From positions 21,650 through 85,649 of the forward strand of contig DMCH01000158.1 of the NCBI GenBank assembly GCA_003446775.1: a stretch of DNA of 64,000 nucleotides. Direction: 5' to 3'. This DNA is from Chloroflexota bacterium. Lineage in GTDB: Bacteria > Chloroflexota > Dormibacteria > Dormibacterales > Dormibacteraceae. A program made the position numbers and the translations under genes. The notes beneath the pieces were generated by a model. It ran no database searches, was not told where the DNA came from, and saw nothing but the letters and a program-made list of their open reading frames with translations. The stretch's first letter is position 1. Each line of letters starts with the position of its first letter. This document shows positions 1 through 64,000 of this stretch, one piece after another.

Positions 1-246
1 GCGGAGGATGAGGGTCTCGACGCGATCTTCAAGGCCGCGGGTTTCGAGTGGCGCAACGCGGGGTGCTCGATGTGTCTCGGCATGAACCCAGACATCCTGG
101 CTCCCGGCGAGCGATGCGCGTCGACCAGCAACCGCAACTTCGAGGGCCGGCAGGGTGCCGGCGGGCGCACGCACCTGATGAGCCCCCCAATGGCGGCCGC
201 GGCCGCGGTGACCGGCCACCTGGTCGACGTTCGCGAGTTGCTCTAA
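1..246 (+). CDS. leuC: 3-isopropylmalate dehydratase large subunit, C-terminal fragment (5' end outside window)
   Basis: Frame +1 reads [62 protein letters not shown], with aconitase-family CSMCLGMN and [10 protein letters not shown] motifs. TAA at 244-246. leuD starts 2 nt later. Confidence 0.9.
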
Positions 247-248
247 GG

Positions 249-836
249 ATGGAGGCCGTCAAGCGCGTCACCGGCCGGATGCTTCCCCTGGACCGCGCGG
301 ACGTGGACACGGACCAGATCATTCCGAAGCAGTTCCTCAAGCGCATCGAGCGGACCGGCTTCGGCCCATTCCTCTTCTATGACTGGCGGCAGGCGGAGGA
401 CTTCGTTCTCAACAGACCGGAGCACGACGGCGCGTCGGTGATGGTCACCGGCGCAAATTTCGGCTGCGGCTCGTCGCGCGAGCACGCGCCGTGGGCGATT
501 CGCGACGCGGGCTTCCGCGCCATCGTGGCGCCGACCTTCGCGGACATCTTCAAGGCCAACTGCTACAAAACCGGATTGCTGGCGGTGACGCTGCCAGAAA
601 GCCAGGTCCGCCACCTTATCGACCTCGCGTCGGAAGATCCTGCGGCCGAGGTCACCGTCGACTTGGTGACGCAAGAGGTGCGCGGCGACTGGTTCGCCTA
701 CCGATTCGAGATCGACGCGTTTGTGCGCGAGTGCCTGCTTGGAGGCCTGGACGAGATCGGGCTCGTCGAGCGCCACCAGTCATCGATCTCCGCGTTCGAA
801 GGCCGTCGCGCGGCGTTTCTACCCGCGGTCAAGTGA
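249..836 (+). CDS. leuD: 3-isopropylmalate dehydratase small subunit
   Basis: ATG 249 inside track ORF 48..836. MEAVKRVTGRMLPLDRADVDTDQIIPKQFLKRIERTGFGPFLFYDWR and GANFGCGSSREHAPWA are LeuD signatures. Lies directly after leuC. Confidence 0.9.
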   Translation: MEAVKRVTGRMLPLDRADVDTDQIIPKQFLKRIERTGFGPFLFYDWRQAEDFVLNRPEHDGASVMVTGANFGCGSSREHAPWAIRDAGFRAIVAPTFADIFKANCYKTGLLAVTLPESQVRHLIDLASEDPAAEVTVDLVTQEVRGDWFAYRFEIDAFVRECLLGGLDEIGLVERHQSSISAFEGRRAAFLPAVK

Positions 837-2011
837 GGTCCGAGTTTCTCAGCTTCTCACCACCCCTCATCGGAGAGGAGGAGATAGAGGAGGTCGTGAA
901 GGCGCTGCGCTCGGGCTGGATCACGACCGGTCCTCGGGTCGACCGCTTCCAGTCCGAGTTTCGCGACTTCATCGGAGCGGAGGCGGCGCTGGCGCTCAAC
1001 TCGTGCACCGGCGCGCTGCACATCGCTTTGGCAGTGCTCGGTATTGGACCAGGCGACCGAGTGGTCAGCACGCCGATGACATTTGCCTCGACCATCCACG
1101 TCATCGAACACGTCGGCGCGCAGCCGGTGCTGGTGGACGTCGAACCGGACACCCTGAACATCGACCCGGAACGCATCGAGGCCGCAGTGCGCGCCGATCC
1201 GACGATCAAGGCGATCATGCCGGTCCACCTCTACGGCCACCCGTGTGAGATGGACGCGATCCTCGACATCGCGCGGCGCTACAAGCTGGCGGTGATCGAA
1301 GACGCCGCGCACGCGCTGCCCGCGTCGTATCGCGGCCGGATGATCGGCGCTCCAGCCGGAGGCGATGTCACCAACCTGGTCGCGTTCTCGTTCTACGCGA
1401 ACAAGAACCTGGCCACAGGTGAAGGCGGGATGCTGACGGGCCCGCAGGACCTCATAGATCAGGCGCGCAAGTGGTCCCTCCACGGGATGAGCAGGGATGC
1501 TCACCAGCGCTACGCGGAGGAGGGCTCGTGGTTTTACGAGGTGGAGCTGCCTGGCTTCAAATACAACATGCCCGACGTCCAGGCCGCGATCGGAATCCAC
1601 CAGCTCGCGAAACTGCCCGCCATGCAGCGGAGGCGGAAAGAGATCGTGGACCAGTACGACGAAGCCTTAGCTGGCCTAGTTGGACTGGAGCGCCCTGTAC
1701 AGCGCCCGCACGTCGAGCACGCCTGTCACGTTTACCCCATTCGCCTCAACCTCGAGCGCCTGACCATCAACCGATCGCGTTTCATCGCCGAGCTGAGGGA
1801 ACGGAACATCGGCTCCTCGGTGCACTTCATCCCGATCCACATCCATCCGTACTACCGCGACAAATACGGCTTCAAGCCGGACCACTTCCCGATTGCTTAC
1901 GGCGCATATCAGCGCCTGGTTTCTCTGCCGCTGAGCCCGAAATTCACCGACGGTGACGTCGCCGACGTCATCGAGGCCGTCACCGACATCCTGGAGAAGA
2001 ATTCGCGCTAG
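833..2011 (+). CDS. DegT/DnrJ/EryC1/StrS-family PLP-dependent sugar aminotransferase (ArnB/PseC-like)
   Basis: GTG 833 overlaps the leuD stop (GTGA). The 5' part of track ORF 491..2011 overlaps leuD and is discarded. Motifs: FSPPLIGEEEIEEVVKALRSGWITTGPRV, EDAAHALPA, FSFYANKNLATGEGGM. Confidence 0.85.
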   Translation: MRSEFLSFSPPLIGEEEIEEVVKALRSGWITTGPRVDRFQSEFRDFIGAEAALALNSCTGALHIALAVLGIGPGDRVVSTPMTFASTIHVIEHVGAQPVLVDVEPDTLNIDPERIEAAVRADPTIKAIMPVHLYGHPCEMDAILDIARRYKLAVIEDAAHALPASYRGRMIGAPAGGDVTNLVAFSFYANKNLATGEGGMLTGPQDLIDQARKWSLHGMSRDAHQRYAEEGSWFYEVELPGFKYNMPDVQAAIGIHQLAKLPAMQRRRKEIVDQYDEALAGLVGLERPVQRPHVEHACHVYPIRLNLERLTINRSRFIAELRERNIGSSVHFIPIHIHPYYRDKYGFKPDHFPIAYGAYQRLVSLPLSPKFTDGDVADVIEAVTDILEKNSR

Positions 2012-2021
2012 GTCGGCTATC

Positions 2022-2087
2022 GGTTAGTGCGACTCCCCACGCGGCTGCGCCCTGCGGGCGGAGCCGACCTCCCCACAAGTGGGGAGG
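2022..2087 (-). repeat. Family-A palindromic intergenic element, short copy
   Basis: GGTTAGTGCGACTCCCC...CCGACCTCCCCACAAGTGGGGAGG. Both termini recur, inverted, at 11865-12004. The perfect hairpin CCTCCCCAC-AA-GTGGGGAGG is at 2068-2087. Sits between two convergent gene ends, so it may act as a terminator. Confidence 0.7.
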
Positions 2088-2095
2088 CCAGGAGG

Positions 2096-5000
2096 CTACG
2101 TCAACGTGTACGAGGTCCCGGGGAAGTAAGCGTCGTAGGCGGCCGCGCTGCTCGCGTCGCGGACCCAGACCGAGTAGCGGTAGGTGCCGGCGGGCAATCC
2201 TGTCGTGTTCCAGCTGAATGAGGCGTTGCCGGAGTAGGCCTGCACAATCGTCCAGCTGCCGCCAGGGGCAAGGAGCCAGAACTCGTAGCGCGGATTGGTG
2301 CACCCCGAAGCGCTGGCGGTGATGGTGATGGTGGTGCCATGCGCTTGCGGGGAAGTGGGCGCCGCGGAGGCGGTCACCGAGGTGCAAGGCGTGGTCGTGA
2401 GCGTGTACACCGTGCCGGGGACGAACGCGTCGTAGGCGGCCGAGCTGCTGACGTCGCGCACCCAGACCGAGTAGCTGTAAGTGCCCGCGTGCGGGTTCGT
2501 GTTCCAGTTGAATGTGGCGCTGCTCGAATAACCCTGGGCAATCGTCCAGCTGCCTCCGGGGGACAGGATCCAGAACTCGTAGCGCGCGTTGGGGCAGCCT
2601 GAGGCGCTGGCCGAGATGGTGACGAGGGTGCCCGCCGCCTGCGGGGAGGCCGGCGCAGCGGAGGCGGCTACTGAGGTGCATGTCGCAGAGGTCAGCGTGA
2701 ACGCGATACCCGGCAAGTAACTGTCGTAAGCGGCCGCGCTGCTGGCGTCGCGGACCCACACGGAGTAGCGGTAGATGCCGGCAGGCGGGGTCGTGTTCCA
2801 GTTGAACGTCGCACTGGCGGAATAGGCCTGCGCGATGGTCCAGCTGCCTCCAGGGGTCAGGAGCCAGAACTCATATCGCGGGTTGGGGCAGCCCGAGGCG
2901 CTGGCGGTGATGGCGACGGGCGTGCCAGCTGTTTGCGGGGAGGCCGGCGCCGCGGACGCGGTTACCGAAGTACAGGCCCCGGACGTCAGCGTGTACGGGA
3001 TGCCCGGGACGTATGTGTCGTAGCTGGCGCCCACGCTGCTGGCGTCGCGAACCCAGACTGATACGTAATAATTGCCGACCGCATCGCCGGTGGTGTTCCA
3101 GTTGAAAGTGGCGCTGCTGGAGTAAGCCTGCGCCACTGTCCAGCTGCCTCCTGGAGGAAGAATCCAGAACTGGTAGCGCGGGTTAGGGCAAAAAGAGGCG
3201 CTGGCGGAAGCGGTCACAACGATCTGTGTCCCGACGAACTGCGGCGAAGGCACGCTCGGGCTCAGAGTCGCGCCGGTGCATGCGTTGATCACAAAGGGAA
3301 CGACTGTGTACTGGTCGTAGGAGACCGGTCGTGTGGAGTCACGGACGTCGACCTCGAAGTTGTAGTTACCGCCTGGCGCGCCCGCCGTCGACCACGTATA
3401 TGTGCGCGACGTGCTGTAGTCCTGCAACAGCGTCCAACCTGCGCCTGGGGTCTGGTAGTAGAACCTGTAGAGCGGCGAGGGACAGATGGTCGTGGTTGCC
3501 GTGAAAGTGACCATGGTGCTCGGGCCCTGCGGCGAGGGCGGGTTGGCCGTGAGTGTGGGCGCCGTGCAGGCCGGGTTGGCAAGCGTGAACGTGACGCTGG
3601 CGCTCGCCTCAGCGGCGGTGGTCGCTCCCACATTCCTCACCTCGGCCCTGAGGCCGTAGCCACCTAGGGGCTGTCCGGTGGTGTTCCAGCTGTACGTGCT
3701 CGCGCTGCCATAGTCCTGGACGACGCCATAAGACTGGTTCGGTTTGGCAATCGAAAAGCGGTACTGCGGTGTGCCGGGACAGGTCGCGGCGGCAGTCAGC
3801 ACAACAGTGGCGCCGGGAGTCTGCGGCGGCGCGGGACTGGTCGCAAGTGTCACCGCGCTGCAGGCAGTCAGGACAAACGAGAGCTGGACGCTCTGCATCG
3901 TGTTCGGCGCAGCTGCTCCGCCCTTGGCGTCGAGCTCGAGGCCATAGGTCCCGCCAACACCGTTTCCGACCCACGTGAACGTGCTGCTGGCGCTGAAATC
4001 CTGCACCACCGCGTAAGCGCCACCAGGCGGCTGGATCATGAACCGGTACTGCGGTGCGCCCACACACGTCGCGCTGCCCGTGAGCAAGACCTGCGAGCCG
4101 GTCGGCTGAGGCGATGTCTTGTCCGTCGTAAACGCGGCGCCGGAGCACGACGTCAGCGAGAACGGCATCGACTGGGATGCTTCAGACGCAGAGCTGACTG
4201 ATTTCACACGCACGTCGACGGAGAAGATGTATGCGCCGTAAGGATTGCTCGTCGTGTTCCACGCATAGGTCGCGGTCGGGCTATAGGGCTCGACGACGCT
4301 GGTGGTCCCGCCCGGAGACGTCTCCGAGAACTGGTACTCGGGCGTACCCGAGCATGTGCCCACCGCTGTGAACACAACCTGCGTGCTCGGCAGCTGCGGC
4401 GACGCGTGGTCGGCGGTGAGCGACGGCGTCGAACAGCGCGCGAGGCGGAACGAAATCGTCGCCACCGTGTCGTAGGTCACCGAAGAGCCGGCGTTCCTGG
4501 CGGCAACCTGCACGGAGTACGTGCCGAGCGGTGTGTTTGATGCTGTGTTCCACGTCCACGTGCTGGTGGTCGAGTAAGCCCGTGCCACAGCCCATGCGCC
4601 GCCAGGAGGCTGGAGGTAGAACTGGTACTCCGGGGTGCCCGCGCAGAACGCGCTGCCTGTGAACGTGATGGCTGCGCCGGGGATCTGCGGCGTCGGCTTG
4701 TCGGCGCTGATGGCGCCGGCGGAGCACTGGCCGAACTTGCTGAGGATCATGTTCCAGAGCTCCGGCGCTCCACCGCCGTAGTTCAGGGCGAAGATGCCCG
4801 CACCGCGCAGGCCGTCGCGGATGACGAGGTCGTACTTGTTGCCCAGCGCCGTGGCGTCGTCCCAGTACATCTCGCGAGTGCAGCCTGCGGTCGAGCTCGT
4901 CCACGTGTCCCAGCGCGTGGCGCTGCCAGCGTCGCGCGTGACGCGGTGGATGTGGTAGTCGCTGTTGTAGACGTATCCGTTCTCAGTCGAAGCGTCCAGG

Positions 5001-6139
5001 TACCCGTCGGCTACTGCCTGCGTGCTTGCCACCGCATTTTCCGGGGCGTTGCTGGGCGTGTAGCCGGCGACGCATACCTTGCGGCCGTAGTAGGGCATGC
5101 CCATGATCACCTTGGACCCGGGCACCACCGCCCTGTACTCAGACGAGGCGCGGCCCTGGTTGAAGAGGTACGTCGAGAGCGGCGACGTGGGGCCGATGCA
5201 GAAGCTGGGGCAGCTCAGCGGCGGCGAGTCCCAGTTTGCGTACTCCATGTCGTACGCCATCACGAAGAATGAATCCGCGTAGCTCGCGAGAGCAGCGATG
5301 TCGAAGAAACCGAGAAACGGACAGGTGCTGCAGTCGCGAAAGCCGGCCGAACCTGAGTACGTGTCCACGGAGATGTATGAGGACGGGAGCGCCGCCCGCA
5401 TGTTCTTCACGAATGTCGTGAAGAGCGATTGAGAAGACTGCACCGCCCCGGTGCTTGGATCCGTGCAGTTTGTGTTGTTGCTCTCGTAGTCGATGTTTAC
5501 CCCGTCGATACCCTTATCGGCGACCTGCGCGACAGTGCGCTGGATCGTCAACGTGCTCCGTGGAGCCTGCAGGGCCGAGCACATGTTGGGCGTGCCGTAT
5601 GTCGAGTCGAACATGATGAGGGTCAGGACCACCTTCGTCCCGTTCGCGTGAGCGGTTTGGATCAATCCCGGCACAGGTCCATAGGGGTCATTCCAGATGG
5701 ACAGCGCGGAGTCATCGCTGAAGTCGCCGCTCCACGTGACATGCACTCCGAAGTACGCGACGGTCGACAGCAGTGACATGTTCCAAGACGGATAGCCGAC
5801 CGTGGGATCGCCAAGGCTGCTCGCAAACGCAAAGCCGAAAACCTCGCGAAACATCCGGGGGTTGCTCACGTCCTGAACGGATGTGGTTTTGGCGAGGGCA
5901 AGCGGCGCGTAGGTGTGAATAGGGGCGGTGGCTTCGAACTGCGCCGCGGCGGCCATCGTGGGCGATGCGCTGTCTCGGAACTTCCGCAAGGCCGCACTCT
6001 CAGGGGCGATCGCAGCCGCGGGCCGAGCCGCGTGAGGCGGGCTCGACGCCTGAACCGGGCCCACCGGGATCAGCGCAATCAGCGGCACCACACCGCAGAT
6101 CAATGCTCCGACGAAATGGCGCAACCGGTGCTTGGACAT
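2096..6139 (-). CDS. Secreted GH18-like glycosidase with nine C-terminal ~97-aa two-Cys repeats
   Basis: Track ORF 2096..6169. ATG 6139 is preferred: MSKHRLRHFVGALICGVVPLIALIP is signal-like and has the same MSKH start as the gene at 15605. GH18 catalytic-region motif GIDGVNIDYE at 5483-5506. Repeats run from Cys codon 4726 to the last codon at 2099. Confidence 0.85.
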   Translation of the reverse strand: MSKHRLRHFVGALICGVVPLIALIPVGPVQASSPPHAARPAAAIAPESAALRKFRDSASPTMAAAAQFEATAPIHTYAPLALAKTTSVQDVSNPRMFREVFGFAFASSLGDPTVGYPSWNMSLLSTVAYFGVHVTWSGDFSDDSALSIWNDPYGPVPGLIQTAHANGTKVVLTLIMFDSTYGTPNMCSALQAPRSTLTIQRTVAQVADKGIDGVNIDYESNNTNCTDPSTGAVQSSQSLFTTFVKNMRAALPSSYISVDTYSGSAGFRDCSTCPFLGFFDIAALASYADSFFVMAYDMEYANWDSPPLSCPSFCIGPTSPLSTYLFNQGRASSEYRAVVPGSKVIMGMPYYGRKVCVAGYTPSNAPENAVASTQAVADGYLDASTENGYVYNSDYHIHRVTRDAGSATRWDTWTSSTAGCTREMYWDDATALGNKYDLVIRDGLRGAGIFALNYGGGAPELWNMILSKFGQCSAGAISADKPTPQIPGAAITFTGSAFCAGTPEYQFYLQPPGGAWAVARAYSTTSTWTWNTASNTPLGTYSVQVAARNAGSSVTYDTVATISFRLARCSTPSLTADHASPQLPSTQVVFTAVGTCSGTPEYQFSETSPGGTTSVVEPYSPTATYAWNTTSNPYGAYIFSVDVRVKSVSSASEASQSMPFSLTSCSGAAFTTDKTSPQPTGSQVLLTGSATCVGAPQYRFMIQPPGGAYAVVQDFSASSTFTWVGNGVGGTYGLELDAKGGAAAPNTMQSVQLSFVLTACSAVTLATSPAPPQTPGATVVLTAAATCPGTPQYRFSIAKPNQSYGVVQDYGSASTYSWNTTGQPLGGYGLRAEVRNVGATTAAEASASVTFTLANPACTAPTLTANPPSPQGPSTMVTFTATTTICPSPLYRFYYQTPGAGWTLLQDYSTSRTYTWSTAGAPGGNYNFEVDVRDSTRPVSYDQYTVVPFVINACTGATLSPSVPSPQFVGTQIVVTASASASFCPNPRYQFWILPPGGSWTVAQAYSSSATFNWNTTGDAVGNYYVSVWVRDASSVGASYDTYVPGIPYTLTSGACTSVTASAAPASPQTAGTPVAITASASGCPNPRYEFWLLTPGGSWTIAQAYSASATFNWNTTPPAGIYRYSVWVRDASSAAAYDSYLPGIAFTLTSATCTSVAASAAPASPQAAGTLVTISASASGCPNARYEFWILSPGGSWTIAQGYSSSATFNWNTNPHAGTYSYSVWVRDVSSSAAYDAFVPGTVYTLTTTPCTSVTASAAPTSPQAHGTTITITASASGCTNPRYEFWLLAPGGSWTIVQAYSGNASFSWNTTGLPAGTYRYSVWVRDASSAAAYDAYFPGTSYTLT
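2099..4726 (-). repeat. Coding tandem array, 9 units of the two-Cys YEFW repeat
   Basis: Units read from the translation. The five N-proximal units are divergent (e.g. CSAGAISADKPTPQIPGAAITFTGSAFCAGTPEYQFYLQPPGGAW). The four C-proximal units are near consensus (CTSVTASAAPASPQ...SGCPNPRYEFWLL). Confidence 0.9.
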
Positions 6140-6155
6140 GGGCAAAACCAAACGC

Positions 6156-6185
6156 ACTCTAGGCTCCATCGCCCATCAAGGTCAA
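6156..6185 (-). promoter_or_regulatory. Putative sigma70-type promoter, TTGACC-18-TAGAGT
   Basis: Minus strand: TTGACC (6185-6180), 18-nt spacer, TAGAGT (6161-6156), 16 nt before ATG 6139. The CTAGAGTG motif recurs upstream of the genes at 58180 and 15605. Confidence 0.4.
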
Positions 6186-6204
6186 ATCACGGATGTAAAC
6201 GGAT

Positions 6205-7872
6205 TTAAGGCTTGAGGATTGCGCCTTCAGATGCCGATCCGACGAGCAGCGCGTACCTGGCGAGGACGCCCTTGCGGTAGTTCGGCTCGGGTGGCGACCA
6301 GCCCTTCAATCTCGCCGCGATGTCGACGCCTTCGACCGCCAGCTTCCGGCTTTCCACATCGATGCTGATGATGTCCCCGTCCTGGATCGCCGCGATTGGG
6401 CCGCCAACCGCAGCCTCGGGCGCGACGTGACCGATCATCAACCCGCGGGTGGCGCCCGAGAAACGGCCGTCCGTGACCATCGCAACCGTTTCCCCCAGGC
6501 CCTCGCCCACGATCGCCGCTGTGACCTGAAGCATCTCTCGCATCCCCGGCCCGCCGCGCGGGCCTTCGTATCGAATCACGACTGTGTCGCCGGGCTTGAT
6601 CTTCCCGCCCACCACCGCCGCGAAAGCGTCCTCTTCGCGATTGAAAACGCGAGCCGGGCCGCGATGGTTCCTCGGTGTGTGCTGCGTGACCTTGACCACG
6701 GAACCGTCGGGTGCGAGCGAGCCGCGAAGAACCACAAGCCCTCCCTCATCACGCAGCGGTCGCGCCAGCGGCGCCACCACCTCCTGGCCCGGCGTCTCTT
6801 TCACGTTCTCGCATTCCTCGCCGAGCGTGCGGCCGGTGACAGTGAGCGCATCGCCGTCGACGAAGCCGCCTTCGATCAACCTCTTCGTCAGCACCCCGAT
6901 GCCGCCGGCACGGTGCAGCTCGACCGCGGCAAAGCGGCCGCCCGGCTTGAGGTCGCACAGCAGCGGGGTGCGCCGGCTGATGCGGTCGATGTCGTCGATG
7001 TCGAGCTCCACGCCCACTTCGCGGGCCATGGCTAGGAGGTGCAGCACCGCATTGGTCGAGCCGCCGCTCGCCGCCACGGCGGCGATGGCGTTCTCGAACG
7101 CCCGCCGTGTGAGGATGCGCGAGGGCCGAAGGTCCTGTTCCAGCACCGAAAGGATCAGGCGGCCCGCCGCTTCCGCCGCGCGAGGCTTTTCCGGGTCCAT
7201 CGCAGGAATCGAGTTGAAGCCGAACGGGGAGAGTCCGATGACCTCCATCAACATCGACATCGTGTTCGCGGTGTACTGGCCGCCGCACGCGCCAGGTCCA
7301 GGGCACGCGACCAGCTCGAGCTCCGCCAGGTCAGCTTCGCTCATCTTGCCCGCGGCGACAGCCCCGATCGCCTCGTAGACCTCACCTACAGCCACGTCTC
7401 GACCCCGAAACCGCCCCGGCATGATCGAGCCGCCATAGAGAAGGATGCCCGGGCGGTCGAGCCTGATGAGTGCGATCGCGGAAGCCGGGATCGTCTTGTC
7501 GCACGCGCAGATGGCGCACATGGCGTCGAACTGGTGCCCGCGACCGACGAGCTCGATGGAGTCGGCAATGACCTCGCGGCTGACCAGCGAGGTCTTCATG
7601 CCCTCGCTGCCCATCGTGATGCCGTCGGAGATCGCGATGGTGTTGAACTCCATCGGGTTGGCGCCCGCGGCCTTGATGCCAGCCTTGACCGGGACCGCCA
7701 GCTCGCGCAGCCCGAAGTTGCAGGGCATGGTCTCGGTCCAGCAGTTGGACACGCCGACAAACGGCTTGTTGATGTCCTCGGCGGTCAGCCCGATCGCATA
7801 TAGAAAGGATCGAGCCCCAGCCCGGTCGCGGCCCTGATACAGCGAGCGGCTCGGGAGCTCTCGAGGTGGCAC
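6205..7872 (-). CDS. ilvD: Dihydroxy-acid dehydratase
   Basis: 555-aa ORF. Reads [48 protein letters not shown], and [14 protein letters not shown], typical of IlvD/Edd. Confidence 0.92.
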
Positions 7873-7904
7873 GACGAAAGTCTATCTGCCTCGCACCGGC
7901 CGAT

Positions 7905-9191
7905 ATGATCCGTCGCGTCACGATGGCGCAGCTCACCAAAGACGTCTCCGAATCGCCCCTCCTGGGCTACAGCCGATGGGCGCTCGCGGTCAATGTCGGC
8001 GCGATGTTCTCGTACGTCTGGCGCTTCAAGGTAGGGCCGGTACCCACCAATGTCCTCGAGATCCTGGTCCTCGCGACTATCGCGCTCTACATAGCGGGGC
8101 GGCTCCAAACAGGACCCTGGCGACCCCCACGCACGGGACTCGAGATCCCGACCGCTCTTCTATTGATTGCCGGCCTCGTCGCCATCGCCGTGTCGCCCAA
8201 CCACGTCGGCGCGCTCGGCTTCTATCGCGCGTACTTCATCGAGCCCGTCATCCTGTTCTACGTCGCGATCGATCTGCTGCGCACGCCGCAGCACTTCCGC
8301 ATCGTGCTGCTCGGCCTGGCGGCTGGTTCCAGTCTCTTCGCGATTCTCAATCTCGGCGCATGGGCGATCGCATTGTTGAGCCACCAGCCGATCGCGACCG
8401 CCAACGCGCCGGAGGCTCTTTACACAAGCCCCAATTCCGTCGCGATCTTCCTCGAGGCCCCTTTTGCGATTGCAGCCGGCTACGTCCTCTATTCGGATGA
8501 CCGGCGAGAGCGCTGGATCGCCGCCGCGTGCTTGGTGTTCCTGCTGGCCGCCCTGCTGTTGACGCTTTCGAGGGCGGCCTGGCTGACCCTCGCGGCGCTC
8601 GCCCTGGTGGCTGTCATCACGATGCCGAACCTGAGGGTGAAGCTCGCGCTCCTCGGCGGCGCGCTGATCGGCGGATTCGCGGTGGCACAGATCCCCTTTG
8701 TCCACCAGCGGCTCGCCCGGCAGCTGGACTTCAGCTTCAAGGACAACACATTCGAGGGCCGGGTGCAGATCTGGAGTGACACGCTCCGCATGCTGCGCGA
8801 CCGCCCGATCTTCGGCACCGGCCTGCGCGGATACGAGAGGGTAATGACGCCCTACATGACGGGGAACCGGCTCCCGGAGCTGTATCCGCACAATCTGTTT
8901 CTCGCCATGTGGGCCGAGCTCGGCCTGCTCGGCCTGCTCGCGTTCGTCATTCTCCTGGCCATGCTCCTCTGGCGAGGATGGCGAGGCTTCTATCGAGCGA
9001 ATGGCTTCGCCCGGCCGCTGCTGTGGGGCACCTCGGCTGCCTTCGTTGCAGTGGCCGTCCACGGTATGTTCGACACGCCTTACTACAACAACGACATCTC
9101 TCTGGAGTTCTGGATCGTGGCCGCGCTGGAAGTCGCGGCGCTGCGCATGATGACCGCCGATGCGACCAGAAACCAGGACTTCGCGCGTTGA
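7905..9191 (+). CDS. Wzy_C-domain polytopic membrane protein (O-antigen ligase / polymerase / O-oligosaccharyltransferase family)
   Basis: Multi-TM protein. LTLSRAAWLTLAALALV and IFGTGLRGYERV...YPHNLFLAMWAELGLLGLLAFV fit the Wzy_C signature. The track start GTG 7866 would overlap the ilvD start, so ATG 7905 or 7923 is more likely. Confidence 0.75.
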   Translation: MIRRVTMAQLTKDVSESPLLGYSRWALAVNVGAMFSYVWRFKVGPVPTNVLEILVLATIALYIAGRLQTGPWRPPRTGLEIPTALLLIAGLVAIAVSPNHVGALGFYRAYFIEPVILFYVAIDLLRTPQHFRIVLLGLAAGSSLFAILNLGAWAIALLSHQPIATANAPEALYTSPNSVAIFLEAPFAIAAGYVLYSDDRRERWIAAACLVFLLAALLLTLSRAAWLTLAALALVAVITMPNLRVKLALLGGALIGGFAVAQIPFVHQRLARQLDFSFKDNTFEGRVQIWSDTLRMLRDRPIFGTGLRGYERVMTPYMTGNRLPELYPHNLFLAMWAELGLLGLLAFVILLAMLLWRGWRGFYRANGFARPLLWGTSAAFVAVAVHGMFDTPYYNNDISLEFWIVAALEVAALRMMTADATRNQDFAR

Positions 9192-9201
9192 GCTAGCCAG
9201 A

Positions 9202-11859
9202 GTGAAGGGACTGCGACTCGCGGGCACCGCTGCCGTGAGCTTGCTTTTCAGCGGGATTGTGGTCGTGCAGGCAGCCCCTGCCACACATGCCGTCATCCCT
9301 TTCACGGCCCAACCCAAAGCGGCGGCTGTCGTCCCTAACGGCAGCTGGCCCGTGTACCACCATGACAACGCGCACACGGGCTACGACGGCACCCAACCAA
9401 CCTCGTCAACAGCGACCACCGGGTGGGTCAGCGGGACGATGGATGCTCCGGTCTACGGCTCACCGCTGGTCTACGGCGGAATCGTCTACTCGGCCACCCT
9501 CAACAACACCGTTTACGCGTTCAACCAGGCCGACGGGTCGACCCTGTGGAGCAGGAACCTCGGAGCGCCCACGACCACCGGCTGGAACTGCGGCAACGTC
9601 TCCTTTCAGGGAATCCTGGGCACGCCGGTCATCGACACGGCCGCAGGCCGGATCTACGTCGCCGCCCTGGGATCGGATCACGTCTACCGCGTGTTCGGCC
9701 TAGGCCTTGCCTCCGGAGCAACCCAACTCACTACCGCTATCCCAACCACCATCGGTGACGGGACCTTCGACTGGACGATTCAGCAGCAGCGCGGCGCCCT
9801 TGGACTCGCCAACGGCTTCGTCTACGTTCCCTTCGGAGGGCGGTGGGGCGACTGCGGCAGCTACCACGGTTGGGTGGTCGGGGTGCCCACGAATGGCGGC
9901 ACGACGCCCGCGGTCTATGAGACGCCCTCAACGGGATCAGGCATCTGGGCGGCTGGAGGGGTGGTCACCGACGACGCCACCGGCAACGTCTTCTTCGCCA
10001 CCGGGAATGCGATGCCCCGCTCCTCTTGCCCCACCGCGGTCAACAGCGACTCCGTGATCCGGACCGGCCCGGCACTCGGCACGGCGACATCCTTCTTCCA
10101 GCCGCAGGACTGGCTGGCCAACTGGTGCGACACCGACACGGACCTGGGCTCGGCCAGCCCCACGCTCATCAGCCCCAGCCTCGCCTTCATGTCCGGCAAG
10201 TACGGCCAGGGCTTCCTGCTCGACCCTACAAACCTTGGTGGCACGAATGGGCAGATCTTCCCTGCCCGCTCACCTTATGCCGGCGCCGACGTATGCGTGG
10301 GCAACCACAACGACGCAACCTTCGGGTCCTTCGCCTATGCCGCTCCCTACATCTACCTTTCCTGCCAGAGCCAGGGCATCGTGGGCCTCAAGGTCGACAC
10401 CACGGCAAAAACCTTCAGCCTCTGCGACGCCACCTGCGCAGCTCCTTCATGGAATTCGGGCGCCGGCAAGGTTTACGGCCCGCCGATCGTCGCGGGCGGC
10501 ATCGTGTGGGCGGTCGATACCAACGGCTCCGGGCTCACCGGGTTCGATGCGGCCACGGGCACCTCCGTCTTCCAGAGCGGCACTTTCCCGGCCCACAATT
10601 TTTCGACCCCGAGCGAGGCGGGCGGGCAGGTCTTCGTCGGGTCGGACACAGTCATACGTTCGTTCAACCTGGTGGTCAACGTTTGCCCGTCCGTGACTGC
10701 GTCCGCGGCGCCGGCCTCACCGCAGACGTCGGGCACGCCGGTAACCGTCACCGCCGTCGCCTCTGGCTGCCCCAACCCGCGATACGAGTTCTGGATCCTG
10801 CCCCCGGCAGGTAGCTGGACTATCGCGCAGCCGTACTCCAGCACCGCCACTTACAACTGGAACACCACCGGACTGGCCGCGGGCACTTACAGCTACTCCG
10901 TCTGGGTCCGCGACGCCAGCAGCGCGGCAAGCTACGACTCTTTCTTCCCTGGCACGGCGTACACGCTCACGACGACGGCCTGCAACTCTGTGACCGCCTC
11001 GGCGGCGCCGGCCTCCCCGCAAACCGTCGGCACGCCCGTCACCATCACCGCCAGCGCCTCGGGCTGCACCGCGCGCTACGAGTTCTGGATCCTGCCCCCC
11101 GGAGGCAGCTGGGCGATCGCGCAGCCCTACTCCGGCACCGCGACATTCAACTGGACCACCACCGGACTCCCGGCCGGCACCTATAACTACTCGGTCTGGG
11201 CACGTGACAACGCCAGCGCGGCCGCGTATGACACGTACTTCCCAGGTACCGCGTATGTCCTTACGTCCGCGGCCTGTTCGTCGGTGACCGCCTCGGCCGC
11301 GCCGGCCTCCCCGCAATCGGCAGGCACCCCCGTCACCATCACCGCCACCGCCTCGGGCTGCCCCAACGCGCGCTACGAGTTCTGGATCCTTCCTCCGGGA
11401 GGCAGTTGGACGATCATGCAGGCCTATTCCGCCAGCGCGACGTTCAACTGGAATACCACCCCGACCGCCGGCGTCTACCGATACTCGGTCTGGGTCCGCG
11501 ATAACAGCAGCGCTGCCGCCTACGACACGTACTTCCCCGGCACCACGTACACGCTGACGACCACGCCCTGCACGTCGGTGACGGCCTCCGCGGCGCCGGC
11601 CTCTCCGCAGGCGCATGGCACGACGGTCACGATCACAGCCAGCGCCTCGGGCTGCACCAATCCGCGCTACGAATTCTGGATCCTGGCTCCAGGAGGCAGC
11701 TGGGCAATTGCTCAGGCCTACTCCAGCACCGCGACGTTCAGCTGGAACACGACTGGGCTGGCCGCGGGCGTCTATCGCTACTCGGTGTGGGCCCGTGACG
11801 CCAGCAGCGGCGCCGGCTACGACACTTACTTCCCCGGTACCGCGTACACGCTGACCTGA
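9202..11859 (+). CDS. Secreted PQQ-like beta-propeller protein with four C-terminal two-Cys repeats
   Basis: Track ORF 9160..11859. GTG 9202 avoids overlap with the upstream gene, but ATG 9160 is possible. Signal-like GLRLAGTAAVSLLFSGIVVVQAAPA. Propeller repeats include VYGSPLVYGGIVYSATLNNTVYAFNQADGSTLWSRNLG. Repeats start at 10684. Confidence 0.8.
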   Translation: MKGLRLAGTAAVSLLFSGIVVVQAAPATHAVIPFTAQPKAAAVVPNGSWPVYHHDNAHTGYDGTQPTSSTATTGWVSGTMDAPVYGSPLVYGGIVYSATLNNTVYAFNQADGSTLWSRNLGAPTTTGWNCGNVSFQGILGTPVIDTAAGRIYVAALGSDHVYRVFGLGLASGATQLTTAIPTTIGDGTFDWTIQQQRGALGLANGFVYVPFGGRWGDCGSYHGWVVGVPTNGGTTPAVYETPSTGSGIWAAGGVVTDDATGNVFFATGNAMPRSSCPTAVNSDSVIRTGPALGTATSFFQPQDWLANWCDTDTDLGSASPTLISPSLAFMSGKYGQGFLLDPTNLGGTNGQIFPARSPYAGADVCVGNHNDATFGSFAYAAPYIYLSCQSQGIVGLKVDTTAKTFSLCDATCAAPSWNSGAGKVYGPPIVAGGIVWAVDTNGSGLTGFDAATGTSVFQSGTFPAHNFSTPSEAGGQVFVGSDTVIRSFNLVVNVCPSVTASAAPASPQTSGTPVTVTAVASGCPNPRYEFWILPPAGSWTIAQPYSSTATYNWNTTGLAAGTYSYSVWVRDASSAASYDSFFPGTAYTLTTTACNSVTASAAPASPQTVGTPVTITASASGCTARYEFWILPPGGSWAIAQPYSGTATFNWTTTGLPAGTYNYSVWARDNASAAAYDTYFPGTAYVLTSAACSSVTASAAPASPQSAGTPVTITATASGCPNARYEFWILPPGGSWTIMQAYSASATFNWNTTPTAGVYRYSVWVRDNSSAAAYDTYFPGTTYTLTTTPCTSVTASAAPASPQAHGTTVTITASASGCTNPRYEFWILAPGGSWAIAQAYSSTATFSWNTTGLAAGVYRYSVWARDASSGAGYDTYFPGTAYTLT
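10684..11856 (+). repeat. Coding tandem array, 4 units
   Basis: TTCTGGATCC (codons F-W-I-L) recurs at 10789, 11083, 11380 and 11674, giving a period of 294-297 nt. Confidence 0.9.
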
Positions 11860-11864
11860 GCTTG

Positions 11865-12004
11865 CCTCACCACTTGTGGGGAGGTCGGACCCTGGGCTCC
11901 CCACCATGTGGGGAGCTCCCCCGCGAAGCGGGGGTGAGGGGAGATACGGGACCATGTCGGCAGGCCGCGAAGCGGGCGCGTCCGGGTAGGGAGTCGCACT
12001 AACC
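11865..12004 (+). repeat. Family-A palindromic element, long multi-hairpin copy
   Basis: Hairpins at 11865-11884 (CCTCACCACTTGTGGGGAGG), 11896-11916 (GCTCCCCACCATGTGGGGAGC) and 11918-11934 (CCCCCGCGAAGCGGGGG). Ends GGGAGTCGCACTAACC. Its termini match the inverted copy at 2022-2087 and its core matches 55655-55708. Confidence 0.7.
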
Positions 12005-12033
12005 CGTGCGGAAACTTAGAACGGCAAGCGCCC

Positions 12034-15000
12034 GTGCCTGAACCAGGTTCCTCCAGCGTGCGCGTCGCAGTGTTGGCAGCCATCTCAGCGCTGGCGCTGC
12101 TGACGCCGCTGCCGGCTCCAGCCGCGCCCCAGGTCGCTCCCCTGGCCGCCCACGCCGCGCTGCCCTCGGACCGGCTGCATTTCGGACTCGCCAACGGCCC
12201 GGGCACCGAGTTCAACTGGATGGTCGCGACTGGGATCCCCTGGCACTATCGCTACCAGTACCTTGCCGGCGGCATCAACACGGGCGGCGTCGCGGGCGAC
12301 CCTTGCGGCGCCAACGCGGGCTGGCAGACCTGGAATTCGCCCGCCGGTCAGTTCGTGACCGACTACATCACCGCCAGCGTCGCGCAGAAGGCCATCCCGG
12401 TGTTCACCTACTACGAGATCGTGCAGTCGAACCCGTCGCCGGGCAGCGAAAGCGCCGAGCTCACGAAGATCTCGACTGTCTGCACGATGCAGGCCTACTG
12501 GGCCGACTTCACGGCCCTGATGCAGAAGGTGGGCGCGTCGGGAGCGCAGGTCGTGGTGCACGTCGAGCCCGACTTCTGGGGATTCATGGAACACCAGAAT
12601 CCGGATCCCACACTTCTTCCAGCGGTCGTTGCGAGCTCAGGCAACGCCGACTTGGCCGGGTTGCCGAACACAGTGGCGGGGATGGGTCTCGCGTTCTTGA
12701 GGCTGCGCGACAAATACGCCCCGAACGCCCTGCTCGCCATCCACGCGAGCAGCTGGGCTAGCGGCGTCGACATCGCGACCGACCAGCGCACCACAATCGA
12801 CCCGGCCGCCGAAGCCGACGCGGTGATCGCGTTCCTCAACAAGGCGGGACTGGTCGGCAATCCCGCCGGCATTACGCCATGGGACGTGATCTTCAACGAC
12901 GTGGCCGACCACGACGCGGCTTGGTACGGGGCGCTGTCCAACGTCCATTGGTGGGATCGCAACAACGCAGTCTTCCCGAACTTCACGCGCTGGCTCGCGT
13001 TCATGAGCCGTATGCACACCGACACGGCATTGCCGCTGATCGAATGGCAGGTGCCTGTGGGCAACCAGTACTTCGACACCATGAACAACACCGACGGCCA
13101 CTACCAGGACAACCGCGCCGAGTACTTCCTCGCGCACCCGGGCCAGCTCACCGCGGCCGGCATCGTCGCGGTGCTCTTCGGCAAAGCCAACGCGGGCCAG
13201 ACCAACTACTGGGACGAGAAAGGCGACGGCATCACCAACCCGGCGCCGGTGAATTCGTGGCAGTGCAACCTCTGCAACAACCACACGTCGACGGTCGCTG
13301 ACGACGACGGTGGGTTCTTGCATATGGCGGTCGGCGCTTACTACCGAACATTCCCCGGCACGAGCTGCAACCTGTTTCCGAGCGACAGCGTCTTCAACAC
13401 CGACATCTCCTCGCTCCCGGTGAACACGCAGAGCCAAACGTGGATGGGCAACATGGCGCAGAACGCAAACCTGCACGCGGACATGGGCACGTTTGCGCAG
13501 TGGTATGGAATGCCGGTTAACGTTGCCCCGCCTCCCACCACGGGCGTGACGCCCACCTTCCTCTATAACTCGGACAGCGACCACCCGGCCGAGGGCTACC
13601 CAATCGATCAGAGCACGTTGATAGAAGGCGGGCCGAGCGCGCCCTCGACCAGCGACCGGCACGCGCTCGTCATCAACAAGAACCTCTGCAAGCTCTACGA
13701 GATCTTCAACCTGCAGAACTTCACCAACGGCCAGACGCCGTCCGCCGGTTCAGGCGCGACATGGGACCTGAGCTCGAATGCGATGCGGCCGAATGGCTTC
13801 ACTTCCGCGGACGCCGCCGGCCTGCCCATTACGCCACTGCTGCTCCGGCCCGACGAGATCCAGGCCGGCACCATCGCGCACGCGATCCGTTTCACCGCGC
13901 ACTGCACGAGCACTTATATCTGGCCCGCCTCGCACCAGGCCGGCTCGTGCAGCTCGGCCTTCCCGCCGATGGGCGCGCGGTTCCGGCTGCGGTCGAACTA
14001 CAACATCTCGAGCTTCTCGCCCACCACGCAGGCTGTGTTGCGCGCGTTCCAGCACTACGGCCTGGTCCTCGCCGACAACGGATCGGACTGGTTTTTCTCC
14101 GGGACCACCGATGACTGGTGGGGTACCGCGGCGGGCAGCCAGGTGATCAGCGAGCTGAAGACGATCCCGGCGGCGCAGTTCGACGCCATCGACGAATCAG
14201 GTCTTCAAGCGGCGGCCGGCTCGTACCAGGCGGGCCCCTACACGGCACCACGCTGCGCGACGGCGGCGATGAGCGCGGCTCCTTCATCGCCACAGTCCGC
14301 GGGCGCCACGGTGGTGGTAACCGCCTCGACCTCAGGCTGCCCCAACCCCCTGTACGAGTTCTGGCTCCTCGCCCCCGGGTCGAGCACCTGGACTGTGGCG
14401 CAGGCGTACTCCACTGCCGGCACCTTCAACTGGAACACCAGCGGCTCGGCCGCAGGCACCTATTACATCTCTGTGTGGATTCGCGACGCTGGCAGCGCCA
14501 ACAGTTACGACGCCTACTTCCCGGGTGCCCCGTACACGCTGACCTCGACCGGCTGCGCGTCAGTGACCGCCTCCGCGGCGCCCGCCTCCCCGCAAACAGC
14601 CGGCACGCCCGTCACCATCACGGCCACTGCCTCAGGCTGCAAGGCGCGCTACGAGTTCTGGATCCTGCCCCCTGGAGGCAGCTGGACGATCGTTCAGGCC
14701 TACTCCAGCACGGCTACTTTCGGCTGGACTACCACCGGACTCGCGGCCGGCACCTATCGCTATTCGGTCTGGGTCCGCGACGCCGCCAGCGCAGCGAGCT
14801 ATGACGCCTACTTCCCCGGCACCGCCTACGCGCTCACCTCTACGTCCACACCTTGCACAGCAGTGACCGCCTCCGCGGCGCCGGCCTCCCCGCAATCAGC
14901 GGGCGCCGTCGTCACCATCACCGCCAGCGCCTCGGGCTGCGCCAACGCGCGTTACGAGTTCTGGATCCTGGCCCCCGGGGGTAGCTGGACCATGGCTCAG

Positions 15001-15438
15001 GCCTACTCCAGCAGCGCCACTTTCGCCTGGAATACGACCCCGCCCGCCGGCACCTACCGCTACTCGGTCTGGGTCCGCGACGCCGGCAGTTCGGCTAGCT
15101 ATGACGCTTTCTCCCCCGGCACCACCTACACGCTGACGACCACGCCCTGCACTTCGGTGACCGCCTCCGCGGCGCCGGCCTCCCCGCAGGCCCATGGCAC
15201 CACGATCTCCATCACCGCCATCGCCTCTGGCTGCCCCAACCCTCAGTACGAGTTCTGGATCCTGGCCCCTGGGGGCACGTGGACGATTGCTCAGGGCTAC
15301 TCCAGCAGCGCCACATTCAGCTGGAACACGACCGGACTGCCCGCCGGCACCTACCGCTACTCGGTCTGGGTCCGCGACGCCAGCAGCTCGGCCGCGTACG
15401 ACGCTTTCTTCCCCAGTGTCACGTACACGCTGACCTAG
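12034..15438 (+). CDS. Secreted protein with two N-terminal domains of unknown function and four C-terminal two-Cys repeats
   Basis: GTG 12034. Signal-like VRVAVLAAISALALLTPLPAPAA. Domain 1 (to ~13330) has VVVHVEPDFWGFMEH and may be a glycosidase-like barrel (tentative). Domain 2 (~13330-14250) has FTSADAAGLPITPLLLRPDEI...HAIRFTA...LVLADNGSDWFFSG, a conserved hypothetical domain. Repeats start at 14254. Confidence 0.75.
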   Translation: MPEPGSSSVRVAVLAAISALALLTPLPAPAAPQVAPLAAHAALPSDRLHFGLANGPGTEFNWMVATGIPWHYRYQYLAGGINTGGVAGDPCGANAGWQTWNSPAGQFVTDYITASVAQKAIPVFTYYEIVQSNPSPGSESAELTKISTVCTMQAYWADFTALMQKVGASGAQVVVHVEPDFWGFMEHQNPDPTLLPAVVASSGNADLAGLPNTVAGMGLAFLRLRDKYAPNALLAIHASSWASGVDIATDQRTTIDPAAEADAVIAFLNKAGLVGNPAGITPWDVIFNDVADHDAAWYGALSNVHWWDRNNAVFPNFTRWLAFMSRMHTDTALPLIEWQVPVGNQYFDTMNNTDGHYQDNRAEYFLAHPGQLTAAGIVAVLFGKANAGQTNYWDEKGDGITNPAPVNSWQCNLCNNHTSTVADDDGGFLHMAVGAYYRTFPGTSCNLFPSDSVFNTDISSLPVNTQSQTWMGNMAQNANLHADMGTFAQWYGMPVNVAPPPTTGVTPTFLYNSDSDHPAEGYPIDQSTLIEGGPSAPSTSDRHALVINKNLCKLYEIFNLQNFTNGQTPSAGSGATWDLSSNAMRPNGFTSADAAGLPITPLLLRPDEIQAGTIAHAIRFTAHCTSTYIWPASHQAGSCSSAFPPMGARFRLRSNYNISSFSPTTQAVLRAFQHYGLVLADNGSDWFFSGTTDDWWGTAAGSQVISELKTIPAAQFDAIDESGLQAAAGSYQAGPYTAPRCATAAMSAAPSSPQSAGATVVVTASTSGCPNPLYEFWLLAPGSSTWTVAQAYSTAGTFNWNTSGSAAGTYYISVWIRDAGSANSYDAYFPGAPYTLTSTGCASVTASAAPASPQTAGTPVTITATASGCKARYEFWILPPGGSWTIVQAYSSTATFGWTTTGLAAGTYRYSVWVRDAASAASYDAYFPGTAYALTSTSTPCTAVTASAAPASPQSAGAVVTITASASGCANARYEFWILAPGGSWTMAQAYSSSATFAWNTTPPAGTYRYSVWVRDAGSSASYDAFSPGTTYTLTTTPCTSVTASAAPASPQAHGTTISITAIASGCPNPQYEFWILAPGGTWTIAQGYSSSATFSWNTTGLPAGTYRYSVWVRDASSSAAYDAFFPSVTYTLT
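14254..15435 (+). repeat. Coding tandem array, 4 units
   Basis: Units start RCATAAMSAAPSSPQ, CASVTASAAPASPQTAG, CTAVTASAAPASPQSAG and CTSVTASAAPASPQAHG. Confidence 0.9.
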
Positions 15439-15470
15439 GTTCGGAAGCGATGGCTTGACCTCGGTAAGGA

Positions 15471-15503
15471 GCCGCCGGCATTTGCCGGCGGCGCTTTCAT
15501 TTT
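15471..15503 (+). terminator. Rho-independent terminator
   Basis: GCCGCCGGC-ATTT-GCCGGCGGC stem-loop followed by GCTTTCATTTT, 33 nt after the stop at 15438. Confidence 0.7.
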
Positions 15504-15604
15504 GCCGGTGCGCGCGGAGCCCGCGGAGCTAGACGAACCAGGTCCTCCGGACGTTCGGAAGGCAAGATCGCCGGGCCCCTGGCCGTTGGGCTAGGGTGTC
15601 GCCC

Positions 15605-18265
15605 ATGTCCAAGCATGTCTTCGGTGCGCTCGCCAGGACCACGTTGAGGTCGCCGGCCGGACGCCGGCTCGCGGTCTCGCTGCTCAGCACCGTCGCGATC
15701 GGGTTCCTGGCGAGCCTGCCGGCCGCGGCTCCCTCTCCGGTCCAGCCCGGCACTACCCCTGCAGCCAGCGCCAGTTGGCTAACCCGCCTGAACCAGTGGC
15801 GGACCAGCACGGGTCTGGCCACCCTGACGGAGAACACGCTGTGGAGCCAGGGCGACGCCGCCCACGCTTTCTACATGGTCAAGACCGGCCTGGTCACGCA
15901 CTACGAGGACCCTGCCAACCCCTACTACACGGTCGCCGGCGACACCGCGGCCCAGAACTCCAACATCCAGGTCAGCTCCAGCACCGGCACCACCGACGAT
16001 CAGGCCATCGACTGGTGGATGGCGGCGCCATTCCACGCGATGAACATGATGGACCCGCGCCTGACACAGACTGGTTTCGGCTCGTACCGCGATGGCACTG
16101 CCTCGCCCTGGCAGGAGGGCGGTGCTCTGGACACCATCCGGGGCAATTCGTTCAGCGGCGGTTCGTACCCCGTCTATTTCCCCGGCAACGGCACCACCGA
16201 GCCGCTGACTAGGTATGGGGGCGGTGAATTCCCGGATCCTCTGCAAGCGTGTCCTGGATACAGCGCGCCAACCGGTTTGCCTGTCTTCATCCAGATCGGC
16301 GGCAACGTAAACACGACCGCCGGCGCCACTCACTCCTTTACAGGAAATGGAACCGCGCTCAGCCACTGCGTCATCGACTCGAGCAACTCCGCCGTCAGCA
16401 GCTACCTGTACACGAGGGGCGGCGTGATCCTTGTCCCCCAGCAGCCACTGCAGAGCGGCGTCAAGTACGTCGTCGCGCTCACGGTCAACGGAGTTGCCTA
16501 CACGTGGTCGTTCACGGTGGGGCCGTTTTTCGCCTCGGTCAGCGCTGTTACTCCGAATGCAGGCGCTTTGGCCGGAGGAACCACAGTCACGATCACTGGT
16601 GCGGGTTTCAACAATTCCATGGCCAGCGTCAAATTCGGAACCACATCGGCGACCAGTTTCAGCGTCGTGAACGACACGACCGTCACGGCGGTGAGCCCGG
16701 CCCACACCGCCGGCACGGTGGACGTCACGGTGACGACGGCCAGCGGCACCAGTGCCACCTCGGCGCTTGACCATTTCACGTTCGGAGCGTGCACTGCGGT
16801 GACTGTCTCCGCGGCGCCGCCCTCGCCGTCCACACCGGGCACGGCGGTCAAATTCACTGGCAGTGCTTTTGGCTGCTCCAACCCGCTCTATGAGTTCTGG
16901 ATCCTGGCTCCCGGGGGCAGCTGGACGATCATGCAGGCCTACTCGACCAGCGCCACGTTCAACTGGAACACGACCGGACTCGCGGGAGGCAGCTACCTCT
17001 ACTCGGTCTGGGTTCGCGACGCCGCCAGCTCAGCCGGCTATGACGCTTTCTTCCCCGGCACCGCGTACGCGCTGACGTCGTCGACCTGTGCGTCGGTGAG
17101 CGCCTCCGCGGCGCCGCCCTCCCCATCCATTTCCGGCACTGCTGTCACGATCACCGGCGCCGCCTTGGGCTGTGCCAACGCGCGCTACGAGTTCTGGATC
17201 CTGCCCCCTGGAGGCAGCTGGTCGATTGGGCAGGCCTACTCAAGCAGCGCCACCTTCAGCTGGAACACCACCGGCCTGGTCGCCGGCACCTACAGCTACT
17301 CGGTCTGGATCCGCGACGCCAGCAGCACGGCGAGCTATGACGCGTACTTCCCCGGTACCGGATACACGCTGACGTCCACGAACTGCACGTCGGTGAGCGC
17401 TTCCGCGGCGCCGCCCTCCCCGTCCATGTTGGGCACGGCTGTCACATTCACCGGCGCTGCCTCGGGCTGTCCCAACCCGCGCTACGAGTTCTGGATCCTG
17501 CCCCCTGGAGGCAGTTGGACGATTGCTCAGGCCTACTCCAGCAGCGCCACATTCAGCTGGAATACGACCGGACTCACAGCCGGCGCCTACAGCTACTCGG
17601 TCTGGGTCCGCGACGCCGCCAGCTCGGCCGGCTATGACGCTTTCTTCCCAGGTACCGCGTACACGCTGACATCGCCCTGTGCGTCCGTGACCGCCTCCAC
17701 AATGCCGGTGTCCCCGCAATCGGCGGGCACGGCTATCACCGTCACCGCCAGCGCCTCGGGCTGCACCAACCCGCGCTACGAGTTCTGGATCCTGGCCCCC
17801 GCGGGCAGTTGGAAGATTGCTCAGGCCTACTCCAGCAGCGCCACGTTCACCTGGAACACGACTCCGCCCTCCGGCACCTACAGCTACTCGGTCTGGGTCC
17901 GCGACGCCAGCAGCGCGGCAGCCTACGACGCTTTCTTACCCGGCACCACGTACACGCTCACGACCACGCCCTGCACGTCGGTGACCGCCACCGCGGCACC
18001 GGCCTCCCCGCAGGCCCATGGCACCACGATCTCTATCACGGCCAGCGCCTCGGGCTGCTCCAATCCGCGCTACGAGTTCTGGATCCTCGCCCCCGGCTCG
18101 AGCACCTGGACGATCGTGCAGTCCTACTCCAGCAGCGCCACATTCAGCTGGAACACGAGCGGACTGCCCGCCGGCACCTACCGCTACTCGGTCTGGGTGC
18201 ACGACGCCAGCAGCGCGGCCGGCTACGACGCTTACTTCCCCGGCACCACGTACACCCTGACGTGA
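15605..18265 (+). CDS. Secreted CAP/SCP-like + IPT/TIG protein with five C-terminal two-Cys repeats
   Basis: Track ORF starts at GTG 15596. ATG 15605 gives MSKHVFGAL, matching the MSKH start of the gene at 6139. CAP-like: WLTRLNQWRTSTGLATLTENTLWSQGDAAHAFYM. IPT/TIG-like: VSAVTPNAGALAGGTTVTITGAGF...VKFGTTSATSFSVVNDTTVTAVSPAHTAGTVDVTVTT. Repeats start at 16790. Confidence 0.8.
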   Translation: MSKHVFGALARTTLRSPAGRRLAVSLLSTVAIGFLASLPAAAPSPVQPGTTPAASASWLTRLNQWRTSTGLATLTENTLWSQGDAAHAFYMVKTGLVTHYEDPANPYYTVAGDTAAQNSNIQVSSSTGTTDDQAIDWWMAAPFHAMNMMDPRLTQTGFGSYRDGTASPWQEGGALDTIRGNSFSGGSYPVYFPGNGTTEPLTRYGGGEFPDPLQACPGYSAPTGLPVFIQIGGNVNTTAGATHSFTGNGTALSHCVIDSSNSAVSSYLYTRGGVILVPQQPLQSGVKYVVALTVNGVAYTWSFTVGPFFASVSAVTPNAGALAGGTTVTITGAGFNNSMASVKFGTTSATSFSVVNDTTVTAVSPAHTAGTVDVTVTTASGTSATSALDHFTFGACTAVTVSAAPPSPSTPGTAVKFTGSAFGCSNPLYEFWILAPGGSWTIMQAYSTSATFNWNTTGLAGGSYLYSVWVRDAASSAGYDAFFPGTAYALTSSTCASVSASAAPPSPSISGTAVTITGAALGCANARYEFWILPPGGSWSIGQAYSSSATFSWNTTGLVAGTYSYSVWIRDASSTASYDAYFPGTGYTLTSTNCTSVSASAAPPSPSMLGTAVTFTGAASGCPNPRYEFWILPPGGSWTIAQAYSSSATFSWNTTGLTAGAYSYSVWVRDAASSAGYDAFFPGTAYTLTSPCASVTASTMPVSPQSAGTAITVTASASGCTNPRYEFWILAPAGSWKIAQAYSSSATFTWNTTPPSGTYSYSVWVRDASSAAAYDAFLPGTTYTLTTTPCTSVTATAAPASPQAHGTTISITASASGCSNPRYEFWILAPGSSTWTIVQSYSSSATFSWNTSGLPAGTYRYSVWVHDASSAAGYDAYFPGTTYTLT
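16790..18262 (+). repeat. Coding tandem array, 5 units
   Basis: Units start CTAVTVSAAPPSPS, CASVSASAAPPSPS, CTSVSASAAPPSPS, CASVTASTMPVSPQ and CTSVTATAAPASPQAHG. Confidence 0.9.
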
Positions 18266-18282
18266 GTGGCCAAAGGCAACTC

Positions 18283-18331
18283 ACGCCCCTCTCCTACCCT
18301 CTCCCCGGGGGAGAGGGAGACTGATCTGAAG
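18283..18331 (+). repeat. Family-B palindromic element
   Basis: ACGCCCCTCTCCTACCCTCTCCCCGGGGGAGAGGGAGACTGATCTGAAG. Hairpin CCCTCTCC/GGAGAGGG at 18297-18317. Related copies at 29484-29543 and 32913-32954. Confidence 0.65.
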
Positions 18332-18345
18332 TAGACTCCCGCGCG

Positions 18346-21300
18346 GTGGGGTCATTGACAGGGGTCGCGCGCGCCACGTTATACGCGGGTGCGATTGCGC
18401 TCGTAATCGCTTCGGGTTTGGTCGGATCCAAAGACCACGTTCTCGCGCAAGCCACCGGCAAAGACGTCCCCGCATCCGGGACGGCGCAAGTGATACCGGT
18501 GCCTGCAAAACACGCTACCGCCCGGAAGCAGAGTCCAGCCGCGCCGGCGAATCAGCCGCTGCGGACCCTTGATCCGGTGAAGCTGCAGAAGGCAAAGACA
18601 GCCGCCAACGATCGCGCGGCCGCGGCTCAGCTGGGACTAAGCCCAGTCGCCTCACCTGCAGGCCAACCGTATGGCGTGTACAGCGGCGTCAACCGCCCAG
18701 GCCTCTCCGCGAGCGGATGTTGTAGTCCGTCCGACTCCACCGGCGCCGTCGGGCCCACCAACTACGTGCAGATGGTCAACAGCGCCATCGAGCAGCTACC
18801 CGTCCACGTACTTGCAGGGAACGCCAGCGCGTTGGACCTCGGCACGTTTGGCGCTTTCAACGCCACGGATTGCACGTACGACCCTCAGATCGCCTGGGAC
18901 GAACAGGGAGGGCGCTGGCTGTATTCGTTTCTCGACCAGGTTTCGTCGACGGGGAGCGGCTGCGCTTCCATCAGCAGCAACTACTTGGCCTTTGGCTGGT
19001 CGAAGACGAGCGATGCGAGCGATCTGGTCAACGGCTGGTGCGGTTTCCTGCTCATCACCGGCAGCGACCTTTTCGATTACCCCAAGCTCGGTCACGACAA
19101 CAACTTCATCAGCGTCGGCGCCAACGTTTACGCCAACTCAGGCGGAGGCGCGTTCACGACATCGGTCATCGTGGCGATCCCGAAACCGGCCCGCGCGGAT
19201 ACATCGTGCACCGTGCCCCCTCCCCCGACGTACTTTGGTTCCCCGGCCACGCCACTGCGGAACGCGGACAACACGGTCGCGTTCACCCCGGTGCCCGCGG
19301 ACACCGCCGACAGTTCGCCCTTGGGCTACGTCGTCGCATCTCATTTCCCGGGTACCGGGACGGCCACCAGACTCATGGTTTGGCACCTCAGCTCGAATGC
19401 CGGCACACCTGTCCTCACCGCAGACGGTGACGTGACCGTCGCCGGCTACGCTGTGCCTCCCGCGATTCCGCAGCCGGCCACCGGCACTACTTCGTGCTCG
19501 ACTGCCGGCAACTGCCTCGACTCCAATGATGGGCGGCTGACACAAGCGGTTGCTCATTTCGATCCCGATGCCGGTAAGGAAACCATCTGGACCCAGCACG
19601 CGATCGCCGACGCCGCCGTCGGAACGCTTTCCGTCGAACGCTGGTACGAACTGATTCCCGGGCAGAACACCCTGCGGCAATCGGGGAACGTGAGCGACAC
19701 CACCCTCCACATCTTCAATGGCGCCATCTCCCCCAGCTCGGCCGGCAACGAAGCGGTGATGTATTACAACGCCGGCAACGGCTCCGCCGGTGGCTTCGCA
19801 AGCTTCCGCGCCAAGAGCCGCAATTCTTCGACTCCTCTTGGGACCGTGACGAATGAAACCATCCTCGCCAGCGACGCGATCAACGACAACGACCTAAGCT
19901 GCGGCGTGAACCGCCGGCCGGTGGACCTCACGCTGCCGTGTCGTTGGGGCGACTACGCCGCGGCCAGGCCGGATCCGCTCGACGCGAACGCGGTCTGGGG
20001 CACCAGCATGCTGACCGGCACTGGCGGGACTAGCACGACCGCCGGGTGGAGAACGGCGATCGCCGCCTACACAAACGGCTGCCCGTGGACTGTCCTCAGC
20101 CCCCACTCCTCGAGCGCAATCACCGGGTCGACCAATCAGTTCACGGCCACATCGATGGGCTGCAGCAACCCGGAATACGAGTTCTTCGTAGGTCCCTCAA
20201 CAGGGAACGGACCCTGGACCCTGAAGCAGGCGTTCAGCGCCAGCAACACCTGGACCTGGGACACGTCCGGCTATTCGGCCGGTGACTACGACGTCCAGGT
20301 CTGGGCCAATCAGACCGGCGACTCGACCGCGAACTGGGAGGCGATGAATATCGCCAACATCACGCTGACGCAGTCGCCGCCCTGCACGGCCGTGACCGCC
20401 TCCGCGACGCCGGCCTCGCCGTCGTTGCCGGGGACGGCCGTCACCGTCACCGCCAGCGCCTCGGGCTGCCCCAACCCCCGCTACCAGTTCTGGATCCTGG
20501 CTCCTGGCTCGAGCACCTGGACGATTGCGCAGGCCTACTCCGCCAGCGCCACATTCAACTGGAACACGACGGCACAAGCAGCCGGCACCTACCAATTCTC
20601 GGTCTGGGCCCGCGACGCGGGCAGCGCGGCCGCCTATGACACTTACGTCCCCGGGTTCCCATACACGCTGAGGTCCGCGGCCTGCACATCGGTGACCGCC
20701 TCGGCGGCGCCGGCTTCCCCGCAGTTGCCGGGTACCGCCGTCACCATCACCGCCAGCGCCTCGGGTTGTCCCAACGCGCGCTACCAGTTCTGGATCCTGG
20801 CCCCTGGGTCGAGCACCTGGACGATTGCGCAGGCCTACTCAGCCAGCGCCACATTCAACTGGACCACGACCGGATTAGCAGCCGGTACCTACCAGTTCTC
20901 GGTCTGGGCCCGCGACGCCAGCAGCGCAGCCAGCTATGACACGTACGTCCCCGGGTTTCCATACACGCTGACGACCACGGCCTGCACCTCGGTGACCGCC
21001 TCGGCGGCGCCAGCTTCCCCGCAGGTGGCGGGTACCGCCGTCACCATCACCGCCAGCGCCTTGGGCTGTCCCAACGCGCGCTACCAGTTCTGGATCCTGG
21101 CCCCAGGGGGCAGCTGGACGATTGCGCAGGCCTACTCAGCCAGCGCCACATTCAACTGGACCACGACCGGACTCGCAGCCGGCACTTACAGCTACTCGGT
21201 CTGGGTCCGCGACGCCAGCAGCGCGGCGAGCTATGACGCGTTCTTGCCTGGCACCGCGTACAAGCTGACATCCACGGCCTGCACGTCGGTGACCGCCTCC

Positions 21301-21870
21301 GCGGCGCCGGCTTCCCCACAAGCGGTGGGCACCGCCGTCACCATCAGCGCCAGCGCCTCGGGCTGCCCCAACGCGCGCTACCAGTTCTGGATCCTGGCCC
21401 CCGGGGGCAGTTGGAAGATTGCGCAGGCCTATTCCAGCAGCGCGACATTCAACTGGACCACGACCGGACTCGCCGCCGGCACCTACACCTACTCGGTCTG
21501 GGTCCGCGACGCCAGCAGCGCGGCGGCCTACGACGCTTTCTCACCCGGCACCGCGTACACGCTCACGACCACGCCCTGCGCGTCGCTGACCGCCTCCGCG
21601 GCGCCGGCCTCCCCACAGGTGCATGGCACCACAGTCACCATCACCGCCAGCGCCTCGGGCTGCCCCAACCCCCAATACGAGTTCTGGATCCTCGCTCCTG
21701 GCTCGAGCACCTGGACGATGGTGCAGGGCTACTCCAGCAATGGCACATTCATCTGGAACACGACCGGACTTGCTGCCGGTACATACAAGTTCTCGGTCTG
21801 GGTCCGCGACGCCAGCAGCGGGGCCGGCTACGACGCTTACTTCCCCGGCGCCACCTACACGCTGACCTGA
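18346..21870 (+). CDS. Secreted protein with a large unknown (possibly sialidase-like propeller) N-terminal domain and six C-terminal two-Cys repeats
   Basis: GTG 18346. TM/signal-like ATLYAGAIALVIASGLVG. The N-domain contains FDYPKLGHDNNFISVGANVY and CRWGDYAAARPDPLDANAVWG. The first repeat (from 20080) is divergent (GCPWTVLSPHSS...CSNPEYEFFVG). The next four use RYQFWILAP. Confidence 0.75.
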   Translation: MGSLTGVARATLYAGAIALVIASGLVGSKDHVLAQATGKDVPASGTAQVIPVPAKHATARKQSPAAPANQPLRTLDPVKLQKAKTAANDRAAAAQLGLSPVASPAGQPYGVYSGVNRPGLSASGCCSPSDSTGAVGPTNYVQMVNSAIEQLPVHVLAGNASALDLGTFGAFNATDCTYDPQIAWDEQGGRWLYSFLDQVSSTGSGCASISSNYLAFGWSKTSDASDLVNGWCGFLLITGSDLFDYPKLGHDNNFISVGANVYANSGGGAFTTSVIVAIPKPARADTSCTVPPPPTYFGSPATPLRNADNTVAFTPVPADTADSSPLGYVVASHFPGTGTATRLMVWHLSSNAGTPVLTADGDVTVAGYAVPPAIPQPATGTTSCSTAGNCLDSNDGRLTQAVAHFDPDAGKETIWTQHAIADAAVGTLSVERWYELIPGQNTLRQSGNVSDTTLHIFNGAISPSSAGNEAVMYYNAGNGSAGGFASFRAKSRNSSTPLGTVTNETILASDAINDNDLSCGVNRRPVDLTLPCRWGDYAAARPDPLDANAVWGTSMLTGTGGTSTTAGWRTAIAAYTNGCPWTVLSPHSSSAITGSTNQFTATSMGCSNPEYEFFVGPSTGNGPWTLKQAFSASNTWTWDTSGYSAGDYDVQVWANQTGDSTANWEAMNIANITLTQSPPCTAVTASATPASPSLPGTAVTVTASASGCPNPRYQFWILAPGSSTWTIAQAYSASATFNWNTTAQAAGTYQFSVWARDAGSAAAYDTYVPGFPYTLRSAACTSVTASAAPASPQLPGTAVTITASASGCPNARYQFWILAPGSSTWTIAQAYSASATFNWTTTGLAAGTYQFSVWARDASSAASYDTYVPGFPYTLTTTACTSVTASAAPASPQVAGTAVTITASALGCPNARYQFWILAPGGSWTIAQAYSASATFNWTTTGLAAGTYSYSVWVRDASSAASYDAFLPGTAYKLTSTACTSVTASAAPASPQAVGTAVTISASASGCPNARYQFWILAPGGSWKIAQAYSSSATFNWTTTGLAAGTYTYSVWVRDASSAAAYDAFSPGTAYTLTTTPCASLTASAAPASPQVHGTTVTITASASGCPNPQYEFWILAPGSSTWTMVQGYSSNGTFIWNTTGLAAGTYKFSVWVRDASSGAGYDAYFPGATYTLT
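20080..21867 (+). repeat. Coding tandem array, 6 units
   Basis: Read from the translation; the last unit is of the PQVHGTTVTITASASGCPNPQYEFWILAP type. Confidence 0.9.
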
Positions 21871-21901
21871 AGTCGCGGCGCACGTCGTGTCCCTTCAAGC
21901 C

Positions 21902-21930
21902 TTGAACACGCTCTGATGAAGACCTAGTAT
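21902..21930 (+). promoter_or_regulatory. Putative sigma70-type promoter, TTGAAC-17-TAGTAT
   Basis: TTGAAC at 21902-21907, 17-nt spacer, TAGTAT at 21925-21930. Lies 10 nt before GTG 21941 and 43 nt before ATG 21974. Confidence 0.4.
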
Positions 21931-21940
21931 CTAGCTGCCG

Positions 21941-24900
21941 GTGGGAGGGCGATTGGGGCGGGGCTTCGCGGTGATGGCTGCAATCAGCCTGTTTATGAGC
22001 CTGTCCATCTCGGTACTGGGCGTCTCTGCCGCCACCCCGAAGCCGCCGGTTCCAAGCTCGGCTGGGTCTCAATCTTCGAGCCCGAGCGTTGAGGGCGATC
22101 CGACTGGGACTCGACAGGCAAAGCCGCGAACAGCATCCCCGCGGCAGCTCAGTCCCGCTCTGACAACCGGGGGGAGCTGGAGCTGGCAGAATCCCAAGCC
22201 CAACGGCAATCTTCTTACCGCGATCAGCTGCCCGGCCGCAAGCACCTGCTTTGCCGCCGGACAGGACAGCCCGATTCTCACAACTGTCAACGGGGGCTCC
22301 ACGTGGAGCCAGCAGGTCCGCGCCGCGGGCGTCAACAGCATCAGCTGCACAAGCACCACTTTCTGTGTCGCCGTCGGAGACTTCGGCCTCGTCATGACCA
22401 CCGCGGACGCGGGGAGCCACTGGGCCGCCCAGACCGTCAACGGCGGCAACTTCCTCGCCGGTGTGAGCTGCCCGACCGCCTCGGTCTGCTTCAGCGTCGG
22501 ATACGCAGGCTCCATCCTGTACAGCGGCAACGGCGGGAGCACCTGGACGGCGCAGGCCTCAGGCACAACAGCGAATCTGTTTGGGATCAACTGTCCGAGC
22601 GTGTCGATCTGCTATGCGGTCGGCGCGGGCGGAGTCATCACAGGGACGGCGAACGGGGGAACCACCTGGAGTGTTGAGTCGTCGACGACAAGCCTGGTGC
22701 TCCTTGCGATCTCATGCCCGAGCATCACCACCTGTGCCGCCGTGGGCGCCATTGGAACGATAGTCTCCACCACTACCGGCGGCACCACCTGGTCGTTGAT
22801 AGGCTCGGAAACCCGCGCCAACCTGTTTGGCATCAGCTGTCCGAGCACCAGCCTGTGCTTCAGTGCCGGAGACGACGGCGAAGTGCATGTCGGTTTCTCA
22901 GTGATCTCCGGAAATGCCTCGGTCGGCGCCGACGGCGGCCTGTGGGCGATCAGCTGTCCGACCGCCACTGAATGCCTGACCGCTGGCGATTTCGGAACCG
23001 TGGCGGTGACGACCAACGGCGGCAGTGGCTGGAGTCTGCAGCTTCAGGGCCTCGCAGGCCCTGTGTCAGGCATGAGCTGCCCGAGCACGACAACGTGTTT
23101 TGCTTTTGATCAGGGGACGATCTTGGGCACCACCGATGGAGGATCGACGTGGCCGCAGCTGTTCACGAGCACCCTGATCTATTTCAATTCCATCAGCTGC
23201 CCAACCACGAGCGTCTGCTTTGCCGCAGGTCTGCCGTACTTCAACAACGCGATGCTGTATGCGACGACGGACGCCGGCAAGACGTGGAATCCGGAGCTTT
23301 ACCCGAACCCGCTCGTTGGACAGGAACACCTGACCAGCATCAGCTGCGCGACCACTACGAACTGCGTTGCGGTGGATTCCTCGAATACCATCGGAACGAC
23401 GACCGATACCATCACAAGGACGACCGACGGGGTCCATTGGAGCTCCCCTACGTTCGGTCCGTGCTTTGGTCAGTGCCCCGGTCTCATCGCGGTCAGCTGC
23501 CCCACGGCAAGTGTCTGCTTTCTCATAACAACTGCGGTCCCGGGCCAGGTCTGGTCCTCGGTCGACGGCGGCACGAATTGGGTAGTCAGTTTCGATGTTG
23601 CCAATGATCCGCAGGCCGTAAGCACAGGGGGCTTCTCTGCCATCAGCTGCCCGAGCGCCACTGTCTGCTATGCGGTCGGGCCCGGACCGGCGTCGCCTGG
23701 CCCTGGTGGTGTTTACGCCACCACGACTGACGGAGGCGTCACGTGGAGAACAGACAACGGACCGTCCTCCACAAGCGTGACCGGCATCAGCTGCCCGAGC
23801 GTCAGCACATGCTATGTCTCAGCAACCGGTGCCTCGATATTCCACACGGCCGACTACGGAGGTACGTGGGACGTTCAGCTTGGCAATACCAATGCTTGGT
23901 ATTTTTCGGTCAGTTGCCCCACCACGACTGTGTGTTTTGCCGGCGGTAGTGGCGGTGCTGCCGGCGGGATCATTAGCGCTACCACCACCGCGGGAGCAGC
24001 CTGGACGCGACCGAAGCCGGCCGGATCCACCAACAGCATCTTTGGGGTTAGTTGCGGCAGCTCGAGCGACTGCTATGCAGCCGCGCTCAACAACATCCTT
24101 GTTTCGCACAACGGCGGGTCCACGTGGGCCACGCAAACGCTCACGACCGGCGACCAGGTTGTAGGGATGAAATGCGCTTCCGCGACCACGTGTTACGCGG
24201 TCGGGTGGCCGGGCGCCATTTACAAGACCATCGACTCTGGGACCACGTGGACCTATCAAGCGAATCCGCTGTCGGGCGCGGACACGACGTTGCTCGGGGT
24301 GAGCTGTTGGAGTCTCAGCGCATGCGTGGCGGTGGGCACAGATGGCGATGTCCTTTCGACCAGCGACGGGACCGCGTGGGGACTCGAAAATTCCACAACC
24401 TTCAACAACCTCTATGGCGTCAGCTGCCCCAGCAGCTCCACATGTGTCGCAGTCGGCACCAACGGTACGGCGCTGACGCGAACCGGCAATTCGTGGCACG
24501 CCGACCCGAGCGGCACCACGAGCTCCCTCGCCGGAGTCAGCTGCCCAAGCGCCGCTTCCTGCTACGCGGTCGGACAGACGGGCACGGTACTCATGACCAA
24601 CAACCAGGGTTCCAGCTGGACTGCGCAAAGCTCGGGTGTCACCAACGTCTTGACCGGCATTGGCTGCGTTCGCACTTATTTTTGCCTGGCTTCTGGCACC
24701 CTCGGCACCGCCCTCGTCACGCTCGATGGAAGTCACTGGAGCGCGCTTGCCACGCCAACAATCAACACCCTCCTCGGGGTCGCCATGCCTGACCCGAACC
24801 ATGCGTGGCTGGTAGGTAACGGCGGAACCATCCTCGCTAACGCGAGCCTCTTTCCCTGGACGTGCACCGCGGTGACCGAGTCTGCGGCACCGCCGTCGCA

Positions 24901-26068
24901 AGCGGCATCGGGCACCTCCGTCGTCTTCACCGCCAGCGCCTCGAACTGCCCGAACCCGCTGTACCAGTTCTGGATCCTTGCCCCCGGGGGCACCTGGACG
25001 GTCGCGCAGGCCTACTCCACCACCGCCACACTCAACTGGAACACCACCGGCCTGGCCGCCGGCACCTACTACGTCTCAGTCTGGGTCCGCGACGCCAGCA
25101 GCGCGGGCGCCTACAGCAGCAGCTCGGGCACCTATGACGCTTATGCCCCTGGTGTCGCATACACACTCACGACCACGGCCTGCACCTCGGTGACCGCCTC
25201 GGCGGCGCCGCCCTCGCCGTCAGTGCCGGGCACGGCAATCACCATCACCGGCAGTGCCTCCGGCTGTCCCAACCCGCGCTACGAGTTCTGGATCCTGGCT
25301 CCCGGCTCGAGCACCTGGACGATTGTTCAGGCCTACTCCAGCAGCGCCGCATTCAACTGGACCACGACCGGACTGGCAGCCGGCACCTACCACTTCTCGG
25401 TCTGGGCCCGCGACGCCAGCAGCGCGGCCGCCTATGACACTTACGTCCCCGGCTTCCCATACATGCTGACGTCCACAGCCTGCACGGCGGTCACCGCCTC
25501 CGCGGCGCCGGCTTCCCCGCAAGTGGCGGGCACTGCCGTCACCATCACCGCCAGCGCCACGGGCTGCGCTAGCGCGCGCTACGAGTTCTGGACCCTGGCC
25601 CCCGGGGGCAGCTGGATGATCGCGCAGGCCTACTCCCCAAGCACCACGTACAGCTGGACCACAACCGGACTGCCCGCCGGCACTTACTACTACTCGGTGT
25701 GGGTCCGCGACGCCGCCAGCGCGGCCGCCTATGACGCTTACTTCCCAGGCACCACCTATGCGCTGACGACCACGCCTTGCACGTCGGCGACCGTGTCTGC
25801 GGCGCCGGCCTCACCGCAGGCACATGGCACCACGATCACCATCAGTGCCAACGCCTCGGGCTGCTCCAACCCGCTCTACGAGTTCTGGATCCTGGCCCCC
25901 GGCGGTAGCTGGACGGTGGTTCGGGCTTACTCCACCACTGCCAGCTTCAGCTGGAACACAACCGGACTGCCGGCCGGCACGTACTACTACTCGGTATGGG
26001 TTCGCGACGCCAGCAGCGCGAGCAGCTACGACGCTTACTTCCCAGGCACCGTCTACGTCCTGGTCTGA
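21941..26068 (+). CDS. Secreted giant Asp-box (BNR/Ycf48-like) multi-propeller protein with Cys-pair blades and four C-terminal two-Cys repeats
   Basis: GTG 21941 (ATG 21974 is possible). Signal-like MAAISLFMSLSISVLGVSAATP. About 20 units of the pattern [IV]SCPSxSxC[YF]AVG...T.[DN]GG.TW. Repeats start at 24863. Confidence 0.8.
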   Translation: MGGRLGRGFAVMAAISLFMSLSISVLGVSAATPKPPVPSSAGSQSSSPSVEGDPTGTRQAKPRTASPRQLSPALTTGGSWSWQNPKPNGNLLTAISCPAASTCFAAGQDSPILTTVNGGSTWSQQVRAAGVNSISCTSTTFCVAVGDFGLVMTTADAGSHWAAQTVNGGNFLAGVSCPTASVCFSVGYAGSILYSGNGGSTWTAQASGTTANLFGINCPSVSICYAVGAGGVITGTANGGTTWSVESSTTSLVLLAISCPSITTCAAVGAIGTIVSTTTGGTTWSLIGSETRANLFGISCPSTSLCFSAGDDGEVHVGFSVISGNASVGADGGLWAISCPTATECLTAGDFGTVAVTTNGGSGWSLQLQGLAGPVSGMSCPSTTTCFAFDQGTILGTTDGGSTWPQLFTSTLIYFNSISCPTTSVCFAAGLPYFNNAMLYATTDAGKTWNPELYPNPLVGQEHLTSISCATTTNCVAVDSSNTIGTTTDTITRTTDGVHWSSPTFGPCFGQCPGLIAVSCPTASVCFLITTAVPGQVWSSVDGGTNWVVSFDVANDPQAVSTGGFSAISCPSATVCYAVGPGPASPGPGGVYATTTDGGVTWRTDNGPSSTSVTGISCPSVSTCYVSATGASIFHTADYGGTWDVQLGNTNAWYFSVSCPTTTVCFAGGSGGAAGGIISATTTAGAAWTRPKPAGSTNSIFGVSCGSSSDCYAAALNNILVSHNGGSTWATQTLTTGDQVVGMKCASATTCYAVGWPGAIYKTIDSGTTWTYQANPLSGADTTLLGVSCWSLSACVAVGTDGDVLSTSDGTAWGLENSTTFNNLYGVSCPSSSTCVAVGTNGTALTRTGNSWHADPSGTTSSLAGVSCPSAASCYAVGQTGTVLMTNNQGSSWTAQSSGVTNVLTGIGCVRTYFCLASGTLGTALVTLDGSHWSALATPTINTLLGVAMPDPNHAWLVGNGGTILANASLFPWTCTAVTESAAPPSQAASGTSVVFTASASNCPNPLYQFWILAPGGTWTVAQAYSTTATLNWNTTGLAAGTYYVSVWVRDASSAGAYSSSSGTYDAYAPGVAYTLTTTACTSVTASAAPPSPSVPGTAITITGSASGCPNPRYEFWILAPGSSTWTIVQAYSSSAAFNWTTTGLAAGTYHFSVWARDASSAAAYDTYVPGFPYMLTSTACTAVTASAAPASPQVAGTAVTITASATGCASARYEFWTLAPGGSWMIAQAYSPSTTYSWTTTGLPAGTYYYSVWVRDAASAAAYDAYFPGTTYALTTTPCTSATVSAAPASPQAHGTTITISANASGCSNPLYEFWILAPGGSWTVVRAYSTTASFSWNTTGLPAGTYYYSVWVRDASSASSYDAYFPGTVYVLV
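24863..26065 (+). repeat. Coding tandem array, 4 units
   Basis: Units start CTAVTESAAPPSQ, CTSVTASAAPPSPS, CTAVTASAAPASPQVAG and CTSATVSAAPASPQAHG. The protein ends YVLV*. Confidence 0.9.
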
Positions 26069-26114
26069 GGTCACAGCGCCCGACTTCGGTTCAATTTGAC
26101 CTGGTAGGCGGCCC

Positions 26115-28289
26115 GTGGGTTACCGTGGGCTGATGCGCAGGCAGCTGGGATGGCTGTGCTTGTTGCCCCCGCTGGCCTCCCTGACCTCAGCTCAAGCCGC
26201 CGCGGCCGGCGTGTCGTTCACCTCAGCGACGCATGCCGCCACGGCGCCACCGCAAGTCCCGCCGTCCGACGCCGCGGCCGCGGCCCCGGCGCTCGCCGCC
26301 GGTTCTGATTACGGGCCGGCGACCTGGGTGCCGGCGAATCCGGCCAACTACAGCTATGGCAACCGCCCGCACGACTACCCGGTGCAAATGATCATCATCC
26401 ACGACACCGAGAGCAGCTACGCCACCGCGATCCAGGATTTCCAGGACCCGACCTGGGCCGCCTCGGCGCACTACATCGTCTCCAACCTCGGAGACATCAC
26501 ACAGATGGTGGCTGAGAAGGACATCGCGTGGCATGCGGGCAACTGGGACTACAACACGCGATCGATCGGGATCGAGCACGAGGGCTACGCGTGGACCTGC
26601 TGCACCTTCACCACGGCCCAGTACGACGCGAGCGCAAAACTCGCGGCATCCATCTGCTCGCGCTGGGGCGTCCCGATGGACCGCACGCACGTGATCGGAC
26701 ACAACGAGGTGCCCGACCCGAACAATCCTGGCCTGTTCGGTGGCAGTGACCACCACACCGATCCAGGGCCGTACTGGAACTGGACGTACTACATGAGCCA
26801 GGCGAATTCCTACGCCAACGCACTCCCAAGTCCGCCGCACATGATGCCCGACCCAGTCGCTGTCTTGAACAGCTCGACGAGCGCGACCGTCACCTGGCAG
26901 CCGGCGCAAAGCTGCCACTCCCCCATCACCAGCTACACGGTGACCGGCCAGCCGGGCAACCTCGTCACGAGCCTTCCGGCAAATGCGACCACGGCGACCT
27001 TCACCGGCCTCCAGCCCGGCGTGACCTACACGTTCACAGTCACCGCCAACAACGCCGTCGGACAGGACACGCTGACCGCGTACTGGCGCTGCACGGTATC
27101 CAGCCTGAGCGCCGCACCCGCCTCGCCCCAGCCATCCGGCTCAACAGTGCCGTTCTCCGGCACATCGGCAGGCTGCCCCAACCCGCTGTACCAGTTCTGG
27201 GTGCTGGCGCCTGGGGGCACCTGGACGGTGGCTCAGGCGTACTCAGGCAGCGCCACTTTTAACTGGAACACCATCGGACTGGTCGCCGGTACCTACTACG
27301 TATCGCTGTGGGCCCGCGACACCACCAGCCCAGGCACGTCCTGCAGCAGCTTGGGCTGCTATGACGCTTTCGTGCCTGGCACCCCGTACTCGCTCACGAG
27401 CACGCCCTGCGGGTCGGTCACCGCTTCGGCGGCACCCGCCTCCCCGTCCCTGGCAGGCACCACCGTCGCATTCACGGGCAGTGCCACGGGCTGCCCGCAC
27501 CCGTTCTACCAGTTCTGGATCTTGGCCCCCGGAGGCAGCTGGACGATCGTGCAGGCCTACTCCACCAATGTCACGTTCAACTGGAACACGACCGGACTCG
27601 CGGCAGGCAGCTACCTCTATTCGGTCTGGGCCCGCGACTCGGGAAGCGCGGCCAGCTACGACAGCTACTTACCTGGCACCGCATACACCCTCACCTCGAC
27701 GTCTTGCACGTCGGCGACCGCGTCGGCGTTGCCGGCGTCTCCGCAAGCTGCAGGCACGCCCGTCACCATCACCGCCGGCGCCTCGGGCTGCCCGAACGCG
27801 CGCTACGAGTTCTGGATTCTTCCTCCAGGAGGCAGCTGGATGATCGTGCAGCCTTATTCGACCAGCGCGACGTTCAACTGGAACACGACTCCGCCGGCGG
27901 GCACCTATCTCTACTCGGTGTGGGTTCGCGATAACAGCAGCGCGGCCGCCTACGACGTTTTTGTTCCTGGCGCCACGTACACGCTGACCTCCACAACGTG
28001 CGCATCAGTGACAGCGTCAGCAGCGCCGGCCACCCCACAAGCGCATGGCACTACGATCACCATCACCGCCAGCGCCTTGGGCTGCCCTAACGCGCGTTAC
28101 GAGTTCTGGATCCTTGCTCCTGGGGGCAGCTGGACAATTGCTCAGGCCTACTCCAGCACCGCCACGTTCAACTGGAACACGACCGGCCTGCCCCCCGGCA
28201 CGTACTTGCACTCGGTCTGGGTCCGCGACGCCAGCAGCGGGGCCAGCTACGACGCCTATCTCCCGGGGACCGCGTACACGCTGACGTGA
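26115..28289 (+). CDS. Secreted N-acetylmuramoyl-L-alanine amidase (amidase_2/PGRP-type) + FN3 with four C-terminal two-Cys repeats
   Basis: GTG 26115 or ATG 26133 (MRRQLGWLCLLPPLASLTSAQAAAAG, signal-like). Amidase_2: MIIIHDTESSYATAI...SAHYIVSNLGDITQMVAEKDIAWHAGNWDYNTRSIGIEHEG...HTDPGPYWNW. FN3: ATVTWQPA...YTVTGQPG...ATFTGLQPGVTYTFTVTANN. Repeats start at 27090. Confidence 0.85.
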   Translation: MGYRGLMRRQLGWLCLLPPLASLTSAQAAAAGVSFTSATHAATAPPQVPPSDAAAAAPALAAGSDYGPATWVPANPANYSYGNRPHDYPVQMIIIHDTESSYATAIQDFQDPTWAASAHYIVSNLGDITQMVAEKDIAWHAGNWDYNTRSIGIEHEGYAWTCCTFTTAQYDASAKLAASICSRWGVPMDRTHVIGHNEVPDPNNPGLFGGSDHHTDPGPYWNWTYYMSQANSYANALPSPPHMMPDPVAVLNSSTSATVTWQPAQSCHSPITSYTVTGQPGNLVTSLPANATTATFTGLQPGVTYTFTVTANNAVGQDTLTAYWRCTVSSLSAAPASPQPSGSTVPFSGTSAGCPNPLYQFWVLAPGGTWTVAQAYSGSATFNWNTIGLVAGTYYVSLWARDTTSPGTSCSSLGCYDAFVPGTPYSLTSTPCGSVTASAAPASPSLAGTTVAFTGSATGCPHPFYQFWILAPGGSWTIVQAYSTNVTFNWNTTGLAAGSYLYSVWARDSGSAASYDSYLPGTAYTLTSTSCTSATASALPASPQAAGTPVTITAGASGCPNARYEFWILPPGGSWMIVQPYSTSATFNWNTTPPAGTYLYSVWVRDNSSAAAYDVFVPGATYTLTSTTCASVTASAAPATPQAHGTTITITASALGCPNARYEFWILAPGGSWTIAQAYSSTATFNWNTTGLPPGTYLHSVWVRDASSGASYDAYLPGTAYTLT
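27090..28286 (+). repeat. Coding tandem array, 4 units
   Basis: Units start CTVSSLSAAPASPQ, CGSVTASAAPASPS, CTSATASALPASPQ and CASVTASAAPATPQAHG. Confidence 0.9.
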
Positions 28290-28328
28290 GCTAGCCTCAG
28301 TTCCATAAACTTCGGACCGGCTAACGCA

Positions 28329-29456
28329 ATGGAAGGACTCGGGAGGCCCACCTCCTTCGCGAAACTGATCGGGCGGAAGCTTCAGCACGAATCTTTCACG
28401 CTCCTCGACGTTGGGTGCAGTGGCGGTCTTGACGAAGCGTGGCGGAGCTTTGGGCCGAAGCTGCGTGCATTTGGCTTCGATCCAAACATCGCTGAGTGCA
28501 AGCGGCTCGCCTCACTCGAGTCCAACGCAAACGTTCGATACATCTCAGCCTTCGTCGGCGTTCCGCCCGACGATGCGTTCGTACAGAGGAAGGGAAACCG
28601 ACCGGACATCAGCAAGAATCCGTGGGATCGCCTCAGCGTTGCGCGCTCTCTTGAAATCAATGCCGGCAATGCGAGCTCAGTGTCCGAGTCCGACACAACG
28701 AAGTTCAATCTCTGGCAGAAGACTGAGCTCGCGGATCCAAACAAGCCTGTTTACCTGACGAGCTTTGTCAAGGAGAACGGGGTTGCCGACATCGACTTCG
28801 TCAAGATTGACGTCGACGGCGCCGATTTCGGGATTCTGTCCTCCCTGGACTCCGTTCTTGAAACACACAGGGTGCTTGGAGTTGGCCTGGAGGTGAACTT
28901 CGTCGGCTCCGAAGCCGATACGGACCACACCTTTCACAACACCGACCGTTTCATGAGAACCCACGGATTCGATCTGTTTGGGCTCACTGTGCGGCGCTAC
29001 TCAAACAAGAGTCTGCCCGCCAAATACCTGTCCTCCACGCCGGCTCAATCAGAGTTCGGCCGCCCGCTCCAGGGCGATGCCCTGTATGCGCGAGATGTCG
29101 CCAGCCCGGAGGGAAACGCTCTCGCGGATGAGCTGTCCGACGAAAAGCTGACGAAGCTCGCGGCCACGTTCTCTCTGTTTCAGCTCCCCGATTGTGCCGC
29201 CGAGCTCTTGCTTCGGTTTCGTCCCAGGCTGTCCAATGTTGTCGACGTCGACCGGTCTCTCGATCTCCTTGCGGAACAGGCTCAAGTGGATCGTTTTCGA
29301 AACCTGCCTTACCGCACCTACATGGCGGCGTTCGAGGCCAACAGTCCCATGTTTTATCGAAGTCGGTTCTGGCCTCTGTCCGAAGGCCCGCGCCTTGTAC
29401 GCAGAGGCTTCCGGCTGGTCGCAGAGCGCTTCTCACGACGCGGCCGTTTATCCTGA
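28329..29456 (+). CDS. FkbM-family methyltransferase
   Basis: LLDVGCSGGLDEAW...FGFDPN and ADIDFVKIDVDGADFGILSSL fit the FkbM pattern. Confidence 0.6.
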   Translation: MEGLGRPTSFAKLIGRKLQHESFTLLDVGCSGGLDEAWRSFGPKLRAFGFDPNIAECKRLASLESNANVRYISAFVGVPPDDAFVQRKGNRPDISKNPWDRLSVARSLEINAGNASSVSESDTTKFNLWQKTELADPNKPVYLTSFVKENGVADIDFVKIDVDGADFGILSSLDSVLETHRVLGVGLEVNFVGSEADTDHTFHNTDRFMRTHGFDLFGLTVRRYSNKSLPAKYLSSTPAQSEFGRPLQGDALYARDVASPEGNALADELSDEKLTKLAATFSLFQLPDCAAELLLRFRPRLSNVVDVDRSLDLLAEQAQVDRFRNLPYRTYMAAFEANSPMFYRSRFWPLSEGPRLVRRGFRLVAERFSRRGRLS

Positions 29457-29483
29457 TGTTGGTGCACGTCGAGATCACTTCCT

Positions 29484-29543
29484 CGCCCCGCTCCCCGACC
29501 CTCTCCCCTGCCGGGAGAGGGGGTCTGGTTTACTGATCTGAAG
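29484..29543 (+). repeat. Family-B palindromic element
   Basis: TCGCCCCGCTCCCCGACCCTCTCCCCTGCCGGGAGAGGGGGTCTGGTTTACTGATCTGAAG. Shares the CCCTCTCCCC/GGGAGAGGG hairpin and the ACTGATCTGAAG tail with 18283-18331. Confidence 0.65.
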
Positions 29544-29570
29544 CGGGAGTATTACGCCGAATACCGTCAG

Positions 29571-30296
29571 GTGGAGGACGTCCACTGGTGGTTCGTCGGC
29601 CGGAGGCGGATCCTGCTGCAAGTCCTGGACAGGTACCTCGGCGCGAGCAACGGGCAGGAGAGGCGGATCCTCGACGTTGGATGCGGGACCGGAACGATGC
29701 TGACCCACCTGGCGGCTTATGGGAAGGCCCAGGGGGTCGACATCGATGAAGAAGCCGTGGGGTACTGTCGCGAGCGCGGCCTGACCGATGTTCAAGTAGG
29801 CGCGCTCGAGAAGCTCCCATTCGCCGATGCGTCGTTTGACCTTGTGACCGCGCTCGATGTTGTCGAGCATCTCGACGACGATCTCGCCGCTCTCCGAGAG
29901 ATAGGTCGGGTGCTTCGCCCTGGCGGCCAACTTCTGATGACCGTTCCGGCCCATCGCTTTCTGTGGGGCGATCAGGACGAGGTCAACATGCACAAGCGCC
30001 GCTATGTCGCGGCCGAGATTCGGGATCGTTTGACAGCAACCGGATTCCAGGTGCGCAGGGTGTCGTACATGAACGCATTCATGTTTCCGCCCATCGCAGC
30101 CATACGATTGCTGCGCCGGTTTGAGCACCGCTTGCGGCCTCGGACCGCCCAGGAATCGGACTTCAGATACCCAGCGCCTCGACCGGTGAATTTCCTCCTC
30201 GCCCAGATCTTTGGCGCCGAGGCGCCCATTGTCAGACGCGTCAATCTGCCGATTGGCGTGTCCATTGTGGCGCTGGCGTCCAAGTCAGCGGCTTGA
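29571..30296 (+). CDS. Class I SAM-dependent methyltransferase
   Basis: EDVHWWFVGRR, ILDVGCGTGTM, and LPFADASFDLVTALDVVEHLDDD...LRPGGQLLMTVP. GTG 29571. The in-frame CTG 29538 would add LKREYYAEYRQ, which is typical of this family's N-terminus. Confidence 0.8.
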   Translation: MEDVHWWFVGRRRILLQVLDRYLGASNGQERRILDVGCGTGTMLTHLAAYGKAQGVDIDEEAVGYCRERGLTDVQVGALEKLPFADASFDLVTALDVVEHLDDDLAALREIGRVLRPGGQLLMTVPAHRFLWGDQDEVNMHKRRYVAAEIRDRLTATGFQVRRVSYMNAFMFPPIAAIRLLRRFEHRLRPRTAQESDFRYPAPRPVNFLLAQIFGAEAPIVRRVNLPIGVSIVALASKSAA

Positions 30297-32038
30297 GCGC
30301 TGTCGCACGGTCGGTCACCCCGACACCAGAACTAAAGCAGTGGCCTAGCCTCCGGACAGTAATCGGGTGCTGCGTGGCAGCCGCCGTTGCGGTCGCCATC
30401 GATGCGTATTTCAACGCCCAGCAGGGATACATCTCTCGCTCCCCGGACTACGACGGCGTGGGGTATCTCGTGACCGCGCAAGGAGCGTACGGCGCGCTTC
30501 GTTCATTTCATCTGCGGACCGCTCTTCACCTGCTCAACAGCAACATCGCTCCTCTATGGATCACGGCGCTGACGATCCAGCAGTTCATCTTTGGCGAGGG
30601 GACATGGCAGTTCTTCACGGCCAGGTTCTGGGGCGTGGCGCCGCTCCTCACCCTTGTCTACTGGATCGTTCGCAACCGGAGCAGTCGCTCGATGGCAATC
30701 GCCGCTGTGGGCCTGACCGCCCTGCTGCCCATTGCCAGCGCCGGTGTTCGGGCGAGCTCATGGGAATTTTTTAGCGGTCAGGCGATCTACGGCGAGTTCT
30801 GGAGTCTGGGTGATCTCCGACCCGATTTCTTCGCCATCGTGATGGCCCTGTGCTCCATCGTTCCACTCGCGGAACGCTACCGGGCTCCGACCCTGTCGAC
30901 CTACATCGTGTCAGGAGCATTTGCAGGCGCCGCCGTACTTGCCAAGCCGTCGACAGCACCAATAGTGCTCTTTGCCTGGGTTTTGACTCTCGGCGTCATC
31001 TGGTTTTGGAACCGTGGCCGGCGAAGCATTCTTCGCATGACTGCTCTGGCCGGGGTCGTAATGGCGGTGTTGATCGCCCCGTGGGCTGTGAGGGGTGGGA
31101 TCTCGGCGACCATAGACCGCTACTACTCGGCTGCCGTGACTTACAAAGGTGCGTACAGCACGGTCCTCGATTTCCCGGACTTGATCATGTACTTCCTCCG
31201 CACGATCCCGACGCAACTCGGCCACATCGAGGCCTGGTTCGTGATCGCGGGATCGATTGTGCTGGTAGTTGCCCTCCTGCGCCGGCAGCTCGAGTTTCCA
31301 GAGTGGATCTATGGCGGACTTGCCATGCTCTTTTACGCCAGCTTGACGTCGACGACGAACAAGAACGTGAACGTGGGCGTGTATTTCAACCTATCGCTCT
31401 GGATCTTCTTCCTGGCCGGCGCGTCGCGCCTGGTGAGCAGACAGTGGCCGGTTGTCACGACTAAACGTGGGTCGCCATTCGTGCTGGCTTCAATCGCCGT
31501 TTATGTCGTCGTGATCTATGGATTGGGAGCCGTAGCTCTCGCCAACTGGCCGGCCAACGAAACACGATCGAACGCCCAGCTGCTCTCGGTCACCAAAGAG
31601 GTCGCCCACGAGATGGGGCATTTCATATCCGCAGGTCAGTGTTTCGCGCAAGCTCCTGGTCCAGGCTGGCCGGCTTCACTCGAATACTTCATGACCGACT
31701 CCCAGGGGAGGCAGCCTTACTCGACTTCAATCGACGTGGATCCCTCACTGCCGATCAACGAGTACGTCGCTCAAGCCAGTCAATGCCCGGCGGTCATCTC
31801 ATACCGAGAGGACATCACAGAGGTGGCCAAGATGTTCGTCGCATTTCCCGTCCGCCAGCCTTACCTGCGCGCGGTTGCCGACTGGGTGCGAAGTCCGAGC
31901 AGTGGATACACCCTCGACCGGAGCTGGCAGTTCACCGATATTGCTTCAAACGGTCTCCACACTCTCGGTCACTACCAGGGATATTCGTTGACCGTCGATC
32001 TCTTCATCCGAACGTCGGGAAGTCCCATTTCACCTTGA
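30293..32038 (+). CDS. Polytopic membrane protein, possible GT-C-fold glycosyltransferase (ArnT/PMT-like)
   Basis: 581-aa ORF with more than 10 hydrophobic segments. The first loop carries an acidic motif, SPDYDGVGYL. A soluble C-terminal region follows. TTG 30293 overlaps the upstream stop (TTGA). The function call is tentative. Confidence 0.5.
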   Translation: MSAVARSVTPTPELKQWPSLRTVIGCCVAAAVAVAIDAYFNAQQGYISRSPDYDGVGYLVTAQGAYGALRSFHLRTALHLLNSNIAPLWITALTIQQFIFGEGTWQFFTARFWGVAPLLTLVYWIVRNRSSRSMAIAAVGLTALLPIASAGVRASSWEFFSGQAIYGEFWSLGDLRPDFFAIVMALCSIVPLAERYRAPTLSTYIVSGAFAGAAVLAKPSTAPIVLFAWVLTLGVIWFWNRGRRSILRMTALAGVVMAVLIAPWAVRGGISATIDRYYSAAVTYKGAYSTVLDFPDLIMYFLRTIPTQLGHIEAWFVIAGSIVLVVALLRRQLEFPEWIYGGLAMLFYASLTSTTNKNVNVGVYFNLSLWIFFLAGASRLVSRQWPVVTTKRGSPFVLASIAVYVVVIYGLGAVALANWPANETRSNAQLLSVTKEVAHEMGHFISAGQCFAQAPGPGWPASLEYFMTDSQGRQPYSTSIDVDPSLPINEYVAQASQCPAVISYREDITEVAKMFVAFPVRQPYLRAVADWVRSPSSGYTLDRSWQFTDIASNGLHTLGHYQGYSLTVDLFIRTSGSPISP

Positions 32039-32124
32039 CCGAACCCAGGCGAGCGGCCCCACCCGGCCTGGACAGAACAAAGTCCCGGCTCCCCATCCTG
32101 CCGACCGCTACGCGGCCGGCCACC

Positions 32125-32171
32125 TTCCCCACAAGTGGGGAAGCCGCCGACCTCCCCACAAGGTGGGGAGG
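32125..32171. repeat. Family-A hairpin pair
   Basis: CTTCCCCACAAGTGGGGAAG at 32125-32143 and CCTCCCCACAAGGTGGGGAGG at 32151-32171, preceded by CCGA as in 2064-2087. Confidence 0.65.
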
Positions 32172-32196
32172 TACATGTCCTTGGCATAATTTGTCG

Positions 32197-32913
32197 ATGC
32201 TCACCAGGGTCCACCGCAAGCTATTCGTTCGCGAACCTCGGTTCGCAAGTTTTCTCGCACCCGACGCGCTGGCCATCAACGAAGCGCGCCTGAAGCACCT
32301 CGCAACTCTCAATCTTCCGATTGAAAACAAGTCCGTGCTCGAGGTGGGAGGCGGCATCGGCCTGTTGACCGGATTCTTCGAAGAGCGCGGATGCACCGTG
32401 ACTTCCACCGATGGACGGAAGCAAAACGTCGCCGAACACAAGAAGCGCCATCCGGAACGACGGCTCGCGAGGCTGAATCTCGAGCAGCCCGGAGCCATTG
32501 ACGCCATGGGGAAGTTCGACGTCGTCTTCTGCTACGGAACCCTTTATCACCTGGCGAACCCCGAACCCCCTCTCGAGGCCCTGAGCCGAATCTCGGACAT
32601 GATTCTGCTCGAGACTGTCTTGACTCCGGGTGAAGACGAAGCTGTTCCTAACGTGCCCGAACTGCTCTTTGCGAACCAGGCTTTGAAGGGCACCGGCTCG
32701 CGACCGACGAGAGCGTGGGTTCTAAACCGATTGAAGCGCTTTTGGGGTAACGGCTACATCTCGGTGACCCAGCCGTCGCATCCCGACTTTCCGCTGGACT
32801 TCAGCGTGCCCAAGACCACCCTGAATGTCAGGGCCATCTTCGTCGGAAGCAAGAAGCCGCTGTCGAATCCTTTGCTCTCCACCGAAGTGCCCGTCCGGCA
32901 CTTGCCGATTTAA
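32197..32913 (+). CDS. Class I SAM-dependent methyltransferase
   Basis: ATG 32197 (MLTRVHRKLF) inside track ORF 31639..32913, whose 5' part overlaps the upstream gene and the repeat element. Motifs: VLEVGGGIGLLTGFFEERGCTVTSTD, FDVVFCYGTLYHLANP. Confidence 0.75.
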   Translation: MLTRVHRKLFVREPRFASFLAPDALAINEARLKHLATLNLPIENKSVLEVGGGIGLLTGFFEERGCTVTSTDGRKQNVAEHKKRHPERRLARLNLEQPGAIDAMGKFDVVFCYGTLYHLANPEPPLEALSRISDMILLETVLTPGEDEAVPNVPELLFANQALKGTGSRPTRAWVLNRLKRFWGNGYISVTQPSHPDFPLDFSVPKTTLNVRAIFVGSKKPLSNPLLSTEVPVRHLPI

Positions 32914-32954
32914 GCCCCTCACCCTAGCACTCTCCCCGAAGGGGAGAGGGAATC
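32913..32954. repeat. Family-B palindromic element (no ACTGATCTGAAG tail)
   Basis: AGCCCCTCACCCTAGCACTCTCCCCGAAGGGGAGAGGGAATC. Sits between convergent gene ends, so it may be a bidirectional terminator. Confidence 0.6.
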
Positions 32955-33625
32955 TAAACTCTCAAGAAAGTAAGATTGGCTTCCTGCCCGTGGGTCTGGA
33001 GCACCTCGCCGGTCAGGCGGAAGCCCCTAGACTCCATGTAGTCCACGATCACTGACTTGTCAGGAGCACCCACGTACTGCCGATAAGACGACGTTGTGGC
33101 CTCGAGTTGCACCTTCGCGATGTCCCTGAGCCTGTCGCCAGCCGACTTGACCACATCGAGGTCGAGCCCCTGCGCGTCGACCTTCAAGTAGTCGACCGAC
33201 TTCAGGCCGGCCGCGTTCATGAAGGTGTCGAGACGCATGGTGGGCACGATGACCGAACCAACCACTTCGACATGCTGCTCAGTGACCCACTTCTGCACTC
33301 CTTCAGGGTCAAGCGGCAAAAGAGAGCTCGACTGCTCGTAGGAATTGAGCTGCAGCTCGGCGCTGCCATCGTGCTCGGAGATGGCGATCGGCAGCACGAC
33401 ATAATTTCGCAGCCGGGCCATGATCCGGCTCGCGGCACGAAGATTGGGCTCGAATGCGTAAACAAGTAGCCATGGGTCCTGGGCCGCATACGGCAATGTG
33501 GTCTCGCCTTCATGCGCGCCCACGTCTATCCAGATTCGCCGATACGAATGTTTCCGTGCGCGCCGTCCCAGAGTCTCAGCCAGTGCACGCCGGTGAACCT
33601 TGCGCAAAAACGTAGAGAAGTCCAT
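32954..33625 (-). CDS. FkbM-family methyltransferase
   Basis: ATG 33625 (MDFSTFLRKVHRR) inside track ORF 32954..33931. Motifs: IWIDVGAHEGETTLPYA, AFEPN, VDYLKVDAQGLDLDVVKSAG. Confidence 0.7.
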   Translation of the reverse strand: MDFSTFLRKVHRRALAETLGRRARKHSYRRIWIDVGAHEGETTLPYAAQDPWLLVYAFEPNLRAASRIMARLRNYVVLPIAISEHDGSAELQLNSYEQSSSLLPLDPEGVQKWVTEQHVEVVGSVIVPTMRLDTFMNAAGLKSVDYLKVDAQGLDLDVVKSAGDRLRDIAKVQLEATTSSYRQYVGAPDKSVIVDYMESRGFRLTGEVLQTHGQEANLTFLRV

Positions 33626-34541
33626 GCGTCCCGACGGAGAACTACCGCTGCTCACGATTTTCTCAGCACCAAAAGCATTCCGAGGCCATGTTGGCATTAT
33701 CCAGGACAACGCCATCCGAAGCTGGTCGCGGCTGAGGCCGGCGCCGAGGATACTCCTCTTCGCAAACGACGAGGGAACTGCTGAAGCGGCAGAGCGTCTC
33801 AATGCTGAGCTGGTCACGCAAGTCGCGACAAACTCCTTCGGCACTCCGCTCGTCTCGGACATGTTCCGGCAAGCAGACAGCCTCGCGGCGGGCGACGTCC
33901 TGGCCTTTGTCAGCGCCGACATCATCCTCACTCAGCGCGCGATGGAAGCCATACAGATCGCTGCTGCGTGGGCGAACCGTTTTCTGCTCGTAGCCCAACG
34001 CCACGACGTAGACATCCGGCAGGCACTCGACTTCAACGATGATTCAGCCCAGCGCTGGAGATCCCTTGCCGCAACGGGAAAATTGCACTCGCCAGGCGCG
34101 ATCGATCTCTTCGTGTTCAGGCGCGGCCAGTACGCCGGAATGCCTCCATTCGCCATTGGGAGAACGGCTTACGACAACTGGCTTCTATGGAAAACCGCGT
34201 CCTCCGGGATTCCGCTGATCGACGCAACCGAATACTTCACTCTGATTCACCAGAACCACGACTACTCACACGCTCCGACCGTCGACACCTGGCATGGAGT
34301 CGAGGCCAGCGACAACAGGAAATGGATTGAGCACTGGACAAACTACTACACGATCACTCACGCGAACTGGAAACTGGGCGCTGATGGGCAGATCGCGCGG
34401 GCGACGGGATGGCGATATCGCATGGCGGGGCCAAGGCAAGCTTTCAGCCACGTGCTACGCGCGACTCGAACTTTGCGCAGCCGGATCCGGACCTGGCGGC
34501 TCAGCCGGCGCTTCCGGCCGAGTCAGGACCAAAGATCGTGA
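33624..34541 (+). CDS. Conserved hypothetical protein, possibly a GT-A-like glycosyltransferase
   Basis: ATG 33624 (MRPDGELPLLTIFSAPKAF). Has a Rossmann-like beta1 and a possible DxD-equivalent (VSADIIL). No family recognised with certainty. Confidence 0.5.
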   Translation: MRPDGELPLLTIFSAPKAFRGHVGIIQDNAIRSWSRLRPAPRILLFANDEGTAEAAERLNAELVTQVATNSFGTPLVSDMFRQADSLAAGDVLAFVSADIILTQRAMEAIQIAAAWANRFLLVAQRHDVDIRQALDFNDDSAQRWRSLAATGKLHSPGAIDLFVFRRGQYAGMPPFAIGRTAYDNWLLWKTASSGIPLIDATEYFTLIHQNHDYSHAPTVDTWHGVEASDNRKWIEHWTNYYTITHANWKLGADGQIARATGWRYRMAGPRQAFSHVLRATRTLRSRIRTWRLSRRFRPSQDQRS

Positions 34542-35623
34542 GCCTGCTCTCCGTGGTCGCTGCATCGCGCAACGACGGGCACGGTTTGCACCTGCTGCCA
34601 CGGATGCAGGTCTTCATCAATGGCTTGGCCGACCAGGTCGAACGCTTCGAGCGTGAGGTCGAGCTGGTACTCGTGGATTGGAATCCGCCGAGTGATCATC
34701 GCCCTCTCAGCGAAGCGCTGACCGCGCCCGCGGTCAAGGGCTTCACCGTCAGGGTCATCACCGTGCCTCCGGAGGTGCACTCGCGCCTCTCGATATCGGA
34801 GAACCTCAGCTTCTTTCAGATGATCGCCAAGAACGTCGGCATCAGGCGCGCCCAGGGCGATTCGGTGCTGGCAACGAACATCGACATCCTCATGTCGGAT
34901 GGCCTGTTCCTCGACTCCACGAGCCCGCTGGTCGACCGGCGGCTTTATCGGACGGATCGCGTCGACATCGCATTTGACCCGGAGGTGACGCTCGACGCTG
35001 ACGTTCTGCGCCGTAGTCCCGCCATCCGCATCCACCAGAAGAACGGCATGTATTCCCCGGGGGAAGGGATGAGGCACGAACAGGTTCGCGGGGCCGGATC
35101 TTTGTCGAGGGTCGCCCTGAGGAATCCTGTCGACTTCATGCGGCGCGTCGTGCGTAAGGTTGACCCCGTCCGATACCGGCGGGCTCTCATCAGCATCTTC
35201 CGGCTGCCGCAGCTTCATCTCAACGCATGCGGCGATTTCACCTTGATGACTCGCGCGTCATGGGCCGAGCTTCGAGGCTATCCGGAGTGGGAAATGTTCG
35301 CCTGGAGCCTGGACGGCCTCCTGCTGTACCAGGCTGCCGCCGCAGGATTTTCCTTCGACGAGCTCACCGACCGCCCCGCGTTCCATCTGGAGCACTCGTC
35401 GGGCTGGGCGGGGGAATCGGGAGCCGCGTATCTCGAAAGAGCGACCCAAAGAGGGATTCCGGTGCTTGGCGAGGTCGAGCTGATCGAAGTGGCGAACACG
35501 ATCTGGAAGGGCCGAAGGAAAGGTGAATGGCGAACCAACCTTGACGGTTGGGGCATGTTCGCAATGGATTTTCCGGAAACGAGCCTGCCCGCAGTGAGCC
35601 GAGCAAAGTCCGGCCAACGTTGA
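34538..35623 (+). CDS. GT-A-like glycosyltransferase, uncharacterised family, paralogue 1
   Basis: GTG 34538 overlaps the upstream stop (GTGA). Shares with 37147..38199 and 38196..39230: LSVVAASRNDGHG, VELVLVDWNPP, VITVPPEVH, FQMIAKNVGIRRA, LATNIDILMSD, CGDFTLM, GYPEW. Confidence 0.6.
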   Translation: MSLLSVVAASRNDGHGLHLLPRMQVFINGLADQVERFEREVELVLVDWNPPSDHRPLSEALTAPAVKGFTVRVITVPPEVHSRLSISENLSFFQMIAKNVGIRRAQGDSVLATNIDILMSDGLFLDSTSPLVDRRLYRTDRVDIAFDPEVTLDADVLRRSPAIRIHQKNGMYSPGEGMRHEQVRGAGSLSRVALRNPVDFMRRVVRKVDPVRYRRALISIFRLPQLHLNACGDFTLMTRASWAELRGYPEWEMFAWSLDGLLLYQAAAAGFSFDELTDRPAFHLEHSSGWAGESGAAYLERATQRGIPVLGEVELIEVANTIWKGRRKGEWRTNLDGWGMFAMDFPETSLPAVSRAKSGQR

Positions 35624-35637
35624 AGCGCAGCAGCTGA

Positions 35638-37128
35638 ATGGAACCGCAGATCGAACCCGCTGACGGGCCGCTGTGGCGGGTTGCCCGCCACCTCGGCGTC
35701 TATGGCGTCGGCTCCGCAATCTCGCTTGTGTCTTCGGCCGTGCTGCTGCCGATATTCGCGACGCAGTTCTCCGCAAAGCAGTTCGGCGTTGTCGCCACGG
35801 GACAGATCGCGAGTCTGGCGGCGATCACCATCGCCCGACTGGGACTCAACAGCGGCATGTTCCGTTTCCTCGCCGTCTATCAGACCGACGGCGATGCTCA
35901 TGGAGCCGACCGCGCAGTCACCACCGCCGTGATAACGACTCTCTTCAGTTCGTTGATAGTCACTCTCGCGATGTTTGCTGCTCTGGCAGTCATCGGATCC
36001 CGAATCTCAGCTGATCTCCAGCTCAATGGCGCCCTCATCGCGGCCAACGTGGTTATGTCCGCTCCAAGAGAAACGGCCGAGTTCGCGCTCCAGGCCAAGC
36101 AGCATTCTCGGTCGTACGTCGTCTTCACCTCGACCACGACCATATTGACCACGATCCTCACAGCGGTCCTCGCGCTGCTCTTTCACGGCGGAGCGGTAGC
36201 CGTGTTTATCAGCGCTCTGGTCGCGAACAGCCTCATGAGCGCGGTCGGCCTGATCATCTTGAGGCCGCATTTGAAGATCTCGGCCTGGTCGAGGGAGGAA
36301 TTGCGCCGCGAGGCCAGATTCGGAGTTGTCGGCGTCCCGGCACTCCTGGCCGACTGGGTCATGCAGTTCTCCGACAGGCTGTTCCTGACGCGTTTCGTCG
36401 GACTGGCACAGGTCGGCGTGTACAGCCTTGGCTACCGCATCGGGCTTATCGAAGCCCAGATTCTCGGCGCTGCAACTTCATCCGCCTGGAGCCCGTTCGT
36501 GCTGAGCGAATATCGCGAACCGGACGGATCACGAACGATCGGGCGAGTCGCCACCTATTTTGCGATCGCGGGAATGGCGCTGGTGCTGTTCATATCTGCC
36601 TCTGGTCCCCTGTTCCTGCTGGTCATCCATGCCCGCGCTGAATATCAGGCGGCGAACTCAGTGATCTTTCTAATCGCATTCGCCAACTTCTTCGCGGTGA
36701 TGCAGCACATCTTTTCGACCCCGCCGATGATTCGCCTGCGTCCGGAATGGGGCACGCTGTTCCGCATGATTGGCGCCGGGGTGAACATCGCGCTCAACTT
36801 TGCACTCATCCCGACATTCGGGATGCTTGGAGCGGCGTGGTCGACACTGGCGACGTTTGTGATCACAGCCTTGATCACGGAAGTGGTCGGGCGGAAGTTC
36901 TGGCGAATCGCGTATGAGTACCGAAAGTTGGTGCTCATCGTCGCCGGCGGCGTGGTGATCCAGCTGTTGATCGACCTGAGTCAGCGCTCGGGGACTTCGG
37001 TGCCCATGGCGCTGAGCCCTTTGTGGTCGCTGGTCCTCTTTTCGGGCTGGCTACTGGCTACGGGGTCCTTCTCGCTGGGTGACGCACGCGCGCTGGCACG
37101 AAGGCTGCGCCGCACCGTGGCCGCTTGA
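35638..37128 (+). CDS. Wzx-type oligosaccharide flippase (MOP superfamily polysaccharide biosynthesis protein)
   Basis: 496 aa with about 12-14 TM segments. The N-terminal VYGVGSAISLVSSAVLLPIFATQFSAKQFGVV and the mid-protein RREARFGVVGVPALLADWVMQFSDRLFL are typical of Wzx. Confidence 0.75.
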   Translation: MEPQIEPADGPLWRVARHLGVYGVGSAISLVSSAVLLPIFATQFSAKQFGVVATGQIASLAAITIARLGLNSGMFRFLAVYQTDGDAHGADRAVTTAVITTLFSSLIVTLAMFAALAVIGSRISADLQLNGALIAANVVMSAPRETAEFALQAKQHSRSYVVFTSTTTILTTILTAVLALLFHGGAVAVFISALVANSLMSAVGLIILRPHLKISAWSREELRREARFGVVGVPALLADWVMQFSDRLFLTRFVGLAQVGVYSLGYRIGLIEAQILGAATSSAWSPFVLSEYREPDGSRTIGRVATYFAIAGMALVLFISASGPLFLLVIHARAEYQAANSVIFLIAFANFFAVMQHIFSTPPMIRLRPEWGTLFRMIGAGVNIALNFALIPTFGMLGAAWSTLATFVITALITEVVGRKFWRIAYEYRKLVLIVAGGVVIQLLIDLSQRSGTSVPMALSPLWSLVLFSGWLLATGSFSLGDARALARRLRRTVAA

Positions 37129-37146
37129 TGGAAACCTGAACCGGCC

Positions 37147-38199
37147 TTGAACCCATCTTCTCGACCGGCAGCTCTTAGCGTCGTCGCGACGTCCCGCAAT
37201 GATGATCACGGCGCAAATCTTCGGGCCAGGATGCAGCTCTTTGTCGACGGGCTCGCGGATCAGGCGGAGCGCTTTGATTTTCCTGTTGAGCTGATTCTGG
37301 TGGAGTGGAATCCGCCAGCCGAGCGGCCCGCTCTGGTTGAGGCTCTGCGCTGGCACGTGACTGACAACTTCCGGCCTCGCGTCATCACCGTCCCGCCTGA
37401 GGTCCACCACACCTTTCCTCACGCGGATCGTCTACCGCTGTTCCAGATGATCGGAAAGAACGCCGGCATTCGGCGGTCGCAAGCGCCTTACGTCCTCGCG
37501 ACGAACATCGACATCCTGCTGAGCGACGAGCTCTTCGAGTTCCTCAAAGCAGGTCTGAAGCCGAACGCGCTGTATCGAGTCGATCGTCATGACGTGGTCG
37601 CCGAGCTCGGTGGGCCACGCCTTCCCTCGCCGGCCGAATGCCGGGCGCTCCCGGTGCTACGCCAGCACCGCCTCGATGGCATGCATTACCCGCAAGGCCG
37701 TCCTCCCGCGACACGACGTGAACAGCGCCTCGAACCCCTGGCGGTCAAACCTGCGATCAACGAGCTGTCTCGTCTCACGCTGGCGGCCTGGGACCGCGTC
37801 CGGCTGCCCAAGCTCCACACCCTCGCTTGCGGTGACTTCACCCTGACGAGCCGCGAGGTGTGGTCGGCGCTGCACGGCTATCCCGAGTGGCCTGAGTATT
37901 CCTGGCATCTGGACGGCGTCCCCCTCTACCAGGCATTCGCAGCCGGGGTTGAGATGATCAACCTGCCGCCTCCGATGGTGGCTTTTCACTTGGAGCACGG
38001 AGAAGGTTCGGGCTGGACCCCCGAATCTGAACGCCTGTTCGACCGCTTAGATGCCGCCGGTATCCCGTACCTGGGCACCCGCGAGTACCGGAAAATGGCC
38101 CGCAAGCTCGTCCACGGACCCCGCGGCTTTCATCCCGTCAACGGCGACGATTGGGGCCTGGCTGCGATGGATTTTGCGGAGCAGCACCCGAGGGGTTAG
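37147..38199 (+). CDS. GT-A-like glycosyltransferase, uncharacterised family, paralogue 2
   Basis: TTG 37147. Motifs: LSVVATSRNDDHG, VELILVEWNPP, VITVPPEVHHTFPHADRLPLFQMIGKNAGIRR, LATNIDILLSDELFEFL, CGDFTLTSREVW, GYPEWPEYSWHLDG. Confidence 0.6.
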   Translation: MNPSSRPAALSVVATSRNDDHGANLRARMQLFVDGLADQAERFDFPVELILVEWNPPAERPALVEALRWHVTDNFRPRVITVPPEVHHTFPHADRLPLFQMIGKNAGIRRSQAPYVLATNIDILLSDELFEFLKAGLKPNALYRVDRHDVVAELGGPRLPSPAECRALPVLRQHRLDGMHYPQGRPPATRREQRLEPLAVKPAINELSRLTLAAWDRVRLPKLHTLACGDFTLTSREVWSALHGYPEWPEYSWHLDGVPLYQAFAAGVEMINLPPPMVAFHLEHGEGSGWTPESERLFDRLDAAGIPYLGTREYRKMARKLVHGPRGFHPVNGDDWGLAAMDFAEQHPRG

Positions 38200-39230
38200 G
38201 AAACCGCACCTCCTGGCTTCATCACCCGCAGGCTCGCCGAAGCGAGACCCCAGTCCGGACCGTTGAACGGGTGAAAGCCGCGTCCCTTACGCAAGACGTC
38301 GCGGGCCAGGCGGTCATAGTCGGCACCGGTCAGGTGTGGAATCCCCGCGGCATCGAGCCGTTCAAACAGTCGCGCCTGACCCTCCGGCGTCCATCCCGAC
38401 CCCTTGCCGTGTTCGAGGTGGTAGGCGACCATCGGCGGGGACAGGTTGATCATCTCGACGCCCGCTCGATAGGCCTGAACCAGGGCGAGGCTGTCGAGGT
38501 GGAACGAGTACATGGGCCACTCCGCATAGCCTCGCATCCCCTCCCAGACCTCTTTCGTGGTCAGCGTGAAGTCGCCGCAGGCCCAGGTATGGAGCGATGG
38601 GAGCGGACCACCATGCAGCGTCTCCCAGACGGTTCGATTGAGCCGGGTTCTCGCCCACGCATACCAGGGCGGTCGCCTTCCGTCGGGGTATTTGGTGCCG
38701 TCCAGCTGATGGGCGCGAAGCCACGGTAGGGCGCGACATTCCGCCGGAGGCGGCAGAGGTGTGCTGTCAAGGTCCGCCTCGATATCGTAACGATCGACGC
38801 GGTAAAGGGCACCGGGCTTGAGGTCCCGCTGCAGGAAGGCGAACAGCTCGTCGCTGAAAAGGATGTCGATGTTCGTGCAGAGGACGAACTCAGCCTTCGC
38901 GTGCCGGATGCCGACGTTCTTGGCGATCATCTGGAAGAGGGGCAGCCCGTCCGCGTGCGGGAAGGTGCGGTGTACCTCGGGCGGCACGACGACGATGGTT
39001 GGCTCGAACCACTCAGAGCGCGGCCAGCTGAACATCTCAGCGAGCGGGGCTCTGTCGCCCGGCGGGTTCCACTCCACGAGGAGCAGCTCCACGGGCAGCT
39101 TGAATCGAAGCGATTGCTCCGCCAGTCCTTCGATGAACAGCTGAGTGCGGGCCAGCTGATTCCCGCCGTGATCATCATTGCGCGTCGCCGCGACGACACT
39201 CAGCTTCGGGCGGAAGCGGGACTCACTAAT
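38196..39230 (-). CDS. GT-A-like glycosyltransferase, uncharacterised family, paralogue 3 (start non-canonical or gene 5'-truncated)
   Basis: Track ORF 38196..39092 starts at GTG inside the conserved VELLLVEWNPP. The same frame stays open upstream to a TAG at 39242-39240 and encodes ISESRFRPKLSVVAATRNDDHGGNQLARTQLFIEGLAEQSLRFKLP, which is collinear with paralogue 2. The only starts available there are ATT (39230) or CTG (39203). Confidence 0.55.
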   Translation of the reverse strand: MSESRFRPKLSVVAATRNDDHGGNQLARTQLFIEGLAEQSLRFKLPVELLLVEWNPPGDRAPLAEMFSWPRSEWFEPTIVVVPPEVHRTFPHADGLPLFQMIAKNVGIRHAKAEFVLCTNIDILFSDELFAFLQRDLKPGALYRVDRYDIEADLDSTPLPPPAECRALPWLRAHQLDGTKYPDGRRPPWYAWARTRLNRTVWETLHGGPLPSLHTWACGDFTLTTKEVWEGMRGYAEWPMYSFHLDSLALVQAYRAGVEMINLSPPMVAYHLEHGKGSGWTPEGQARLFERLDAAGIPHLTGADYDRLARDVLRKGRGFHPFNGPDWGLASASLRVMKPGGAVS

Positions 39231-39247
39231 GAGGCAGACCTAGGTGG

Positions 39248-40624
39248 TCAGGTCCGGGCTCGGGCCGTGTCGGTCCACATCCCGGCCAGCGCGCCGGACA
39301 GCCTCTGGTTGTCGTCTCCGAGGCCCAGGCCCACGTAGTTGGGCCTGTCGCCGGCCTGCTTGCGGAGCAGCCGCCACGCGTCGATCACGATAGTCGACCT
39401 TGGAATCGACGTCAGGTCGATCGCCGCATAAACCTTGTCCGGAGTCGTGATCACGACCACGTCGCTTCCCGCGATGGCCTCCTCGACCGTCGTTGCGTAC
39501 TTCACCTTGTCGCCCAGCACGCGGCGGACAGCATCCGTCGCCATCTCGTCGTGCACCACAACAGTCACGCCCGCTTCAACCAGGCTCTTCGCAAGAATGA
39601 ACCCGGGGGCCTCATCGATGACGTTGCTGTCGGGCTTGTAGGAGAGCCCCAGCACTGCCACCGTGCTGCCCTTCGGCATCACCTCCAGCACGCGCTCGGC
39701 CAGCTTCGTGTTGCTCGACGAGTTGTACGCGTGGACCGCCTCCGCGAGAGCTCCGGACTGGCCCAGCTGGCCGGCGAGGTAGGCGAGCGCCGCATTGTCG
39801 CGCGGGAAGCAGGGTCCGCCGTACGCAACGGCGCCTTTGAGGTAGCGGCTGCCGATTCTCGTGTCGAGGCCGAGCGCTCCCGTAACGATGTCGACGTCGC
39901 CTCCCGGCAGCTGCTCGGTCATGGCGGCGACCATGTTTGCGAACGAGATCCTCATCGTCACGTAGGAGTTCACCGAGATCTTGGTGAGCTCAGAGTTCAC
40001 GAGGTTCATGCGCGCGATCTTGGGCTCGTTGTTGCAGACCGCCAGGTAGGTGTCCGCCAGCATCTTGCCCGCCCGGTCGTCGTGCTCGCCGATGAGCAGA
40101 AACTCCGGGTTGAGGAAGTCCTTGATCACCTGGCCCAGCGCGATGAACTCCGGGCTGTAGCAGACTCCGAAATCCTTGTCGACCTTCTTGCCCGACTCGC
40201 GCTCGAGCACCGGGATCATCCCGTACTCGGTCGATCCCGGCAGGACGGTGCTCGTGAGGACGACCAGGTGATAGCCCTTCTTGGCTTTAAGCCCGCGCCC
40301 GATGGACTTCGCCGCCTCGATCACGTAGTCGATCGAGAAGCCGCCCTCGGCGGTGCTGGGGGTCGGGACCACGATCAGGGTCACGTCCGAGTCGACCACG
40401 GCCTGGGCGACGTCCTGTGTGGCGCTAAGCCGGTCTTTGGCGCCGTCCATCATCTCGCTGAGCTGGGGCTCGGTCACCGGGGCCTTGCCCTGGTTGACGA
40501 GCTCCACCGTCTTCGCCGAGACGTCGGCGCCGATCACGGAGAAGCCCTTGTGCGCGAAAGACGCGGCGATGCAGGCGCCGAGCTTGCCGAGGCCGATGAC
40601 GGAGATGGTCGGCTTGGCCGGCAT
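39248..40624 (-). CDS. UDP-glucose/GDP-mannose dehydrogenase family protein
   Basis: ATG 40624 (MPAKPTISVIGLGKLGACIAASFA) inside track ORF 39248..41422. GGPCFPRD catalytic-Cys motif and LGLSYKPDSNVIDEAPG are present. Confidence 0.85.
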   Translation of the reverse strand: MPAKPTISVIGLGKLGACIAASFAHKGFSVIGADVSAKTVELVNQGKAPVTEPQLSEMMDGAKDRLSATQDVAQAVVDSDVTLIVVPTPSTAEGGFSIDYVIEAAKSIGRGLKAKKGYHLVVLTSTVLPGSTEYGMIPVLERESGKKVDKDFGVCYSPEFIALGQVIKDFLNPEFLLIGEHDDRAGKMLADTYLAVCNNEPKIARMNLVNSELTKISVNSYVTMRISFANMVAAMTEQLPGGDVDIVTGALGLDTRIGSRYLKGAVAYGGPCFPRDNAALAYLAGQLGQSGALAEAVHAYNSSSNTKLAERVLEVMPKGSTVAVLGLSYKPDSNVIDEAPGFILAKSLVEAGVTVVVHDEMATDAVRRVLGDKVKYATTVEEAIAGSDVVVITTPDKVYAAIDLTSIPRSTIVIDAWRLLRKQAGDRPNYVGLGLGDDNQRLSGALAGMWTDTARART

Positions 40625-41760
40625 CAGGCGCGTCCCCGGATCTTGTCCCGGGCTCCGGCCTTGGCCGGTTCGGGCTCGGCGCCCTTGTCCTCGCCGCGGT
40701 CGGTCAGCATGCGCTCGAAGGAAGAGCGCACCTTGTTGACGTCCTTGGTCGAGAAGTACCAGTCGATGGTCTTGTGCAGTCCTTCGACGAACGTGAGCTT
40801 CGGGCTCCATCCAATGAGATCCTTGGCCAGCTTGTTGCTCGCGACCCTGTTCAGCGGGCCGGTGGGCATGTGGGTCAGGAACTTGATGTCGGCTTGCCTG
40901 CCGGTATAGCGAAGCACTTCGTGGACCGCATCGATGACCCGGGTGCGCTCCATCGTGCCGAGGTTGATCGGGGTGCCATCCACAACGCCGCTCTCCGCGG
41001 CCACGATCATGCCCTCGGCGATGTCGCCGACGTACGTCCAGTTGCGGACCTGGTTGCCGTCGCCCCAGACCTCGAACGGGTTCTGGCCCATGAAGGCGCG
41101 GGCGATCATGGCGATCACGGCGTGGTTCTCGACGCCGCGCTCGCCGTACACGGTGAAGAAGCGGAGGGACACGGACTTGAAGCCTCGCTGGCGGTACTGG
41201 GCTTGAAGGGTCAGCTCGCACATAAGCTTGGCCCAGCCGTACAGGTGGTCCGAGTCGTAGGGCGGCCCGACCATGTCCTCCGTCAGGTACAGCTCCTTCG
41301 AGAGGTCCTGCTGGATGTAGTTGGGATATACGCAACCGGACGAGGCGAACACGAACTTGTCGACCCCCTGGTCCATCGAGGCCTTGACCAGCAGGCCATC
41401 CATCACGAGGTTGCGACCGCACTCGGCGTCGTGCATCTCGACGTAGCCGCGTCCGCCGTGGATCGCCGCCAGGTGGAAGACGACGTCGATGCCGCGAGTT
41501 GCAGCCTCGGCGGCGCCGGGGGTCAGCAGGTCGACCTGCTCGACCTCGACCACGCCGCTGTCGATGTGGCCGCGGATGTTGTCGAGCGTTCCGCTCGAAA
41601 GGTCGTCGGTGACGCGAATCTTGTTCGCGCCACGCTCGACCAGCTTGTCGATGACGTGCGACCCGATGAACGAAGCCCCGCCCGTCACCAGGACGCTTCG
41701 GTTCTTCCAGTCGCGGATGCGATCGCTGTCGCGGGGCTGGTTCGGTTGCAATCTATTCAA
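40624..41760 (-). CDS. NAD-dependent sugar epimerase/dehydratase (extended SDR)
   Basis: VLVTGGASFIGSH, FASSGCVYP, and YGWAK (YxxxK). TTG 41760 overlaps the Nudix stop (TTGA); TTG 41751 is an alternative. Its stop overlaps the downstream ATG by 1 nt (TGATG). Confidence 0.8.
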   Translation of the reverse strand: MNRLQPNQPRDSDRIRDWKNRSVLVTGGASFIGSHVIDKLVERGANKIRVTDDLSSGTLDNIRGHIDSGVVEVEQVDLLTPGAAEAATRGIDVVFHLAAIHGGRGYVEMHDAECGRNLVMDGLLVKASMDQGVDKFVFASSGCVYPNYIQQDLSKELYLTEDMVGPPYDSDHLYGWAKLMCELTLQAQYRQRGFKSVSLRFFTVYGERGVENHAVIAMIARAFMGQNPFEVWGDGNQVRNWTYVGDIAEGMIVAAESGVVDGTPINLGTMERTRVIDAVHEVLRYTGRQADIKFLTHMPTGPLNRVASNKLAKDLIGWSPKLTFVEGLHKTIDWYFSTKDVNKVRSSFERMLTDRGEDKGAEPEPAKAGARDKIRGRA

Positions 41761-42329
41761 GCTCTCCCAGCGGACACCGTGTCCGCGTTGATTCTTATCA
41801 CAGCCAACGCGAGCGCAGCCACGCAGGCCAGCTCGCGCATGTCTCCATACCACATCGATTCGACGGCCCGCTCCAGCGCGACCAGGTGCACGGTGGTCGC
41901 GGCCAGGTCCACGTGGACCGGGTCGCCGACCCGCCTGGCGCCCCGGGCCAGGAACACATGCTCGGTCCCGCACCCGCGGTTGCCGTCGACTACGTAACGG
42001 CCCAGGTCCGACCACTCCGAGGCCTCGTACCCGGCCTCCTCGCGCAGCTCGCGACGGGCTGCCGCGACCGGGCTCTCGCCCTCGTCGATGAAGCCGGATG
42101 GAAGGCCCTGCGTCACCGAACGCGACCCATGCCGGTAGTGCTCCACGGTCACGAGCTTGCCTTCGTCGGTGAGCGCGGCCACGACCACGAAGTCACGGAG
42201 GCGGATGGTGTAGAAGTCGTCGACGCGGCGTCCGTCCGGCAGCTTGATGTGCTCTTCAAGCACCTCTAACCACGGTTCCCGGCGCAGCAGGCTCGTGGTT
42301 GACTCGACTGTCCATTCGCTACCGCTCAA
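41757..42329 (-). CDS. NUDIX hydrolase
   Basis: Nudix box GLPSGFIDEGESPVAAARRELREEAGY. Confidence 0.85.
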   Translation of the reverse strand: MSGSEWTVESTTSLLRREPWLEVLEEHIKLPDGRRVDDFYTIRLRDFVVVAALTDEGKLVTVEHYRHGSRSVTQGLPSGFIDEGESPVAAARRELREEAGYEASEWSDLGRYVVDGNRGCGTEHVFLARGARRVGDPVHVDLAATTVHLVALERAVESMWYGDMRELACVAALALAVIRINADTVSAGRA

Positions 42330-42415
42330 AATGGAGCCCAGATCGCCTCACAGTCGGCCAATGATACGTTGGGCGCGCTGGGCGGAGCAACGCTGGGCTG
42401 CCCCCCTGATACCGT

Positions 42416-43615
42416 ATGGCTCGTCATTTGAACGCGATCTCACGGGTCGGCGTGGTCGGCCTCGGCACCATCGGAACTCAGGAGCTCGCCCTCTGGCAGC
42501 GGTCAGGCCACCAGACCGTGGGCTACGACGTTTCCGAGTCGCGCGTGCGGGCACTGAGCACGGCGGCGAACGCGAAACCGGGCTCGCGCCTCACCACTCG
42601 GGCCGCCGACCTGAACGACGCCAACGTCCTCATCCTCTGCCTGCCCAACCTGGCGCCGACCGGCGAGAACAGCATGGCCGCGTTCGACCGTTTCGTGACC
42701 GATGCGCAATCGTTCGAGGCCAAGGACCGGTTGATCGTCGTCGCAAGCACGGTGCCCATCGGCTTCACCCGCGAGCTGGCCGCCCGCTTCGGCGTGCACG
42801 GGCGCCTGGTCGCGCACGCCCCCGAGCGATTCGATCCCGGTCGCGGCACCGAGCTGGGCGAGATCCCACGCGTGGTCGGGGCGACGAGCGCCGAGGCCTT
42901 GAGGCTGACGATCGACCTGTATAAGGAAGCAGGCGTCACCACGCATCCCGTGGACCCGGTCGAGGTGGCGGAGGCATCGAAGCTGCTGGAGAACTCCTTC
43001 CGGCTGGTCAACATCGCATTCATCAACGAGTTCGCCGAGCTCTGCCGGCGGCTGGGCATCACAGCCGCGGACGTGATCGACGCCGCCGCCACGAAGCCCT
43101 TCGCCTTCATGGCCCATCAGCCCGGCGTCGGCGCGGGCGGCACCTGCATCCCCACCATGCCGCGCTACCTCCTGGACGCGGCGAGGCGCAGCGGCCTCGA
43201 GATGCCGATCCTGCAGGACGCCGTCACCGGCAACGAGCAGGTCATCGAGCGTGTGGCCGAGCACCTTCGGGAGCTGCTGGCCGCCGGCGGCATCGCGCGC
43301 GGCCGGGTGCTCGTGGTCGGCGCGTCCTACAAGCCCAACTATCCGGACGCGCGTGCCTCGGCCGCCCTCGCCTTCGCGCGCGGGCTCGCGGCTCACCATT
43401 CGGTGGTCGTCTACGACCCCATCGTGGACACGACCAACTTTCCCAAGGAGGTCGAGCTCGTGCGCGGGATCCCCGACACCCGCTTCGATGCCGTGGTCAT
43501 TGCGCTCAAGCACCGCGACACCGACCTCGCCGCACTCCGCCGGCTGAGCCCGATTCTCATCGACCTGGTGCGCGGCGCTGTTGAGGTGACCGAGTCGCTG
43601 TCGACACGAAAGTAG
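42416..43615 (+). CDS. Nucleotide-sugar dehydrogenase (UDP-N-acetyl-hexosamine dehydrogenase-like, WbpA/WecC/TviB type)
   Basis: VGVVGLGTIGTQ, ASKLLENSFRLVNIAFINEFAELC, GVGAGGTCIP (catalytic Cys), and GASYKPNYPDARASAA. Confidence 0.8.
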   Translation: MARHLNAISRVGVVGLGTIGTQELALWQRSGHQTVGYDVSESRVRALSTAANAKPGSRLTTRAADLNDANVLILCLPNLAPTGENSMAAFDRFVTDAQSFEAKDRLIVVASTVPIGFTRELAARFGVHGRLVAHAPERFDPGRGTELGEIPRVVGATSAEALRLTIDLYKEAGVTTHPVDPVEVAEASKLLENSFRLVNIAFINEFAELCRRLGITAADVIDAAATKPFAFMAHQPGVGAGGTCIPTMPRYLLDAARRSGLEMPILQDAVTGNEQVIERVAEHLRELLAAGGIARGRVLVVGASYKPNYPDARASAALAFARGLAAHHSVVVYDPIVDTTNFPKEVELVRGIPDTRFDAVVIALKHRDTDLAALRRLSPILIDLVRGAVEVTESLSTRK

Positions 43616-43632
43616 AAGAGGACGTCCGCGCC

Positions 43633-44853
43633 ATGCGGATCTGGATCGTCAACCACTACGCGGATCCTCCGGACGGCTTGGCCACCCGAAGCTTCGACAT
43701 CGGGCGGCGGTGGGTGGAAAAGGGTGACCCGACCACCATCTTCGCCTGCAGCTTCAGCCACTACCACATGCAGCCGGCGCGCAAGCTGGGGTGGCGGTGG
43801 TGGCGCGAGGAGGACATCGAGGGAGTGCGCTACGTCTGGATCGCCGCCCCGGGCTATCGCGGCAACGATTGGCGCCGCGTGCTCAACATGCTCGTCTTCA
43901 GCGCCCTCGCCTTCTTGGCCGGCGCGCTCCGGCGCGAGCGGCCGCAGGTCGTGGTCGGCGTCTCCGTCCATCCACTCGCGGCCCTCAGCGGCTACTTTCT
44001 CGCCCGGATCAAGGGTGCCCGTTTCTTCTTCGAGGTCACCGACCTGTGGCCGGAGACACTCATCGATTTCGGCCGCCTGAGTCCAGACGGGCGCGCGGCC
44101 CGGTGGATGCGAAGCCTCGAGCGCTACCTGTTCCGGCGCGCGGAACGCATCGTCATGCTCTGGCGCCACACGGACGCATACGTCGAGTCTCAGGGCGTCT
44201 CGCCGGCCAAGATCCTGTGGGTGCCGCACGGCGTCGAGCTCGCGCGCTACGAGGAGCTTGAGCCCTACGACGGAGGACTGGCACGCCCTTTCCGGATCAT
44301 GTTCCTGGGCGGGTTCGTGGCGTCCAACTCGCTCGACGCCATCCTGGACGCCGCCGCGCTGCTTCAGGAGAGCGGCCGCGACGACATCAAATTCCTGCTC
44401 ATCGGCTCGGGGCAGGAGAGGGAAAGCCTCATCAAGCGGGCGACGGCTATGCGGCTGCGCAATGTCGAGTTCAGGCCCTCGGTGCCCAAGCGCGAGGTGG
44501 GCAGGGTGATGGGCGAGGCGGATGCTTTCATCTACGGCCTTCGGGACCTGCCGCTGTACAGGTTCGGCATCAGCCTCAACAAGCTCACCGACTACCTGGC
44601 GGCAGGGAGGCCGATCGTGTTCTTTGGGAGGTCGAGCTACGATCCGGTTCGTGATGCGGAGGCGGGATTCAGCGTGCCGCCTGGCGACACGAAGGGCCTG
44701 GCGGACGCGATCGAGGGCCTGGTCGCGCTGACGCCACAAGAAAGGATGGAGATGGGCGAGCGCGGCCGGCGCTATCTGCTCGAGCATCACAACATCCCTG
44801 GCCTGGCCGACCGTCTCCTCGAGGTCTTCGAAGCGACCAGGGCGCCCGCGTGA
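43633..44853 (+). CDS. GT4-family glycosyltransferase (WbuB-like)
   Basis: MRIWIVNHYADPPDGLATRSFDIGRRWVEKGD, a WbuB-type N-terminus. The C-terminal half has the GT-B EX7E-like region. Confidence 0.75.
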   Translation: MRIWIVNHYADPPDGLATRSFDIGRRWVEKGDPTTIFACSFSHYHMQPARKLGWRWWREEDIEGVRYVWIAAPGYRGNDWRRVLNMLVFSALAFLAGALRRERPQVVVGVSVHPLAALSGYFLARIKGARFFFEVTDLWPETLIDFGRLSPDGRAARWMRSLERYLFRRAERIVMLWRHTDAYVESQGVSPAKILWVPHGVELARYEELEPYDGGLARPFRIMFLGGFVASNSLDAILDAAALLQESGRDDIKFLLIGSGQERESLIKRATAMRLRNVEFRPSVPKREVGRVMGEADAFIYGLRDLPLYRFGISLNKLTDYLAAGRPIVFFGRSSYDPVRDAEAGFSVPPGDTKGLADAIEGLVALTPQERMEMGERGRRYLLEHHNIPGLADRLLEVFEATRAPA

Positions 44854-47366
44854 GGCGCGACTACATCACCACGTTCATCACTGAGGCGTTGGTCGTCGCC
44901 GGCTACCTCTTGGCGTTCAAGCTGGTGGCCGACAACCTCGGCGCGGCCGGATTCGGCGAGTACGCCCTGGCGCGAAGGACGCTGTCGCTGCTGCTGCCGC
45001 TGGGAGTCTTGGGGCTCGACATCGGCATCACGCGATACGTCTCCTACGCCGCCGCCGATCGCTCTTCCCGCTCGGCCGGCTACGTGCCGGCGGGGTTGAT
45101 CCTGATGGCGGTCGCCGTCGCCGTCATGAGCGCCGTCCTGCTTCTGTTCAGTGGCTTCTGGGCCCAGCTCTTCTTCGGCTCCGACACTTACGCCGGCACA
45201 GTGATGAGCATTCCGCCGCTGCTTGCGGGCGGCGCGCTCCACGTCGCGGCCTACGGCTACCTGCGCGGCCTGGCCAAGGTCCAGAAGGCCAATCTCTTAA
45301 TGGCCGTCAACCACTTCGTGGTGCCGGTGCTCTCCGTCGTCCTGTTCGGACATTCCGTCAGCGCGCTCCTCATCGCGATGGGCGTGGGCTGGACGCTGGT
45401 CTCGCTCGTGCCGCTGGTCCGCCTGCCCATGACGACTCTCGACCTGCGCGCCAGGATCAGGGAGCTCGCACGCTTCGGAATCCCGCGTGTGCCCGGCGAC
45501 GTCGTCCAGCTGTTGCTGTTCGCGATGCCCGGCATCCTGGTCGCCCATTCGTCCAACATCCGCATCGCCGGCATCGTCGCGTTCGGCGTGGCGGCCGTCA
45601 GCATGATCGGCTCCGGCCTCACGCCGGTCAGCTTCGTACTGCTGCCGGTGGCGGCGCGACTATTCGCATCGGGCTCGGTGAGACAGCTGCGCGCCGAGAT
45701 CGTCGAGGTCGTCGGCATCACGATGGCCGGGACGGTGCTGCTGGTAGTCATCCTCGAGGTGTTCGCCGGCCCGATCGTCAGCGTCTATCTCGGCCCCGGC
45801 TTTTCCAGCAGCGTCGACATCCTTCGACTGACGCTGCTTGGCGCTCTGCCGTGGGGCGTCTTCGTGACGCTGCGCAGCGTCGTCGATGCGCGCCACGTGC
45901 ACCCCATCAACGCCAGGAACATGGTCATCTCCTTCGCCGGGTTCGTGGTGCTTGCTGTTCTTCTTCGCCGCGTGACCGACGACACCACCAGCGCCGTGCT
46001 CGCGTTCGTGCTCGCGCTCTACCTGCTGGCGGCCCTCACGCTCATCGAGGTCAACCGGATTGCCGACATCGCCGGCCGCCCGATGGAGCGTAGACCCCTC
46101 GTGCTGGCACGAATCGCGATGCTCGCCGGCGTGCCGATCGCCGTGCTGGTCAGCTCGCCGCAACGGGTCGTGCTTTCAGCTCTGGTCACGGCCGCCTTCA
46201 TCGTGCTGGCGTTGGTCTCTTTCAAATGGAGCCGGGCCAACCGCTTGATGCTGGCTTACGTCGGCGCCGCGGCCGCCTGGATGATCATCTCCTGGCTCCG
46301 CACCAAGTACCTGCTCCACCTCACGCCCGACCAGCTCGATTACGGCACCTCGAAAGTCACGTATTTCGCGTTCATCGTCCTGCCCATGGGCGCGGCGGTT
46401 GCGATGATGATCGACCGCGCCGAGGACGCATGGCCCGCGGCGGCATCACAGCTCGTGATCGGCGTCGGCATCGGCCTGATCACCGTCGCCCTCCTCGGCG
46501 ACAAGTTCCTCGGAGTCGACCGCTACACGTGGCAGGGCAACCTGATCGCGCTCGGCACACTGGTCGCGATCCAACCCTGGCTGATCAAGAACCTCTGGGC
46601 CTCGGCGGCGATCGGCGTGCTGGGAGTGGGCGGGGTCGTGTTCGCGGGCGGACGCCAGTCCCTGGCCGCGTTCCTGATCGCCCTGGTGCTCGTCGCATTC
46701 TATTGGGCGGCGGCTCGGTTCATACGCGAAGCGGGTGGAACCGGGCAGCGGGTCCGCAAGGCGGTGGCCGACCGGTACGTCGCCCTGCCCGTGGCCCTGG
46801 TCCTGCTGACCGTGGCGGGGATCGGTGTGACCTACGTCGCCCACCTGCCGTGCAACTGCGTCACGGAGCGCATCGTCAGCCTCGAGGCCAACGGTCCGGG
46901 GGACCGCGACAAGCTGCTCGCGCACGGATTCGCGCTCCTCGGGCAGAGCCCGGTGCTCGGGACCGGCGTGGGCTCGTTCGCGGGCGTCATCCCCAACACC
47001 AGCACGATCGGGACCACGATCGGAGGCGTGTACCAGTATCCCCACAACGTGCCGCTCGAGGTCGCGGCCGAGACCGGGCTGATCGGATTCCTACTCCTCT
47101 TCGTGCCGCTGCTCGCCACCTGGTTGGCCTTGTTCTGGATCGGCATCCAGCGGGCGTCGCCCGCGATCGCGGCCCTCCTGTCATTCGTGGCCATCTTCTT
47201 CGTGGTCGCCAACCTGAGCGGCGACATCCCGAGCAATCGAGGCATGTGGGTTTTCGGGATCGTGGCGCTCAAGCTCGGGATCGACGCCTGGCAGGCCCGC
47301 GCCGCCAACGCCGAGTCGCCAAGCGCGGCCCGACAGCGGGTTGACGCCCCCGCGCCGGTCTCGTAA
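44850..47366 (+). CDS. Fused Wzx-like flippase (N-terminal ~420 aa) and Wzy_C polymerase/ligase-like (C-terminal ~410 aa) membrane protein
   Basis: Single uninterrupted 838-aa ORF. GTG 44850 overlaps the upstream stop (GTGA). The N-half has FGEYALARRTLSLLLPLGVLGLD and RELARFGIPRVPGDVVQLLLF. The C-half has GGRQSLAAFLIALVLV and VLGTGVGSFAGV...YQYPHNVPLEVAAETGLIGFLLLF. Confidence 0.7.
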   Translation: MRRDYITTFITEALVVAGYLLAFKLVADNLGAAGFGEYALARRTLSLLLPLGVLGLDIGITRYVSYAAADRSSRSAGYVPAGLILMAVAVAVMSAVLLLFSGFWAQLFFGSDTYAGTVMSIPPLLAGGALHVAAYGYLRGLAKVQKANLLMAVNHFVVPVLSVVLFGHSVSALLIAMGVGWTLVSLVPLVRLPMTTLDLRARIRELARFGIPRVPGDVVQLLLFAMPGILVAHSSNIRIAGIVAFGVAAVSMIGSGLTPVSFVLLPVAARLFASGSVRQLRAEIVEVVGITMAGTVLLVVILEVFAGPIVSVYLGPGFSSSVDILRLTLLGALPWGVFVTLRSVVDARHVHPINARNMVISFAGFVVLAVLLRRVTDDTTSAVLAFVLALYLLAALTLIEVNRIADIAGRPMERRPLVLARIAMLAGVPIAVLVSSPQRVVLSALVTAAFIVLALVSFKWSRANRLMLAYVGAAAAWMIISWLRTKYLLHLTPDQLDYGTSKVTYFAFIVLPMGAAVAMMIDRAEDAWPAAASQLVIGVGIGLITVALLGDKFLGVDRYTWQGNLIALGTLVAIQPWLIKNLWASAAIGVLGVGGVVFAGGRQSLAAFLIALVLVAFYWAAARFIREAGGTGQRVRKAVADRYVALPVALVLLTVAGIGVTYVAHLPCNCVTERIVSLEANGPGDRDKLLAHGFALLGQSPVLGTGVGSFAGVIPNTSTIGTTIGGVYQYPHNVPLEVAAETGLIGFLLLFVPLLATWLALFWIGIQRASPAIAALLSFVAIFFVVANLSGDIPSNRGMWVFGIVALKLGIDAWQARAANAESPSAARQRVDAPAPVS

Positions 47367-47434
47367 GCTGCCGCTGATCGCCGTCTCGGCGCCCGTCGAG
47401 CGCGCCCTTTAGCACACACTTCTAGACGCATCGA

Positions 47435-49375
47435 ATGAGCATCAACATCCCGAGGACGGCGCAGCCCCAGCCGAGAACAGGCCTTTGGCCGCTCATCGGC
47501 CGCAAGCTGCGCGCGGTCGCCCGCTACTCGCCCGGCTTCTTCGCCGAGGTTTTGATCTTCTGGGTGATGCTGGAGGCTTTCCAGCAGCTCAACTACGGGG
47601 GCCGCATCATCACGGCGGCGCAATCGCGACCAACGCTGCTGCTGTCGATCGCATTCGTGGTGCTCGCGCTAGGCGCGGGCGAGGCCCATTTCGGTCTGTA
47701 CCGCCGCATCTGGAAAGTGGCGGGCATCCATGACGCCATCGCCACCGGCTTCGCCGTGACCGAGGCTGCGCTCCTCCTCACCCTGGCCAACTGGGTCCTG
47801 CCGAGCGACTACCGCCTCTGGCGCCTGGGGGTCCCGCTCCTCGCCACCCCGGCTGCCCTCATCGGCATCGGCCTGTTCCGCCTGCTGCCCCGCCTCCTCT
47901 CCCGGTCGCCGGCGAGCGGCAGCCGGCTCGTGATCGTGACCGACTCCGCATCGCTCCCGGCGGTCAAGGAGCTCGTTCAGTCGCCGAGCCCCGAGTGGCA
48001 GGCGGTCGGCATCGTGACCAAGGATTCCTCTCAGCTGCATCACACGGTCCTGGGCGTGCCGGTGGTCGGGGAGGCGAACAACCTGGCGCACTGGCTCAAA
48101 GCCACCGATGCCGGCGGGGTCGCCTTTGTGTTCGAGAGCGACGCCAGCCCCGAGGACAGAAAGCTGTTCAACATCTGCCTCGAAGCGGGCCTTCCCCTCT
48201 TCATCCTGCCGGGTGCCGAGGCCTGGTTCCACCGCCGGCGCGGCACCCGATTGCGGCAGTTGTCGGCCGACGACCTGGTCGGCCGCACCCATCGCGAGCT
48301 GGAGGTGGAGCAGGCTCGCGCCGACGTGACGGGAAAGACGGTGCTCGTAACCGGCGCCGCGGGCTCCATCGGCGCCGAGCTCAGCCGCATGCTGGCCGGC
48401 CTGCAGCCGCGACGCATGGTGCTGGTCGACAACAACGAGAGCGGCCTCTTCGACATCGCCGAGGAATTGCGCATGGACATGTCCATGGACGTCCGCGAAG
48501 CGCTCGTGTCGGTGGCCGACCGCGAGCCGCTGCTCCAGGTGTTCGCCGACGAGCGGCCGCACATGGTCTTCCATGCCGCCGCTTACAAGCACGTACCGAT
48601 GCTGGAGGCACACCCGGCGCAGGCGGTGATCACTAACGTGGTCGGGACGCGCAACACGCTGCAGTGCGCCGAGGCGGCCGGCGTGACAACGTTCGTGCTC
48701 ATCTCGACCGACAAGGCGGTCGGCCGGCAATCGGTGATGGGCTGCACCAAGCGCGTGTGCGAGCAGATGATCCTGGGCTGGCAGGGCGAGATGACGTGCT
48801 GGGCCGTGCGCTTTGGCAACGTCGTGGGCAGCAGGGGCAGTGTGGTGCCCCTCTTCGAGCGGCAGATCATGCAGGGCGGGCCGGTGACGATCACCCACCC
48901 CGAGATGACGCGCTACATGATGACGATCCGCGAGGCGGTGGCCCTCGTCATCCGGACTCTCACGATTGCCAAAGCCCGCCACGTCTACATGCTGGACATG
49001 GGCGAGCCGATCAAGATCGTCAACCTCGCCGAATCCCTGGTGCGCGCGCGAGGCCTGCGCCCCGGCGCCGACATCGAGATCGTCTACACCGGTCTACGCC
49101 CCGGTGAGCAGCTGCACGAAGAGCTGCTCGGCCCCGACGAGGGATCGCGGCCGACCGACCACCCCGCCATCATGGAGGTCGTCTCGCCGAACACGTTCAG
49201 TCCCGCCGACCTCGATTGGACGGTCACACGCCTCGAGAAGCTGGCCCATGAAGGTCGAGTCGACGAGCTCGTGCGAGCGCTCAAGACCGCCGCCGGGAGC
49301 CCGCCCCCGCAGCGAACCGAGGAGCCGCGCATCGAGCGACGGCGGGAGAGCCGGAAGGTTGGCGATGACGTCTAA
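47435..49375 (+). CDS. CapD/WbpM/PglF-type membrane-anchored nucleotide-sugar 4,6-dehydratase
   Basis: N-terminal TM segments, then KTVLVTGAAGSIGAEL, FHAAAYKHVPMLE, VLISTDKAV and MGCTKR. Confidence 0.85.
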   Translation: MSINIPRTAQPQPRTGLWPLIGRKLRAVARYSPGFFAEVLIFWVMLEAFQQLNYGGRIITAAQSRPTLLLSIAFVVLALGAGEAHFGLYRRIWKVAGIHDAIATGFAVTEAALLLTLANWVLPSDYRLWRLGVPLLATPAALIGIGLFRLLPRLLSRSPASGSRLVIVTDSASLPAVKELVQSPSPEWQAVGIVTKDSSQLHHTVLGVPVVGEANNLAHWLKATDAGGVAFVFESDASPEDRKLFNICLEAGLPLFILPGAEAWFHRRRGTRLRQLSADDLVGRTHRELEVEQARADVTGKTVLVTGAAGSIGAELSRMLAGLQPRRMVLVDNNESGLFDIAEELRMDMSMDVREALVSVADREPLLQVFADERPHMVFHAAAYKHVPMLEAHPAQAVITNVVGTRNTLQCAEAAGVTTFVLISTDKAVGRQSVMGCTKRVCEQMILGWQGEMTCWAVRFGNVVGSRGSVVPLFERQIMQGGPVTITHPEMTRYMMTIREAVALVIRTLTIAKARHVYMLDMGEPIKIVNLAESLVRARGLRPGADIEIVYTGLRPGEQLHEELLGPDEGSRPTDHPAIMEVVSPNTFSPADLDWTVTRLEKLAHEGRVDELVRALKTAAGSPPPQRTEEPRIERRRESRKVGDDV

Positions 49376-50132
49376 GACCGAGAAGCGAGACTCGAAGCCC
49401 CTGCGCACCCCGCAGGAGGTGATGGTCGCCGAGGAGCTGGAGAAGATCTTCCTGGCCAGCACCGACCCGGTCGCGACCCGGCTGGAGAACTTCACGAAAT
49501 ACGTTCGCCGCCAGCACCTCACGCGCTTTCTCGCCCTTTACGAGGTGTTCAAGCGGGCGCTCCCGGTCAAGGGTTCGGTAGTCGAATGCGGAGTCAACCG
49601 GGGCTTCGGCCTGATGGCCTGGGCGAAGCTCAGCGCCGTGCTCGAGCCGGTCAACCTGACCCGGCGCATCTACGGCTTCGACAGCTTCGCCGGCTTCCCG
49701 TCCGTCACAGAGAAGGACAGGACGGGGCCGGCCTGGGAGACCGCCGCGCCAGGAGCCCTGCGCGCGGACTCCTACGCCGAGCTGCAGACTCTGATCGAGC
49801 TCAACGACAAGGACCGGTTCCTCGGCCACATCCCCAAGATCGAGCTCATCAAGGGCGATGCCACCAAGACGATTCCTGCTTTCGTCGCCGATCATCCACA
49901 CCTGGTCGTGAGCCTTCTCTTCCTGGACTTCGACCTGTACGAGCCGACGAAGGTGGCGCTGGAGCATTTCGTGCCGAGGATGCCGAAGGGCGCGATCATC
50001 GCCTTCGACGAGCTGGACAATCCGCTGTGGCCAGGCGAGACGAATGCTCTCATCGACACGATCGGCATGGGCAAGCTGCACCTGGAACGCCTGGAGTTCG
50101 ACCCCTACATCGCTTTTGCGAGAATCTCTTAA
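49365..50132 (+). CDS. TylF/MycF-family (macrocin-O-methyltransferase-like) SAM-dependent methyltransferase
   Basis: ATG 49365 (MTSKTEKRD) inside track ORF 48966..50132. Motifs: VVECGVNRGFGLMAW, KGDATKTIPAF, SLLFLDFDLYEPTKVALEHF. Overlaps the upstream gene by 11 nt. Confidence 0.75.
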   Translation: MTSKTEKRDSKPLRTPQEVMVAEELEKIFLASTDPVATRLENFTKYVRRQHLTRFLALYEVFKRALPVKGSVVECGVNRGFGLMAWAKLSAVLEPVNLTRRIYGFDSFAGFPSVTEKDRTGPAWETAAPGALRADSYAELQTLIELNDKDRFLGHIPKIELIKGDATKTIPAFVADHPHLVVSLLFLDFDLYEPTKVALEHFVPRMPKGAIIAFDELDNPLWPGETNALIDTIGMGKLHLERLEFDPYIAFARIS

Positions 50133-50948
50133 GTGACGGACGAGGAAACGCGGGCGCTGGCCCGCACGCTGCGCGCGCACTCGCTGCGGATGATCAGCTC
50201 GGCCAAGACCTCTCACATCGGCTCGTGTCTGTCCCTGGCCGACATCCTCGCGGTCCTCTATGGCAGCGTGCTCCGCGTCGACCCCAAGAAGCCCGACTGG
50301 CCGGATCGGGACCGCCTCATCGTGTCCAAGGGTCACGCGGCGGCGGTCACCTACGCGGCGGTGGCAGAGGCCGGCTTCATGCCGATCGAGCGCCTGGGCG
50401 AGTACGCACGCAACGGCGGCCAGCTCTACGGCCACGTGACACACGCGGGCGTCCCGGGCGTCGAGATGTCCAGCGGGTCGCTCGGCCACGGCCTGCCGGT
50501 CGGCACCGGGATGGCCCTGACGGGCAAGCGCGAGGGCCGCCCCTGGCGCGTGTTCGTGTTGATGAGCGACGGCGAATGCGATGAAGGCTCCAACTGGGAG
50601 GCGATGATGTTCGCCGCCCACCACAAGCTCGACAACCTCACGATCGTCATCGACTACAACAAGATCCAGAGCCTTGACTTCGTCGACAAGACGATCGGCC
50701 TCGAGCCCCTGGCGGACAAGTTCACCGCGTTCGGCTGGGGCGTGCGCGAGGTCGACGGTCACGACGTCAGCGCTTTGCGTCGCACCCTGGAGTCGGTGCC
50801 GATCGAGCCCGGGAAGCCGAATGCGATCATCGCCCACACCGTCAAGGGCAAGGGCGTGAGCTGGATGGAGAACAAGGTCCTGTGGCACTACCGGCAGCCC
50901 GCCGAGGACGAGCTTGCGAAAGCGCTGGCGGAGGTGGCGGCCTCATGA
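50133..50948 (+). CDS. Transketolase, N-terminal (ThDP pyrophosphate-binding) subunit
   Basis: SHIGSCLSLADILAVLYG, DRLIVSKGHAA, and GSLGHGLPVGTGMAL...LMSDGECDEGSNWEA. Confidence 0.85.
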   Translation: MTDEETRALARTLRAHSLRMISSAKTSHIGSCLSLADILAVLYGSVLRVDPKKPDWPDRDRLIVSKGHAAAVTYAAVAEAGFMPIERLGEYARNGGQLYGHVTHAGVPGVEMSSGSLGHGLPVGTGMALTGKREGRPWRVFVLMSDGECDEGSNWEAMMFAAHHKLDNLTIVIDYNKIQSLDFVDKTIGLEPLADKFTAFGWGVREVDGHDVSALRRTLESVPIEPGKPNAIIAHTVKGKGVSWMENKVLWHYRQPAEDELAKALAEVAAS

Positions 50949-51886
50949 GGACCGCGTTCATCGAAACCCTCAACGAGCTCGCCGATAAGGACCCACGCGT
51001 GTGCTTGATCGTCGGCGACCTCGGCTACTCGGTGATCGAGGAGTTTGCCAGCAAGCATCCCGACCAGTTCGTCAACGCCGGCGTGGCCGAGCAGAACATG
51101 ATCGGGCTCGCCGTAGGCATGGCGCTAAGCGGCAAGGTCGTGTTCACCTACTCGATTGGCAATTTCGGCACGCTGCGCTGCCTGGAGCAGATCCGCAACG
51201 ACGTCTGCTATCACCGGGCGAACGTGAAGGTGGTCGCTGTCGGCGGCGGCCTCGCGTACGGCAATCTGGGCGTCACCCACCACGCCTCTGAGGACGTGGC
51301 CATCATGCGGGCGCTGCCGAACATGACGGTGGTCGCGCCCGGCGATCCCATCGAGGCGCGGCTGGCGACGAAGGCGGTCGTCGCGCTCGACGGACCGGCC
51401 TATCTGCGGCTAGGCAAAGCCGGCGAGCCGGTCGTGCACGCGGACGAGCCCGACTTTGCGCTAGGGCGCGCGATCACGATGCGGGAGGGTTCGGACCTCA
51501 CGCTCATCGCCAGCGGCAGCATGCTCGCGACGGCCGATCGCATCGCCGCCCAGCTGGCTGAGAAAGGCTTGAGCGTCCGGCTGCTGAGCATGCATACCAT
51601 CAAGCCGCTCGACCGCGAGGCAGTCATTCGCGCCGCCACCGAGACCCGCTTCGTGTTCACGCTCGAGGAGCACAGCATCGAAGGCGGACTCGGCGGCGCC
51701 GTCGCCGAGGTGATGGCCGAGCTCGACGGGGCGCGCGCGCCGTTGAAGCGCATCGGGCTGCGGCCCCAGTTCAATCAGGTGGTGGGCGATCAGAAATACT
51801 TGAAATCGCAGCACGGTCTCGACGAGGAGGGAGTGATGAAGACGATTCAACCGATCATCGCCGGGAGCTACCGACTTGTCGGTTAG
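50945..51886 (+). CDS. Transketolase, C-terminal (pyrimidine-binding) subunit
   Basis: ATG 50945 overlaps the upstream stop (ATGA). Reads MRTAFIETLNELADKDPRVCLIVGDLGYS...FVNAGVAEQNMIGLAVGMAL. Confidence 0.85.
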   Translation: MRTAFIETLNELADKDPRVCLIVGDLGYSVIEEFASKHPDQFVNAGVAEQNMIGLAVGMALSGKVVFTYSIGNFGTLRCLEQIRNDVCYHRANVKVVAVGGGLAYGNLGVTHHASEDVAIMRALPNMTVVAPGDPIEARLATKAVVALDGPAYLRLGKAGEPVVHADEPDFALGRAITMREGSDLTLIASGSMLATADRIAAQLAEKGLSVRLLSMHTIKPLDREAVIRAATETRFVFTLEEHSIEGGLGGAVAEVMAELDGARAPLKRIGLRPQFNQVVGDQKYLKSQHGLDEEGVMKTIQPIIAGSYRLVG

Positions 51887-52973
51887 GTTCTGGGAGCCGG
51901 GCAAGGAGTTCCTGCGCATCGAGGAAGAGGTGATGGGCACCATGCGCATGGTGCTCGTTGCCGGCGACCTGATCATGCGGCAGCAGATGCTCGACTTCGA
52001 GCACAACCTCGCCTCGTTCGTAGGCACCGCCGATGCGGTCGGCGTGAGCAACTGCACCGATGGGCTCAGGCTGCTGCTGGAGGCGGTCGGCATCGGCCCT
52101 GGCGACGAAGTCATCACCGTCTCGCACACGTTCATGGCCACGATGGCGGTCATCCACCAGGTCGGCGCGACGCCCGTCCTGGTCGACGTCGGCGACGACC
52201 ACAACATGGACACCGACAAGCTCGAGGCCGCGGTCACGCCGCGAACCAAGGCGATCATCCCGGTCGACCTGAACGGACGGATGGTGCGTATGGACCGCGT
52301 GATGGAGGTCGCGAAGGCCCACAACCTGCTCGTGATCGAGGACAGCGCCCAGGCGCTGGGCGCCTCCTACATGGGCGTGCGCGGAGGCGCGTGGGGTGTC
52401 GCGGGGGCGTTCAGCTTCTACCCCGCCAAGCTGCTGGGCGCCTACGGCGACGCGGGCGCGGTGGTGACGAGCGACGCAGCTCTCGCCGAGAAGGTGCGCG
52501 AGCTCCGCGACCACGGCCGCGTCTCGAAGACCGGTTTCTCCGGCTGGGGCTATAACTGCCGGCTCGACAACCTGCAGGCCGCGATCCTCGACATTAAGCT
52601 GAAGAAGGTGCCCGACTGGATCGGGCAGCGCCGCCGGTTGGCCGCGATCTACGACGAGGAGCTCGCGGATGTCGGCACGGTCAAGAGGCCGCCGGGACCC
52701 GATGGCGGTCCCTTCTTCGACATCTACCAGAACTACGTGATCGAGGCGAAGAATCGCGACGGGCTGCAGGCGCACCTGACCGCGCGCGGCATCGAGACGC
52801 TCATCTCCCCAGGACCGGTTCCCAACCACAAGCAGCCGGTGGGGCTCGACCATTTCCACCTGCCCAGGACGGAAGCGCTGTGCGCGAGCGTGCTGTCGCT
52901 GCCGCTCAACAACGAGCTCGGTGAGGAGCAGGTGCTCGAAGTGGCGGGCGCGATCAAGGATTTTTACTCCTGA
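51876..52973 (+). CDS. DegT/DnrJ/EryC1/StrS-family sugar aminotransferase
   Basis: FEHNLASFVGTADAVGVSNCTDGL, VIEDSAQALGA, and AFSFYPAKLLGAYGDAGAVVT. TTG 51876 overlaps the upstream gene by 11 nt. Confidence 0.8.
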   Translation: MSVRFWEPGKEFLRIEEEVMGTMRMVLVAGDLIMRQQMLDFEHNLASFVGTADAVGVSNCTDGLRLLLEAVGIGPGDEVITVSHTFMATMAVIHQVGATPVLVDVGDDHNMDTDKLEAAVTPRTKAIIPVDLNGRMVRMDRVMEVAKAHNLLVIEDSAQALGASYMGVRGGAWGVAGAFSFYPAKLLGAYGDAGAVVTSDAALAEKVRELRDHGRVSKTGFSGWGYNCRLDNLQAAILDIKLKKVPDWIGQRRRLAAIYDEELADVGTVKRPPGPDGGPFFDIYQNYVIEAKNRDGLQAHLTARGIETLISPGPVPNHKQPVGLDHFHLPRTEALCASVLSLPLNNELGEEQVLEVAGAIKDFYS

Positions 52974-53578
52974 GGCGTTCGCGGGCCGCCAAGCGCGCGT
53001 TCGACATCGCGTTCTCAGCTCTCGGACTGGTCGTCGGGTCGCCGGCGCTGCTCATCATCTGGGCCCGGATCAAGTTGGATCGCGACGGGCCAGTGATCTA
53101 CGCGGGCCGGCGTGTCGGCCTCGGCGGTCGCGAGTTCCGCATGTTCAAGTTTCGAACCCTGGTCCCCAACGCCGACCGCGTGGGCGGCCCGAACACGCCC
53201 GACGACGATCCCCGGCTGACGAAGACCGGGAAATTTCTCCGCAGCTACAAGCTGGACGAGCTGCCGCAACTCTTCAACGTGCTGAAGGGCGAGATGAGCT
53301 TCGTCGGGCCGCGGCCGCAGGTCGTGGGCGAGGTGGCGGGGTACACGGACGAGGAGCGCGATCTGCTGAAGGTGCGCCCCGGGATCACGGACTGGGCCTC
53401 GCTGAAGTTCTCCAACGAGGGCGAGATCCTGAAGGGGCACGACGATCCCGACCGCGCGTACGCGGAGCTGATCCGCCCTGAGAAGATGCGGCTCGGCCTC
53501 GAGTACGTGCACCGTGGGACGTTTCGCGACGACATCGACATCCTCACGAAGACGGCCCTGCTGCCGTTCCGCAAATGA
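52970..53578 (+). CDS. PglC/WbaP-type polyprenyl-phosphate sugar-phosphate transferase (initiating enzyme), probable CTG start
   Basis: KRAFDIAFSALGLVVGSPALLIIWARIKLDRDGPVIYAGRRVGLGGREFRMFKFRTLV...DELPQLFNVLKGEMSFVGPRP. The track lists only 53075..53578 (TTG). The N-terminal helix lies upstream in frame with no ATG/GTG/TTG. CTG 52970 overlaps the upstream stop (CTGA). Confidence 0.65.
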   Translation: MRRSRAAKRAFDIAFSALGLVVGSPALLIIWARIKLDRDGPVIYAGRRVGLGGREFRMFKFRTLVPNADRVGGPNTPDDDPRLTKTGKFLRSYKLDELPQLFNVLKGEMSFVGPRPQVVGEVAGYTDEERDLLKVRPGITDWASLKFSNEGEILKGHDDPDRAYAELIRPEKMRLGLEYVHRGTFRDDIDILTKTALLPFRK

Positions 53579-53584
53579 AAGCTG

Positions 53585-53660
53585 CACCTCCCCACCCGGC
53601 GCGTTGCGCGACCCCTCCCACGCCTGCGGCGCGGGGACCCCAGTGGAAGGTGGGGAGGTG
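53585..53660. repeat. Family-A-like long imperfect hairpin
   Basis: CACCTCCCCA (53585-53594) pairs with TGGGGAGGTG (53651-53660). The 3' arm contains the GGAGG Shine-Dalgarno and the GTG of the next gene. Confidence 0.5.
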
Positions 53661-54437
53661 AATTTGACCGCAACCGATTACACGACCGTCACGGAGACGT
53701 GGGGCCTGCCCGCGTCGCCGGAGCAGCTGGCGATGCAGTACTTCCGCTACCGCATGGCCGCGGGCCTCAGCACGGACCGCGACGTGCTCGAGATCGGTTG
53801 CGGCAGCGGGATGGGCCTGCCCTACCTGGGTGAGAAGGCGCGCATGGTCGTGGGCGGCGATTACACGATGGGCCTGCTCCGGGAAGCACATGCCCGGCTG
53901 CCCAAGGCTCCGCTCGTGCGGATGGACGCGCAGCATCTCCCCTTCCGCGACGCCAGCCTCGACGTGGTCCTTCTGCTGGAGATGATCTACTACGTCGCCG
54001 ACCAGAACGCCGCCCTCGCGGAATGCCGCCGCGTGCTCAAGCCTGGTGGCGCTGTCATGGTGTCCGTCCCCAACCCTGACCGGCCCGACTTCAACCCCAG
54101 CCCGTTCAGCACGCGCTACCCGAACATGGCCGAACTCGCCGCGCTGCTCACCCGCCACGGCTTCGGGGCCAAGGTGTTTGGAGCCTTCCCGGTGGAAGCC
54201 GAGTCCGGGCGCGACCGGTTCCTCGCCCCCATCCGGCATTTCGCCGTGCGCTATCACCTCATCCCGAATTCGATGCGCGCCAAGGCGATAGTCAAGCGCA
54301 TGCTGTACGGACGCCTGCCGGCGCTCGGCGCGGTGCACGACGGCATGGGGAGCTACTCGGAGCCGGTCGAGCTCGACCCTGCGCGCGGTCCGCATCGGGA
54401 CTTCAAGAACCTGTACACGGTCGGTCGTCTAGAGTGA
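53658..54437 (+). CDS. Class I SAM-dependent methyltransferase
   Basis: GTG 53658, or TTG 53664 which lies 6 nt after GGAGG. Motifs: VLEIGCGSGMGLPYL, LPFRDASLDVVLLLEMIYYV, LKPGGAVMVSVPN. Confidence 0.8.
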   Translation: MNLTATDYTTVTETWGLPASPEQLAMQYFRYRMAAGLSTDRDVLEIGCGSGMGLPYLGEKARMVVGGDYTMGLLREAHARLPKAPLVRMDAQHLPFRDASLDVVLLLEMIYYVADQNAALAECRRVLKPGGAVMVSVPNPDRPDFNPSPFSTRYPNMAELAALLTRHGFGAKVFGAFPVEAESGRDRFLAPIRHFAVRYHLIPNSMRAKAIVKRMLYGRLPALGAVHDGMGSYSEPVELDPARGPHRDFKNLYTVGRLE

Positions 54438-54444
54438 CGGCGGA

Positions 54445-55230
54445 ATGACCCCCGAGCCCGAAGCGCGAAAAGTCGAGGAAGCCGAGTTCCACGACAAGCT
54501 GCGCGGCCTGTATGAGACAGACCCCGAACGCTATGCGTACTTCACGTCGAACAAGAAGTTCTATTCGGTCGTCCGCTCGAGCGACGACTTCTATTACAGG
54601 TGGCTCCGTGAAAACGCGACCGGCAAGCGTGTGCTCGACTTCGGATGCGGCAGTGGCGGTTCATCGATCGAAACCGCGAGGTTCGCCGCCCAGGTCACGG
54701 GCATCGACATCTCCCCCGAGGCGGTGCGGCTCGCGCAGGAACACGCCGAAGCCGCGGGCGTATCGGACAAGACGCGCTTCCTGGTGATGGATGCCGAAGC
54801 TCTCGATTTCGAACCGGCCTCGTTCGATGTCGTCAGCGTGCGCGGCGTGCTCCACCACATGGATCTCGATGCCGCTCTGACTCAGATCCACCGAGTCCTG
54901 GCGCCCGGCGGCAAAGCGATTTTCCTCGAGGCGCTGGCGAACAATCCGATCATCCAGGCCTACCGCCGGCGCACGCCGCAGTTGCGCACAGCGTGGGAAA
55001 CCGAGCACATCCTTCATTTCGAAGACGCGGTGAAGATGCGGAAGTATTTTCGGCAGGTCGAGGTTCGCAGCTTTCACCTGGTGGTTCTGGCGGCGGTGCC
55101 GCTGCGACGGACGCCGGTCTTCGAGCCTGTCCGCAACGCGCTCGACGCCATCGACCGGGCGATCCTACGAGTGCCCGGGATTCGCCGCCAGGGCTGGATG
55201 GCCTGCTTCTTGCTCAACGACCCAATTTAG
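54445..55230 (+). CDS. Class I SAM-dependent methyltransferase
   Basis: VLDFGCGSGGSSIETA, GIDISPEAV, FDVVSVRGVLHHMD, and LAPGGKAIFLE. Confidence 0.8.
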   Translation: MTPEPEARKVEEAEFHDKLRGLYETDPERYAYFTSNKKFYSVVRSSDDFYYRWLRENATGKRVLDFGCGSGGSSIETARFAAQVTGIDISPEAVRLAQEHAEAAGVSDKTRFLVMDAEALDFEPASFDVVSVRGVLHHMDLDAALTQIHRVLAPGGKAIFLEALANNPIIQAYRRRTPQLRTAWETEHILHFEDAVKMRKYFRQVEVRSFHLVVLAAVPLRRTPVFEPVRNALDAIDRAILRVPGIRRQGWMACFLLNDPI

Positions 55231-55328
55231 TGGTGAGTCCGGGAAAGCGCTCGCCAATGCATCGGCCCATTTCCGCCGAGCGCCCTACAGGCGCTGACGC
55301 CGGCGTTGCGGGGCGTGTCGCTTCGTAG

Positions 55329-55646
55329 TCACGCATGTACGCCTACTAGCAGCCGCCGGCCAGCTGGCCGCCGAAGTTGCTCATCTTGTACCAGGCGCCC
55401 AGCACATGGAGGGCGATGCCGCTGTAGCCCGCGAGCCACGAGCGGTAGGTCCAGCGGGGTGCGCTTGACCATCAGCGCGCCGCTGAGCGCCGCGCGGATT
55501 ACGAAGAGGATGAGCAGGCCGAGGAGAATGACGCGCGCGATCAGAAGCTTGGGCAGGACGTACTGGTCGAATGTGTCGCACGCGAATCCAAGCGGCACGA
55601 ACAGTCCGGCGCGAAGGAACCATCGCTCGACGCCGGCCAGCCACAC
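55329..55646 (-). pseudogene. Possible 5' remnant of an O-antigen-ligase-like membrane protein gene
   Basis: ERWFLRAGLFVPLGFACDTFDQYVLPKLLIARVILLGLLILFVIRAALSGALMVKRTPLDLPL resembles the first two TM segments of Wzy_C-family proteins. It then degenerates and stops. The N-terminal 24 codons of the track ORF are made of repeat element 55655-55708. Confidence 0.3.
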
Positions 55647-55654
55647 TTCCGGAC

Positions 55655-55708
55655 CTCCCCTCACCGCGCCGCTGCGTGGCGGGGAGCTCCCCGCGGCGGG
55701 GAGCCCAG
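55655..55708 (-). repeat. Family-A element, core copy
   Basis: The reverse complement, CTGGGCTCCCCGCCGCGGGGAGCTCCCCGCCACGCAGCGGCGCGGTGAGGGGAG, parallels 11893-11944 (CTGGGCTCCCCACCATGTGGGGAGCTCCCCCGCGAAGCGGGGGTGAGGGGAG). Lies just 3' of the repeat-protein gene 55757..58180. Confidence 0.65.
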
Positions 55709-55756
55709 ACGCGCTCACGCTGCAGAGTCTATTGGTCTAGATAATCGCGACAGTTG

Positions 55757-58180
55757 TCAGGTCAGTGTGTACGCGGTGCCGGGAAAGTAAGTGTCATAGG
55801 CGGCGGCGCTGCCGGCGTCGCGGACCCAGACCGAATAGAGGTAATTGCCAGCGGGCTTGCCGGCTGTGTTCCAGCTGAATGTGGCGTTCGTAGAGTAGCC
55901 CTGGACCAGTTGCCATGTGCTCGACCCGGGCGCCAAAATCCAGAATTCGTATTGCGGGTTGGGACACCCCGAGGCCCTGGCGCTAAACGCGATCGTCGCG
56001 CCACGTGACTGCGGCGAGGCCGGCGCGGCTGTGGCGATCACCGACGTGCAGGGCGTGTTGAGTGTATAGGCGGTGCCGGGAAAGAAGGTGTCGTAGCCAG
56101 CTGAGCTGACCGCGTCGCGGACCCAGACCGAATAGCGGTAAATGCCTGCGGGCTTGCCGGTAGTGCTCCAGGCGAATGCGGGGCTGCTGGAGTAGGCCTG
56201 TGCGATCGCCCAGCTGCTGGAGCTGGGGTCCAGGATCCAGAACTCGTAGCGCGGGTTCGGACACCCAGAGGCACTGGCGGTGATGGTGACGGCCGTGCCC
56301 ACCGCTTGCGGGGCCGCAGGCGACGCGGAGGCAGTCACCGACGTGCAGGGCGACGTCACAGTGTATGCAGTGCCTGGGAAGTAGGCGTCATAGCCGGCCG
56401 AGCTCGTGGCGTCGCGGACCCAGACCGAGTAGAGGTAAGTGCCGGGCGGTTTGCCGGCGGTGTTCCAGGTGAAGGTCGCGCTCGTCGAGTAGGTCTGCAT
56501 GACCGTCCAACTGCCTCCAGGAGCCAGGATCCAGAACTCATAGAGCGGGTTGGGGCAGCCCGGGGTGCTGGCGGTTAAGGTGACCGTCGTGCCAGGCAGC
56601 TGTGGCGCGGCGGGCACCGCAGAGGCGGTCACGGACACGCACCGCGAGTTCAACGTGTAGGCAGCGCCGGGGAAGAAGGTGTCGTAGCCGGCCGGGCTGC
56701 CGGCGTCGCGCGCCCAGACTGAGTAGCGGTACGTGCCCACGGCCTGGCCGGCGGTGTTCCAGTTAAATGTGGCGCTGCTGGAGTAGGCCTGCGCCACAGT
56801 CCACGTGCTCGAGCCAGGGGCCAAGAGCCAGAACTGGTAGCGAGGATTGGGGCAGCCCGAAGCGCTGGCGGTGAAGGTGACTGTCGTGCTTGTCGCTTGC
56901 GGCGAGGCCGGCGCCGCGGAAGCAGTCACCGAGGAGCAGACCGCGAAGTGGTTCTGCAGCGCAGCCCACAGCTCGGGCGCGCCCCCGCCGTAGTTCAGGT
57001 TCCAGATGCCGACACCGCGTAAGCCGTCGGCGTTGACCAGGTCGTACTTCTTGCCCAGCGACACCGCGTCGTCCCAGTACAGCTGGCGCGTGCACTTGAG
57101 CGTGGTGTTGAACCACGTGTCCCATCGCTCCATACCCGCCGAGTTGGTCTCGCGGTGGATGGCATAGCTTCCTGGTTGGACCTCGTAATACGCGGCCTCG
57201 CCCGAGGCGTCCAGGTACGAGTCCGCAACGACACTCGAGGTCGGGTACTGATTGGGAATGCTCGGGCTGGCGACACATGCCTTGCGGCCGAAGTACGGCA
57301 CCCCCAGGATGACCTTGCTTGCGGGAGCCTTGGCCAAATACTGGGACATCACGCTGGTGTCGTTGTATCGGTAAGCAGTCAGAGGCGAGGTCGGGCCCAG
57401 GCAGAAGCTGCTGCAGTAGAGCGGCGCGCTTCCGTAGTTCGAATACTCCATGTCGTAGGCCATCACGAACATCGAGTCGACGTACGTCGCAAGGCCGGCG
57501 ATGTCGAAGAAGCCGTAGCCGTCGGCCGCAGCCCCGGAGTAGGTATCGATCGAGATGTAAGGGGCCGGCCCGAGGGCGGTCCGCATCTGCTGGGCCATGC
57601 TCGTCATCGCGTGCTGCGCCCAGAACGGATCGGCTGTGCCACAGCTGCCGTCAAGGCCCTCGTAGTCGATGTTGACCCCGTCCACGCCCTTTGCCTTGAC
57701 CTCGGTGACCGTCTGCGCCACCGTGGCGTCGGCGTGCATCAGGCCGGCGCACATGTTGGGGGTGTTGGCGCTGAAGTCCTGCAGGATGATGGTGAGCACC
57801 ACCTTCGCGCCGTGCTGGTGCGCGGTGGAGACGAGGCTCGAAAGCGCAGCGGAATTCCAAACGTTCCAGCCGTTGTCCCCGACGAAATGACCCGCGGTGT
57901 CCACGTGGACGCCGAAGAAGGCGACCGTCGAGAGGAGGTCAAAGTTCCAGCTTGGATATCCGACACTCGGGTCCGAAAGGCTGCTCGCCAGCGCGAAACC
58001 GAATACCTCCCGGCTTGTATGCGCAACCACCGCACCCACCACTGCTGGTGCCGGTGCGCGGGTTGAGCTCGAGGTGGAGGACGTGGCGATACTGGCCACT
58101 GCCGGCATGGCAGCGGCTGCGGTCAGGACGGCGCTCAAGACGAGAGCGACGGCGAAGTGGCGGGTTCGCTGTCGGGACAT
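55757..58180 (-). CDS. Secreted GH18-like glycosidase with four C-terminal two-Cys repeats
   Basis: MSRQRTRHFAVALVLSAVLTAAAAMPAVA is signal-like. The GH18 domain is collinear with the gene at 2096..6139 (REVFGFALASSLSDPSVGYPSWNF, GVDGVNIDYE at 57659-57682). Repeats run 55760-56938. Confidence 0.85.
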   Translation of the reverse strand: MSRQRTRHFAVALVLSAVLTAAAAMPAVASIATSSTSSSTRAPAPAVVGAVVAHTSREVFGFALASSLSDPSVGYPSWNFDLLSTVAFFGVHVDTAGHFVGDNGWNVWNSAALSSLVSTAHQHGAKVVLTIILQDFSANTPNMCAGLMHADATVAQTVTEVKAKGVDGVNIDYEGLDGSCGTADPFWAQHAMTSMAQQMRTALGPAPYISIDTYSGAAADGYGFFDIAGLATYVDSMFVMAYDMEYSNYGSAPLYCSSFCLGPTSPLTAYRYNDTSVMSQYLAKAPASKVILGVPYFGRKACVASPSIPNQYPTSSVVADSYLDASGEAAYYEVQPGSYAIHRETNSAGMERWDTWFNTTLKCTRQLYWDDAVSLGKKYDLVNADGLRGVGIWNLNYGGGAPELWAALQNHFAVCSSVTASAAPASPQATSTTVTFTASASGCPNPRYQFWLLAPGSSTWTVAQAYSSSATFNWNTAGQAVGTYRYSVWARDAGSPAGYDTFFPGAAYTLNSRCVSVTASAVPAAPQLPGTTVTLTASTPGCPNPLYEFWILAPGGSWTVMQTYSTSATFTWNTAGKPPGTYLYSVWVRDATSSAGYDAYFPGTAYTVTSPCTSVTASASPAAPQAVGTAVTITASASGCPNPRYEFWILDPSSSSWAIAQAYSSSPAFAWSTTGKPAGIYRYSVWVRDAVSSAGYDTFFPGTAYTLNTPCTSVIATAAPASPQSRGATIAFSARASGCPNPQYEFWILAPGSSTWQLVQGYSTNATFSWNTAGKPAGNYLYSVWVRDAGSAAAYDTYFPGTAYTLT
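55760..56938 (-). repeat. Coding tandem array, 4 units
   Basis: Units start CSSVTASAAPASPQ, CVSVTASAVPAAPQ, CTSVTASASPAAPQ and CTSVIATAAPASPQ. Confidence 0.9.
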
Positions 58181-58202
58181 GTGCTAGGACGACGCAGCGG
58201 AC

Positions 58203-58231
58203 ACTCTAGGGAGCGCCCCACACCACGTCAA
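58203..58231 (-). promoter_or_regulatory. Putative sigma70-type promoter, TTGACG-17-TAGAGT
   Basis: Minus strand: TTGACG (58231-58226), 17-nt spacer, TAGAGT (58208-58203), 22 nt before ATG 58180. Confidence 0.45.
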
Positions 58232-58277
58232 GCCTGGTTCGCCCCACCGGCCCGCGCCCGCTAAGCGGTCGGGGGCC

Positions 58278-58298
58278 ACCTCCCCGCGTGAGGGGGAG
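58278..58298. terminator. Family-A-type hairpin 3' of the epimerase gene
   Basis: CCTCCCC-GCGTGAG-GGGGAGG, 9 nt downstream (minus sense) of the stop at 58307. No clear U-tract. Confidence 0.4.
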
Positions 58299-58306
58299 GC
58301 CAGAAA

Positions 58307-59290
58307 CTAACTTTCGAAGATTTTCCCGTAGCGGGCGATCACGTCCTCGATTCCCGCTTCGAGGCGAACCGCGGGCTTCCACCCGAGACGCTCCGCGATG
58401 AGTGAGATGTCGGCGATGAAGTCTCCCGTTTCGACGAGGGCCGCATCAGACGGCCACTCGATGTGTTTGACCCGTCCTCGACCCGCCGATCGGATGACGT
58501 GCTCGGCCATCTCCAGGAAGGAAACTCCACGCCCGCTCCCGACGTTGAATATCATGCCCTCAGCTTCCGGAGCCAGTCCTGCCGTCAGCATCGCATCCAC
58601 CGCATCGTCGACATGTATGTAGTCCCTCAGCTGCGCGCCCTTCCCATACACGGTGAGAGGCCGGTCGTGCATGGCTTCGTGGATGAACCAGTTGATGATT
58701 CCGTAGCGGTTTTGATCCGGGCGCTGGAATGGGCCGTACGGATTGGTGATCCGGAGGATGGTTGCCCGCATGCCATGCAGCCGCTGGTAGAGCAGGAGGT
58801 ACTCCTCCGCGGCCCGCTTGTGGATGCCATAGATGGACAGCGGCGCGGTCGGGGCGGCCTCGGTGGCCGGCATCTCGGTGTTCGCCCCGTACACCAGCCG
58901 CGAGCTGGGAAAGACGATCTTGGCGCCGGGATTCAAGGTCCGGCAGCTCTCCAGCAAGGTCAGCATCCCCCGGCTGTTGACGTCAAGGTCCTCCAGCGGC
59001 GAGGCGTTGCTCGCCACCGGACCCGATTTGCCGGCCAGGTGAAAGATCACATCGCGACCGGTTACCGCCTCGTCGACAAGGGCGGAGTCCCTGATATCAC
59101 CCTTGAAGAAGGAGACCCCGCCCAGAATCGACTCCACGCTTCCCGGCCGCGGCGGCCACGACCGGCTCAGCACGCCCAGCTGCGCGCCGGCCGCTTGGAG
59201 CGCTCGGACGAGATTGAAGCCGATGAAGCCGAGTCCGCCCGTGACCAACACGGGCTTTCCTGAGTAGGCGGCCCAGTCGCGTTGAGTCAC
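58307..59290 (-). CDS. NAD-dependent sugar epimerase/dehydratase (extended SDR)
   Basis: KPVLVTGGLGFIGFNL, FPSSRLVYG, and YGIHK (YxxxK). Confidence 0.8.
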   Translation of the reverse strand: MTQRDWAAYSGKPVLVTGGLGFIGFNLVRALQAAGAQLGVLSRSWPPRPGSVESILGGVSFFKGDIRDSALVDEAVTGRDVIFHLAGKSGPVASNASPLEDLDVNSRGMLTLLESCRTLNPGAKIVFPSSRLVYGANTEMPATEAAPTAPLSIYGIHKRAAEEYLLLYQRLHGMRATILRITNPYGPFQRPDQNRYGIINWFIHEAMHDRPLTVYGKGAQLRDYIHVDDAVDAMLTAGLAPEAEGMIFNVGSGRGVSFLEMAEHVIRSAGRGRVKHIEWPSDAALVETGDFIADISLIAERLGWKPAVRLEAGIEDVIARYGKIFES

Positions 59291-59293
59291 GCG

Positions 59294-60283
59294 TCAGCGG
59301 TTTTGTCGCGCGGCGTGTCCCACCGGTGTCCGTTCCGCCTTGGGCTGTGCCGTCTGCGTCATCTCCCGCACCGAGTATGTGGGGTGCTGCATGCTCCGCG
59401 CGTGCATGCGCGCCAAGTACTCACCGATGATGCCCAGTGAGAAGAGCTGCGCGCCGGAGAAGATCGCGATCATCGAGGCCAGGAACGAGAAGCCCGGCAC
59501 AGTGCCACCCTGGATCAGGTAGCGGATGACGACGAAGAACAGCGCCACGATGCCGATCACGGTGAAGAAGAGGCCGATGAGGCTCGCGAGCTGAAGTGGC
59601 CATGTGCTGAAGCCGGTGATCATGTTGAGCGCATGGACCACGAGCTTGCGAAAGGTGTAGTTGGAGGTCCCGAGCGTGCGTGGTGCGTGCTTGACCTCGA
59701 CGGCCGTGAACCGGGTCGTGCCCCAGGTCAGCAGGACGTCGACCGACACATACGGCCCGTCGTAGCCGGCGAAGGCGTCGCGGATCCTCGAGCGGAACAC
59801 CTTGAAAGGACCCGCCTTGCGGGCGATCGGCGCGCCCATCGCCGACTGCAGGGCGATCTTCGTCACCTGGCTGGCGACGTCGCGCCACAGCCCATGCGTT
59901 TCCTTTGCCGGTGTCCCGTAGACGACATCCTGGTCGTCAGTCAGCTTCTCCAGCAGCTTCGGGATCTCCTCTGGAGGATGCTGAAGGTCGTCGTCGATGC
60001 AGACGATCAGCTCGTAGCGGGCGAGGCGGATGCCGCAAAGCAGGGCGTTGTGCTGGCCGTAGTTGCGCATGAGGTGCACACCCCTCACCCAGCCGTGATC
60101 GCGCGCCAGGTCCTCGATCACCCGCCACGTGCCGTCGCGACTGCCATCGTCGACGATGATGAGCTCGTAATCGGTCGCGGCCGCGTCCAGGACCGACTCC
60201 AGCCTGCGGACCAGCTCGGCCAGGGAGAGCTCGCTGTTGTAGGCGGGCACGACCGCCGAGATGCTGGTGCGAGGGGACGTCAC
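59294..60283 (-). CDS. GT2 polyprenyl-phosphate glycosyltransferase (ArnC/GtrB/DPM1-like)
   Basis: ISAVVPAYNSELSL, ELIIVDDGSRDGT, NYGQHNALLCGI, IVCIDDDLQHPPEEIP, and two C-terminal TM helices. Confidence 0.8.
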   Translation of the reverse strand: MTSPRTSISAVVPAYNSELSLAELVRRLESVLDAAATDYELIIVDDGSRDGTWRVIEDLARDHGWVRGVHLMRNYGQHNALLCGIRLARYELIVCIDDDLQHPPEEIPKLLEKLTDDQDVVYGTPAKETHGLWRDVASQVTKIALQSAMGAPIARKAGPFKVFRSRIRDAFAGYDGPYVSVDVLLTWGTTRFTAVEVKHAPRTLGTSNYTFRKLVVHALNMITGFSTWPLQLASLIGLFFTVIGIVALFFVVIRYLIQGGTVPGFSFLASMIAIFSGAQLFSLGIIGEYLARMHARSMQHPTYSVREMTQTAQPKAERTPVGHAARQNR

Positions 60284-61334
60284 GAGCGGTCAGAGGATAG
60301 CAAACCAACGCGGCGGCGGCCGTGGGTCACAGGCGCAGAAGCTATCCTGTCCGGTCATCAATACAAAGATCTCAACAGGCATCCGGGTCGCCGTGACCGG
60401 AGGCGCCGGCTTCATCGGCTCGCACACGGTAGAGCTGCTGGTGGCGGCGTCGGCCAACGTCCTCGTCATCGACGACCACAGCCATCCCTGCGGCGAGCCA
60501 CTCCCGGGCGAGGTCGACGTGGTGTCGGCCGACTGCGGATCGGAAGCGGCGGCCAAAGCACTGGCCAGCTTCAAGCCCGACGTCGTCCTACACCTCGCCT
60601 CCAAGGGAGGCGTGCAGAGGGCCGCCCGTGACCCGGGCGAGCATGTCAAGGCCAGCCTGGCGAGCTCGGTGGGCCTGTTCGACGCGGCGGTCAAGGCCGG
60701 CGCGCGCCGTGTGGTGATCGCGTCGTCGGGAGGCACGATCTACGGCGAAGGCGCGAAGCTGCCCGCCAGGGAGATCTACAAGCCGAACCCGCTCTCCGCG
60801 CACGGCGCGTCCAAGCGATCCGAGGAGATCTACATGGCCGCGCTGGGGTTGAGGCACGGGGTCTCGACGCTGGCGCTGCGCTACGGCAACGTCTACGGTC
60901 CGCGCCAGGACGGCACCGGCGATTCCGGCGTCATCGCCATCACCTGCTACCGGCTGCTCGAACGCGGTTCGCTGCGCATCTATGGGGACGGCGGGCAGAC
61001 GCGCGACTTCGTCTACGTGAGCGACGTGGCCGCCGCCAACGTGGCCGCTGTGTTCGGTCACGTCTCGGGAGAGGTGAACATCGGTACCGGCCGCGAGACC
61101 AGCGTCAACGCGGTCGTCAAGCGCTTGCTCGAGGAGTCGGGCCGGCACGCGAAGAGCGAGTTCCTGCCCGCGCGCGAGTTCGAGGTGCGCCGGGTGTGCC
61201 TCGACCCCGCTCGCGCGCGTCGCTACCTGGGCTGGAAGGCGAAGGTCTCGATCAACGCCGGGCTCGCCGCGACGTGGGCATGGTTTCGCAAGCGCCATGC
61301 GGCGCAGCGGGCGGCCACTTTGGGACTTCCTTGA
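60261..61334 (+). CDS. GalE-like extended SDR epimerase with HxxxK in place of YxxxK; start uncertain
   Basis: IRVAVTGGAGFIGSH, IASSGGTIYG, and LSAHGASK (CAC at 60801-60803). ATG 60261 overlaps the divergent GT2 gene by 23 nt and adds 40 low-complexity residues. The codon aligned with the usual Met is ATC 60381. Confidence 0.65.
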   Translation: MLVRGDVTSGQRIANQRGGGRGSQAQKLSCPVINTKISTGIRVAVTGGAGFIGSHTVELLVAASANVLVIDDHSHPCGEPLPGEVDVVSADCGSEAAAKALASFKPDVVLHLASKGGVQRAARDPGEHVKASLASSVGLFDAAVKAGARRVVIASSGGTIYGEGAKLPAREIYKPNPLSAHGASKRSEEIYMAALGLRHGVSTLALRYGNVYGPRQDGTGDSGVIAITCYRLLERGSLRIYGDGGQTRDFVYVSDVAAANVAAVFGHVSGEVNIGTGRETSVNAVVKRLLEESGRHAKSEFLPAREFEVRRVCLDPARARRYLGWKAKVSINAGLAATWAWFRKRHAAQRAATLGLP

Positions 61335-61390
61335 CGAGCGGCCCTTTCTGACCCGGATCCGCTGCCACGGCGGTACCCTGGGAGCCCACC

Positions 61391-61993
61391 ATGACCCGGG
61401 ACCCCGCCTACGTTCATCCTTCTGCCTTTGTAGCCGAGGATGCCGAGCTGGGGCCCGGCACGAAGGTCTGGCACCTGGCCCAGGTCCGAGAGGGCGCTCG
61501 CATCGGCGCGGAATGCACCTTGAGCAAGGGCGTCTATGTCGGCGAGGGGGTCGTAATCGGTGACCGGGTCAAGATCCAGAACGGCGCCTCGATCTACCCT
61601 GGCGCCACGCTCGAGAACGGTGTCTTCGTGGGCCCGCACGTGTCGTTCACCAACGATCGCCATCCCCGTGCGGTCAACCCCGACGGGTCCTTGAAGACCG
61701 AGGCGGACTGGGAGCTCGGAACCATTTTGGTTCGCGAAGGCGCGTCGCTGGGCGCAGCCTCGGTGCTGGTGGCGGGCATCACCATCGGCCGTTGGGCGCT
61801 GGTCGCGGCCGGCGCTGTGGTTACGCGTGACGTCCCGGACCACGGCCTGGTCGCGGGCAACCCGGCTCGGGTGGTCGGCAACGTCTGTGTCTGCACGCGA
61901 CGGCTACGCGAAGCTGGCGAAGGCGCCCTTGTCTGCGATCGGTGCGGCCGGAAGTACCGATGCGATCCCGACGGTTCGGTGAGGCCGGCATGA
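61391..61993 (+). CDS. Hexapeptide-repeat N-acetyltransferase (WbpD/WlbB-like)
   Basis: VHPSAFVAEDAELGPGTKVWHLAQVREGARIGAECTLSKGVYVGEGVVIGDRVKIQNGASIY...VFVGPHVSFTND...GNPARVVG shows left-handed beta-helix repeats collinear with WlbB-type enzymes. Confidence 0.75.
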   Translation: MTRDPAYVHPSAFVAEDAELGPGTKVWHLAQVREGARIGAECTLSKGVYVGEGVVIGDRVKIQNGASIYPGATLENGVFVGPHVSFTNDRHPRAVNPDGSLKTEADWELGTILVREGASLGAASVLVAGITIGRWALVAAGAVVTRDVPDHGLVAGNPARVVGNVCVCTRRLREAGEGALVCDRCGRKYRCDPDGSVRPA

Positions 61994-63111
61994 AACAGGC
62001 GCGGCCGGTCGCGAGCGAGCCCCGACTCGAGATCGCGCATCCGCTGATCGGCGAAGAGGAGAAGCGAGCCGTGCTGGCAGTGCTCGAAAGCGGCCAGCTC
62101 GCGCAGGGACCCGTGGTGGCCGCGTTCGAAGATGCCTTCGCGCGGTGGCTCGGCGTGAAGCATGCGGTCGCCGTTGCCTCCGGTACCGCCGGATTGCACC
62201 TCGCGCTCCTCGCTCACGGGATTGGAGAGGGCGACGAGGTCGTGACCGCGCCCTTCACGTTCATCGCTTCCGCCAACTCCGTTCTGTTCGCACGGGCTAC
62301 CCCCGTCTTCGCCGACGTCCAGGCCGGCAACTTCTGCATCGATCCGGCGCGCGTGGAGGTAGCGATCACGCCGCGCACCCGCGCCATCCTTCCCGTCCAT
62401 TTATATGGGCACCCGGCGCCGATGGCCGAACTGGGCGAAATCGCCCGGCGGCACGGGCTGCTCCTCATCGAAGACGCGTGTCAGGCGCACGGGGCGACAG
62501 TGCACGGCCGGAAGGTCGGCGCGCTCGGGCACACAGCGGTCTTCTCCCTGTACCCGACCAAGAACATGACCTCGGGCGAAGGCGGGTTCGTGACCACCGA
62601 TGACCCGGCCATCGCGTCTGCGATTCGAACGCTGCGCCAGCATGGGGAAGGCGAGCGCTACCACCACGAAGTGCTCGGTTACAACTTCCGCATGACCGAT
62701 GTCGCGGCGGCGATCGGCCTCGCGCAGCTCGCCCGCCTCGACGGTTTCAACGCCGCGCGCCGCCATCATGCGCAGATCCTCAGCGCCGGGCTGGCGGGTG
62801 CAGCCGGGCTCGCGGTCCCTGGGGAAAGCAGCAGCTATGGGCACGTCTATCACCAGTACACGGTCCGCGTCGAGGCCGGCCGGGACGGCCTGCGCAAGCG
62901 GCTCGATGCGCGCGGCATCGGAACCGGCGTCTACTACCCCATCCCCATTCACCATCAGCCGGTCTATGTCGAGCGCGGCTACGGCGGCCAGTCGTTTCCG
63001 ACCGCCGAACGCCTGGCCCAAGAGGTGCTGAGCCTGCCCGTGCACCCGGCCCTCAGCGACGCGGACCTGCAGCGCATCGTGCGCTCGGTGCGCGAGGAGC
63101 TCGCGGGATGA
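61990..63111 (+). CDS. DegT-family aminotransferase (WbpE/WlbC-like)
   Basis: ATG 61990 overlaps the upstream stop (ATGA). Motifs: IAHPLIGEEEKRAVLAVLESGQLAQGP, IEDACQAHGA, FSLYPTKNMTSGEGGFVTT. Confidence 0.85.
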   Translation: MKQARPVASEPRLEIAHPLIGEEEKRAVLAVLESGQLAQGPVVAAFEDAFARWLGVKHAVAVASGTAGLHLALLAHGIGEGDEVVTAPFTFIASANSVLFARATPVFADVQAGNFCIDPARVEVAITPRTRAILPVHLYGHPAPMAELGEIARRHGLLLIEDACQAHGATVHGRKVGALGHTAVFSLYPTKNMTSGEGGFVTTDDPAIASAIRTLRQHGEGERYHHEVLGYNFRMTDVAAAIGLAQLARLDGFNAARRHHAQILSAGLAGAAGLAVPGESSSYGHVYHQYTVRVEAGRDGLRKRLDARGIGTGVYYPIPIHHQPVYVERGYGGQSFPTAERLAQEVLSLPVHPALSDADLQRIVRSVREELAG

Positions 63112-64000
63112 TCCGGATCGGCGTCGTCGGCCTCGGCGTGATGGGGCGCAGCCACGCTCGCGTCCTGGACGACATCGACCATGCGAACCTGGTCGCCGTC
63201 TGCGACCCCGCCGAGGAAGCCATGGCTTGGGCCAGGAAACGACGTCTGACCGGCTACCGCTCGTACCGGGAGCTGTTCGACCACGAGCGGCTTGACGCGG
63301 TGACCGTCGCGGTGCCGACCCGATTCCATCTCGAGGTGGGCCTGGCCGCAATCGAGCGGGGCCTGCACGTGTTGATGGAGAAGCCGATCGCAACCGACCT
63401 GGTCGAGGCGCACCAGCTCGTGGCCGCCGCCAAGAAACGCGGCACGGTGCTCGCCATCGGCCATGTCGAGCGCTTCAACCCCGCAGTCCGGGAGCTCAAG
63501 AAGCAGCTCGACGCCGGTGAGCTGGGCCGCATCTTCCAGGTCCACTCCCGCCGTCAAGGCCCATTTCCCTCGCGCATCAGAGATGTCGGCGCCGTGATCG
63601 ACCTCGCCACCCACGACCTCGATGTCATGCGCTACCTGCTCGGGGTCGAGGTCGTGCGACTGTACGCGGAGACAGAACGGCGCATCCACACCGAGCATGA
63701 AGACATGCTCAATGCGCTGCTCAGGTTCGACGACGGGGCGGTCGGCGTCATGCAGGTCAACTGGCTGACGCCGACCAAGATCCGCGAGCTGTCGGTGCTC
63801 GGTGAGCGCGGGATGCTGCACCTCAACTACCTGACTCAAGACCTGACCTTCTTCGAGAACAGCACCGCCACCGGCGCCGAGGTGCCGCTGTCCCTGCTGA
63901 CGGGGGTGAGCGAGGGCACCCTCCTGCGGCACATCGTCGACCGCGCTGAGCCGCTTCGCCTGGAGCTCGAGTCGTTTCTCGCTTCGGTCGCGAACAACAC
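63108..64000 (+). CDS. Gfo/Idh/MocA-family NAD-dependent oxidoreductase (WbpB/WlbA-like), 3' end outside window
   Basis: Not in the ORF track because it has no stop within the window. ATG 63108 overlaps the upstream stop (ATGA). Reads MIRIGVVGLGVMGRSHARVL...AVTVAVPTRFHLEVGLAAIERGLHVLMEKP...GHVERFNPAV. Confidence 0.8.
   Translation, partial: MIRIGVVGLGVMGRSHARVLDDIDHANLVAVCDPAEEAMAWARKRRLTGYRSYRELFDHERLDAVTVAVPTRFHLEVGLAAIERGLHVLMEKPIATDLVEAHQLVAAAKKRGTVLAIGHVERFNPAVRELKKQLDAGELGRIFQVHSRRQGPFPSRIRDVGAVIDLATHDLDVMRYLLGVEVVRLYAETERRIHTEHEDMLNALLRFDDGAVGVMQVNWLTPTKIRELSVLGERGMLHLNYLTQDLTFFENSTATGAEVPLSLLTGVSEGTLLRHIVDRAEPLRLELESFLASVANN

Follow-up and report, generated by a model that had tools for sequence, protein, structure and literature searches.

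Eight repeat arrays in an envelope-polysaccharide locus

The window analysed here, a stretch of 64,000 nucleotides from the genome of an uncultured soil bacterium of Candidatus Dormibacterota (genome W below), contains eight ORFs, all intact and in frame, that encode secreted proteins with C-terminal arrays of Ig-like units of about 98 residues. A regex split of these ORFs, named G1 to G8, yielded 9+4+4+5+6+4+4+4 = 40 units, and Tandem Repeats Finder gave an array periodicity of 294-297. Both the number of units in the eight genes and the extent of the nine-unit array of G1, exactly 2099-4726, agree with a first-pass annotation of this DNA. The genes and their parts are the following:

2096..6169, minus strand: G1, secreted GH18 protein of 1357 aa with a nine-unit array (ORF, translation, Pfam)
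2099-4726, minus strand: nine-unit array of G1 (exact match to the array extent)
4727..6169, minus strand: head of G1, signal peptide and GH18 catalytic domain (Pfam)
3281..4726, minus strand: G1 units 1-5, ancient head-linked stratum (one-to-one orthologues at the same index in other genomes)
2975..3280, minus strand: G1 unit 6, transition unit (canonical-type sequence, vertical inheritance, outside the exchanged module)
2099..2974, minus strand: G1 units 7-9 (antepenultimate, penultimate and last), exchangeable distal module (best nucleotide matches in other W genes)
10684..11856, plus strand: G2 array, four units, with a PQQ-like beta-propeller head (gene 9160-11859)
14254..15435, plus strand: G3 array, four units, unit 1 diverged, with a 740-aa head that has no Pfam family (gene 12034-15438)
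16790..18262, plus strand: G4 array, five units, with a CAP + TIG head (gene 15596-18265)
20080..20382, plus strand: G5 unit 1, ancient unit linked to its head (counterpart: the first unit in the G5 orthologue of L015)
20383..21867, plus strand: G5 units 2-6, canonical module (gene 18346-21870)
24863..26065, plus strand: G6 array, four units, with a head of BNR/Ycf48-like repeats (gene 21941-26068)
27090..28286, plus strand: G7 array, four units, with an Amidase_2 + fn3 head (gene 26115-28289)
55760..56938, minus strand: G8 array, four units, with the second GH18 head (gene 55757-58180)

The N-terminal heads are of seven kinds over the eight genes: two GH18, a PQQ-like propeller, CAP+TIG, Amidase_2+fn3, BNR/Ycf48-like repeats and two unknown. 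The Pfam matches of G1 were Glyco_hydro_18 (5.5e-17) and Y_Y_Y (3.4e-25). Its head shows 83% amino acid identity with that of the orthologue in genome A, one of the three comparison genomes A, B and E, and 54% with the head of its paralogue G8. G1 orthologues (n = 120) come mostly from Dormibacterota, and the near-full-length ones carry 7-11 units. G8 lies 27 kb past G7, which is the last gene of the main cluster. The same window holds genes of polysaccharide type, namely Wzy_C twice, a Wzx-type flippase, GT1/GT4, a CapD-like gene and DegT. Beyond the stop codon the eight genes share no homology, as their 3' flanks do not align. No C-terminal motif or hydrophobic tail follows the last unit, and the eight proteins end in ...YTLT or YVLV directly before the stop.

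The units, which bear two cysteines as a conserved pair, match the Pfam family Y_Y_Y (PF07495; gathering score 26.6 bits), with whole-protein scores of 42-88 bits for G1-G7 and of 25.9 bits, just under the cut-off, for G8; the best stretches span profile positions 3-57 of 65. An AlphaFold2 model of the last G1 unit, based on the 40-unit alignment, has seven strands in a predicted Ig-like beta-sandwich (pLDDT 97.2). A Foldseek search of this model against the PDB returned generic Ig and fn3 matches only (E > 0.002) and no closer structural relative. In the papers retrieved, the Y_Y_Y domain occurs in Bacteroidota sensor regulators and in PorZ (bioRxiv 10.64898/2026.01.10.698779, PMC5121618). 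Our proteins resemble these in sequence, seven of the eight scoring above the gathering score, and in the predicted beta-sandwich, but differ in that the domain forms tandem arrays of 4-9 units at the C-terminus of secreted enzymes and has the conserved Cys pair. A literature search on Y_Y_Y tandem arrays and on Dormibacterota surface proteins gave nothing relevant and no description of such arrays. The arrays may serve as a stalk or as an envelope-binding module.

Two strata of units

The five head-proximal units of G1 had been described as strongly diverged, and they are: their best amino acid identity to units of other genes is 34-47%, with means of 29-39%. Each has a counterpart at the same index, to which it is most similar in the 11 closest among 14 orthologues, and the unit lengths of 97/96/95/98/96 are conserved among orthologues. 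At the nucleotide level, the best matches of G1 units 1-6 were units 1-6 of the G1 orthologue in genome A (76-84%). Unit 6 is 78% identical to its counterpart there (bootstrap of the W+A pair, 100), and its top foreign amino acid matches are the sixth units of P0002 (75%) and P0003 (69%); its amino acid identity to other units averages 62%, with 70% at best, and in the tree it falls beside the first units of G3, G6 and G7. Those first units were probably also inherited vertically with their heads. Unit 1 of G5 behaves likewise, with 55% amino acid identity to its reciprocal best match, the first unit of the G5 orthologue in L015, while no other W unit exceeds 40%.

A gradual decay along the array, one way to read the divergence gradient first noted here, is ruled out by the abrupt break between units 6 and 7 of G1, found at the same place in genome A. 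Units 1-6 of G1 and unit 1 of G5 are ancient units with one-to-one orthologues that never belonged to the exchanged module, and the apparent gradient resolves into two strata, one of old head-linked units and one formed by an exchangeable distal module. Nor are the four C-proximal units of G1 near-identical to those of other genes, as had been stated: only units 7-9 are of the common type, with best identities of 81-85% (amino acids) and 82-87% (nucleotides) and a mean amino acid identity of about 70-73%.

Within the window, the proposal that homology follows the position in the array and not the gene is weakly true, and a gene effect of equal size stands beside it. Nucleotide identity was 78.8% between units at the same position in different genes, 78.8% within a gene and 76.5% between units at different positions in different genes; a shared position thus adds 2.2 points and a shared gene 1.7 points (p = 2e-4 for each). 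The canonical units of W are 69-89% identical at the nucleotide level, and the signal that separates last from penultimate units rests mostly on about five codons. After removal of these five diagnostic codons, identity was 0.820 between last units and, between last and penultimate units, 0.806 across genes and 0.816 within a gene; at synonymous codons, a last unit is equally close to its own penultimate unit and to the last units of other genes. The W tree is star-like, with neighbour-joining bootstraps of 10-58% for position clades, and a star-like burst of duplication would give an identical picture within W. The clade of last units, which takes in seven of the eight genes, has a bootstrap of 10%. 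The units of G8 group by gene, a pattern that the first-pass annotation had itself set against its reading, and are 74% identical at the nucleotide level to all others and likewise among themselves. Units 1-3 of G4 form a within-gene group (bootstrap 85 for units 2 and 3), and units 2-6 of G5 are the most homogeneous in the window (within-gene pS 0.30); neighbours among G5 units 2-5 are 88% identical in nucleotides, as is G5 unit 2 to G6 unit 2.

The search for conversion tracts within W returned none that was significant. A GENECONV-type permutation on collinear alignments of the last four units, run on all polymorphic sites and on silent sites only, found nothing significant after global correction with either site set; the best fragments, between G1 and G3 and between G3 and G4, comprised 22 polymorphic sites (38-39 nt), and the 39-nt run had a pairwise p of 0.004 and a global p of 0.065 after correction for all pairs. 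PHI gave no signal on the 31 canonical units (p = 0.45-0.60) and was marginal on the collinear stalks (p = 0.09 and 0.025). The nucleotide strings reported as shared by the last units of G3 and G4 do occur, each once, at 15182/18006, 15297/18124 and 15333/18160, but runs of 28-39 nt are about what is expected at 87% identity.

The terminal units carry recognisable types. QAHGTT is present in the last unit of six proteins, with QVHGTT in G5 and QSRGAT in G8, as had been noted; the full 22-residue string given for this type is exact only in G2 and G3, with one mismatched position in G1 and G4, two in G6 and four in G7. The penultimate type that is shorter by one residue (NTTPPAG, NTTPTAG, NTNPHAG or NTTPPSG) was confirmed in G1, G2, G3, G4 and G7, and unit 7 of G1 belongs to it too. 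The foreign best matches of W last units were mostly last units, and [HR]G in the A-B loop was found in 47/120 last units versus 8/672 other units, a contrast for which the Fisher test treats related proteins as independent. The shortened, Pro-rich E-F loop of the penultimate unit, like the His/Arg-Gly of the last, is found at the same positions in other genomes; this recurrence suggests that selection maintains both, the His/Arg-Gly at the free tip of the array and the short E-F loop at its final joint between units, a placement in line with strand order. The last-unit type is ancient across the phylum, and the simplest reading is that selection has kept it, not that it arose as a by-product of grafting.

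Clustering of distal units by genome

The C-terminal part of the arrays had been proposed to be a multi-unit cassette, grafted onto different heads and then homogenised by gene conversion. A distal multi-unit module common to different heads and homogenised within the genome is supported, by other genomes and not by the window. The comparison genomes A, B and E are metagenome contigs with one locus of 19-25 kb each. W, A and B share the gene order G1-ilvD-Wzy-G2, and so does E up to the end of its contig. Scans of genome contigs with the G4 head and of metagenome contigs with the G5 head found no relative of W closer than 61-67% amino acid identity.

Canonical units group by genome in W, A, B and E. 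For every canonical unit of W, all three best nucleotide matches lie within W, and the same holds for B. Most best matches of A units are within A; units 1 and 5 of its G4 match W units best, at a low 74-79%. The positional orthologue was the best nucleotide match for no canonical unit of W, A or B, E units were absent from the top three matches of every W canonical unit, and units 7-9 of G1 had no positional orthologue in A, B or E. Genomes also have unit types of their own. The signature CPHPLYQFW..YLYTVWARD runs through all B units across genes, and a 9-aa loop insert, mostly with two Cys, is present in all distal units of A and B but lacking in all but two of the 31 canonical units of W (29 of 31 lack it). 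The stalk of G2 is of W type, and its orthologues in A and B have stalks of A type and B type; the G4 orthologues in L001, L002 and L004 likewise carry unlike stalks.

A recent event is visible in the sister genome A, where a tract of about 950 nt (three units) is 92-100% identical between G1 units 7-9 and G2 units 2-4, behind unrelated heads, in contigs where near-identical cassettes carry a risk of assembler error. Its edges are sharp: upstream of the first unit identity drops to about 0.6, and just after the stop codon to about 0.4. Units 2-4 of the G4 orthologue in A are likewise 86-97% identical, and the position clades of this genome have bootstraps of 100.

Silent sites give a similar picture for six genes. 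Mean pS between the W stalks of G1-G6 was 0.35-0.43 between genes and 0.30-0.46 within a gene, against 0.43-0.56 for orthologous stalks and 0.46-0.50 for ilvD (W vs A or E), a comparison that is soft because silent sites between genomes are near saturation and codon bias is unlike in heads and stalks. In most pairs of paralogous stalks, silent-site divergence (0.30-0.43) stays below the orthologous level. The pS between stalks is greater the farther apart the genes lie (Spearman rho 0.71, permutation p = 0.007) and is lowest among G3-G6. G7 stands at 0.45-0.53 to all others, with silent sites near saturation, yet it keeps QAHGTT and NTTPPAG; G8 stands at 0.46-0.54. These two genes (0.45-0.54 together) show no excess of similarity within the genome and no trace of recent exchange.

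Probable exchange of the distal module and its meaning

We consider it likely, from the sequence comparisons, that cassette exchange and concerted evolution have shaped these arrays in two strata, the old head-linked units and a shared distal pool. Units that adjoin the head pass vertically with it. The distal units would form a common pool, and copies of them would pass again and again from one array to another in the genome through non-reciprocal homologous recombination, usually in register, in the form of gene conversion or cassette replacement; in W the mechanism may be gene conversion. Copy tracts could span about three units and would end where homology ends, at the stop codon. Neighbouring genes would exchange more, with G3-G6 as the tightest pool, G1 and G2 as a looser one, and G7 and the remote G8 taking hardly any recent part. 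Since G1 and G2 are on opposite strands, crossing-over would invert the segment between them; its order is kept, and non-reciprocal transfer is therefore the simpler reading.

An unlikely rival is birth-and-death without conversion, in which a recent burst in W fused copies of one ancestral stalk of 3-4 units to new heads, similarity is owed to this recent shared origin, and the position types are the ancestral order. The presence of G3, G5 and G6 between G2 and G7 in W, and their absence from the syntenic loci of A and B, would fit such a burst, as would the star-like W tree with its low bootstraps, the lack of both significant tracts and PHI signal in W and the lowest pS among G3-G6. However, G1, G2, G4, G5 and G7 have stalked orthologues elsewhere and yet bear W-type distal units here, so that new units must have taken the place of their earlier stalks, and this in itself amounts to cassette replacement or conversion. 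Such overwriting is directly visible in genome A. The pS values are spread (sd 0.076 vs 0.057 for a binomial; lowest pairs 0.19-0.22) in a way that argues for several events.

Much less probable is vertical descent under strong purifying selection alone, with old whole-stalk duplications, a constrained fold or surface and no exchange. It agrees with the dN/dS of about 0.28 among canonical units and with the one pair, G1 and G8, for which dS of heads and stalks could be compared: the stalk value of 0.89 is close to the 0.98-1.19 of the heads, again a pattern that the first-pass annotation had set against its reading, and stalk dN is much lower. Both dS values are near saturation, and for the main cluster this comparison does not discriminate. 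What vertical descent leaves unexplained is the clustering by genome, the 9-aa loop that is present or absent throughout a genome, the nucleotide identity of 92-100% over three units in genome A, and an identical-codon fraction of 0.73 where saturation would give about 0.46. It is already contradicted for G1-G6; G7 and G8 fit it and may still follow it.

Least credible of all is a false similarity between genes created by short-read metagenome assembly that collapsed or chimerised the repeats: all data are metagenomic, and Logan unitigs split into pieces of 285-428 nt inside 2167-3168, with k-mers common to several genes, but the same 16 kb (G1 to the start of G4) recurs at 99.99-100% in six JGI samples, identical or with one mismatch, shorter overlaps in two further samples are identical, W units differ by 12-28% so that nothing was collapsed, the eight reading frames are unbroken, and synteny is conserved in A, B and E. 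The eight independent JGI assemblies of the locus, 99.99-100% identical, showed no strain-level polymorphism. Unitig "joints" in public runs were rejected as deletions or duplications, being cross-mapping of paralogous units.

Concerted evolution is marked by high homogeneity within a genome and high diversity between genomes (PMC3036644). The arrays described here conform in that distal units most resemble others of their own genome and differ from one genome to the next, genome A has a sharp conversion-like tract, and homogenisation does not reach the units that border the homology block. They depart from it in that only part of each array is homogenised, across genes that are otherwise unrelated, a few position-specific residues are spared, and the events in W are old (72-89% nucleotide identity). 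Periscope proteins are bacterial surface proteins of variable length with arrays of highly similar tandem domains (PMC8201768, PMC9704523). Common to both are an N-terminal functional head, a long Ig-like tandem array, a number of units that varies among orthologues (7-11 in near-full-length relatives of G1) and repeat recombination as the presumed motor. Unlike periscope proteins, the W proteins have no LPXTG or other recognisable C-terminal anchor, their unit DNA identity of 69-89% is well under the near-identity of periscope repeats, the arrays are common to many genes and not confined to one, and length did not vary across eight samples of the W population, the number differing only among species-level orthologues.

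Surface-enzyme families that share one wall-binding repeat module include the pneumococcal choline-binding proteins, the CWB2 (Cwp) proteins of Clostridioides difficile, whose genes are clustered beside the locus for their polymer ligand, and the SLH proteins. The likeness of the W proteins to these is one of architecture only, with unrelated heads, among them peptidoglycan-type hydrolases (Amidase_2, YaaH-like GH18), on one shared repeat; their genes too are clustered, inside an envelope-polysaccharide biosynthesis locus. Their repeat differs in being an Ig-like Y_Y_Y match of about 98 aa, whose binding of a wall polymer is putative. The Dormibacterota envelope is poorly known. One tentative possibility is that the arrays keep secreted envelope enzymes at the cell surface by a system specific to Dormibacterota. 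The last unit with its His/Arg-Gly would then be a putative "foot" for a secondary envelope polysaccharide, which the adjacent Wzy/Wzx locus would make, and the three-unit distal cassette would sweep through all paralogues as polymer and foot co-evolve. If true, this would explain why genomes have unit types of their own alongside a terminal motif that persists.

Taken as a whole, the locus is a clear but ordinary case of concerted evolution that brings no new principle. It offers a clean natural example, from a slow-growing and uncultured phylum of soil bacteria, of homologous recombination that reaches one part of a family of multidomain genes: the distal module becomes uniform within each genome, the head-linked units keep their orthology, and some few residues tied to position outlast the mixing. 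For annotators and assemblers it is a caution, as the stalks of Dormibacterota surface enzymes are non-orthologous between genomes even where the genes are orthologous. The last three units with their His/Arg tip constitute a testable module for the display of enzymes active on peptidoglycan or glycans.

Array genes and their locus

The window carries eight genes for secreted proteins (G1 to G8), each joining an N-terminal head to a C-terminal array, or stalk, of Ig-like units, numbered here from the head outward (u1, u2 and so on):

2096-6169, minus strand: G1, 1357-aa ORF with signal peptide, GH18 head (Pfam, 5.5e-17) and nine units matching Pfam Y_Y_Y (3.4e-25)
9160-11859: G2, PQQ-like propeller head, four units
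12034-15438: G3, head without Pfam family, four units
15596-18265: G4, CAP and TIG head, five units
18346-21870: G5, head without Pfam family, six units
21941-26068: G6, BNR/Ycf48-like repeat head, four units
26115-28289: G7, Amidase_2 and fn3 head, four units
55757-58180, minus strand: G8, GH18 head, four units

These ORFs hold 40 units in total, the nine of G1 included, and the interval 2099-4726, which the first-pass annotation had described as a nine-unit array, coincides to the base with the C-terminal array of G1. The stop codon directly follows the last unit in all eight proteins, and the 3' flanks of the eight genes showed no alignment with one another, so that array homology goes no further than the stop codon. 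Three of the eight stop codons are followed by G+C-rich palindromes that belong to one family (CTCCCCACTTGTGGGGAG, GGGCTCCCCACCATGTGGGGAGCTCCCC, GGGCTCCCCGCCGCGGGGAGCTCCCC), at 2040-2095 (minus strand, after G1), 11860-11960 (after G2) and about 55640-55756 (after G8); these could be either terminator hairpins or copies of a small repeat of the REP kind. The array genes are surrounded by an envelope-polysaccharide locus (two Wzy_C genes, a Wzx-type flippase, GT1/GT4, CapD-like and DegT genes). Relatives were found in Candidatus Dormibacterota MAGs.

The large secreted N-terminal regions of G3 (12034-14253, 740 aa) and G5 (18346-20079, 578 aa) gave no Pfam match even at E = 1; relatives of the G5 head, with 41-61% identity, occur in 15 soil metagenome contigs, and in those loci that were inspected a unit array follows here too. 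Short contigs from the soil metatranscriptome run X6 matched stretches of the G1 head and of units 1-2 at 96-100% identity (window 4163-4502, 4958-5108 and 5339-5489), a hint of in situ transcription of G1 or of a very close relative, with carried-over DNA as the alternative source. Long ORFs antisense to the arrays and neighbouring genes (10717-11955 minus, 8160-9377 minus and similar), one of them a 412-aa Arg/Gly-rich and itself repetitive frame, were rejected as genes; they are by-products of 65% G+C and repeats.

The unit, of about 98 aa, has a Cys at its start and a second about 28 residues later. AlphaFold2 modelled the last G1 unit as a seven-strand Ig-like sandwich (pLDDT 97.2), for which Foldseek returned generic Ig-like relatives only. 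Judging from the topology, the A-B, C-C' and E-F loops would lie at the pole bearing the C-terminus, which would be the free tip in the last unit and the joint to the last unit in the penultimate one.

Unit similarity within the window

The G1 array had been read as a divergence gradient of five diverged and four near-identical units. Units u1-u5 are indeed diverged (mean amino acid identity of 29-39% to units of other genes), but only u7-u9 are of the common type (best partners 81-85% aa, 82-87% nt); u6 is intermediate (mean 62%, best 70%), and the supposed gradient is really two strata. Leaving out G1 u1-u6, G3u1, G5u1 and G7u1 gives a canonical set of 31 units. Nucleotide identity in this set was 78.8% at the same position between genes, 78.8% within the same gene and 76.5% at different positions between genes, the effects of position and gene being equally small (both p = 2e-4, permutation). 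A neighbour-joining tree placed the last units of G1-G7 together and grouped the penultimate units too, with bootstraps of 10-58%; G4u2/u3 and G5u2-u4 (with G6u2) formed within-gene or neighbour-gene groups. Homology does follow array position to some extent, as the first-pass annotation proposed, but it follows the gene equally, and the G8 units cluster by gene.

Last and penultimate units differ mostly in five codons (Ala/His and Thr in the A-B loop, Gly-Leu versus Pro with a deletion in the E-F loop). With these removed, identity was 0.820 for last-last, 0.806 for last-penultimate between genes and 0.816 for last-penultimate within a gene; the corresponding fractions of identical synonymous codons were 0.73, 0.71 and 0.73. 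Five genes have the shorter NTTPPAG-like type as their penultimate unit, as had been noticed; QAHGTT occurs in six last units, although the 22-residue signature ascribed to them is exact in only two. The three nucleotide strings reported as shared are real; the longest (39 nt) had a pairwise p = 0.004 and a global p = 0.065 in a GENECONV-type permutation. PHI was not significant on the unit set (p = 0.45-0.60) and marginal on collinear stalks (p = 0.09 and 0.025).

Mean dS was about 0.65 among canonical units versus 1.1-1.5 in comparisons involving diverged units. Gene by gene, silent-site divergence (pS) delimited a tight pool of G3-G6 (0.30-0.37, equal within and between genes), with G1 and G2 looser (0.38-0.43) and G7 (0.45-0.53) and G8 (0.46-0.54) near saturation; it increased with genomic distance (rho 0.71, p = 0.007). 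In the sole homologous head pair, G1 and G8, head dS (0.98-1.19) was about equal to stalk dS (0.89), which for G8 goes against the homogenised stalks of the first-pass annotation. Taken by itself, the window therefore cannot tell whether conversion is ongoing or the stalks were duplicated in an old burst; such a burst, without conversion, fits the star-like tree of the window's units.

Arrays in sister genomes

Syntenic loci were retrieved from metagenome contigs of three relatives of the window genome (W): A (L004; G1, ilvD, Wzy, G2, G4), B (L005; G1, ilvD, Wzy, G2, G7 and another GH18 gene) and E (L006; G1 only among array genes). A GH18 head with an array was found in 120 G1 relatives, the near-full-length ones carrying 7-11 units; in those G1 orthologues that were split into units, the first five measure 97/96/95/98/96. 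Fourteen orthologues were examined, and in the 11 closest each of G1 u1-u5 matches the same-index unit best; at the nucleotide level the first match of W G1 u1-u6 was A_G1 u1-u6 (76-84%). G1 u7-9 had no same-index partner among the orthologues, the best index being scrambled.

Every canonical unit of W and B had all three best nucleotide matches in its own genome; those of A matched mostly within A, A_G4 u1 and u5 being closest to W units at only 74-79%. The positional orthologue was never the best nucleotide match for any canonical unit of W, A or B, and E units were absent from the three best matches of every W canonical unit. All B units, in three genes, have CPHPLYQFW..YLYTVWARD in common. 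The distal units of A and B all have a 9-aa insert in the F-G loop, which in most of them brings two extra Cys (e.g. PGTSCSSLGCYD); many orthologues of G1 have it as well. Among W units only G7u1 (27090-27407) retains an intact copy, with a decayed one in G6u1 (24863-25180; AGAYSSSSGTYD). The insert, which together with the two Cys would by topology sit at the pole opposite the C-terminus, is a useful marker for which unit type swept which genome.

G5u1 shares 55% identity with the first unit of its orthologue on a further relative's contig (L015; heads 61% identical) versus at most 40% with any W unit; the remaining G5 units, u2-u6, are of the W type. In L015 the units are similar to those of the gene next to it (58-71%) and unlike any W unit (at most 51%). 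W-type stalks stand on genes whose orthologues elsewhere bear other stalk types, which a burst of duplication without conversion cannot explain. Between genomes, pS was 0.43-0.56 for orthologous stalks and 0.46-0.50 for ilvD (W versus A or E), both above the 0.30-0.43 of the W pool. A tract of about 950 nt in genome A is common to A_G1 u7-9 and A_G2 u2-4; it is 92-100% identical, with a unit start at one edge and the stop codon at the other. A_G4 u2-4 are 86-97% identical and precede a further terminal unit; bootstraps here were 100.

Among G1 family proteins, 47 of 120 last units carry [HR]-G in the A-B loop versus 8 of 672 other units (Fisher p ~1e-34, overstated since the proteins are related), and the motif is found in unit types as unlike as ...SVWVRD and ...EVDVRN. 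Outside W, the ten best matches of a W last unit are for the most part (4-8 of ten) last units too, at 70-80% aa, which is lower than the best inside W (82-85% for the last unit of G1). The terminal type is ancient, and probably not a by-product of grafting.

Some other features of these loci deserve mention. The ilvD genes of A (L004 8287-9954) and B (L005 8313-10001), on contigs from one sample, had an unusually low pS of 0.27 and a high dN of 0.15 (pS W versus B, 0.55) and may be recombined or partly misaligned. The last unit of the Amidase_2 gene of B, orthologous to G7 (L005 1473-4094 minus), runs out of frame past ...YQFWILP (RGLEHLADQAG...), either by a frameshift making a pseudo-unit or by an assembly error in the repeat. 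Heads also occur with other tails or none: on contig L002 a GH18 gene (4410-6908) has a different C-terminal repeat region in place of Y_Y_Y units and a 480-aa PQQ-like ORF (9382-10824) has no stalk, and the TIG domain, present in W (15596-18265) and L001, is absent from the CAP gene of L004 (1511-4051) and L002. Module shuffling therefore extends beyond the unit arrays.

Proposed exchange, selection and function

The arrays comprise two strata: head-proximal units travel with the head, and distal units form a pool homogenised within the genome, probably by non-reciprocal recombination and mostly in register. Exchange tracts can span three units and stop where homology runs out, at the stop codon; exchange would be most frequent between neighbouring genes. 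The order G1-ilvD-Wzy-G2, with G1 and G2 on opposite strands, is kept in W, A and B, and in E as far as its contig extends; since reciprocal crossing-over would invert the G1-G2 interval, yet the order is conserved, conversion would be the simpler mechanism. The events are old in W (72-89% identity, no clear tracts) and at least one is recent in A. Selection alone cannot explain the arrays, as it leaves unaccounted for the clustering by genome, the genome-wide indel and the A tract. In G7 and G8, silent sites have drifted to saturation while protein and terminal motifs were kept, which points to purifying selection on fold and tip. An assembly artefact is unlikely, because 16 kb of the locus assembled 99.99-100% identically in six JGI soil samples, with shorter identical overlaps in two more, and the frames are intact. 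The feature is real, and cassette exchange with concerted evolution was rightly proposed from the first reading, whose description is partly confirmed and interpretation partly supported, the degrees having been overstated.

The choline-binding, CWB2 and SLH families carry one wall-binding repeat under unrelated heads, an architecture like that of the arrays here, for which wall binding is putative. Periscope proteins (PMC8201768) likewise combine a head with an Ig-like array, but the present arrays lack the traits that define them, namely near-identical repeats, array length that varies between strains, and an anchor to the wall. Our literature search yielded no account of tandem Y_Y_Y arrays or of such proteins in Dormibacterota. 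The pattern agrees with the definition of concerted evolution (PMC3036644), of which the arrays are a further case. The kinds of head, the lack of an anchor and the polysaccharide genes nearby suggest a putative function for the array as a stalk or envelope-binding module of secreted wall- and glycan-active enzymes.

Follow-up and report, generated by a model that had tools for sequence, protein, structure and literature searches.

A predicted Ig-like repeat tail shared by eight secreted proteins within a surface-glycan island of a Dormibacterota-like bacterium

Why should secreted proteins whose heads range from enzymes to propellers all end in one common repeat tail? We addressed this question in an uncultured, Dormibacterota-like soil bacterium, in which eight such proteins are encoded within the 64 kb of contiguous DNA analysed here (the window; table 1). 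The whole window is a surface-glycan biosynthesis island in which all eight array genes are embedded, and this context, absent from the original prediction for the locus, is the strongest contextual clue to what the tail does.

Table 1. Positions of the array genes and neighbouring features in the window
Feature	Position (nt)	Strand	Array (nt)	Basis
gA: signal peptide, GH18 head, 9 units	2096..6169	-	2099-4726 (u1-u5 divergent, u6-u9 canonical)	ORF, Pfam, unit calls
Wzy_C membrane protein (O-antigen ligase/O-oligosaccharyltransferase/polymerase family), directly upstream of g1	7866..9191	+		Pfam, 92 bits
g1: signal peptide, PQQ_2-type beta-propeller head, 4 units	9160..11859	+	10684-11856
g2: signal peptide, ~700-aa head, 4 units	12034..15438	+	14254-15435
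Terminator-like hairpin after g2	15471-15492
g3: signal peptide (RR-containing), CAP, IPT/TIG, 5 units	15596..18265	+	16790-18262
g4: signal peptide, ~480-aa uncharacterised head, 6 units	18346..21870	+	20080-21867
g5: signal peptide, BNR/Ycf48-like head, 4 units	21941..26068	+	24863-26065
g6: signal peptide, Amidase_2, fn3, 4 units	26115..28289	+	27090-28286
Glycan biosynthesis genes between array genes	28329..55230			Pfam, NCBIfam, called genes
Wzx-type flippase	35638-37128
Second Wzy_C	44850-47366
PglF/CapD-like dehydratase	47435-49375
DegT	51876-52973
FkbM and SAM methyltransferases, two UDP-sugar dehydrogenases, epimerase, GT4	within 28329..55230
Split transketolase, small Bac_transf	within 28329..55230
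gB: signal peptide, GH18 head, 4 units	55757..58180	-	55760-56938

The repeat unit and its predicted fold

An HMM built from the units and searched against the six-frame translation of the whole window gave exactly 40 matches (70-152 bits, E 1e-23 to 1e-48), none of them outside the eight ORFs. Both the total and its distribution (4, 4, 5, 6, 4, 4, 9 and 4 units in g1 to g6, gA and gB) agree with the original prediction, as do the period of 294 or 297 nt found by Tandem Repeats Finder in all eight arrays, where DNA matches reach 73-86%, and the position of the stop codon, which in every ORF follows the last unit (...YTLT or YVLV) with 0 residues between, the proteins terminating with strand G of that unit. 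The ORFs themselves had also been recognised, yet three of the starts given for them (9202, 15605 and 6139) are internal start codons. The unit is ~96 aa long and contains 14 aromatic residues in 96; in the window Y34 and Y69 are invariant, F36 occupies the second position and Y71 is common. Six units, gA u1-u5 and g4 u1, diverge from the canonical unit (29-40% identity), and in gA u1-u4 the second Cys stands one alignment column earlier. A 7-aa insertion occurs in g5 u1 and g6 u1, in the latter enclosing a second Cys pair. Between strands A and B each unit bears an Ala/Ser/Pro loop, SAAPASPQ (P10 conserved at 80%, S/T12 at 80%, P13 at 76%), and the linkers between units, of 1-5 residues and mostly three, are Thr/Ser/Pro-rich, with Thr/Ser making up 60% of their residues.

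The Ig fold proposed earlier is supported by an AF2 model of a single unit, computed from the 40-unit alignment, which has seven strands at a pLDDT of 97.5; Foldseek matches are all to Ig/FN3-type folds, and none of the 50 listed is specifically to a Y_Y_Y domain of solved structure. The suggested resemblance to Y_Y_Y holds for whole proteins: PF07495 scores 42.1-88.2 bits on seven of the eight, the maximum on gA, above its gathering cut-off of 26.6 bits, and 25.9 bits on gB. Single units score below the cut-off (canonical, 18.5 bits; gA u1, 23.5 bits), and g4 u1 alone has no match. Judged by these profile scores, the repeat is a divergent Y_Y_Y subfamily recognised only through its summed copies, and in the model the unit forms a seven-stranded Ig-like sandwich of a divergent Y_Y_Y (PF07495) type. 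Among wider relatives, 46 of 52 match PF07495 at E<=1e-5 (best 2e-49).

Both cysteines of the pair noted earlier are present in 40/40 window units and in 256 of 259 related units, where one alone occurs once and neither twice; a second pair is found in a further 59 related units. Because the pair behaves as a unit, a disulfide and the extracytoplasmic location that had been supposed are supported; the number of cysteines is even in all eight mature proteins. In the AF2 strand map Cys 1 lies ahead of strand A and Cys 29 beyond the end of strand B, a placement compatible with an A-B staple, and we infer one disulfide per unit, linking its first residue with the loop that follows strand B. Since the Thr/Ser/Pro-rich linkers are short, 4-9 Ig units would make a semi-rigid rod, some 15-35 nm long if an Ig domain spans ~4 nm.

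Divergence between unit copies (dS 0.68, dN/dS 0.29) shows that they are of old origin and evolve under purifying selection. Despite this dS they remain 70-90% identical in amino acids, and the longest DNA tract identical between units is at most 58 nt. W37, W74 and R/K76, conserved at 88-92%, would alternate with hydrophobic core positions on strands C and F of the model and face outward. Identity is also position-specific, last units resembling one another (0.77) more than they resemble other units (0.70), a difference reached in 0 of 2000 permutations.

Export, heads and relatives

In all eight N-termini a hydrophobic segment of 15-20 aa comes after a basic stretch, and the products would be exported by Sec. 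As originally noted, Pfam and a sequence scan detect no SLH, LysM, LPXTG or C-terminal transmembrane anchor in the eight proteins. Pfam returns no SLH, LysM, CW_binding_1, CW_binding_2, SH3b, GW or PG_binding match to them at E<=0.01, and none of these wall-binding modules (CW_binding taken as a whole) on single units at E<=10; no CBM family exceeds its Pfam cut-off in the eight proteins, the only matches being sub-threshold (X25_BaPul_like, E 0.007; ZoocinA_TRD, E 0.0017). The sortase-type motif LP.T[GAS] is only internal (g4 694, 794 and 967; g6 519 and 716) and lacks a C-terminal hydrophobic tail, transmembrane-like windows are confined to the signal peptides and two internal sites in the g5 head, and no CTD family of the T9SS or PEP-CTERM type is matched by the eight proteins in Pfam.

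The heads are diverse. GH18 of gA (62.8 bits) retains the catalytic motif DGVNIDYE, and Amidase_2 of g6, a peptidoglycan amidase domain (113.8 bits), has PDB matches to AmpDh2/AmpD. In the g5 head a repeat of ~41 aa occurs 20 times; every copy carries C-x5-C or, in one case, C-x7-C, and the head has 10 Asp-box-like motifs. The g2 head has neither a Pfam match nor a PDB sequence match, and its orthologues occur in four related loci (L008, L014, L035 and L049); the g4 head, likewise without Pfam match, has more than 1,281 homologues devoid of any Pfam family. A protein identical to gB is encoded on at least 24 metagenome contigs. Heads of relatives include GH18 (15), Amidase_2 (6), phosphoesterase (4) and CAP (3), to which a wider set adds Amidase_3 (2) and M23 (2); a sedolisin-type protease and RNase-named fragments are also found. 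The putative rod is a portable module fused to many unrelated exoproteins, here a peptidoglycan amidase, GH18, CAP and propellers, elsewhere in the family phosphoesterase, protease, M23 and Amidase_3.

The family is large, with 6,246 clusters when grouped at 50% identity, and has its centre in Dormibacterota MAGs; we found no paper on it. The novelty originally attached to the tandem array was nonetheless overstated: Pfam tags thousands of metagenome proteins, and NCBIfam NF010681 (PRK14081), the 'triple tyrosine motif-containing protein', models tandem Y_Y_Y-like units. All eight proteins have this model as their best NCBIfam match (E 1e-19 to 1e-38; 24.8 bits on single units), yet at 69-131 bits against a cut-off of 842 bits (667 model positions) they are not members of its equivalog and have only the repeat type in common with it; we found no functional literature on NF010681. 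Across 53 related loci, 76 ORFs again have a head followed by a terminal array; nearly all of them end 0-4 aa past the last unit, and they often form tandem gene clusters. The description of the array as a C-terminal stalk stands for all eight window proteins but not strictly for their relatives: the array precedes another domain in 17 of the 150 best representatives, and in locus L017, and 46 of the 150 are array-only. About ten array-only proteins of other lineages carry lipoprotein-type signals, and other lineages bear fn3, Big_2 or PKD tails on the g4-type head.

The glycan island and the role of the array

Besides its two Wzy_C and two DegT genes, the island encodes GT2, GT4, epimerases, dehydrogenases, methyltransferases, Bac_transf, a Wzx flippase and a PglF/CapD-like dehydratase. 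Its synteny recurs in related loci, with proteins 50-90% identical, although the MAGs are related and may have kept this order by common descent and not because the genes are functionally coupled. Non-syntenic locus flanks contain GT4 (5), GT2 (3), epimerases (3) and methyltransferases (7), together with ABC_tran (4) and Wzt_C (3) of an ABC-type glycan exporter.

Because the array genes sit inside an island for surface-sugar synthesis, the tail is most likely the lineage's cell-surface holding device, a reading that we advance tentatively, at a probability of about 0.45. By analogy with CWB2/PSII, the array would be a multivalent surface-retention module: its repeated units would bind a cell-envelope glycan non-covalently, that glycan being made by the surrounding genes, and so keep the proteins at the cell surface, in the logic of CWB2/PSII and SLH/SCWP. 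The Amidase_2 and GH18 heads, and those of relatives, are typical of wall-associated proteins; no other anchor was detected in the eight proteins; the high conservation of the units suggests a constraint on sequence beyond that on a spacer; and the existence of arrays N-terminal to a head suits a binding module more than it does a sorting signal at the C-terminus. On the other hand, the lipoprotein-type array-only proteins are anchored otherwise, and there the array therefore does something besides anchoring.

The Wzy_C gene abutting g1 is a candidate functional partner of the array genes and leads to a different, unlikely explanation, namely that the island serves protein O-glycosylation, as S-layer glycan and Pgl clusters do. 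The Wzy_C-family enzyme would transfer a lipid-linked glycan onto Ser/Thr of units or linkers, with SVTASAAPASPQ-type and linker peptides as candidate modified peptides, and the arrays would be folded, mucin-like glycoprotein rods forming a glycocalyx or carrying the heads. Homologues of this Wzy_C (58-69% identity) occur in array-gene loci of four related genomes (L014, L019, L033 and L045), and among its weak NCBIfam matches (IctB, TfpM, RfaL) are the O-linking oligosaccharyltransferase TfpM and a putative ligase for O-glycosylation; all, however, fall well short of the family cut-offs, and the Wzy_C family takes in polymerases and lipid/LPS ligases as well. The PglF/CapD-like dehydratase, DegT aminotransferases, small Bac_transf and flippase form a Pgl-like set, yet no PglL_A or Wzy_C_2 accessory domain was found by Pfam in the island proteins. 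PglL-type enzymes glycosylate Ser in low-complexity stretches, such as the AASAP region of AniA (PMC5542605), and their genes often adjoin those of their targets (PMC3643930). The P-x-S-P loop conserved in each unit and the Thr/Ser content of the linkers are suggestive in this respect, although the A-B loop may be purely structural and Ser12 is missing in ~20% of units.

A passive role, in which the array binds no glycan and only distances and stabilises the heads or self-associates into a surface layer, is improbable as well. The only Y_Y_Y domain studied, that of the Bacteroides hybrid sensor BT4663, is described as a spacer and dimerisation element (PMC5121618), which argues for such a role and against surface-glycan binding. 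Short linkers, probable disulfide staples, the fn3, Big_2 or PKD tails on g4-type heads of other lineages, and the array-only proteins, some with lipoprotein signals, point the same way. However, a spacer needs an anchor, which the eight proteins lack; amino-acid conservation at such dS, extending to positions predicted to face outward, is unusual for mere spacers; and the link to glycan genes would be left unexplained. Equally improbable is that the enzymes are freely secreted and that a CBM-like array aims them at polymers in the environment (chitin, foreign peptidoglycan or necromass, for example) rather than at the producer's surface, since, although GH18, amidase, M23, phosphoesterase, sedolisin-type protease and RNase-named fragments compose a nutrient-scavenging or lytic repertoire and the unit is aromatic-rich, the same array is borne by CAP, PQQ and BNR propeller heads without polysaccharide substrate, no CBM family is matched, a single module is unlikely to suit chitin, peptidoglycan peptide stems and phosphoesters alike, and the island is biosynthetic, not catabolic.

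Comparison with known systems

In monoderm bacteria, terminal SLH, LysM, GW and choline-binding repeats hold amidases, glycosidases and further enzymes non-covalently to wall polymers. The window repeat, from an uncultured phylum, differs from all of these in fold, shows no sequence match to them and is probably disulfide-stapled. With PF07495 it shares the predicted Ig-like all-beta sandwich and probably the Y-x-[YF] and G-x-Y-x-[YF] strands. Yet each sensor has one Y_Y_Y domain, placed between its periplasmic Reg_prop propellers and a transmembrane helix (PMC5121618), whereas the window arrays have 4-9 tandem copies with a Cys pair and no propeller, kinase or transmembrane context of that kind, and arrays of this family usually stand at the extreme C-terminus of secreted enzymes. 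PglL/PilO/WsaB and slg clusters likewise place a Wzy_C-family gene beside secreted proteins with Ala/Ser/Pro-rich exposed segments (PMC3643930), in islands with Pgl-like sugar-nucleotide genes, flippase and methyltransferases; unlike in them, no diagnostic PglL domains were found in the window, and its putative acceptor would be an Ig-domain loop repeated 40 times. In Clostridioides difficile, the genes of CWB2 proteins immediately precede the PSII glycan locus, and these proteins bind PSII through repeats that are not interchangeable (PMC4973711). CWB2 has a fold that is not Ig-like and three copies instead of 4-9, its CW_binding_2 family is not matched by the window proteins in Pfam, and its glycan binding is established whereas that of the arrays is hypothetical. 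Nonetheless, both systems place one repeated module on many paralogous surface proteins with differing functional domains, retain position-specific repeat identity, and cluster the protein genes beside a glycan locus.

Repeat arrays and the fold of the unit

A profile HMM built from the ~96-aa two-cysteine units, when searched against all six reading frames of the 64-kb window, gave exactly 40 matches, all inside the eight stalk ORFs (gA, g1–g6, and gB), which agrees with the original prediction of eight genes sharing a C-terminal repeat. The unit consensus proposed there was reproduced by a MAFFT alignment; the genes are real as well, the starts given there at 9202, 15605, and 6139 being internal start codons within these ORFs. 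The repeat period is 294 or 297 nt (Tandem Repeats Finder), the G+C content of the window is 60–68%, and in every one of the eight ORFs a stop codon directly follows the last unit. Within the window's units C1, Y34, F36, W59, G67, and Y69 are invariant; C29 is also found in all of them, but one alignment column earlier in units 1–4 of gA. Six divergent units (gA units 1–5 and g4 unit 1) are 29–40% identical to the remainder.

Features of the window discussed in the text
Feature	Position	Strand	Description
gA	2096-6169	-	GH18 head; 9 units
IlvD gene	6205-7872		only housekeeping gene identified in the window
Wzy_C gene	7866-9191	+	directly upstream of g1
g1-g6	9160-28289	+	4, 4, 5, 6, 4, and 4 units, respectively; g6 array at residues 326-724
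g2 head	12034-14253	+	~700 aa; orthologues 47-79% identical in related loci L008, L014, L035, and L049
Terminator-like hairpin	15471-15492	+	strong; 9 G-C pairs and T-run; between g2 and g3
g4 head	18634-20079	+	~480-aa extracellular domain; large unnamed family
g5 head	22200-24860	+	20 repeats of ~41 aa, each C-x5-C (one C-x7-C)
Second Cys pair of g6 unit 1	27300-27340		inside F-G loop insertion (TSCSSLGC)
ORF without Pfam or NCBIfam match	30293-32038	+	long; orthologues (53%) in related loci L001 and L018
ORF without Pfam or NCBIfam match	34409-35623	+	long
ORF without Pfam or NCBIfam match	37147-38199	+	long
ORF without Pfam or NCBIfam match	38196-39092	-	long
gB	55757-58180	-	GH18 head; 4 units

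Taken together, the Pfam, NCBIfam, AlphaFold2, and Foldseek results place the unit in a divergent subfamily of Y_Y_Y Ig-like domains. Pfam Y_Y_Y (PF07495) matches all eight proteins at 25.9–88.2 bits (cut-off 26.6), with Big_7 matching more weakly; the resemblance of a single unit to Y_Y_Y, suggested originally, holds in that this model is matched, though at only 18.5–23.5 bits. The best NCBIfam match of the stalk proteins is NF010681, a tandem-repeat model named "triple tyrosine motif-containing protein"; whole proteins reach 69–131 bits and one unit 24.8 bits, far under its equivalog cut-off of 842 bits. AlphaFold2 folded one unit, given the 40-unit alignment, into seven strands (pLDDT 97.5), and two units without an alignment reached pLDDT 82. 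The Ig-like fold first proposed is thus upheld by the seven-stranded model and its Ig, FN3, and antibody Foldseek neighbors. Against PDB the one- and two-unit models retrieved only such generic folds (single-unit E ~1e-3) and no informative solved relative. Sequence and profile searches of PDB likewise gave no meaningful relative, the only matches being segments of coronavirus 3CL protease (E ~1e-3). Kinship with these proteases was rejected as chance, the similarity being confined to 46-aa strand-like stretches without fold relation. Pfam Peptidase_C30 matches nonetheless recur in all eight stalk proteins (23–52 bits whole-protein) and could mislead automatic annotation.

All eight N-termini carry basic residues, then a 15–20-residue hydrophobic stretch and small residues. 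A transmembrane-like segment near the C-terminus and a C-terminal LPXTG are absent from the eight proteins, as had been noted. Leaving aside the signal-peptide cysteines of g6 and gA, the mature cysteine count is even in all eight. Among 259 units from related loci, 256 hold both cysteines of the pair, one holds a single cysteine, and two, from distant Bacillota relatives, hold neither; the count is even in 257, and 59 contain a second pair, a recurrent variant for which two disulfides are predicted. In the AlphaFold2 model Cys 1 falls right before strand A and Cys 29 right after strand B, positions compatible with a staple across the A–B strand pair.

The unit copies are old and kept by purifying selection, with a dN/dS of 0.29 among canonical units (median dN 0.19). 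Recent amplification or an assembly artefact is ruled out by a median dS of 0.68, by a longest identical DNA tract between any two units of 58 nt, and by the occurrence of an identical gB protein on at least 24 independent metagenome contigs. The contig of the window is present in the samples ENA ERZ27248650 and JGI 3300001538 and 3300038756. When paralogues are compared, last units share 77% identity with one another vs 70% with units at other positions (0/2000 permutations as large); since units thus keep their positional identity, arrays seem to have been copied as whole blocks.

Heads, distribution, and architectures

Searches of Pfam, NCBIfam, and PDB sequences left both the g2 and the g4 head without a match. 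Orthologues of the former are always joined to the same array, and a homologue search found more than 1,281 relatives of the latter in metagenomes; in other lineages this g4-type head is followed by fn3, Big_2, or PKD domains in place of the Y_Y_Y-type array. The g5 head, with 10 Asp-box-like motifs and 42 cysteines, looks like a BNR/Ycf48-like multi-propeller in which one disulfide staples every blade.

The 53 related loci found by scanning species-representative genomes come almost entirely from MAGs that bear the label Candidatus Dormibacterota or, in older records, "Chloroflexi bacterium"; distant relatives (35–41% identity) occur in Sulfobacillus and Bacillota. These loci encode 76 unit-bearing ORFs with 3–9 units, almost all ending 0–4 residues past the last unit, and tandem clusters of array genes recur among them. 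Their heads include GH18 (15), PQQ_2 (8), fn3 (7), Amidase_2 (6), phosphoesterase (4), and CAP (3), as well as other propellers and a sedolisin pro-domain. Four loci (L002, L005, L006, and L028) belong to a MAG labelled as the archaeon Candidatus Nitrosopolaris, with units 57–77% identical to those of the window, and two (L023 and L029) to a Verrucomicrobiia-labelled MAG, with 52–53%; the IlvD of L002 is 92% identical to that of the window. Most likely, these are misplaced Dormibacterota contigs, binned with MAGs to which they do not belong.

When 1.84 billion protein-cluster representatives were searched with a profile, 6,246 clusters matched at E≤1e-3, and 1,488 passed a threshold of E≤1e-30; a single protein has as many as ~20 units. 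Among the best 150 of the 6,246, 76 have a head and a terminal array, 46 are array-only, 17 place the array before another domain, and five have it internally. Pfam tags Y_Y_Y in 46 of 52 sampled wider members, where Amidase_3, M23, and RCC1 propellers appear as additional heads. Ten array-only representatives (P0125, P0140, P0145, P0146, P0156, P0157, P0182, P0184, P0202, and P0225), presumably from other phyla, combine a lipoprotein-type signal (L-x-x-C) with 4–17 units; the function of these proteins must therefore reside in the array. The array is not obligatorily C-terminal, because one related locus (L017, 5092–8556) reverses the order: signal peptide, six units, and a C-terminal g4-type head. 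In other genomes the positional identity of units is only partly conserved. A role of the last unit as a C-terminal sorting signal is weakened by such N-terminal arrays, by the fact that no more than 29 of 56 last units from other genomes have a last unit of the window as their best match, and by the QAHGTT signature being local to the source genome (among 56 last units elsewhere, 4 have His at the corresponding column).

The surrounding glycan island

The whole window (1–64000) is a surface-glycan biosynthesis island, which the original prediction had not mentioned. It encodes two DegT aminotransferases, a PglF/CapD-like UDP-GlcNAc dehydratase, a small Bac_transf phosphoglycosyltransferase, a Wzx-type flippase, two Wzy_C proteins, GT2 and GT4 glycosyltransferases, three epimerases, two UDP-sugar dehydrogenases, two FkbM-type and four SAM methyltransferases, and a split transketolase. 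The four long unmatched ORFs may be glycan-pathway genes of a new type or spurious in such G+C-rich DNA. At least 17 related loci have homologues of the island genes and of IlvD next to their stalk genes (50–94% identity), and the DegT protein of one locus, L003, is 99.6% identical to that of the window. Where a locus lacks this synteny, most ORFs beside the stalk genes still have glycan functions: they encode glycosyltransferases, epimerases, and methyltransferases, as well as ABC_tran and Wzt_C, a pair that indicates an ABC-type glycan exporter. Because a scan of 9000–28600 found no sigma-70-like promoter and a strong hairpin follows g2, g1–g6 probably do not form a single operon.

Possible roles of the array

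Dormibacterota (AD3) are abundant in soils and uncultured, and to our knowledge there is no account of the way their envelope is assembled or decorated. Here one portable module, found in eight proteins of the window and in metagenome protein clusters by the thousand, shows physical linkage with a glycan island, and the two together offer a concrete starting point for testing how this phylum displays proteins at its surface. The unit is also a sequence tag to predict the Dormibacterota surface and exo-proteome from MAGs, and a candidate new Ig module binding or carrying glycan. The domain family and the principle are already known: Pfam and NCBIfam both tag tandem Y_Y_Y arrays, and the SMART diagram of a multi-domain extracellular protease from an archaeon shows a Y_Y_Y domain (PMC3958906). 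In the literature on Y_Y_Y/PF07495, the triple tyrosine motif, and Dormibacterota envelope or surface proteins, we found no description of the Cys-stapled subfamily and no mention of the module as a shared exoprotein tail or of a link to a glycan island.

We rank first, with a probability of roughly 0.45, a model where the arrays would hold exoproteins at the surface by multivalent binding to the island's glycan. Clearly less probable is that the array serves a general protein O-glycosylation system of Dormibacterota as its dedicated acceptor, with the Wzy_C-type transferase encoded beside g1 loading island glycan covalently onto the Ala/Ser/Pro loop (SVTASAAPASPQ-type) of every unit, or onto Thr/Ser linkers. 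The adjacency of the two genes, the Pgl-like gene set of the island, the P-x-S-P loop conserved in units, and the Thr/Ser composition of the linkers speak for it, as does published work (PMC3643930, PMC5542605). If true, dozens of different exoproteins would be presented on folded rods that are stapled by disulfides and heavily glycosylated. Such rods would be a bacterial counterpart of mucin-type stalks and perhaps the chief envelope building block of an uncultured phylum. It is somewhat more doubtful still that the array is a passive spacer or oligomeriser, as has been described for the Y_Y_Y domain of sensors (PMC5121618); were the module simply a spacer, our finding would be a routine domain-architecture note. 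Equally unlikely is substrate targeting, with the array carried by freely secreted enzymes.

Surface retention through glycan binding is placed first because the anatomy of the system matches the non-covalent wall-binding repeats of monoderm bacteria. The conserved W37, W74, and R/K76 occupy strand positions alternating with core positions of the adjacent strands C and F, and we infer that they could plausibly provide a binding face. As in monoderm wall-binding repeats, one module is found on many unrelated exoproteins, including wall hydrolases, with no other anchor, strong sequence constraint, and a linked glycan locus. The closest precedent is CWB2 of C. difficile, glycan-binding repeats whose genes lie beside a glycan locus: the Cwp genes are directly upstream of the PSII locus, and the repeats, which are not interchangeable, bind the PSII glycan (PMC4973711).

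Follow-up and report, generated by a model that had tools for sequence, protein, structure and literature searches.

Secreted proteins of bacteria can be decorated by glycan-transferring enzymes encoded next to them, and a stretch of 64,000 nucleotides from a contig of an uncultured, Dormibacterota-like soil bacterium (hereafter the window) raises the question of whether this is the case here. At positions 7905-9191 it encodes a Wzy_C-domain membrane protein, which we refer to as Wzy_C1, located among genes for secreted proteins with tandem repeats and close to a large glycan-assembly cluster. Which glycan does this protein handle, and what does it attach the glycan to? The original prediction for this locus was that the repeats form stalks that may be multiply O-glycosylated with the glycan built next door. 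It added the caveat, which stands, that the roles of polymerase, ligase and O-oligosaccharyltransferase cannot be told apart by sequence. The question matters because Dormibacterota, like the Patescibacteria in which we found related genes, are abundant, uncultured monoderm lineages whose envelopes are almost uncharacterised. The analyses below argue that Wzy_C1 is a WaaL-fold ligase with a non-LPS acceptor and with functional links to the adjacent glycan pathway and the repeat proteins, a conclusion to which we assign a probability of about 0.7.

Results

Wzy_C1 has the domain and the predicted fold of WaaL-type ligases and probable counterparts of their conserved residues

The features of the window are listed in Table 1. 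As predicted, the 428-aa product of the gene at 7905-9191 is a polytopic protein with a Wzy_C domain (Pfam PF04932, E 3.6e-26, 92.2 bits against a cut-off of 31.7). Its ATG start at 7905 agrees with that of the 428-aa orthologs, and the ortholog set as a whole comprises more than 120 sequences with 59-90% identity. Hydropathy and an AF2 model (pLDDT 86.9, pTM 0.89) indicate a WaaL-like GT-C fold with a large external loop ahead of the last helices. When this model was used in a Foldseek search, the top PDB match was WaaL (7TPG; E 3.2e-7, TM 0.56-0.58), followed by FtsW; PDB sequence searches with Wzy_C1 or its 66-sequence profile gave nothing useful. Residues R223, R286 and H329 are invariant among 66 orthologs. 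Conserved or catalytic Arg/Arg/His residues have been described for E. coli WaaL (R215/R288/H338) and for PglL (R224/R298/H349) (PMC3643930), and their position in the domain, rather than a structural superposition, suggests that those of Wzy_C1 are their counterparts.

Table 1. Features of the 64,000-nucleotide window, in order of position
Feature	Position	Strand	Basis
Protein A: GH18 and 9 repeats	2096..6169	-	Pfam, repeat HMM
ilvD, between repeat gene A and Wzy_C1/B	6205-7872	-	
Wzy_C1: WaaL/PglL/TacL-type polytopic glycan ligase-like protein, 428 aa	7905..9191	+	Pfam, AF2, Foldseek, orthologs
Protein B: signal peptide, PQQ_2/BamB-like beta-propeller, 4 repeats	9160..11859	+	Pfam, repeat HMM
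Protein C: unclassified N-terminal domain and 4 repeats	12034..15438	+	Pfam, NCBIfam, repeat HMM
Protein D: CAP and TIG domains, 5 repeats	15596..18265	+	Pfam, repeat HMM
Protein E: unclassified N-terminal domain and 6 repeats	18346..21870	+	Pfam, NCBIfam, repeat HMM
Protein F: BNR/Ycf48-like propeller region and 4 repeats	21941..26068	+	Pfam, repeat HMM
Protein G: Amidase_2 (N-acetylmuramoyl-L-alanine amidase), fn3, 4 repeats	26115..28289	+	Pfam, NCBIfam, repeat HMM
Methyltransferase block: FkbM 28329-29456; methyltransferase 29571-30296; methyltransferase 31639-32913; FkbM 32954-33931 (-)	28329..34000		Pfam
581-aa 8-TM protein, family unclassified, in the methyltransferase block	30293-32038		Pfam, hydropathy
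Wzx-type flippase (Polysacc_synt)	35638..37128	+	Pfam
GT4 glycosyltransferase	43633..44853	+	Pfam; 76% ortholog in contig L001
838-aa fusion: polytopic N-half (aa 1-440) and second Wzy_C (aa 589-751)	44850..47366	+	Pfam
PglF-like 4,6-dehydratase	47435-49375	+	Pfam, NCBIfam
TylF methyltransferase	within 47435..53578	+	Pfam
Split transketolase	50133-51886	+	Pfam
DegT aminotransferase	51876-52973	+	Pfam
Small PglC-like Bac_transf initiating transferase	53075-53578	+	Pfam
Two more class-I methyltransferases	53514..55230	+	Pfam
Protein H: GH18 and 4 repeats, beyond the glycan cluster	55757..58180	-	Pfam, repeat HMM
Further sugar genes: epimerase, GT2 (59294-60283, -), epimerase, hexapeptide acyltransferase, DegT, GFO/IDH oxidoreductase	58307..64000		Pfam

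The curated oligosaccharyltransferase and ligase families of NCBIfam all scored far under their cut-offs on Wzy_C1; this holds for TfpM (second-best match, 35.8 bits against 600), RfaL (31 bits against 277) and PEP_O_lig_1 alike. The top match, nearly full length, was the cyanobacterial IctB family TIGR00947 with 72.7 bits against a cut-off of 366. It adds little, because the function of IctB is itself unsettled and the score is far under the cut-off. In our literature search we found nothing functional on IctB in connection with Wzy_C, nor on an O-antigen ligase in Patescibacteria. A Pfam search of Wzy_C1 at E<=10 for PglL_A (PF15864; motif defined in PMC3643930), Wzy_C_2 and TPR reported Wzy_C alone.

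Published work assigns Dormibacteraeota to a clade of monoderms that lack outer-membrane genes, a statement on the phylum and not on this genome. Because the host phylum is described as monoderm, a role as LPS ligase, with lipid A-core as the acceptor, is unlikely.

The Ser/Ala/Pro motif is part of a folded Ig-like repeat

A repeat HMM detected exactly 40 Ig-like repeats of ~97 aa, the number originally given, distributed over eight secreted proteins. The Wzy_C1 gene does lie between two of the corresponding genes, A and B, although ilvD is also located there. In all eight proteins the repeat array is C-terminal and the chain stops exactly at its end, and no sortase signal or transmembrane anchor follows the array in any of them; an anchoring or binding module therefore fits these arrays better than a stalk. 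Pfam gave no match to SLH, CWB2 or choline-binding modules in any of the eight, and no S-layer protein was identifiable in the window. The repeats of seven of the eight proteins match Pfam Y_Y_Y (triple-tyrosine) with 42-88 bits (gathering score 26.6), and those of protein H fall slightly below with 25.9; NCBIfam PRK14081 also matches, under its cut-off. Apparent Pfam Peptidase_C30 hits proved to be compositional artefacts, as no individual stretch passes. Homologs of a two-repeat query are mostly short metagenome fragments named “hypothetical”.

Every repeat had been described as opening with a low-complexity Ser/Ala/Pro stretch. Most copies do open with C-x-S-V-T-A-S-A-A-P-A-S-P-Q; a segment that includes the residues before it has the form ...YTLT(S/T)xxC(T/A)SVTASAAPASPQ..., and a C-terminal one the form ...YTLT. 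ASAAPASPQ occurs 15 times, ASAAPPSPS three times and ASASPAAPQ once, and about six divergent repeats have a loose form only (for example, ISADKPTPQ in A1 and LSPHSSSAI in E1). Ser or Thr occupies repeat position 7 in 95% and position 12 in 93% of the copies, and Pro10 and Pro13 are present in 88% and 95%, respectively. The repeats are not recent copies, since their DNA identity has a median of 73.5% and a maximum of 88.6%, and Ser7 is kept at the amino-acid level because its codons vary (TCC, TCG, TCT, TCA and AGC). As judged from these comparisons, Ser7 and Ser12 are kept under selection acting on the amino acid.

The description of this stretch as a low-complexity stalk segment did not hold. 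In a two-repeat AF2 model (pLDDT 94.7; 94-98 in the motif), each repeat is a beta-sandwich of seven strands, in which SVTASAA forms beta-strand A and PASP the A-A' turn; successive domains are joined by linkers of just 3-5 residues. The model thus predicts that the motif is a strand plus turn of a confidently folded Ig domain and not a disordered stalk; Ser12, preceding a Pro in the turn, could still be exposed. Foldseek searches with the repeat model returned generic Ig/fn3 arrays and an adhesin extender only.

Ser/Thr richness extends over the whole repeat, with 33% in its first 14 residues and 27% in the remainder. Overall, the repeats contain 28% Ser+Thr and 5.7% charged residues and are aromatic-rich, a composition that resembles that of carbohydrate-binding modules. 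Outside the repeats of the eight proteins, the pattern [AP][ST]P is not enriched (13 observed, 10.3 expected). The motif is loose in the orthologs of three other Dormibacterota contigs (L001-L003) and absent from Patescibacteria relatives of the repeat. The last repeat of the arrays has a conserved signature of its own, and the C-terminal residue is Thr or Ser in seven of the eight window proteins and in 25 of 27 orthologs. As a lead to an attachment site, this residue is weakened by the finding that 26 of 32 internal repeats have Thr at the same last position.

The neighbouring cluster encodes a putative methylated-glycan pathway

All the components announced for the adjoining cluster were found, i.e., a PglC-like transferase, Wzx, glycosyltransferases (GT4 and GT2) and seven methyltransferases, together with UDP-sugar dehydrogenases, and PglF and DegT complete a trio with the PglC-like enzyme. 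A PDB sequence search with the 581-aa membrane protein gave nothing useful. A scan of ORFs from the whole 64 kb, which took in some of the small ones, detected no LCP ligase, Wzz/PCP co-polymerase or CpsC/D.

The second Wzy_C domain, reported as fused to Wzx, was confirmed in the 838-aa protein (E 4e-13, 49.8 bits), but its N-terminal half is not demonstrably Wzx: these 440 aa have no Pfam match at E<=10, and BLASTP against the window's own Wzx gave E 0.1. This half is conserved as a separate protein in contig L001. With the full-length protein, the sole NCBIfam match was TfpM (E 0.0045), inside the C-terminal Wzy_C half. For a supposed Wzy_C remnant at 55329-55646, Pfam gave no match with either strand at E<=1, and BLASTP showed no similarity with the two Wzy_C proteins (E>1). 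We rejected this remnant because the family HMM, run with filters off, gave just 0.5 bits, and these in the first transmembrane region (TM1) only.

The pairing of the putative ligase and a repeat protein is conserved

Thirteen other Dormibacterota contigs extend beyond the gene, and in 12 of them the Wzy_C1 ortholog is directly followed by a protein-B-type PQQ-propeller repeat protein. The gap between the two genes is a few bases where measured (L001 and L003), the window has no terminator-like site between them, and this gene order is kept across contigs at 59-72% identity. In L001, the ligase gene is flanked by two repeat-protein genes on the same strand. The glycan genes are conserved between contigs as well (GT4 76%, PglF 76% and TylF 79% identity), and the Wzy_C1 ortholog is the only Wzy_C protein seen in the L001 cluster, which lacks the second Wzy_C domain. 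A more distant homolog (42%) in contig L017 is located inside a PglF/DegT/PGT/GT4 cluster without repeat proteins, and this links the family to the sugar pathway. Literature searches found no glycoprotein data for Dormibacterota.

Homologs in Patescibacteria (24-33% identity) adjoin Wzx or a second Wzy_C. Eleven of 59 are located directly upstream of genes for secreted proteins that have Amidase_2 (as called by Pfam) and Ig-like domains and are 31-55% identical to each other; two more downstream proteins match the repeat HMM of the window. A phmmer search of Patescibacteria ORFs with the amidase domain of protein G gave no match, and with tblastn PglF, DegT and PGT, among the sugar-pathway proteins of the window, were not found within 10 kb of the Patescibacteria loci.

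Discussion

From these results, we infer a donor, an acceptor and attachment sites for Wzy_C1. The neighbouring cluster would make a methylated glycan on a lipid carrier, initiated by the small PglC-like transferase. Its first sugar is probably of the 4-amino-4,6-dideoxy-HexNAc type, produced by the PglF-like dehydratase, the DegT aminotransferase and an acyltransferase. Glycosyltransferases and methyltransferases would then extend and decorate the glycan, Wzx would flip it across the membrane, and Wzy_C1 would transfer it en bloc to hydroxyls of the Ig-repeat enzymes, which are secreted and encoded by co-transcribed genes. On this reading, attachment would most likely occur at exposed Ser/Thr residues and not in a mucin-like stalk. 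Such sites might be Ser12, which in every repeat belongs to a Pro-Ala-Ser-Pro turn between Cys1 and Cys29, the Ser/Thr linkers of 3-5 residues, the disordered leaders at the N-terminus or the conserved Thr/Ser at the C-terminus.

That Wzy_C1 is in this way the terminal transferase of an Und-PP-linked pathway, acting on the external face of the membrane and with a protein as acceptor, is a reading that we hold tentatively, as a serious possibility short of an expectation. In its favour we count the Wzy_C domain, the WaaL-like fold, the Arg/Arg/His set, the monoderm host, the conserved adjacency and a size in the TfpM/TfpO class, and also the selection on Ser7/Ser12, the L017 sugar cluster, the Patescibacteria pairing and the absence of LCP and Wzz from the scanned ORFs. 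Adjacency of oligosaccharyltransferase and target genes has been validated experimentally for PglL homologs, of which 21 of 31 are located next to pilins (PMC3643930). Against it stand the structured motif and its loose form or absence in relatives, the lack of PglL_A, Wzy_C_2 and TPR, the missing [AP][ST]P enrichment outside the repeats, the repeat-wide Ser/Thr richness and the Thr ends of internal repeats. The original proposal is partly supported. The tie between the Wzy_C enzyme, the repeat proteins and the glycan genes is much stronger than could be seen at first, but the stalk is not supported, and neither the search for PglL-specific motifs nor the comparison of the Ser/Ala/Pro motif with orthologs favours the proposal.

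By analogy with known wall anchors, the cluster might instead make a conserved secondary cell-wall or lipid-anchored glycopolymer, which Wzy_C1 would either polymerise or ligate from the lipid carrier to a glycolipid or other envelope acceptor, as TacL does. The C-terminal Ig-like repeats would then retain the enzymes with amidase, GH18, CAP and propeller domains on the polymer non-covalently, much as choline-binding proteins are retained on pneumococcal teichoic acid and CWB2 proteins on C. difficile PSII, and would replace the missing SLH/CsaB. We consider this somewhat unlikely, but much of the protein architecture speaks for it: the eight paralogs have unrelated enzyme domains at the N-terminus but a single tandem module in common, which ends the chain without a sortase signal or membrane anchor, the last repeat has its own signature, and the repeats are rich in Ser/Thr and aromatic residues and poor in charge. 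Peptidoglycan amidases are classic polymer-anchored autolysins, and the high conservation of the glycan genes is more in keeping with an essential wall polymer than with a variable antigen. In C. difficile, the cwp genes adjoin the PSII locus. Dormibacteraeota lack SLH/CsaB according to the literature, TacL is a precedent for a Wzy_C ligase in a monoderm (PMC5727136), and tandem CWB2 motifs are reported to fix C. difficile surface proteins to PSII (PMC4973711). However, Ig-like/triple-tyrosine domains are not known as a wall-binding module, which agrees with the generic Foldseek matches, and no LCP ligase was found among the scanned ORFs of the window. Moreover, the tight coupling is between a late-step ligase and a secreted-protein gene, in Patescibacteria even without sugar genes within 10 kb, and an enzyme-substrate relation explains this more directly.

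A further possibility is that Wzy_C1 polymerises or ligates an exopolysaccharide or capsule in the ordinary Wzy manner and has nothing specifically to do with the repeat proteins. In that case, the repeats would serve secreted hydrolases as spacers or for substrate binding, the targets being external polymers such as chitin or prey walls, and the co-location would reflect a general envelope/secretome neighbourhood between ilvD and leuCD. In Gram-positive genomes, most Wzy_C proteins act as the polymerases of polysaccharide loci, and among secreted soil enzymes it is common to find GH18 and amidase enzymes that have Ig/fn3 modules. In addition, the L017 homolog has no repeat proteins near it, and the Wzy_C1 ortholog could be the polymerase of L001, since no second Wzy_C domain is present there. 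Such a chance neighbourhood sits badly with the immediate same-strand adjacency kept in 12 of the 13 other contigs despite ~40% divergence, and with the related pairing in another phylum. In addition, no Wzz/PCP co-polymerase was found among the scanned ORFs, and the invariant Arg/Arg/His set is typical of ligases, as is the H-N-x9-G-x-x-G pattern (WaaL). We therefore regard this explanation as improbable.

Transfer of the glycan to the repeat proteins would, in its broadest form, amount to a new surface-display system for monoderms without SLH/CsaB, present in Dormibacterota and, in simpler form, in Patescibacteria. A small WaaL-like ligase would covalently join Cys-bracketed Ig-repeat exoenzymes, encoded in one operon with it, to a heavily methylated glycan started by a bacillosamine-type sugar; this, too, is rather unlikely. 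Attachment could be by multiple O-glycosylation of the repeats or through the conserved C-terminal Thr/Ser, as in TfpO/TfpM. If true, these uncultured phyla would have their first Wzy_C system for protein glycosylation, one whose acceptors would be wall hydrolases rather than pilins or S-layer proteins. A protein-glycosylating Wzy_C1 would also widen the host and acceptor range of O-oligosaccharyltransferases and offer glycoengineering a compact enzyme of 428 aa whose sequon is short and structured; repeats that bind the polymer would define a new wall-anchoring module. A sugar coat on the repeats and binding of the repeats to the neighbouring sugar polymer are both conceivable, and the DNA alone does not decide between the two. 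In either case, the conserved locus is a testable handle on how wall-remodelling enzymes are decorated or retained without SLH/CsaB.

Comparison with known systems

The best structural match, WaaL of Cupriavidus metallidurans (PDB 7TPG), has in common with Wzy_C1 the Wzy_C domain, a length of ~400-430 aa, a polytopic topology with a large external loop and the Arg/Arg/His set. However, identity is only 15%, and its acceptor, lipid A-core, should be absent from the monoderm host phylum. The oligosaccharyltransferases PglL, PglS, TfpO (PilO) and TfpM also have a Wzy_C domain, and, like Wzy_C1, are encoded next to and co-oriented with the gene of a candidate acceptor, with a bacillosamine-type sugar pathway nearby. 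The 428 aa of Wzy_C1 match the size of TfpM (420-440 aa) and TfpO (440-470 aa), and the Thr/Ser ends and Cys-bracketed Ser/Ala/Thr-rich segments of the candidate acceptors recall the PglS sequon. In contrast to these enzymes, Wzy_C1 lacks PglL_A and Wzy_C_2, its host is monoderm, its putative acceptors are Ig-repeat exoenzymes instead of pilins, and its gene precedes the candidate target instead of following it.

The S-layer glycosylation loci of Geobacillus stearothermophilus and Paenibacillus alvei (WsaB/WsfB) have a Wzy_C transferase by the surface-protein gene and a glycan cluster with O-methylation (PMC2943079). They therefore resemble the window in the monoderm host, in the position of the transferase beside a surface-protein gene and in the methylation functions of the glycan cluster. 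They differ in that Wzy_C1 and its neighbours have no TPR (there is a beta-propeller neighbour instead) and no SLH, and in that the window encodes eight different repeat-sharing enzymes rather than one self-assembling S-layer protein.

TacL of Streptococcus pneumoniae is a Wzy_C ligase of a monoderm that moves an Und-PP-built polymer to a non-LPS acceptor, forming lipoteichoic acid (PMC5727136). The choline-binding proteins of this species and the CWB2/PSII system of Clostridioides difficile comprise, like the window, a family of wall enzymes, including amidases, with a common terminal tandem repeat module. This likeness would be functional only, because the repeats of the window are Ig-like beta-sandwiches and not choline-binding hairpins or CWB2 motifs. 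What Wzy_C1 shares with TacL is the domain and the monoderm host, whereas teichoic-acid chemistry, the glycolipid anchor and polymer binding are features of the TacL/CWB2 side.

Fold and family of the Wzy_C1 enzyme

The window has a G+C content of 65%, and its proteins match metagenome entries named Candidatus Dormibacteraeota and GTDB contigs titled Dormiibacterota. For Wzy_C1, the Wzy_C membrane protein encoded among the repeat-protein genes, the ATG at 7905 fits the length of its orthologs, whereas the GTG further upstream at 7866 does not. A PDB sequence search with Wzy_C1 matched no solved structure. The closest fold to its AlphaFold2 model (alignment of 66 orthologs, pLDDT 86.9, pTM 0.89) was that of the O-antigen ligase WaaL (PDB 7TPG; E 3.2e-7, TM 0.56-0.58), followed by FtsW. 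All 66 orthologs have R223, R286 and H329; judged by position in the Wzy_C region without superposition, these three are the putative counterparts of the Arg/Arg/His residues of E. coli WaaL (R215/R288/H338) and Neisseria PglL (R224/R298/H349) (PMC3643930). Wzy_C1 was assigned to none of the NCBIfam curated families scored, as IctB (72.7 bits, cut-off 366), TfpM (35.8, cut-off 600), PEP_O_lig_1 (34.7, cut-off 188) and RfaL (31, cut-off 277) all remained below cut-off; Pfam PglL_A and Wzy_C_2 were absent even at E<=10.

Coordinates of features in the window (for A-H, the N-terminal module is described)
Feature	Position	Strand	Description
DegT aminotransferase	491-2011		left flank of window
Repeat protein A	2096-6169	-	GH18
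Wzy_C1	7905-9191	+	428 aa, polytopic, Pfam Wzy_C E 3.6e-26
Repeat protein B	9160-11859		PQQ/BamB-like propeller; last repeat 11569-11856
Repeat protein C	12034-15438		unclassified domains; last repeat 15148-15435
Repeat protein D	15596-18265		CAP + TIG; last repeat 17972-18262
Repeat protein E	18346-21870		unclassified domains
Repeat protein F	21941-26068		BNR/Ycf48-like repeats
Repeat protein G	26115-28289		Amidase_2 + fn3
581-aa protein	30293-32038		methyltransferase block
724-aa ORF	39248-41422	-	overlaps epimerase ORF
Epimerase ORF	40624-42015
838-aa protein	44850-47366		second Wzy_C in C-half
TylF-type methyltransferase	48966-50132
Split transketolase	50133-51886		N + pyrimidine/C subunits
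DegT aminotransferase	51876-52973		inside or beyond glycan cluster
129-aa ORF	55329-55718	-	directly downstream of gene H
Repeat protein H	55757-58180	-	GH18
DegT aminotransferase	61942-63111		inside or beyond glycan cluster

Conserved gene order in Dormibacterota and Patescibacteria

More than 120 Wzy_C1 orthologs (59-90% identity) were found in metagenomes. A PQQ-propeller repeat protein is encoded directly downstream, on the same strand, in 12 of the 13 other Dormibacterota contigs that reach past the ortholog. Usually, ilvD lies upstream in the opposite direction, with a GH18 repeat protein beyond it, and repeat proteins with amidase or CAP modules or of the C type are found nearby together with the same glycan genes, which are well conserved between contigs (GT4 76%, PglF 76%, TylF 79%). 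On contigs L001 and L003, for which gene calls were made, 2-7 bases separate the ortholog from the repeat gene; in the window, taking the ATG at 9160 as the start of B makes the two ORFs overlap, and no terminator-like site lies between them. Some Dormibacterota contigs encode, as a second copy, a paralog 45-46% identical to Wzy_C1 (L013, 4072-5304 and 8933-10156; L015, 10001-11176), and that of L015 adjoins DegT near a GH18 repeat protein.

The nearest relatives outside the phylum are from Patescibacteria (24-33% identity) and share two signature peptides with Wzy_C1. Upstream of these homologs, the 59 loci contain a second Wzy_C (23 loci), Wzx (16) or a PMT_2-type protein (6); the second Wzy_C often overlaps the homolog by 4 bases. 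Downstream, 11 of the 59 loci encode a ~730-aa protein that combines Amidase_2 with an Ig-like domain (N_BRCA1_IG), with mutual identities of only 31-55%, and two further downstream proteins match the window repeat HMM without an S/A/P start. No sugar-nucleotide genes were found within 10 kb. In these reduced genomes, the arrangement constitutes a conserved envelope operon. On a Terriglobales-labelled contig, a 42% homolog is embedded in a PglF/DegT/PGT/GT4 cluster that has no repeat proteins.

The repeats and their opening motif

An HMM derived from four protein B repeats detected exactly 40 repeats over the eight secreted proteins, including H beyond the glycan cluster. All eight have a signal peptide, a differing N-terminal module and 4-9 repeats, and terminate where the last repeat ends. 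In the opening motif, Ser/Thr occupies position 7 in 95% and position 12 in 93% of the repeats, and Pro occurs at positions 10 (88%) and 13 (95%). The median DNA identity among repeats is only 73.5%, and Ser7 is encoded by both TCN and AGC codons. At the sequence level, the motif is real and under selection; its supposed low-complexity nature did not survive. A model of two repeats (pLDDT 94.7) places residues 3-9 (SVTASAA) in beta-strand A and PASP in the turn to the next strand, so that the motif is not a low-complexity linker; the inter-domain joint is only 3-5 residues long. Foldseek returned only generic Ig/fn3 arrays.

The repeats contain 28% Ser+Thr and 5.7% charged residues, versus 9.4% and 23% in the cytoplasmic proteins of the window. 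Cys1 occurs in every repeat and Cys29 in 36 of the 40; the two may be joined by a disulfide. Last repeats differ from internal ones by their own His-containing signature, TTPC...SPQ(A/V)HGTT, also conserved in L003 orthologs, and ...Y-x-L-T is the precise end point of the proteins. Thr or Ser is the final residue in seven of eight window proteins and 25 of 27 orthologs (32/35 in all), but this remains a lead because 26 of 32 internal repeats also have Thr at the equivalent position. In seven of the eight proteins, Pfam Peptidase_C30 (coronavirus main protease) exceeds its gathering cut-off of 25 bits over the repeats, with scores of up to 51.8 bits; no single stretch passes, and the hit is a compositional or repeat artefact that could spread through automated annotation.

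The glycan cluster

The glycan genes recovered comprise seven methyltransferases, Wzx, GT4, GT2, several epimerases, two UDP-sugar dehydrogenases, a PglF-like 4,6-dehydratase, a hexapeptide acyltransferase, a split transketolase and a small PglC-like initiating transferase. The split transketolase, between TylF-type methyltransferase and DegT genes and kept in L001, suggests that the glycan contains an amino sugar branched or extended by two carbons. In the 724-aa ORF, the UDP-glucose/GDP-mannose dehydrogenase domains do not begin until aa 272, and the true start is probably internal.

A second Wzy_C domain fused to Wzx had also been proposed. The domain is present in the C-half of the 838-aa protein, where it has the loop and His motif of Wzy_C1 and is 35% identical to it over 130 aa; the N-half (aa 1-440; polytopic, ~12-14 TM) matched no family and is not similar to the window Wzx. 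The L001 ortholog (17092-18378, 62% identity) consists of the N-half alone; the fusion, which may combine a flippase-like domain with a ligase or polymerase, is therefore lineage-specific. The Wzy_C remnant proposed at 55329-55646 could not be substantiated: the 129-aa ORF there contains a single strong hydrophobic helix, then KRTPLDLPL, and bears only a faint likeness (0.5 bits) to the first helix-loop segment of Wzy_C1, so that, if a relic at all, it would derive from a Wzy_C1-type N-terminus and not from the Wzy_C domain. The 581-aa protein has ~8 transmembrane segments, a DYDG motif after the first helix and a C-terminal domain that is soluble. It matched nothing in Pfam, NCBIfam or the PDB, and L002 shows 54% conservation of it (9672-11384) inside the methyltransferase block. 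It may represent an unrecognised transferase of the GT-C type, which would make it a second enzyme that might carry out transfer to protein or wall.

Discussion

We conclude, with a probability of about 0.7, that Wzy_C1 is a non-LPS glycan ligase of the WaaL fold with a functional link to the exoproteins that carry the Ig repeats and to the pathway encoded next to them. According to the literature, Dormibacteraeota belong to a monoderm clade in which both the outer membrane and SLH/CsaB were lost, which makes a role as LPS ligase unlikely. In monoderms, Wzy_C enzymes can act as polymerases. Other roles are those of the S-layer O-oligosaccharyltransferases WsaB/WsfB (PMC2943079) and the lipoteichoic-acid ligase TacL (PMC5727136). 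The conserved operon is new and open to testing, as is its reappearance in another phylum; a mechanistic surprise would need the acceptor to be shown.

The observations behind the original prediction were largely confirmed, and its interpretation was partly supported. A conserved operon of Wzy_C1 and secreted Ig-repeat genes is the pattern expected of an enzyme-substrate pair, and PglL-ComP was found and validated by the same adjacency logic (PMC3643930); that Wzy_C1 is a polymerase or ligase unrelated to the repeat proteins seems improbable. O-glycosylation of the repeat proteins is favoured by this operon. Wzy_C1 resembles TfpM/TfpO in size, and these act on C-terminal Ser/Thr according to the literature; the Cys-bracketed, S/A/T-rich repeat start recalls the PglS sequon CTGVTQIASGASAATTNVASAQC, a resemblance and not a test. 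Against glycosylation of the motif count its structured state, its drift in orthologs, the absence of PglL-specific features from Wzy_C1 and the lack of enrichment of the tripeptide [AP][ST]P elsewhere in the repeat proteins. Protein O-glycosylation of the repeat proteins is a tentative reading, slightly ahead of its rival.

Wall-active enzymes of several kinds have a C-terminal tandem module in common and no other anchor, and therefore the repeats may instead bind, as anchors, a polymer made by a TacL-like ligase or polymerase. We regard this rival as only slightly less probable; it is compatible with glycosylation of the repeat proteins. Choline-binding proteins and SLH proteins bind wall glycopolymer. 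Together with CWB2 proteins, they show the same pattern as A-H, a terminal module on varied enzymes, and CWB2 proteins are reported to bind the wall glycopolymer PSII (PMC4973711).
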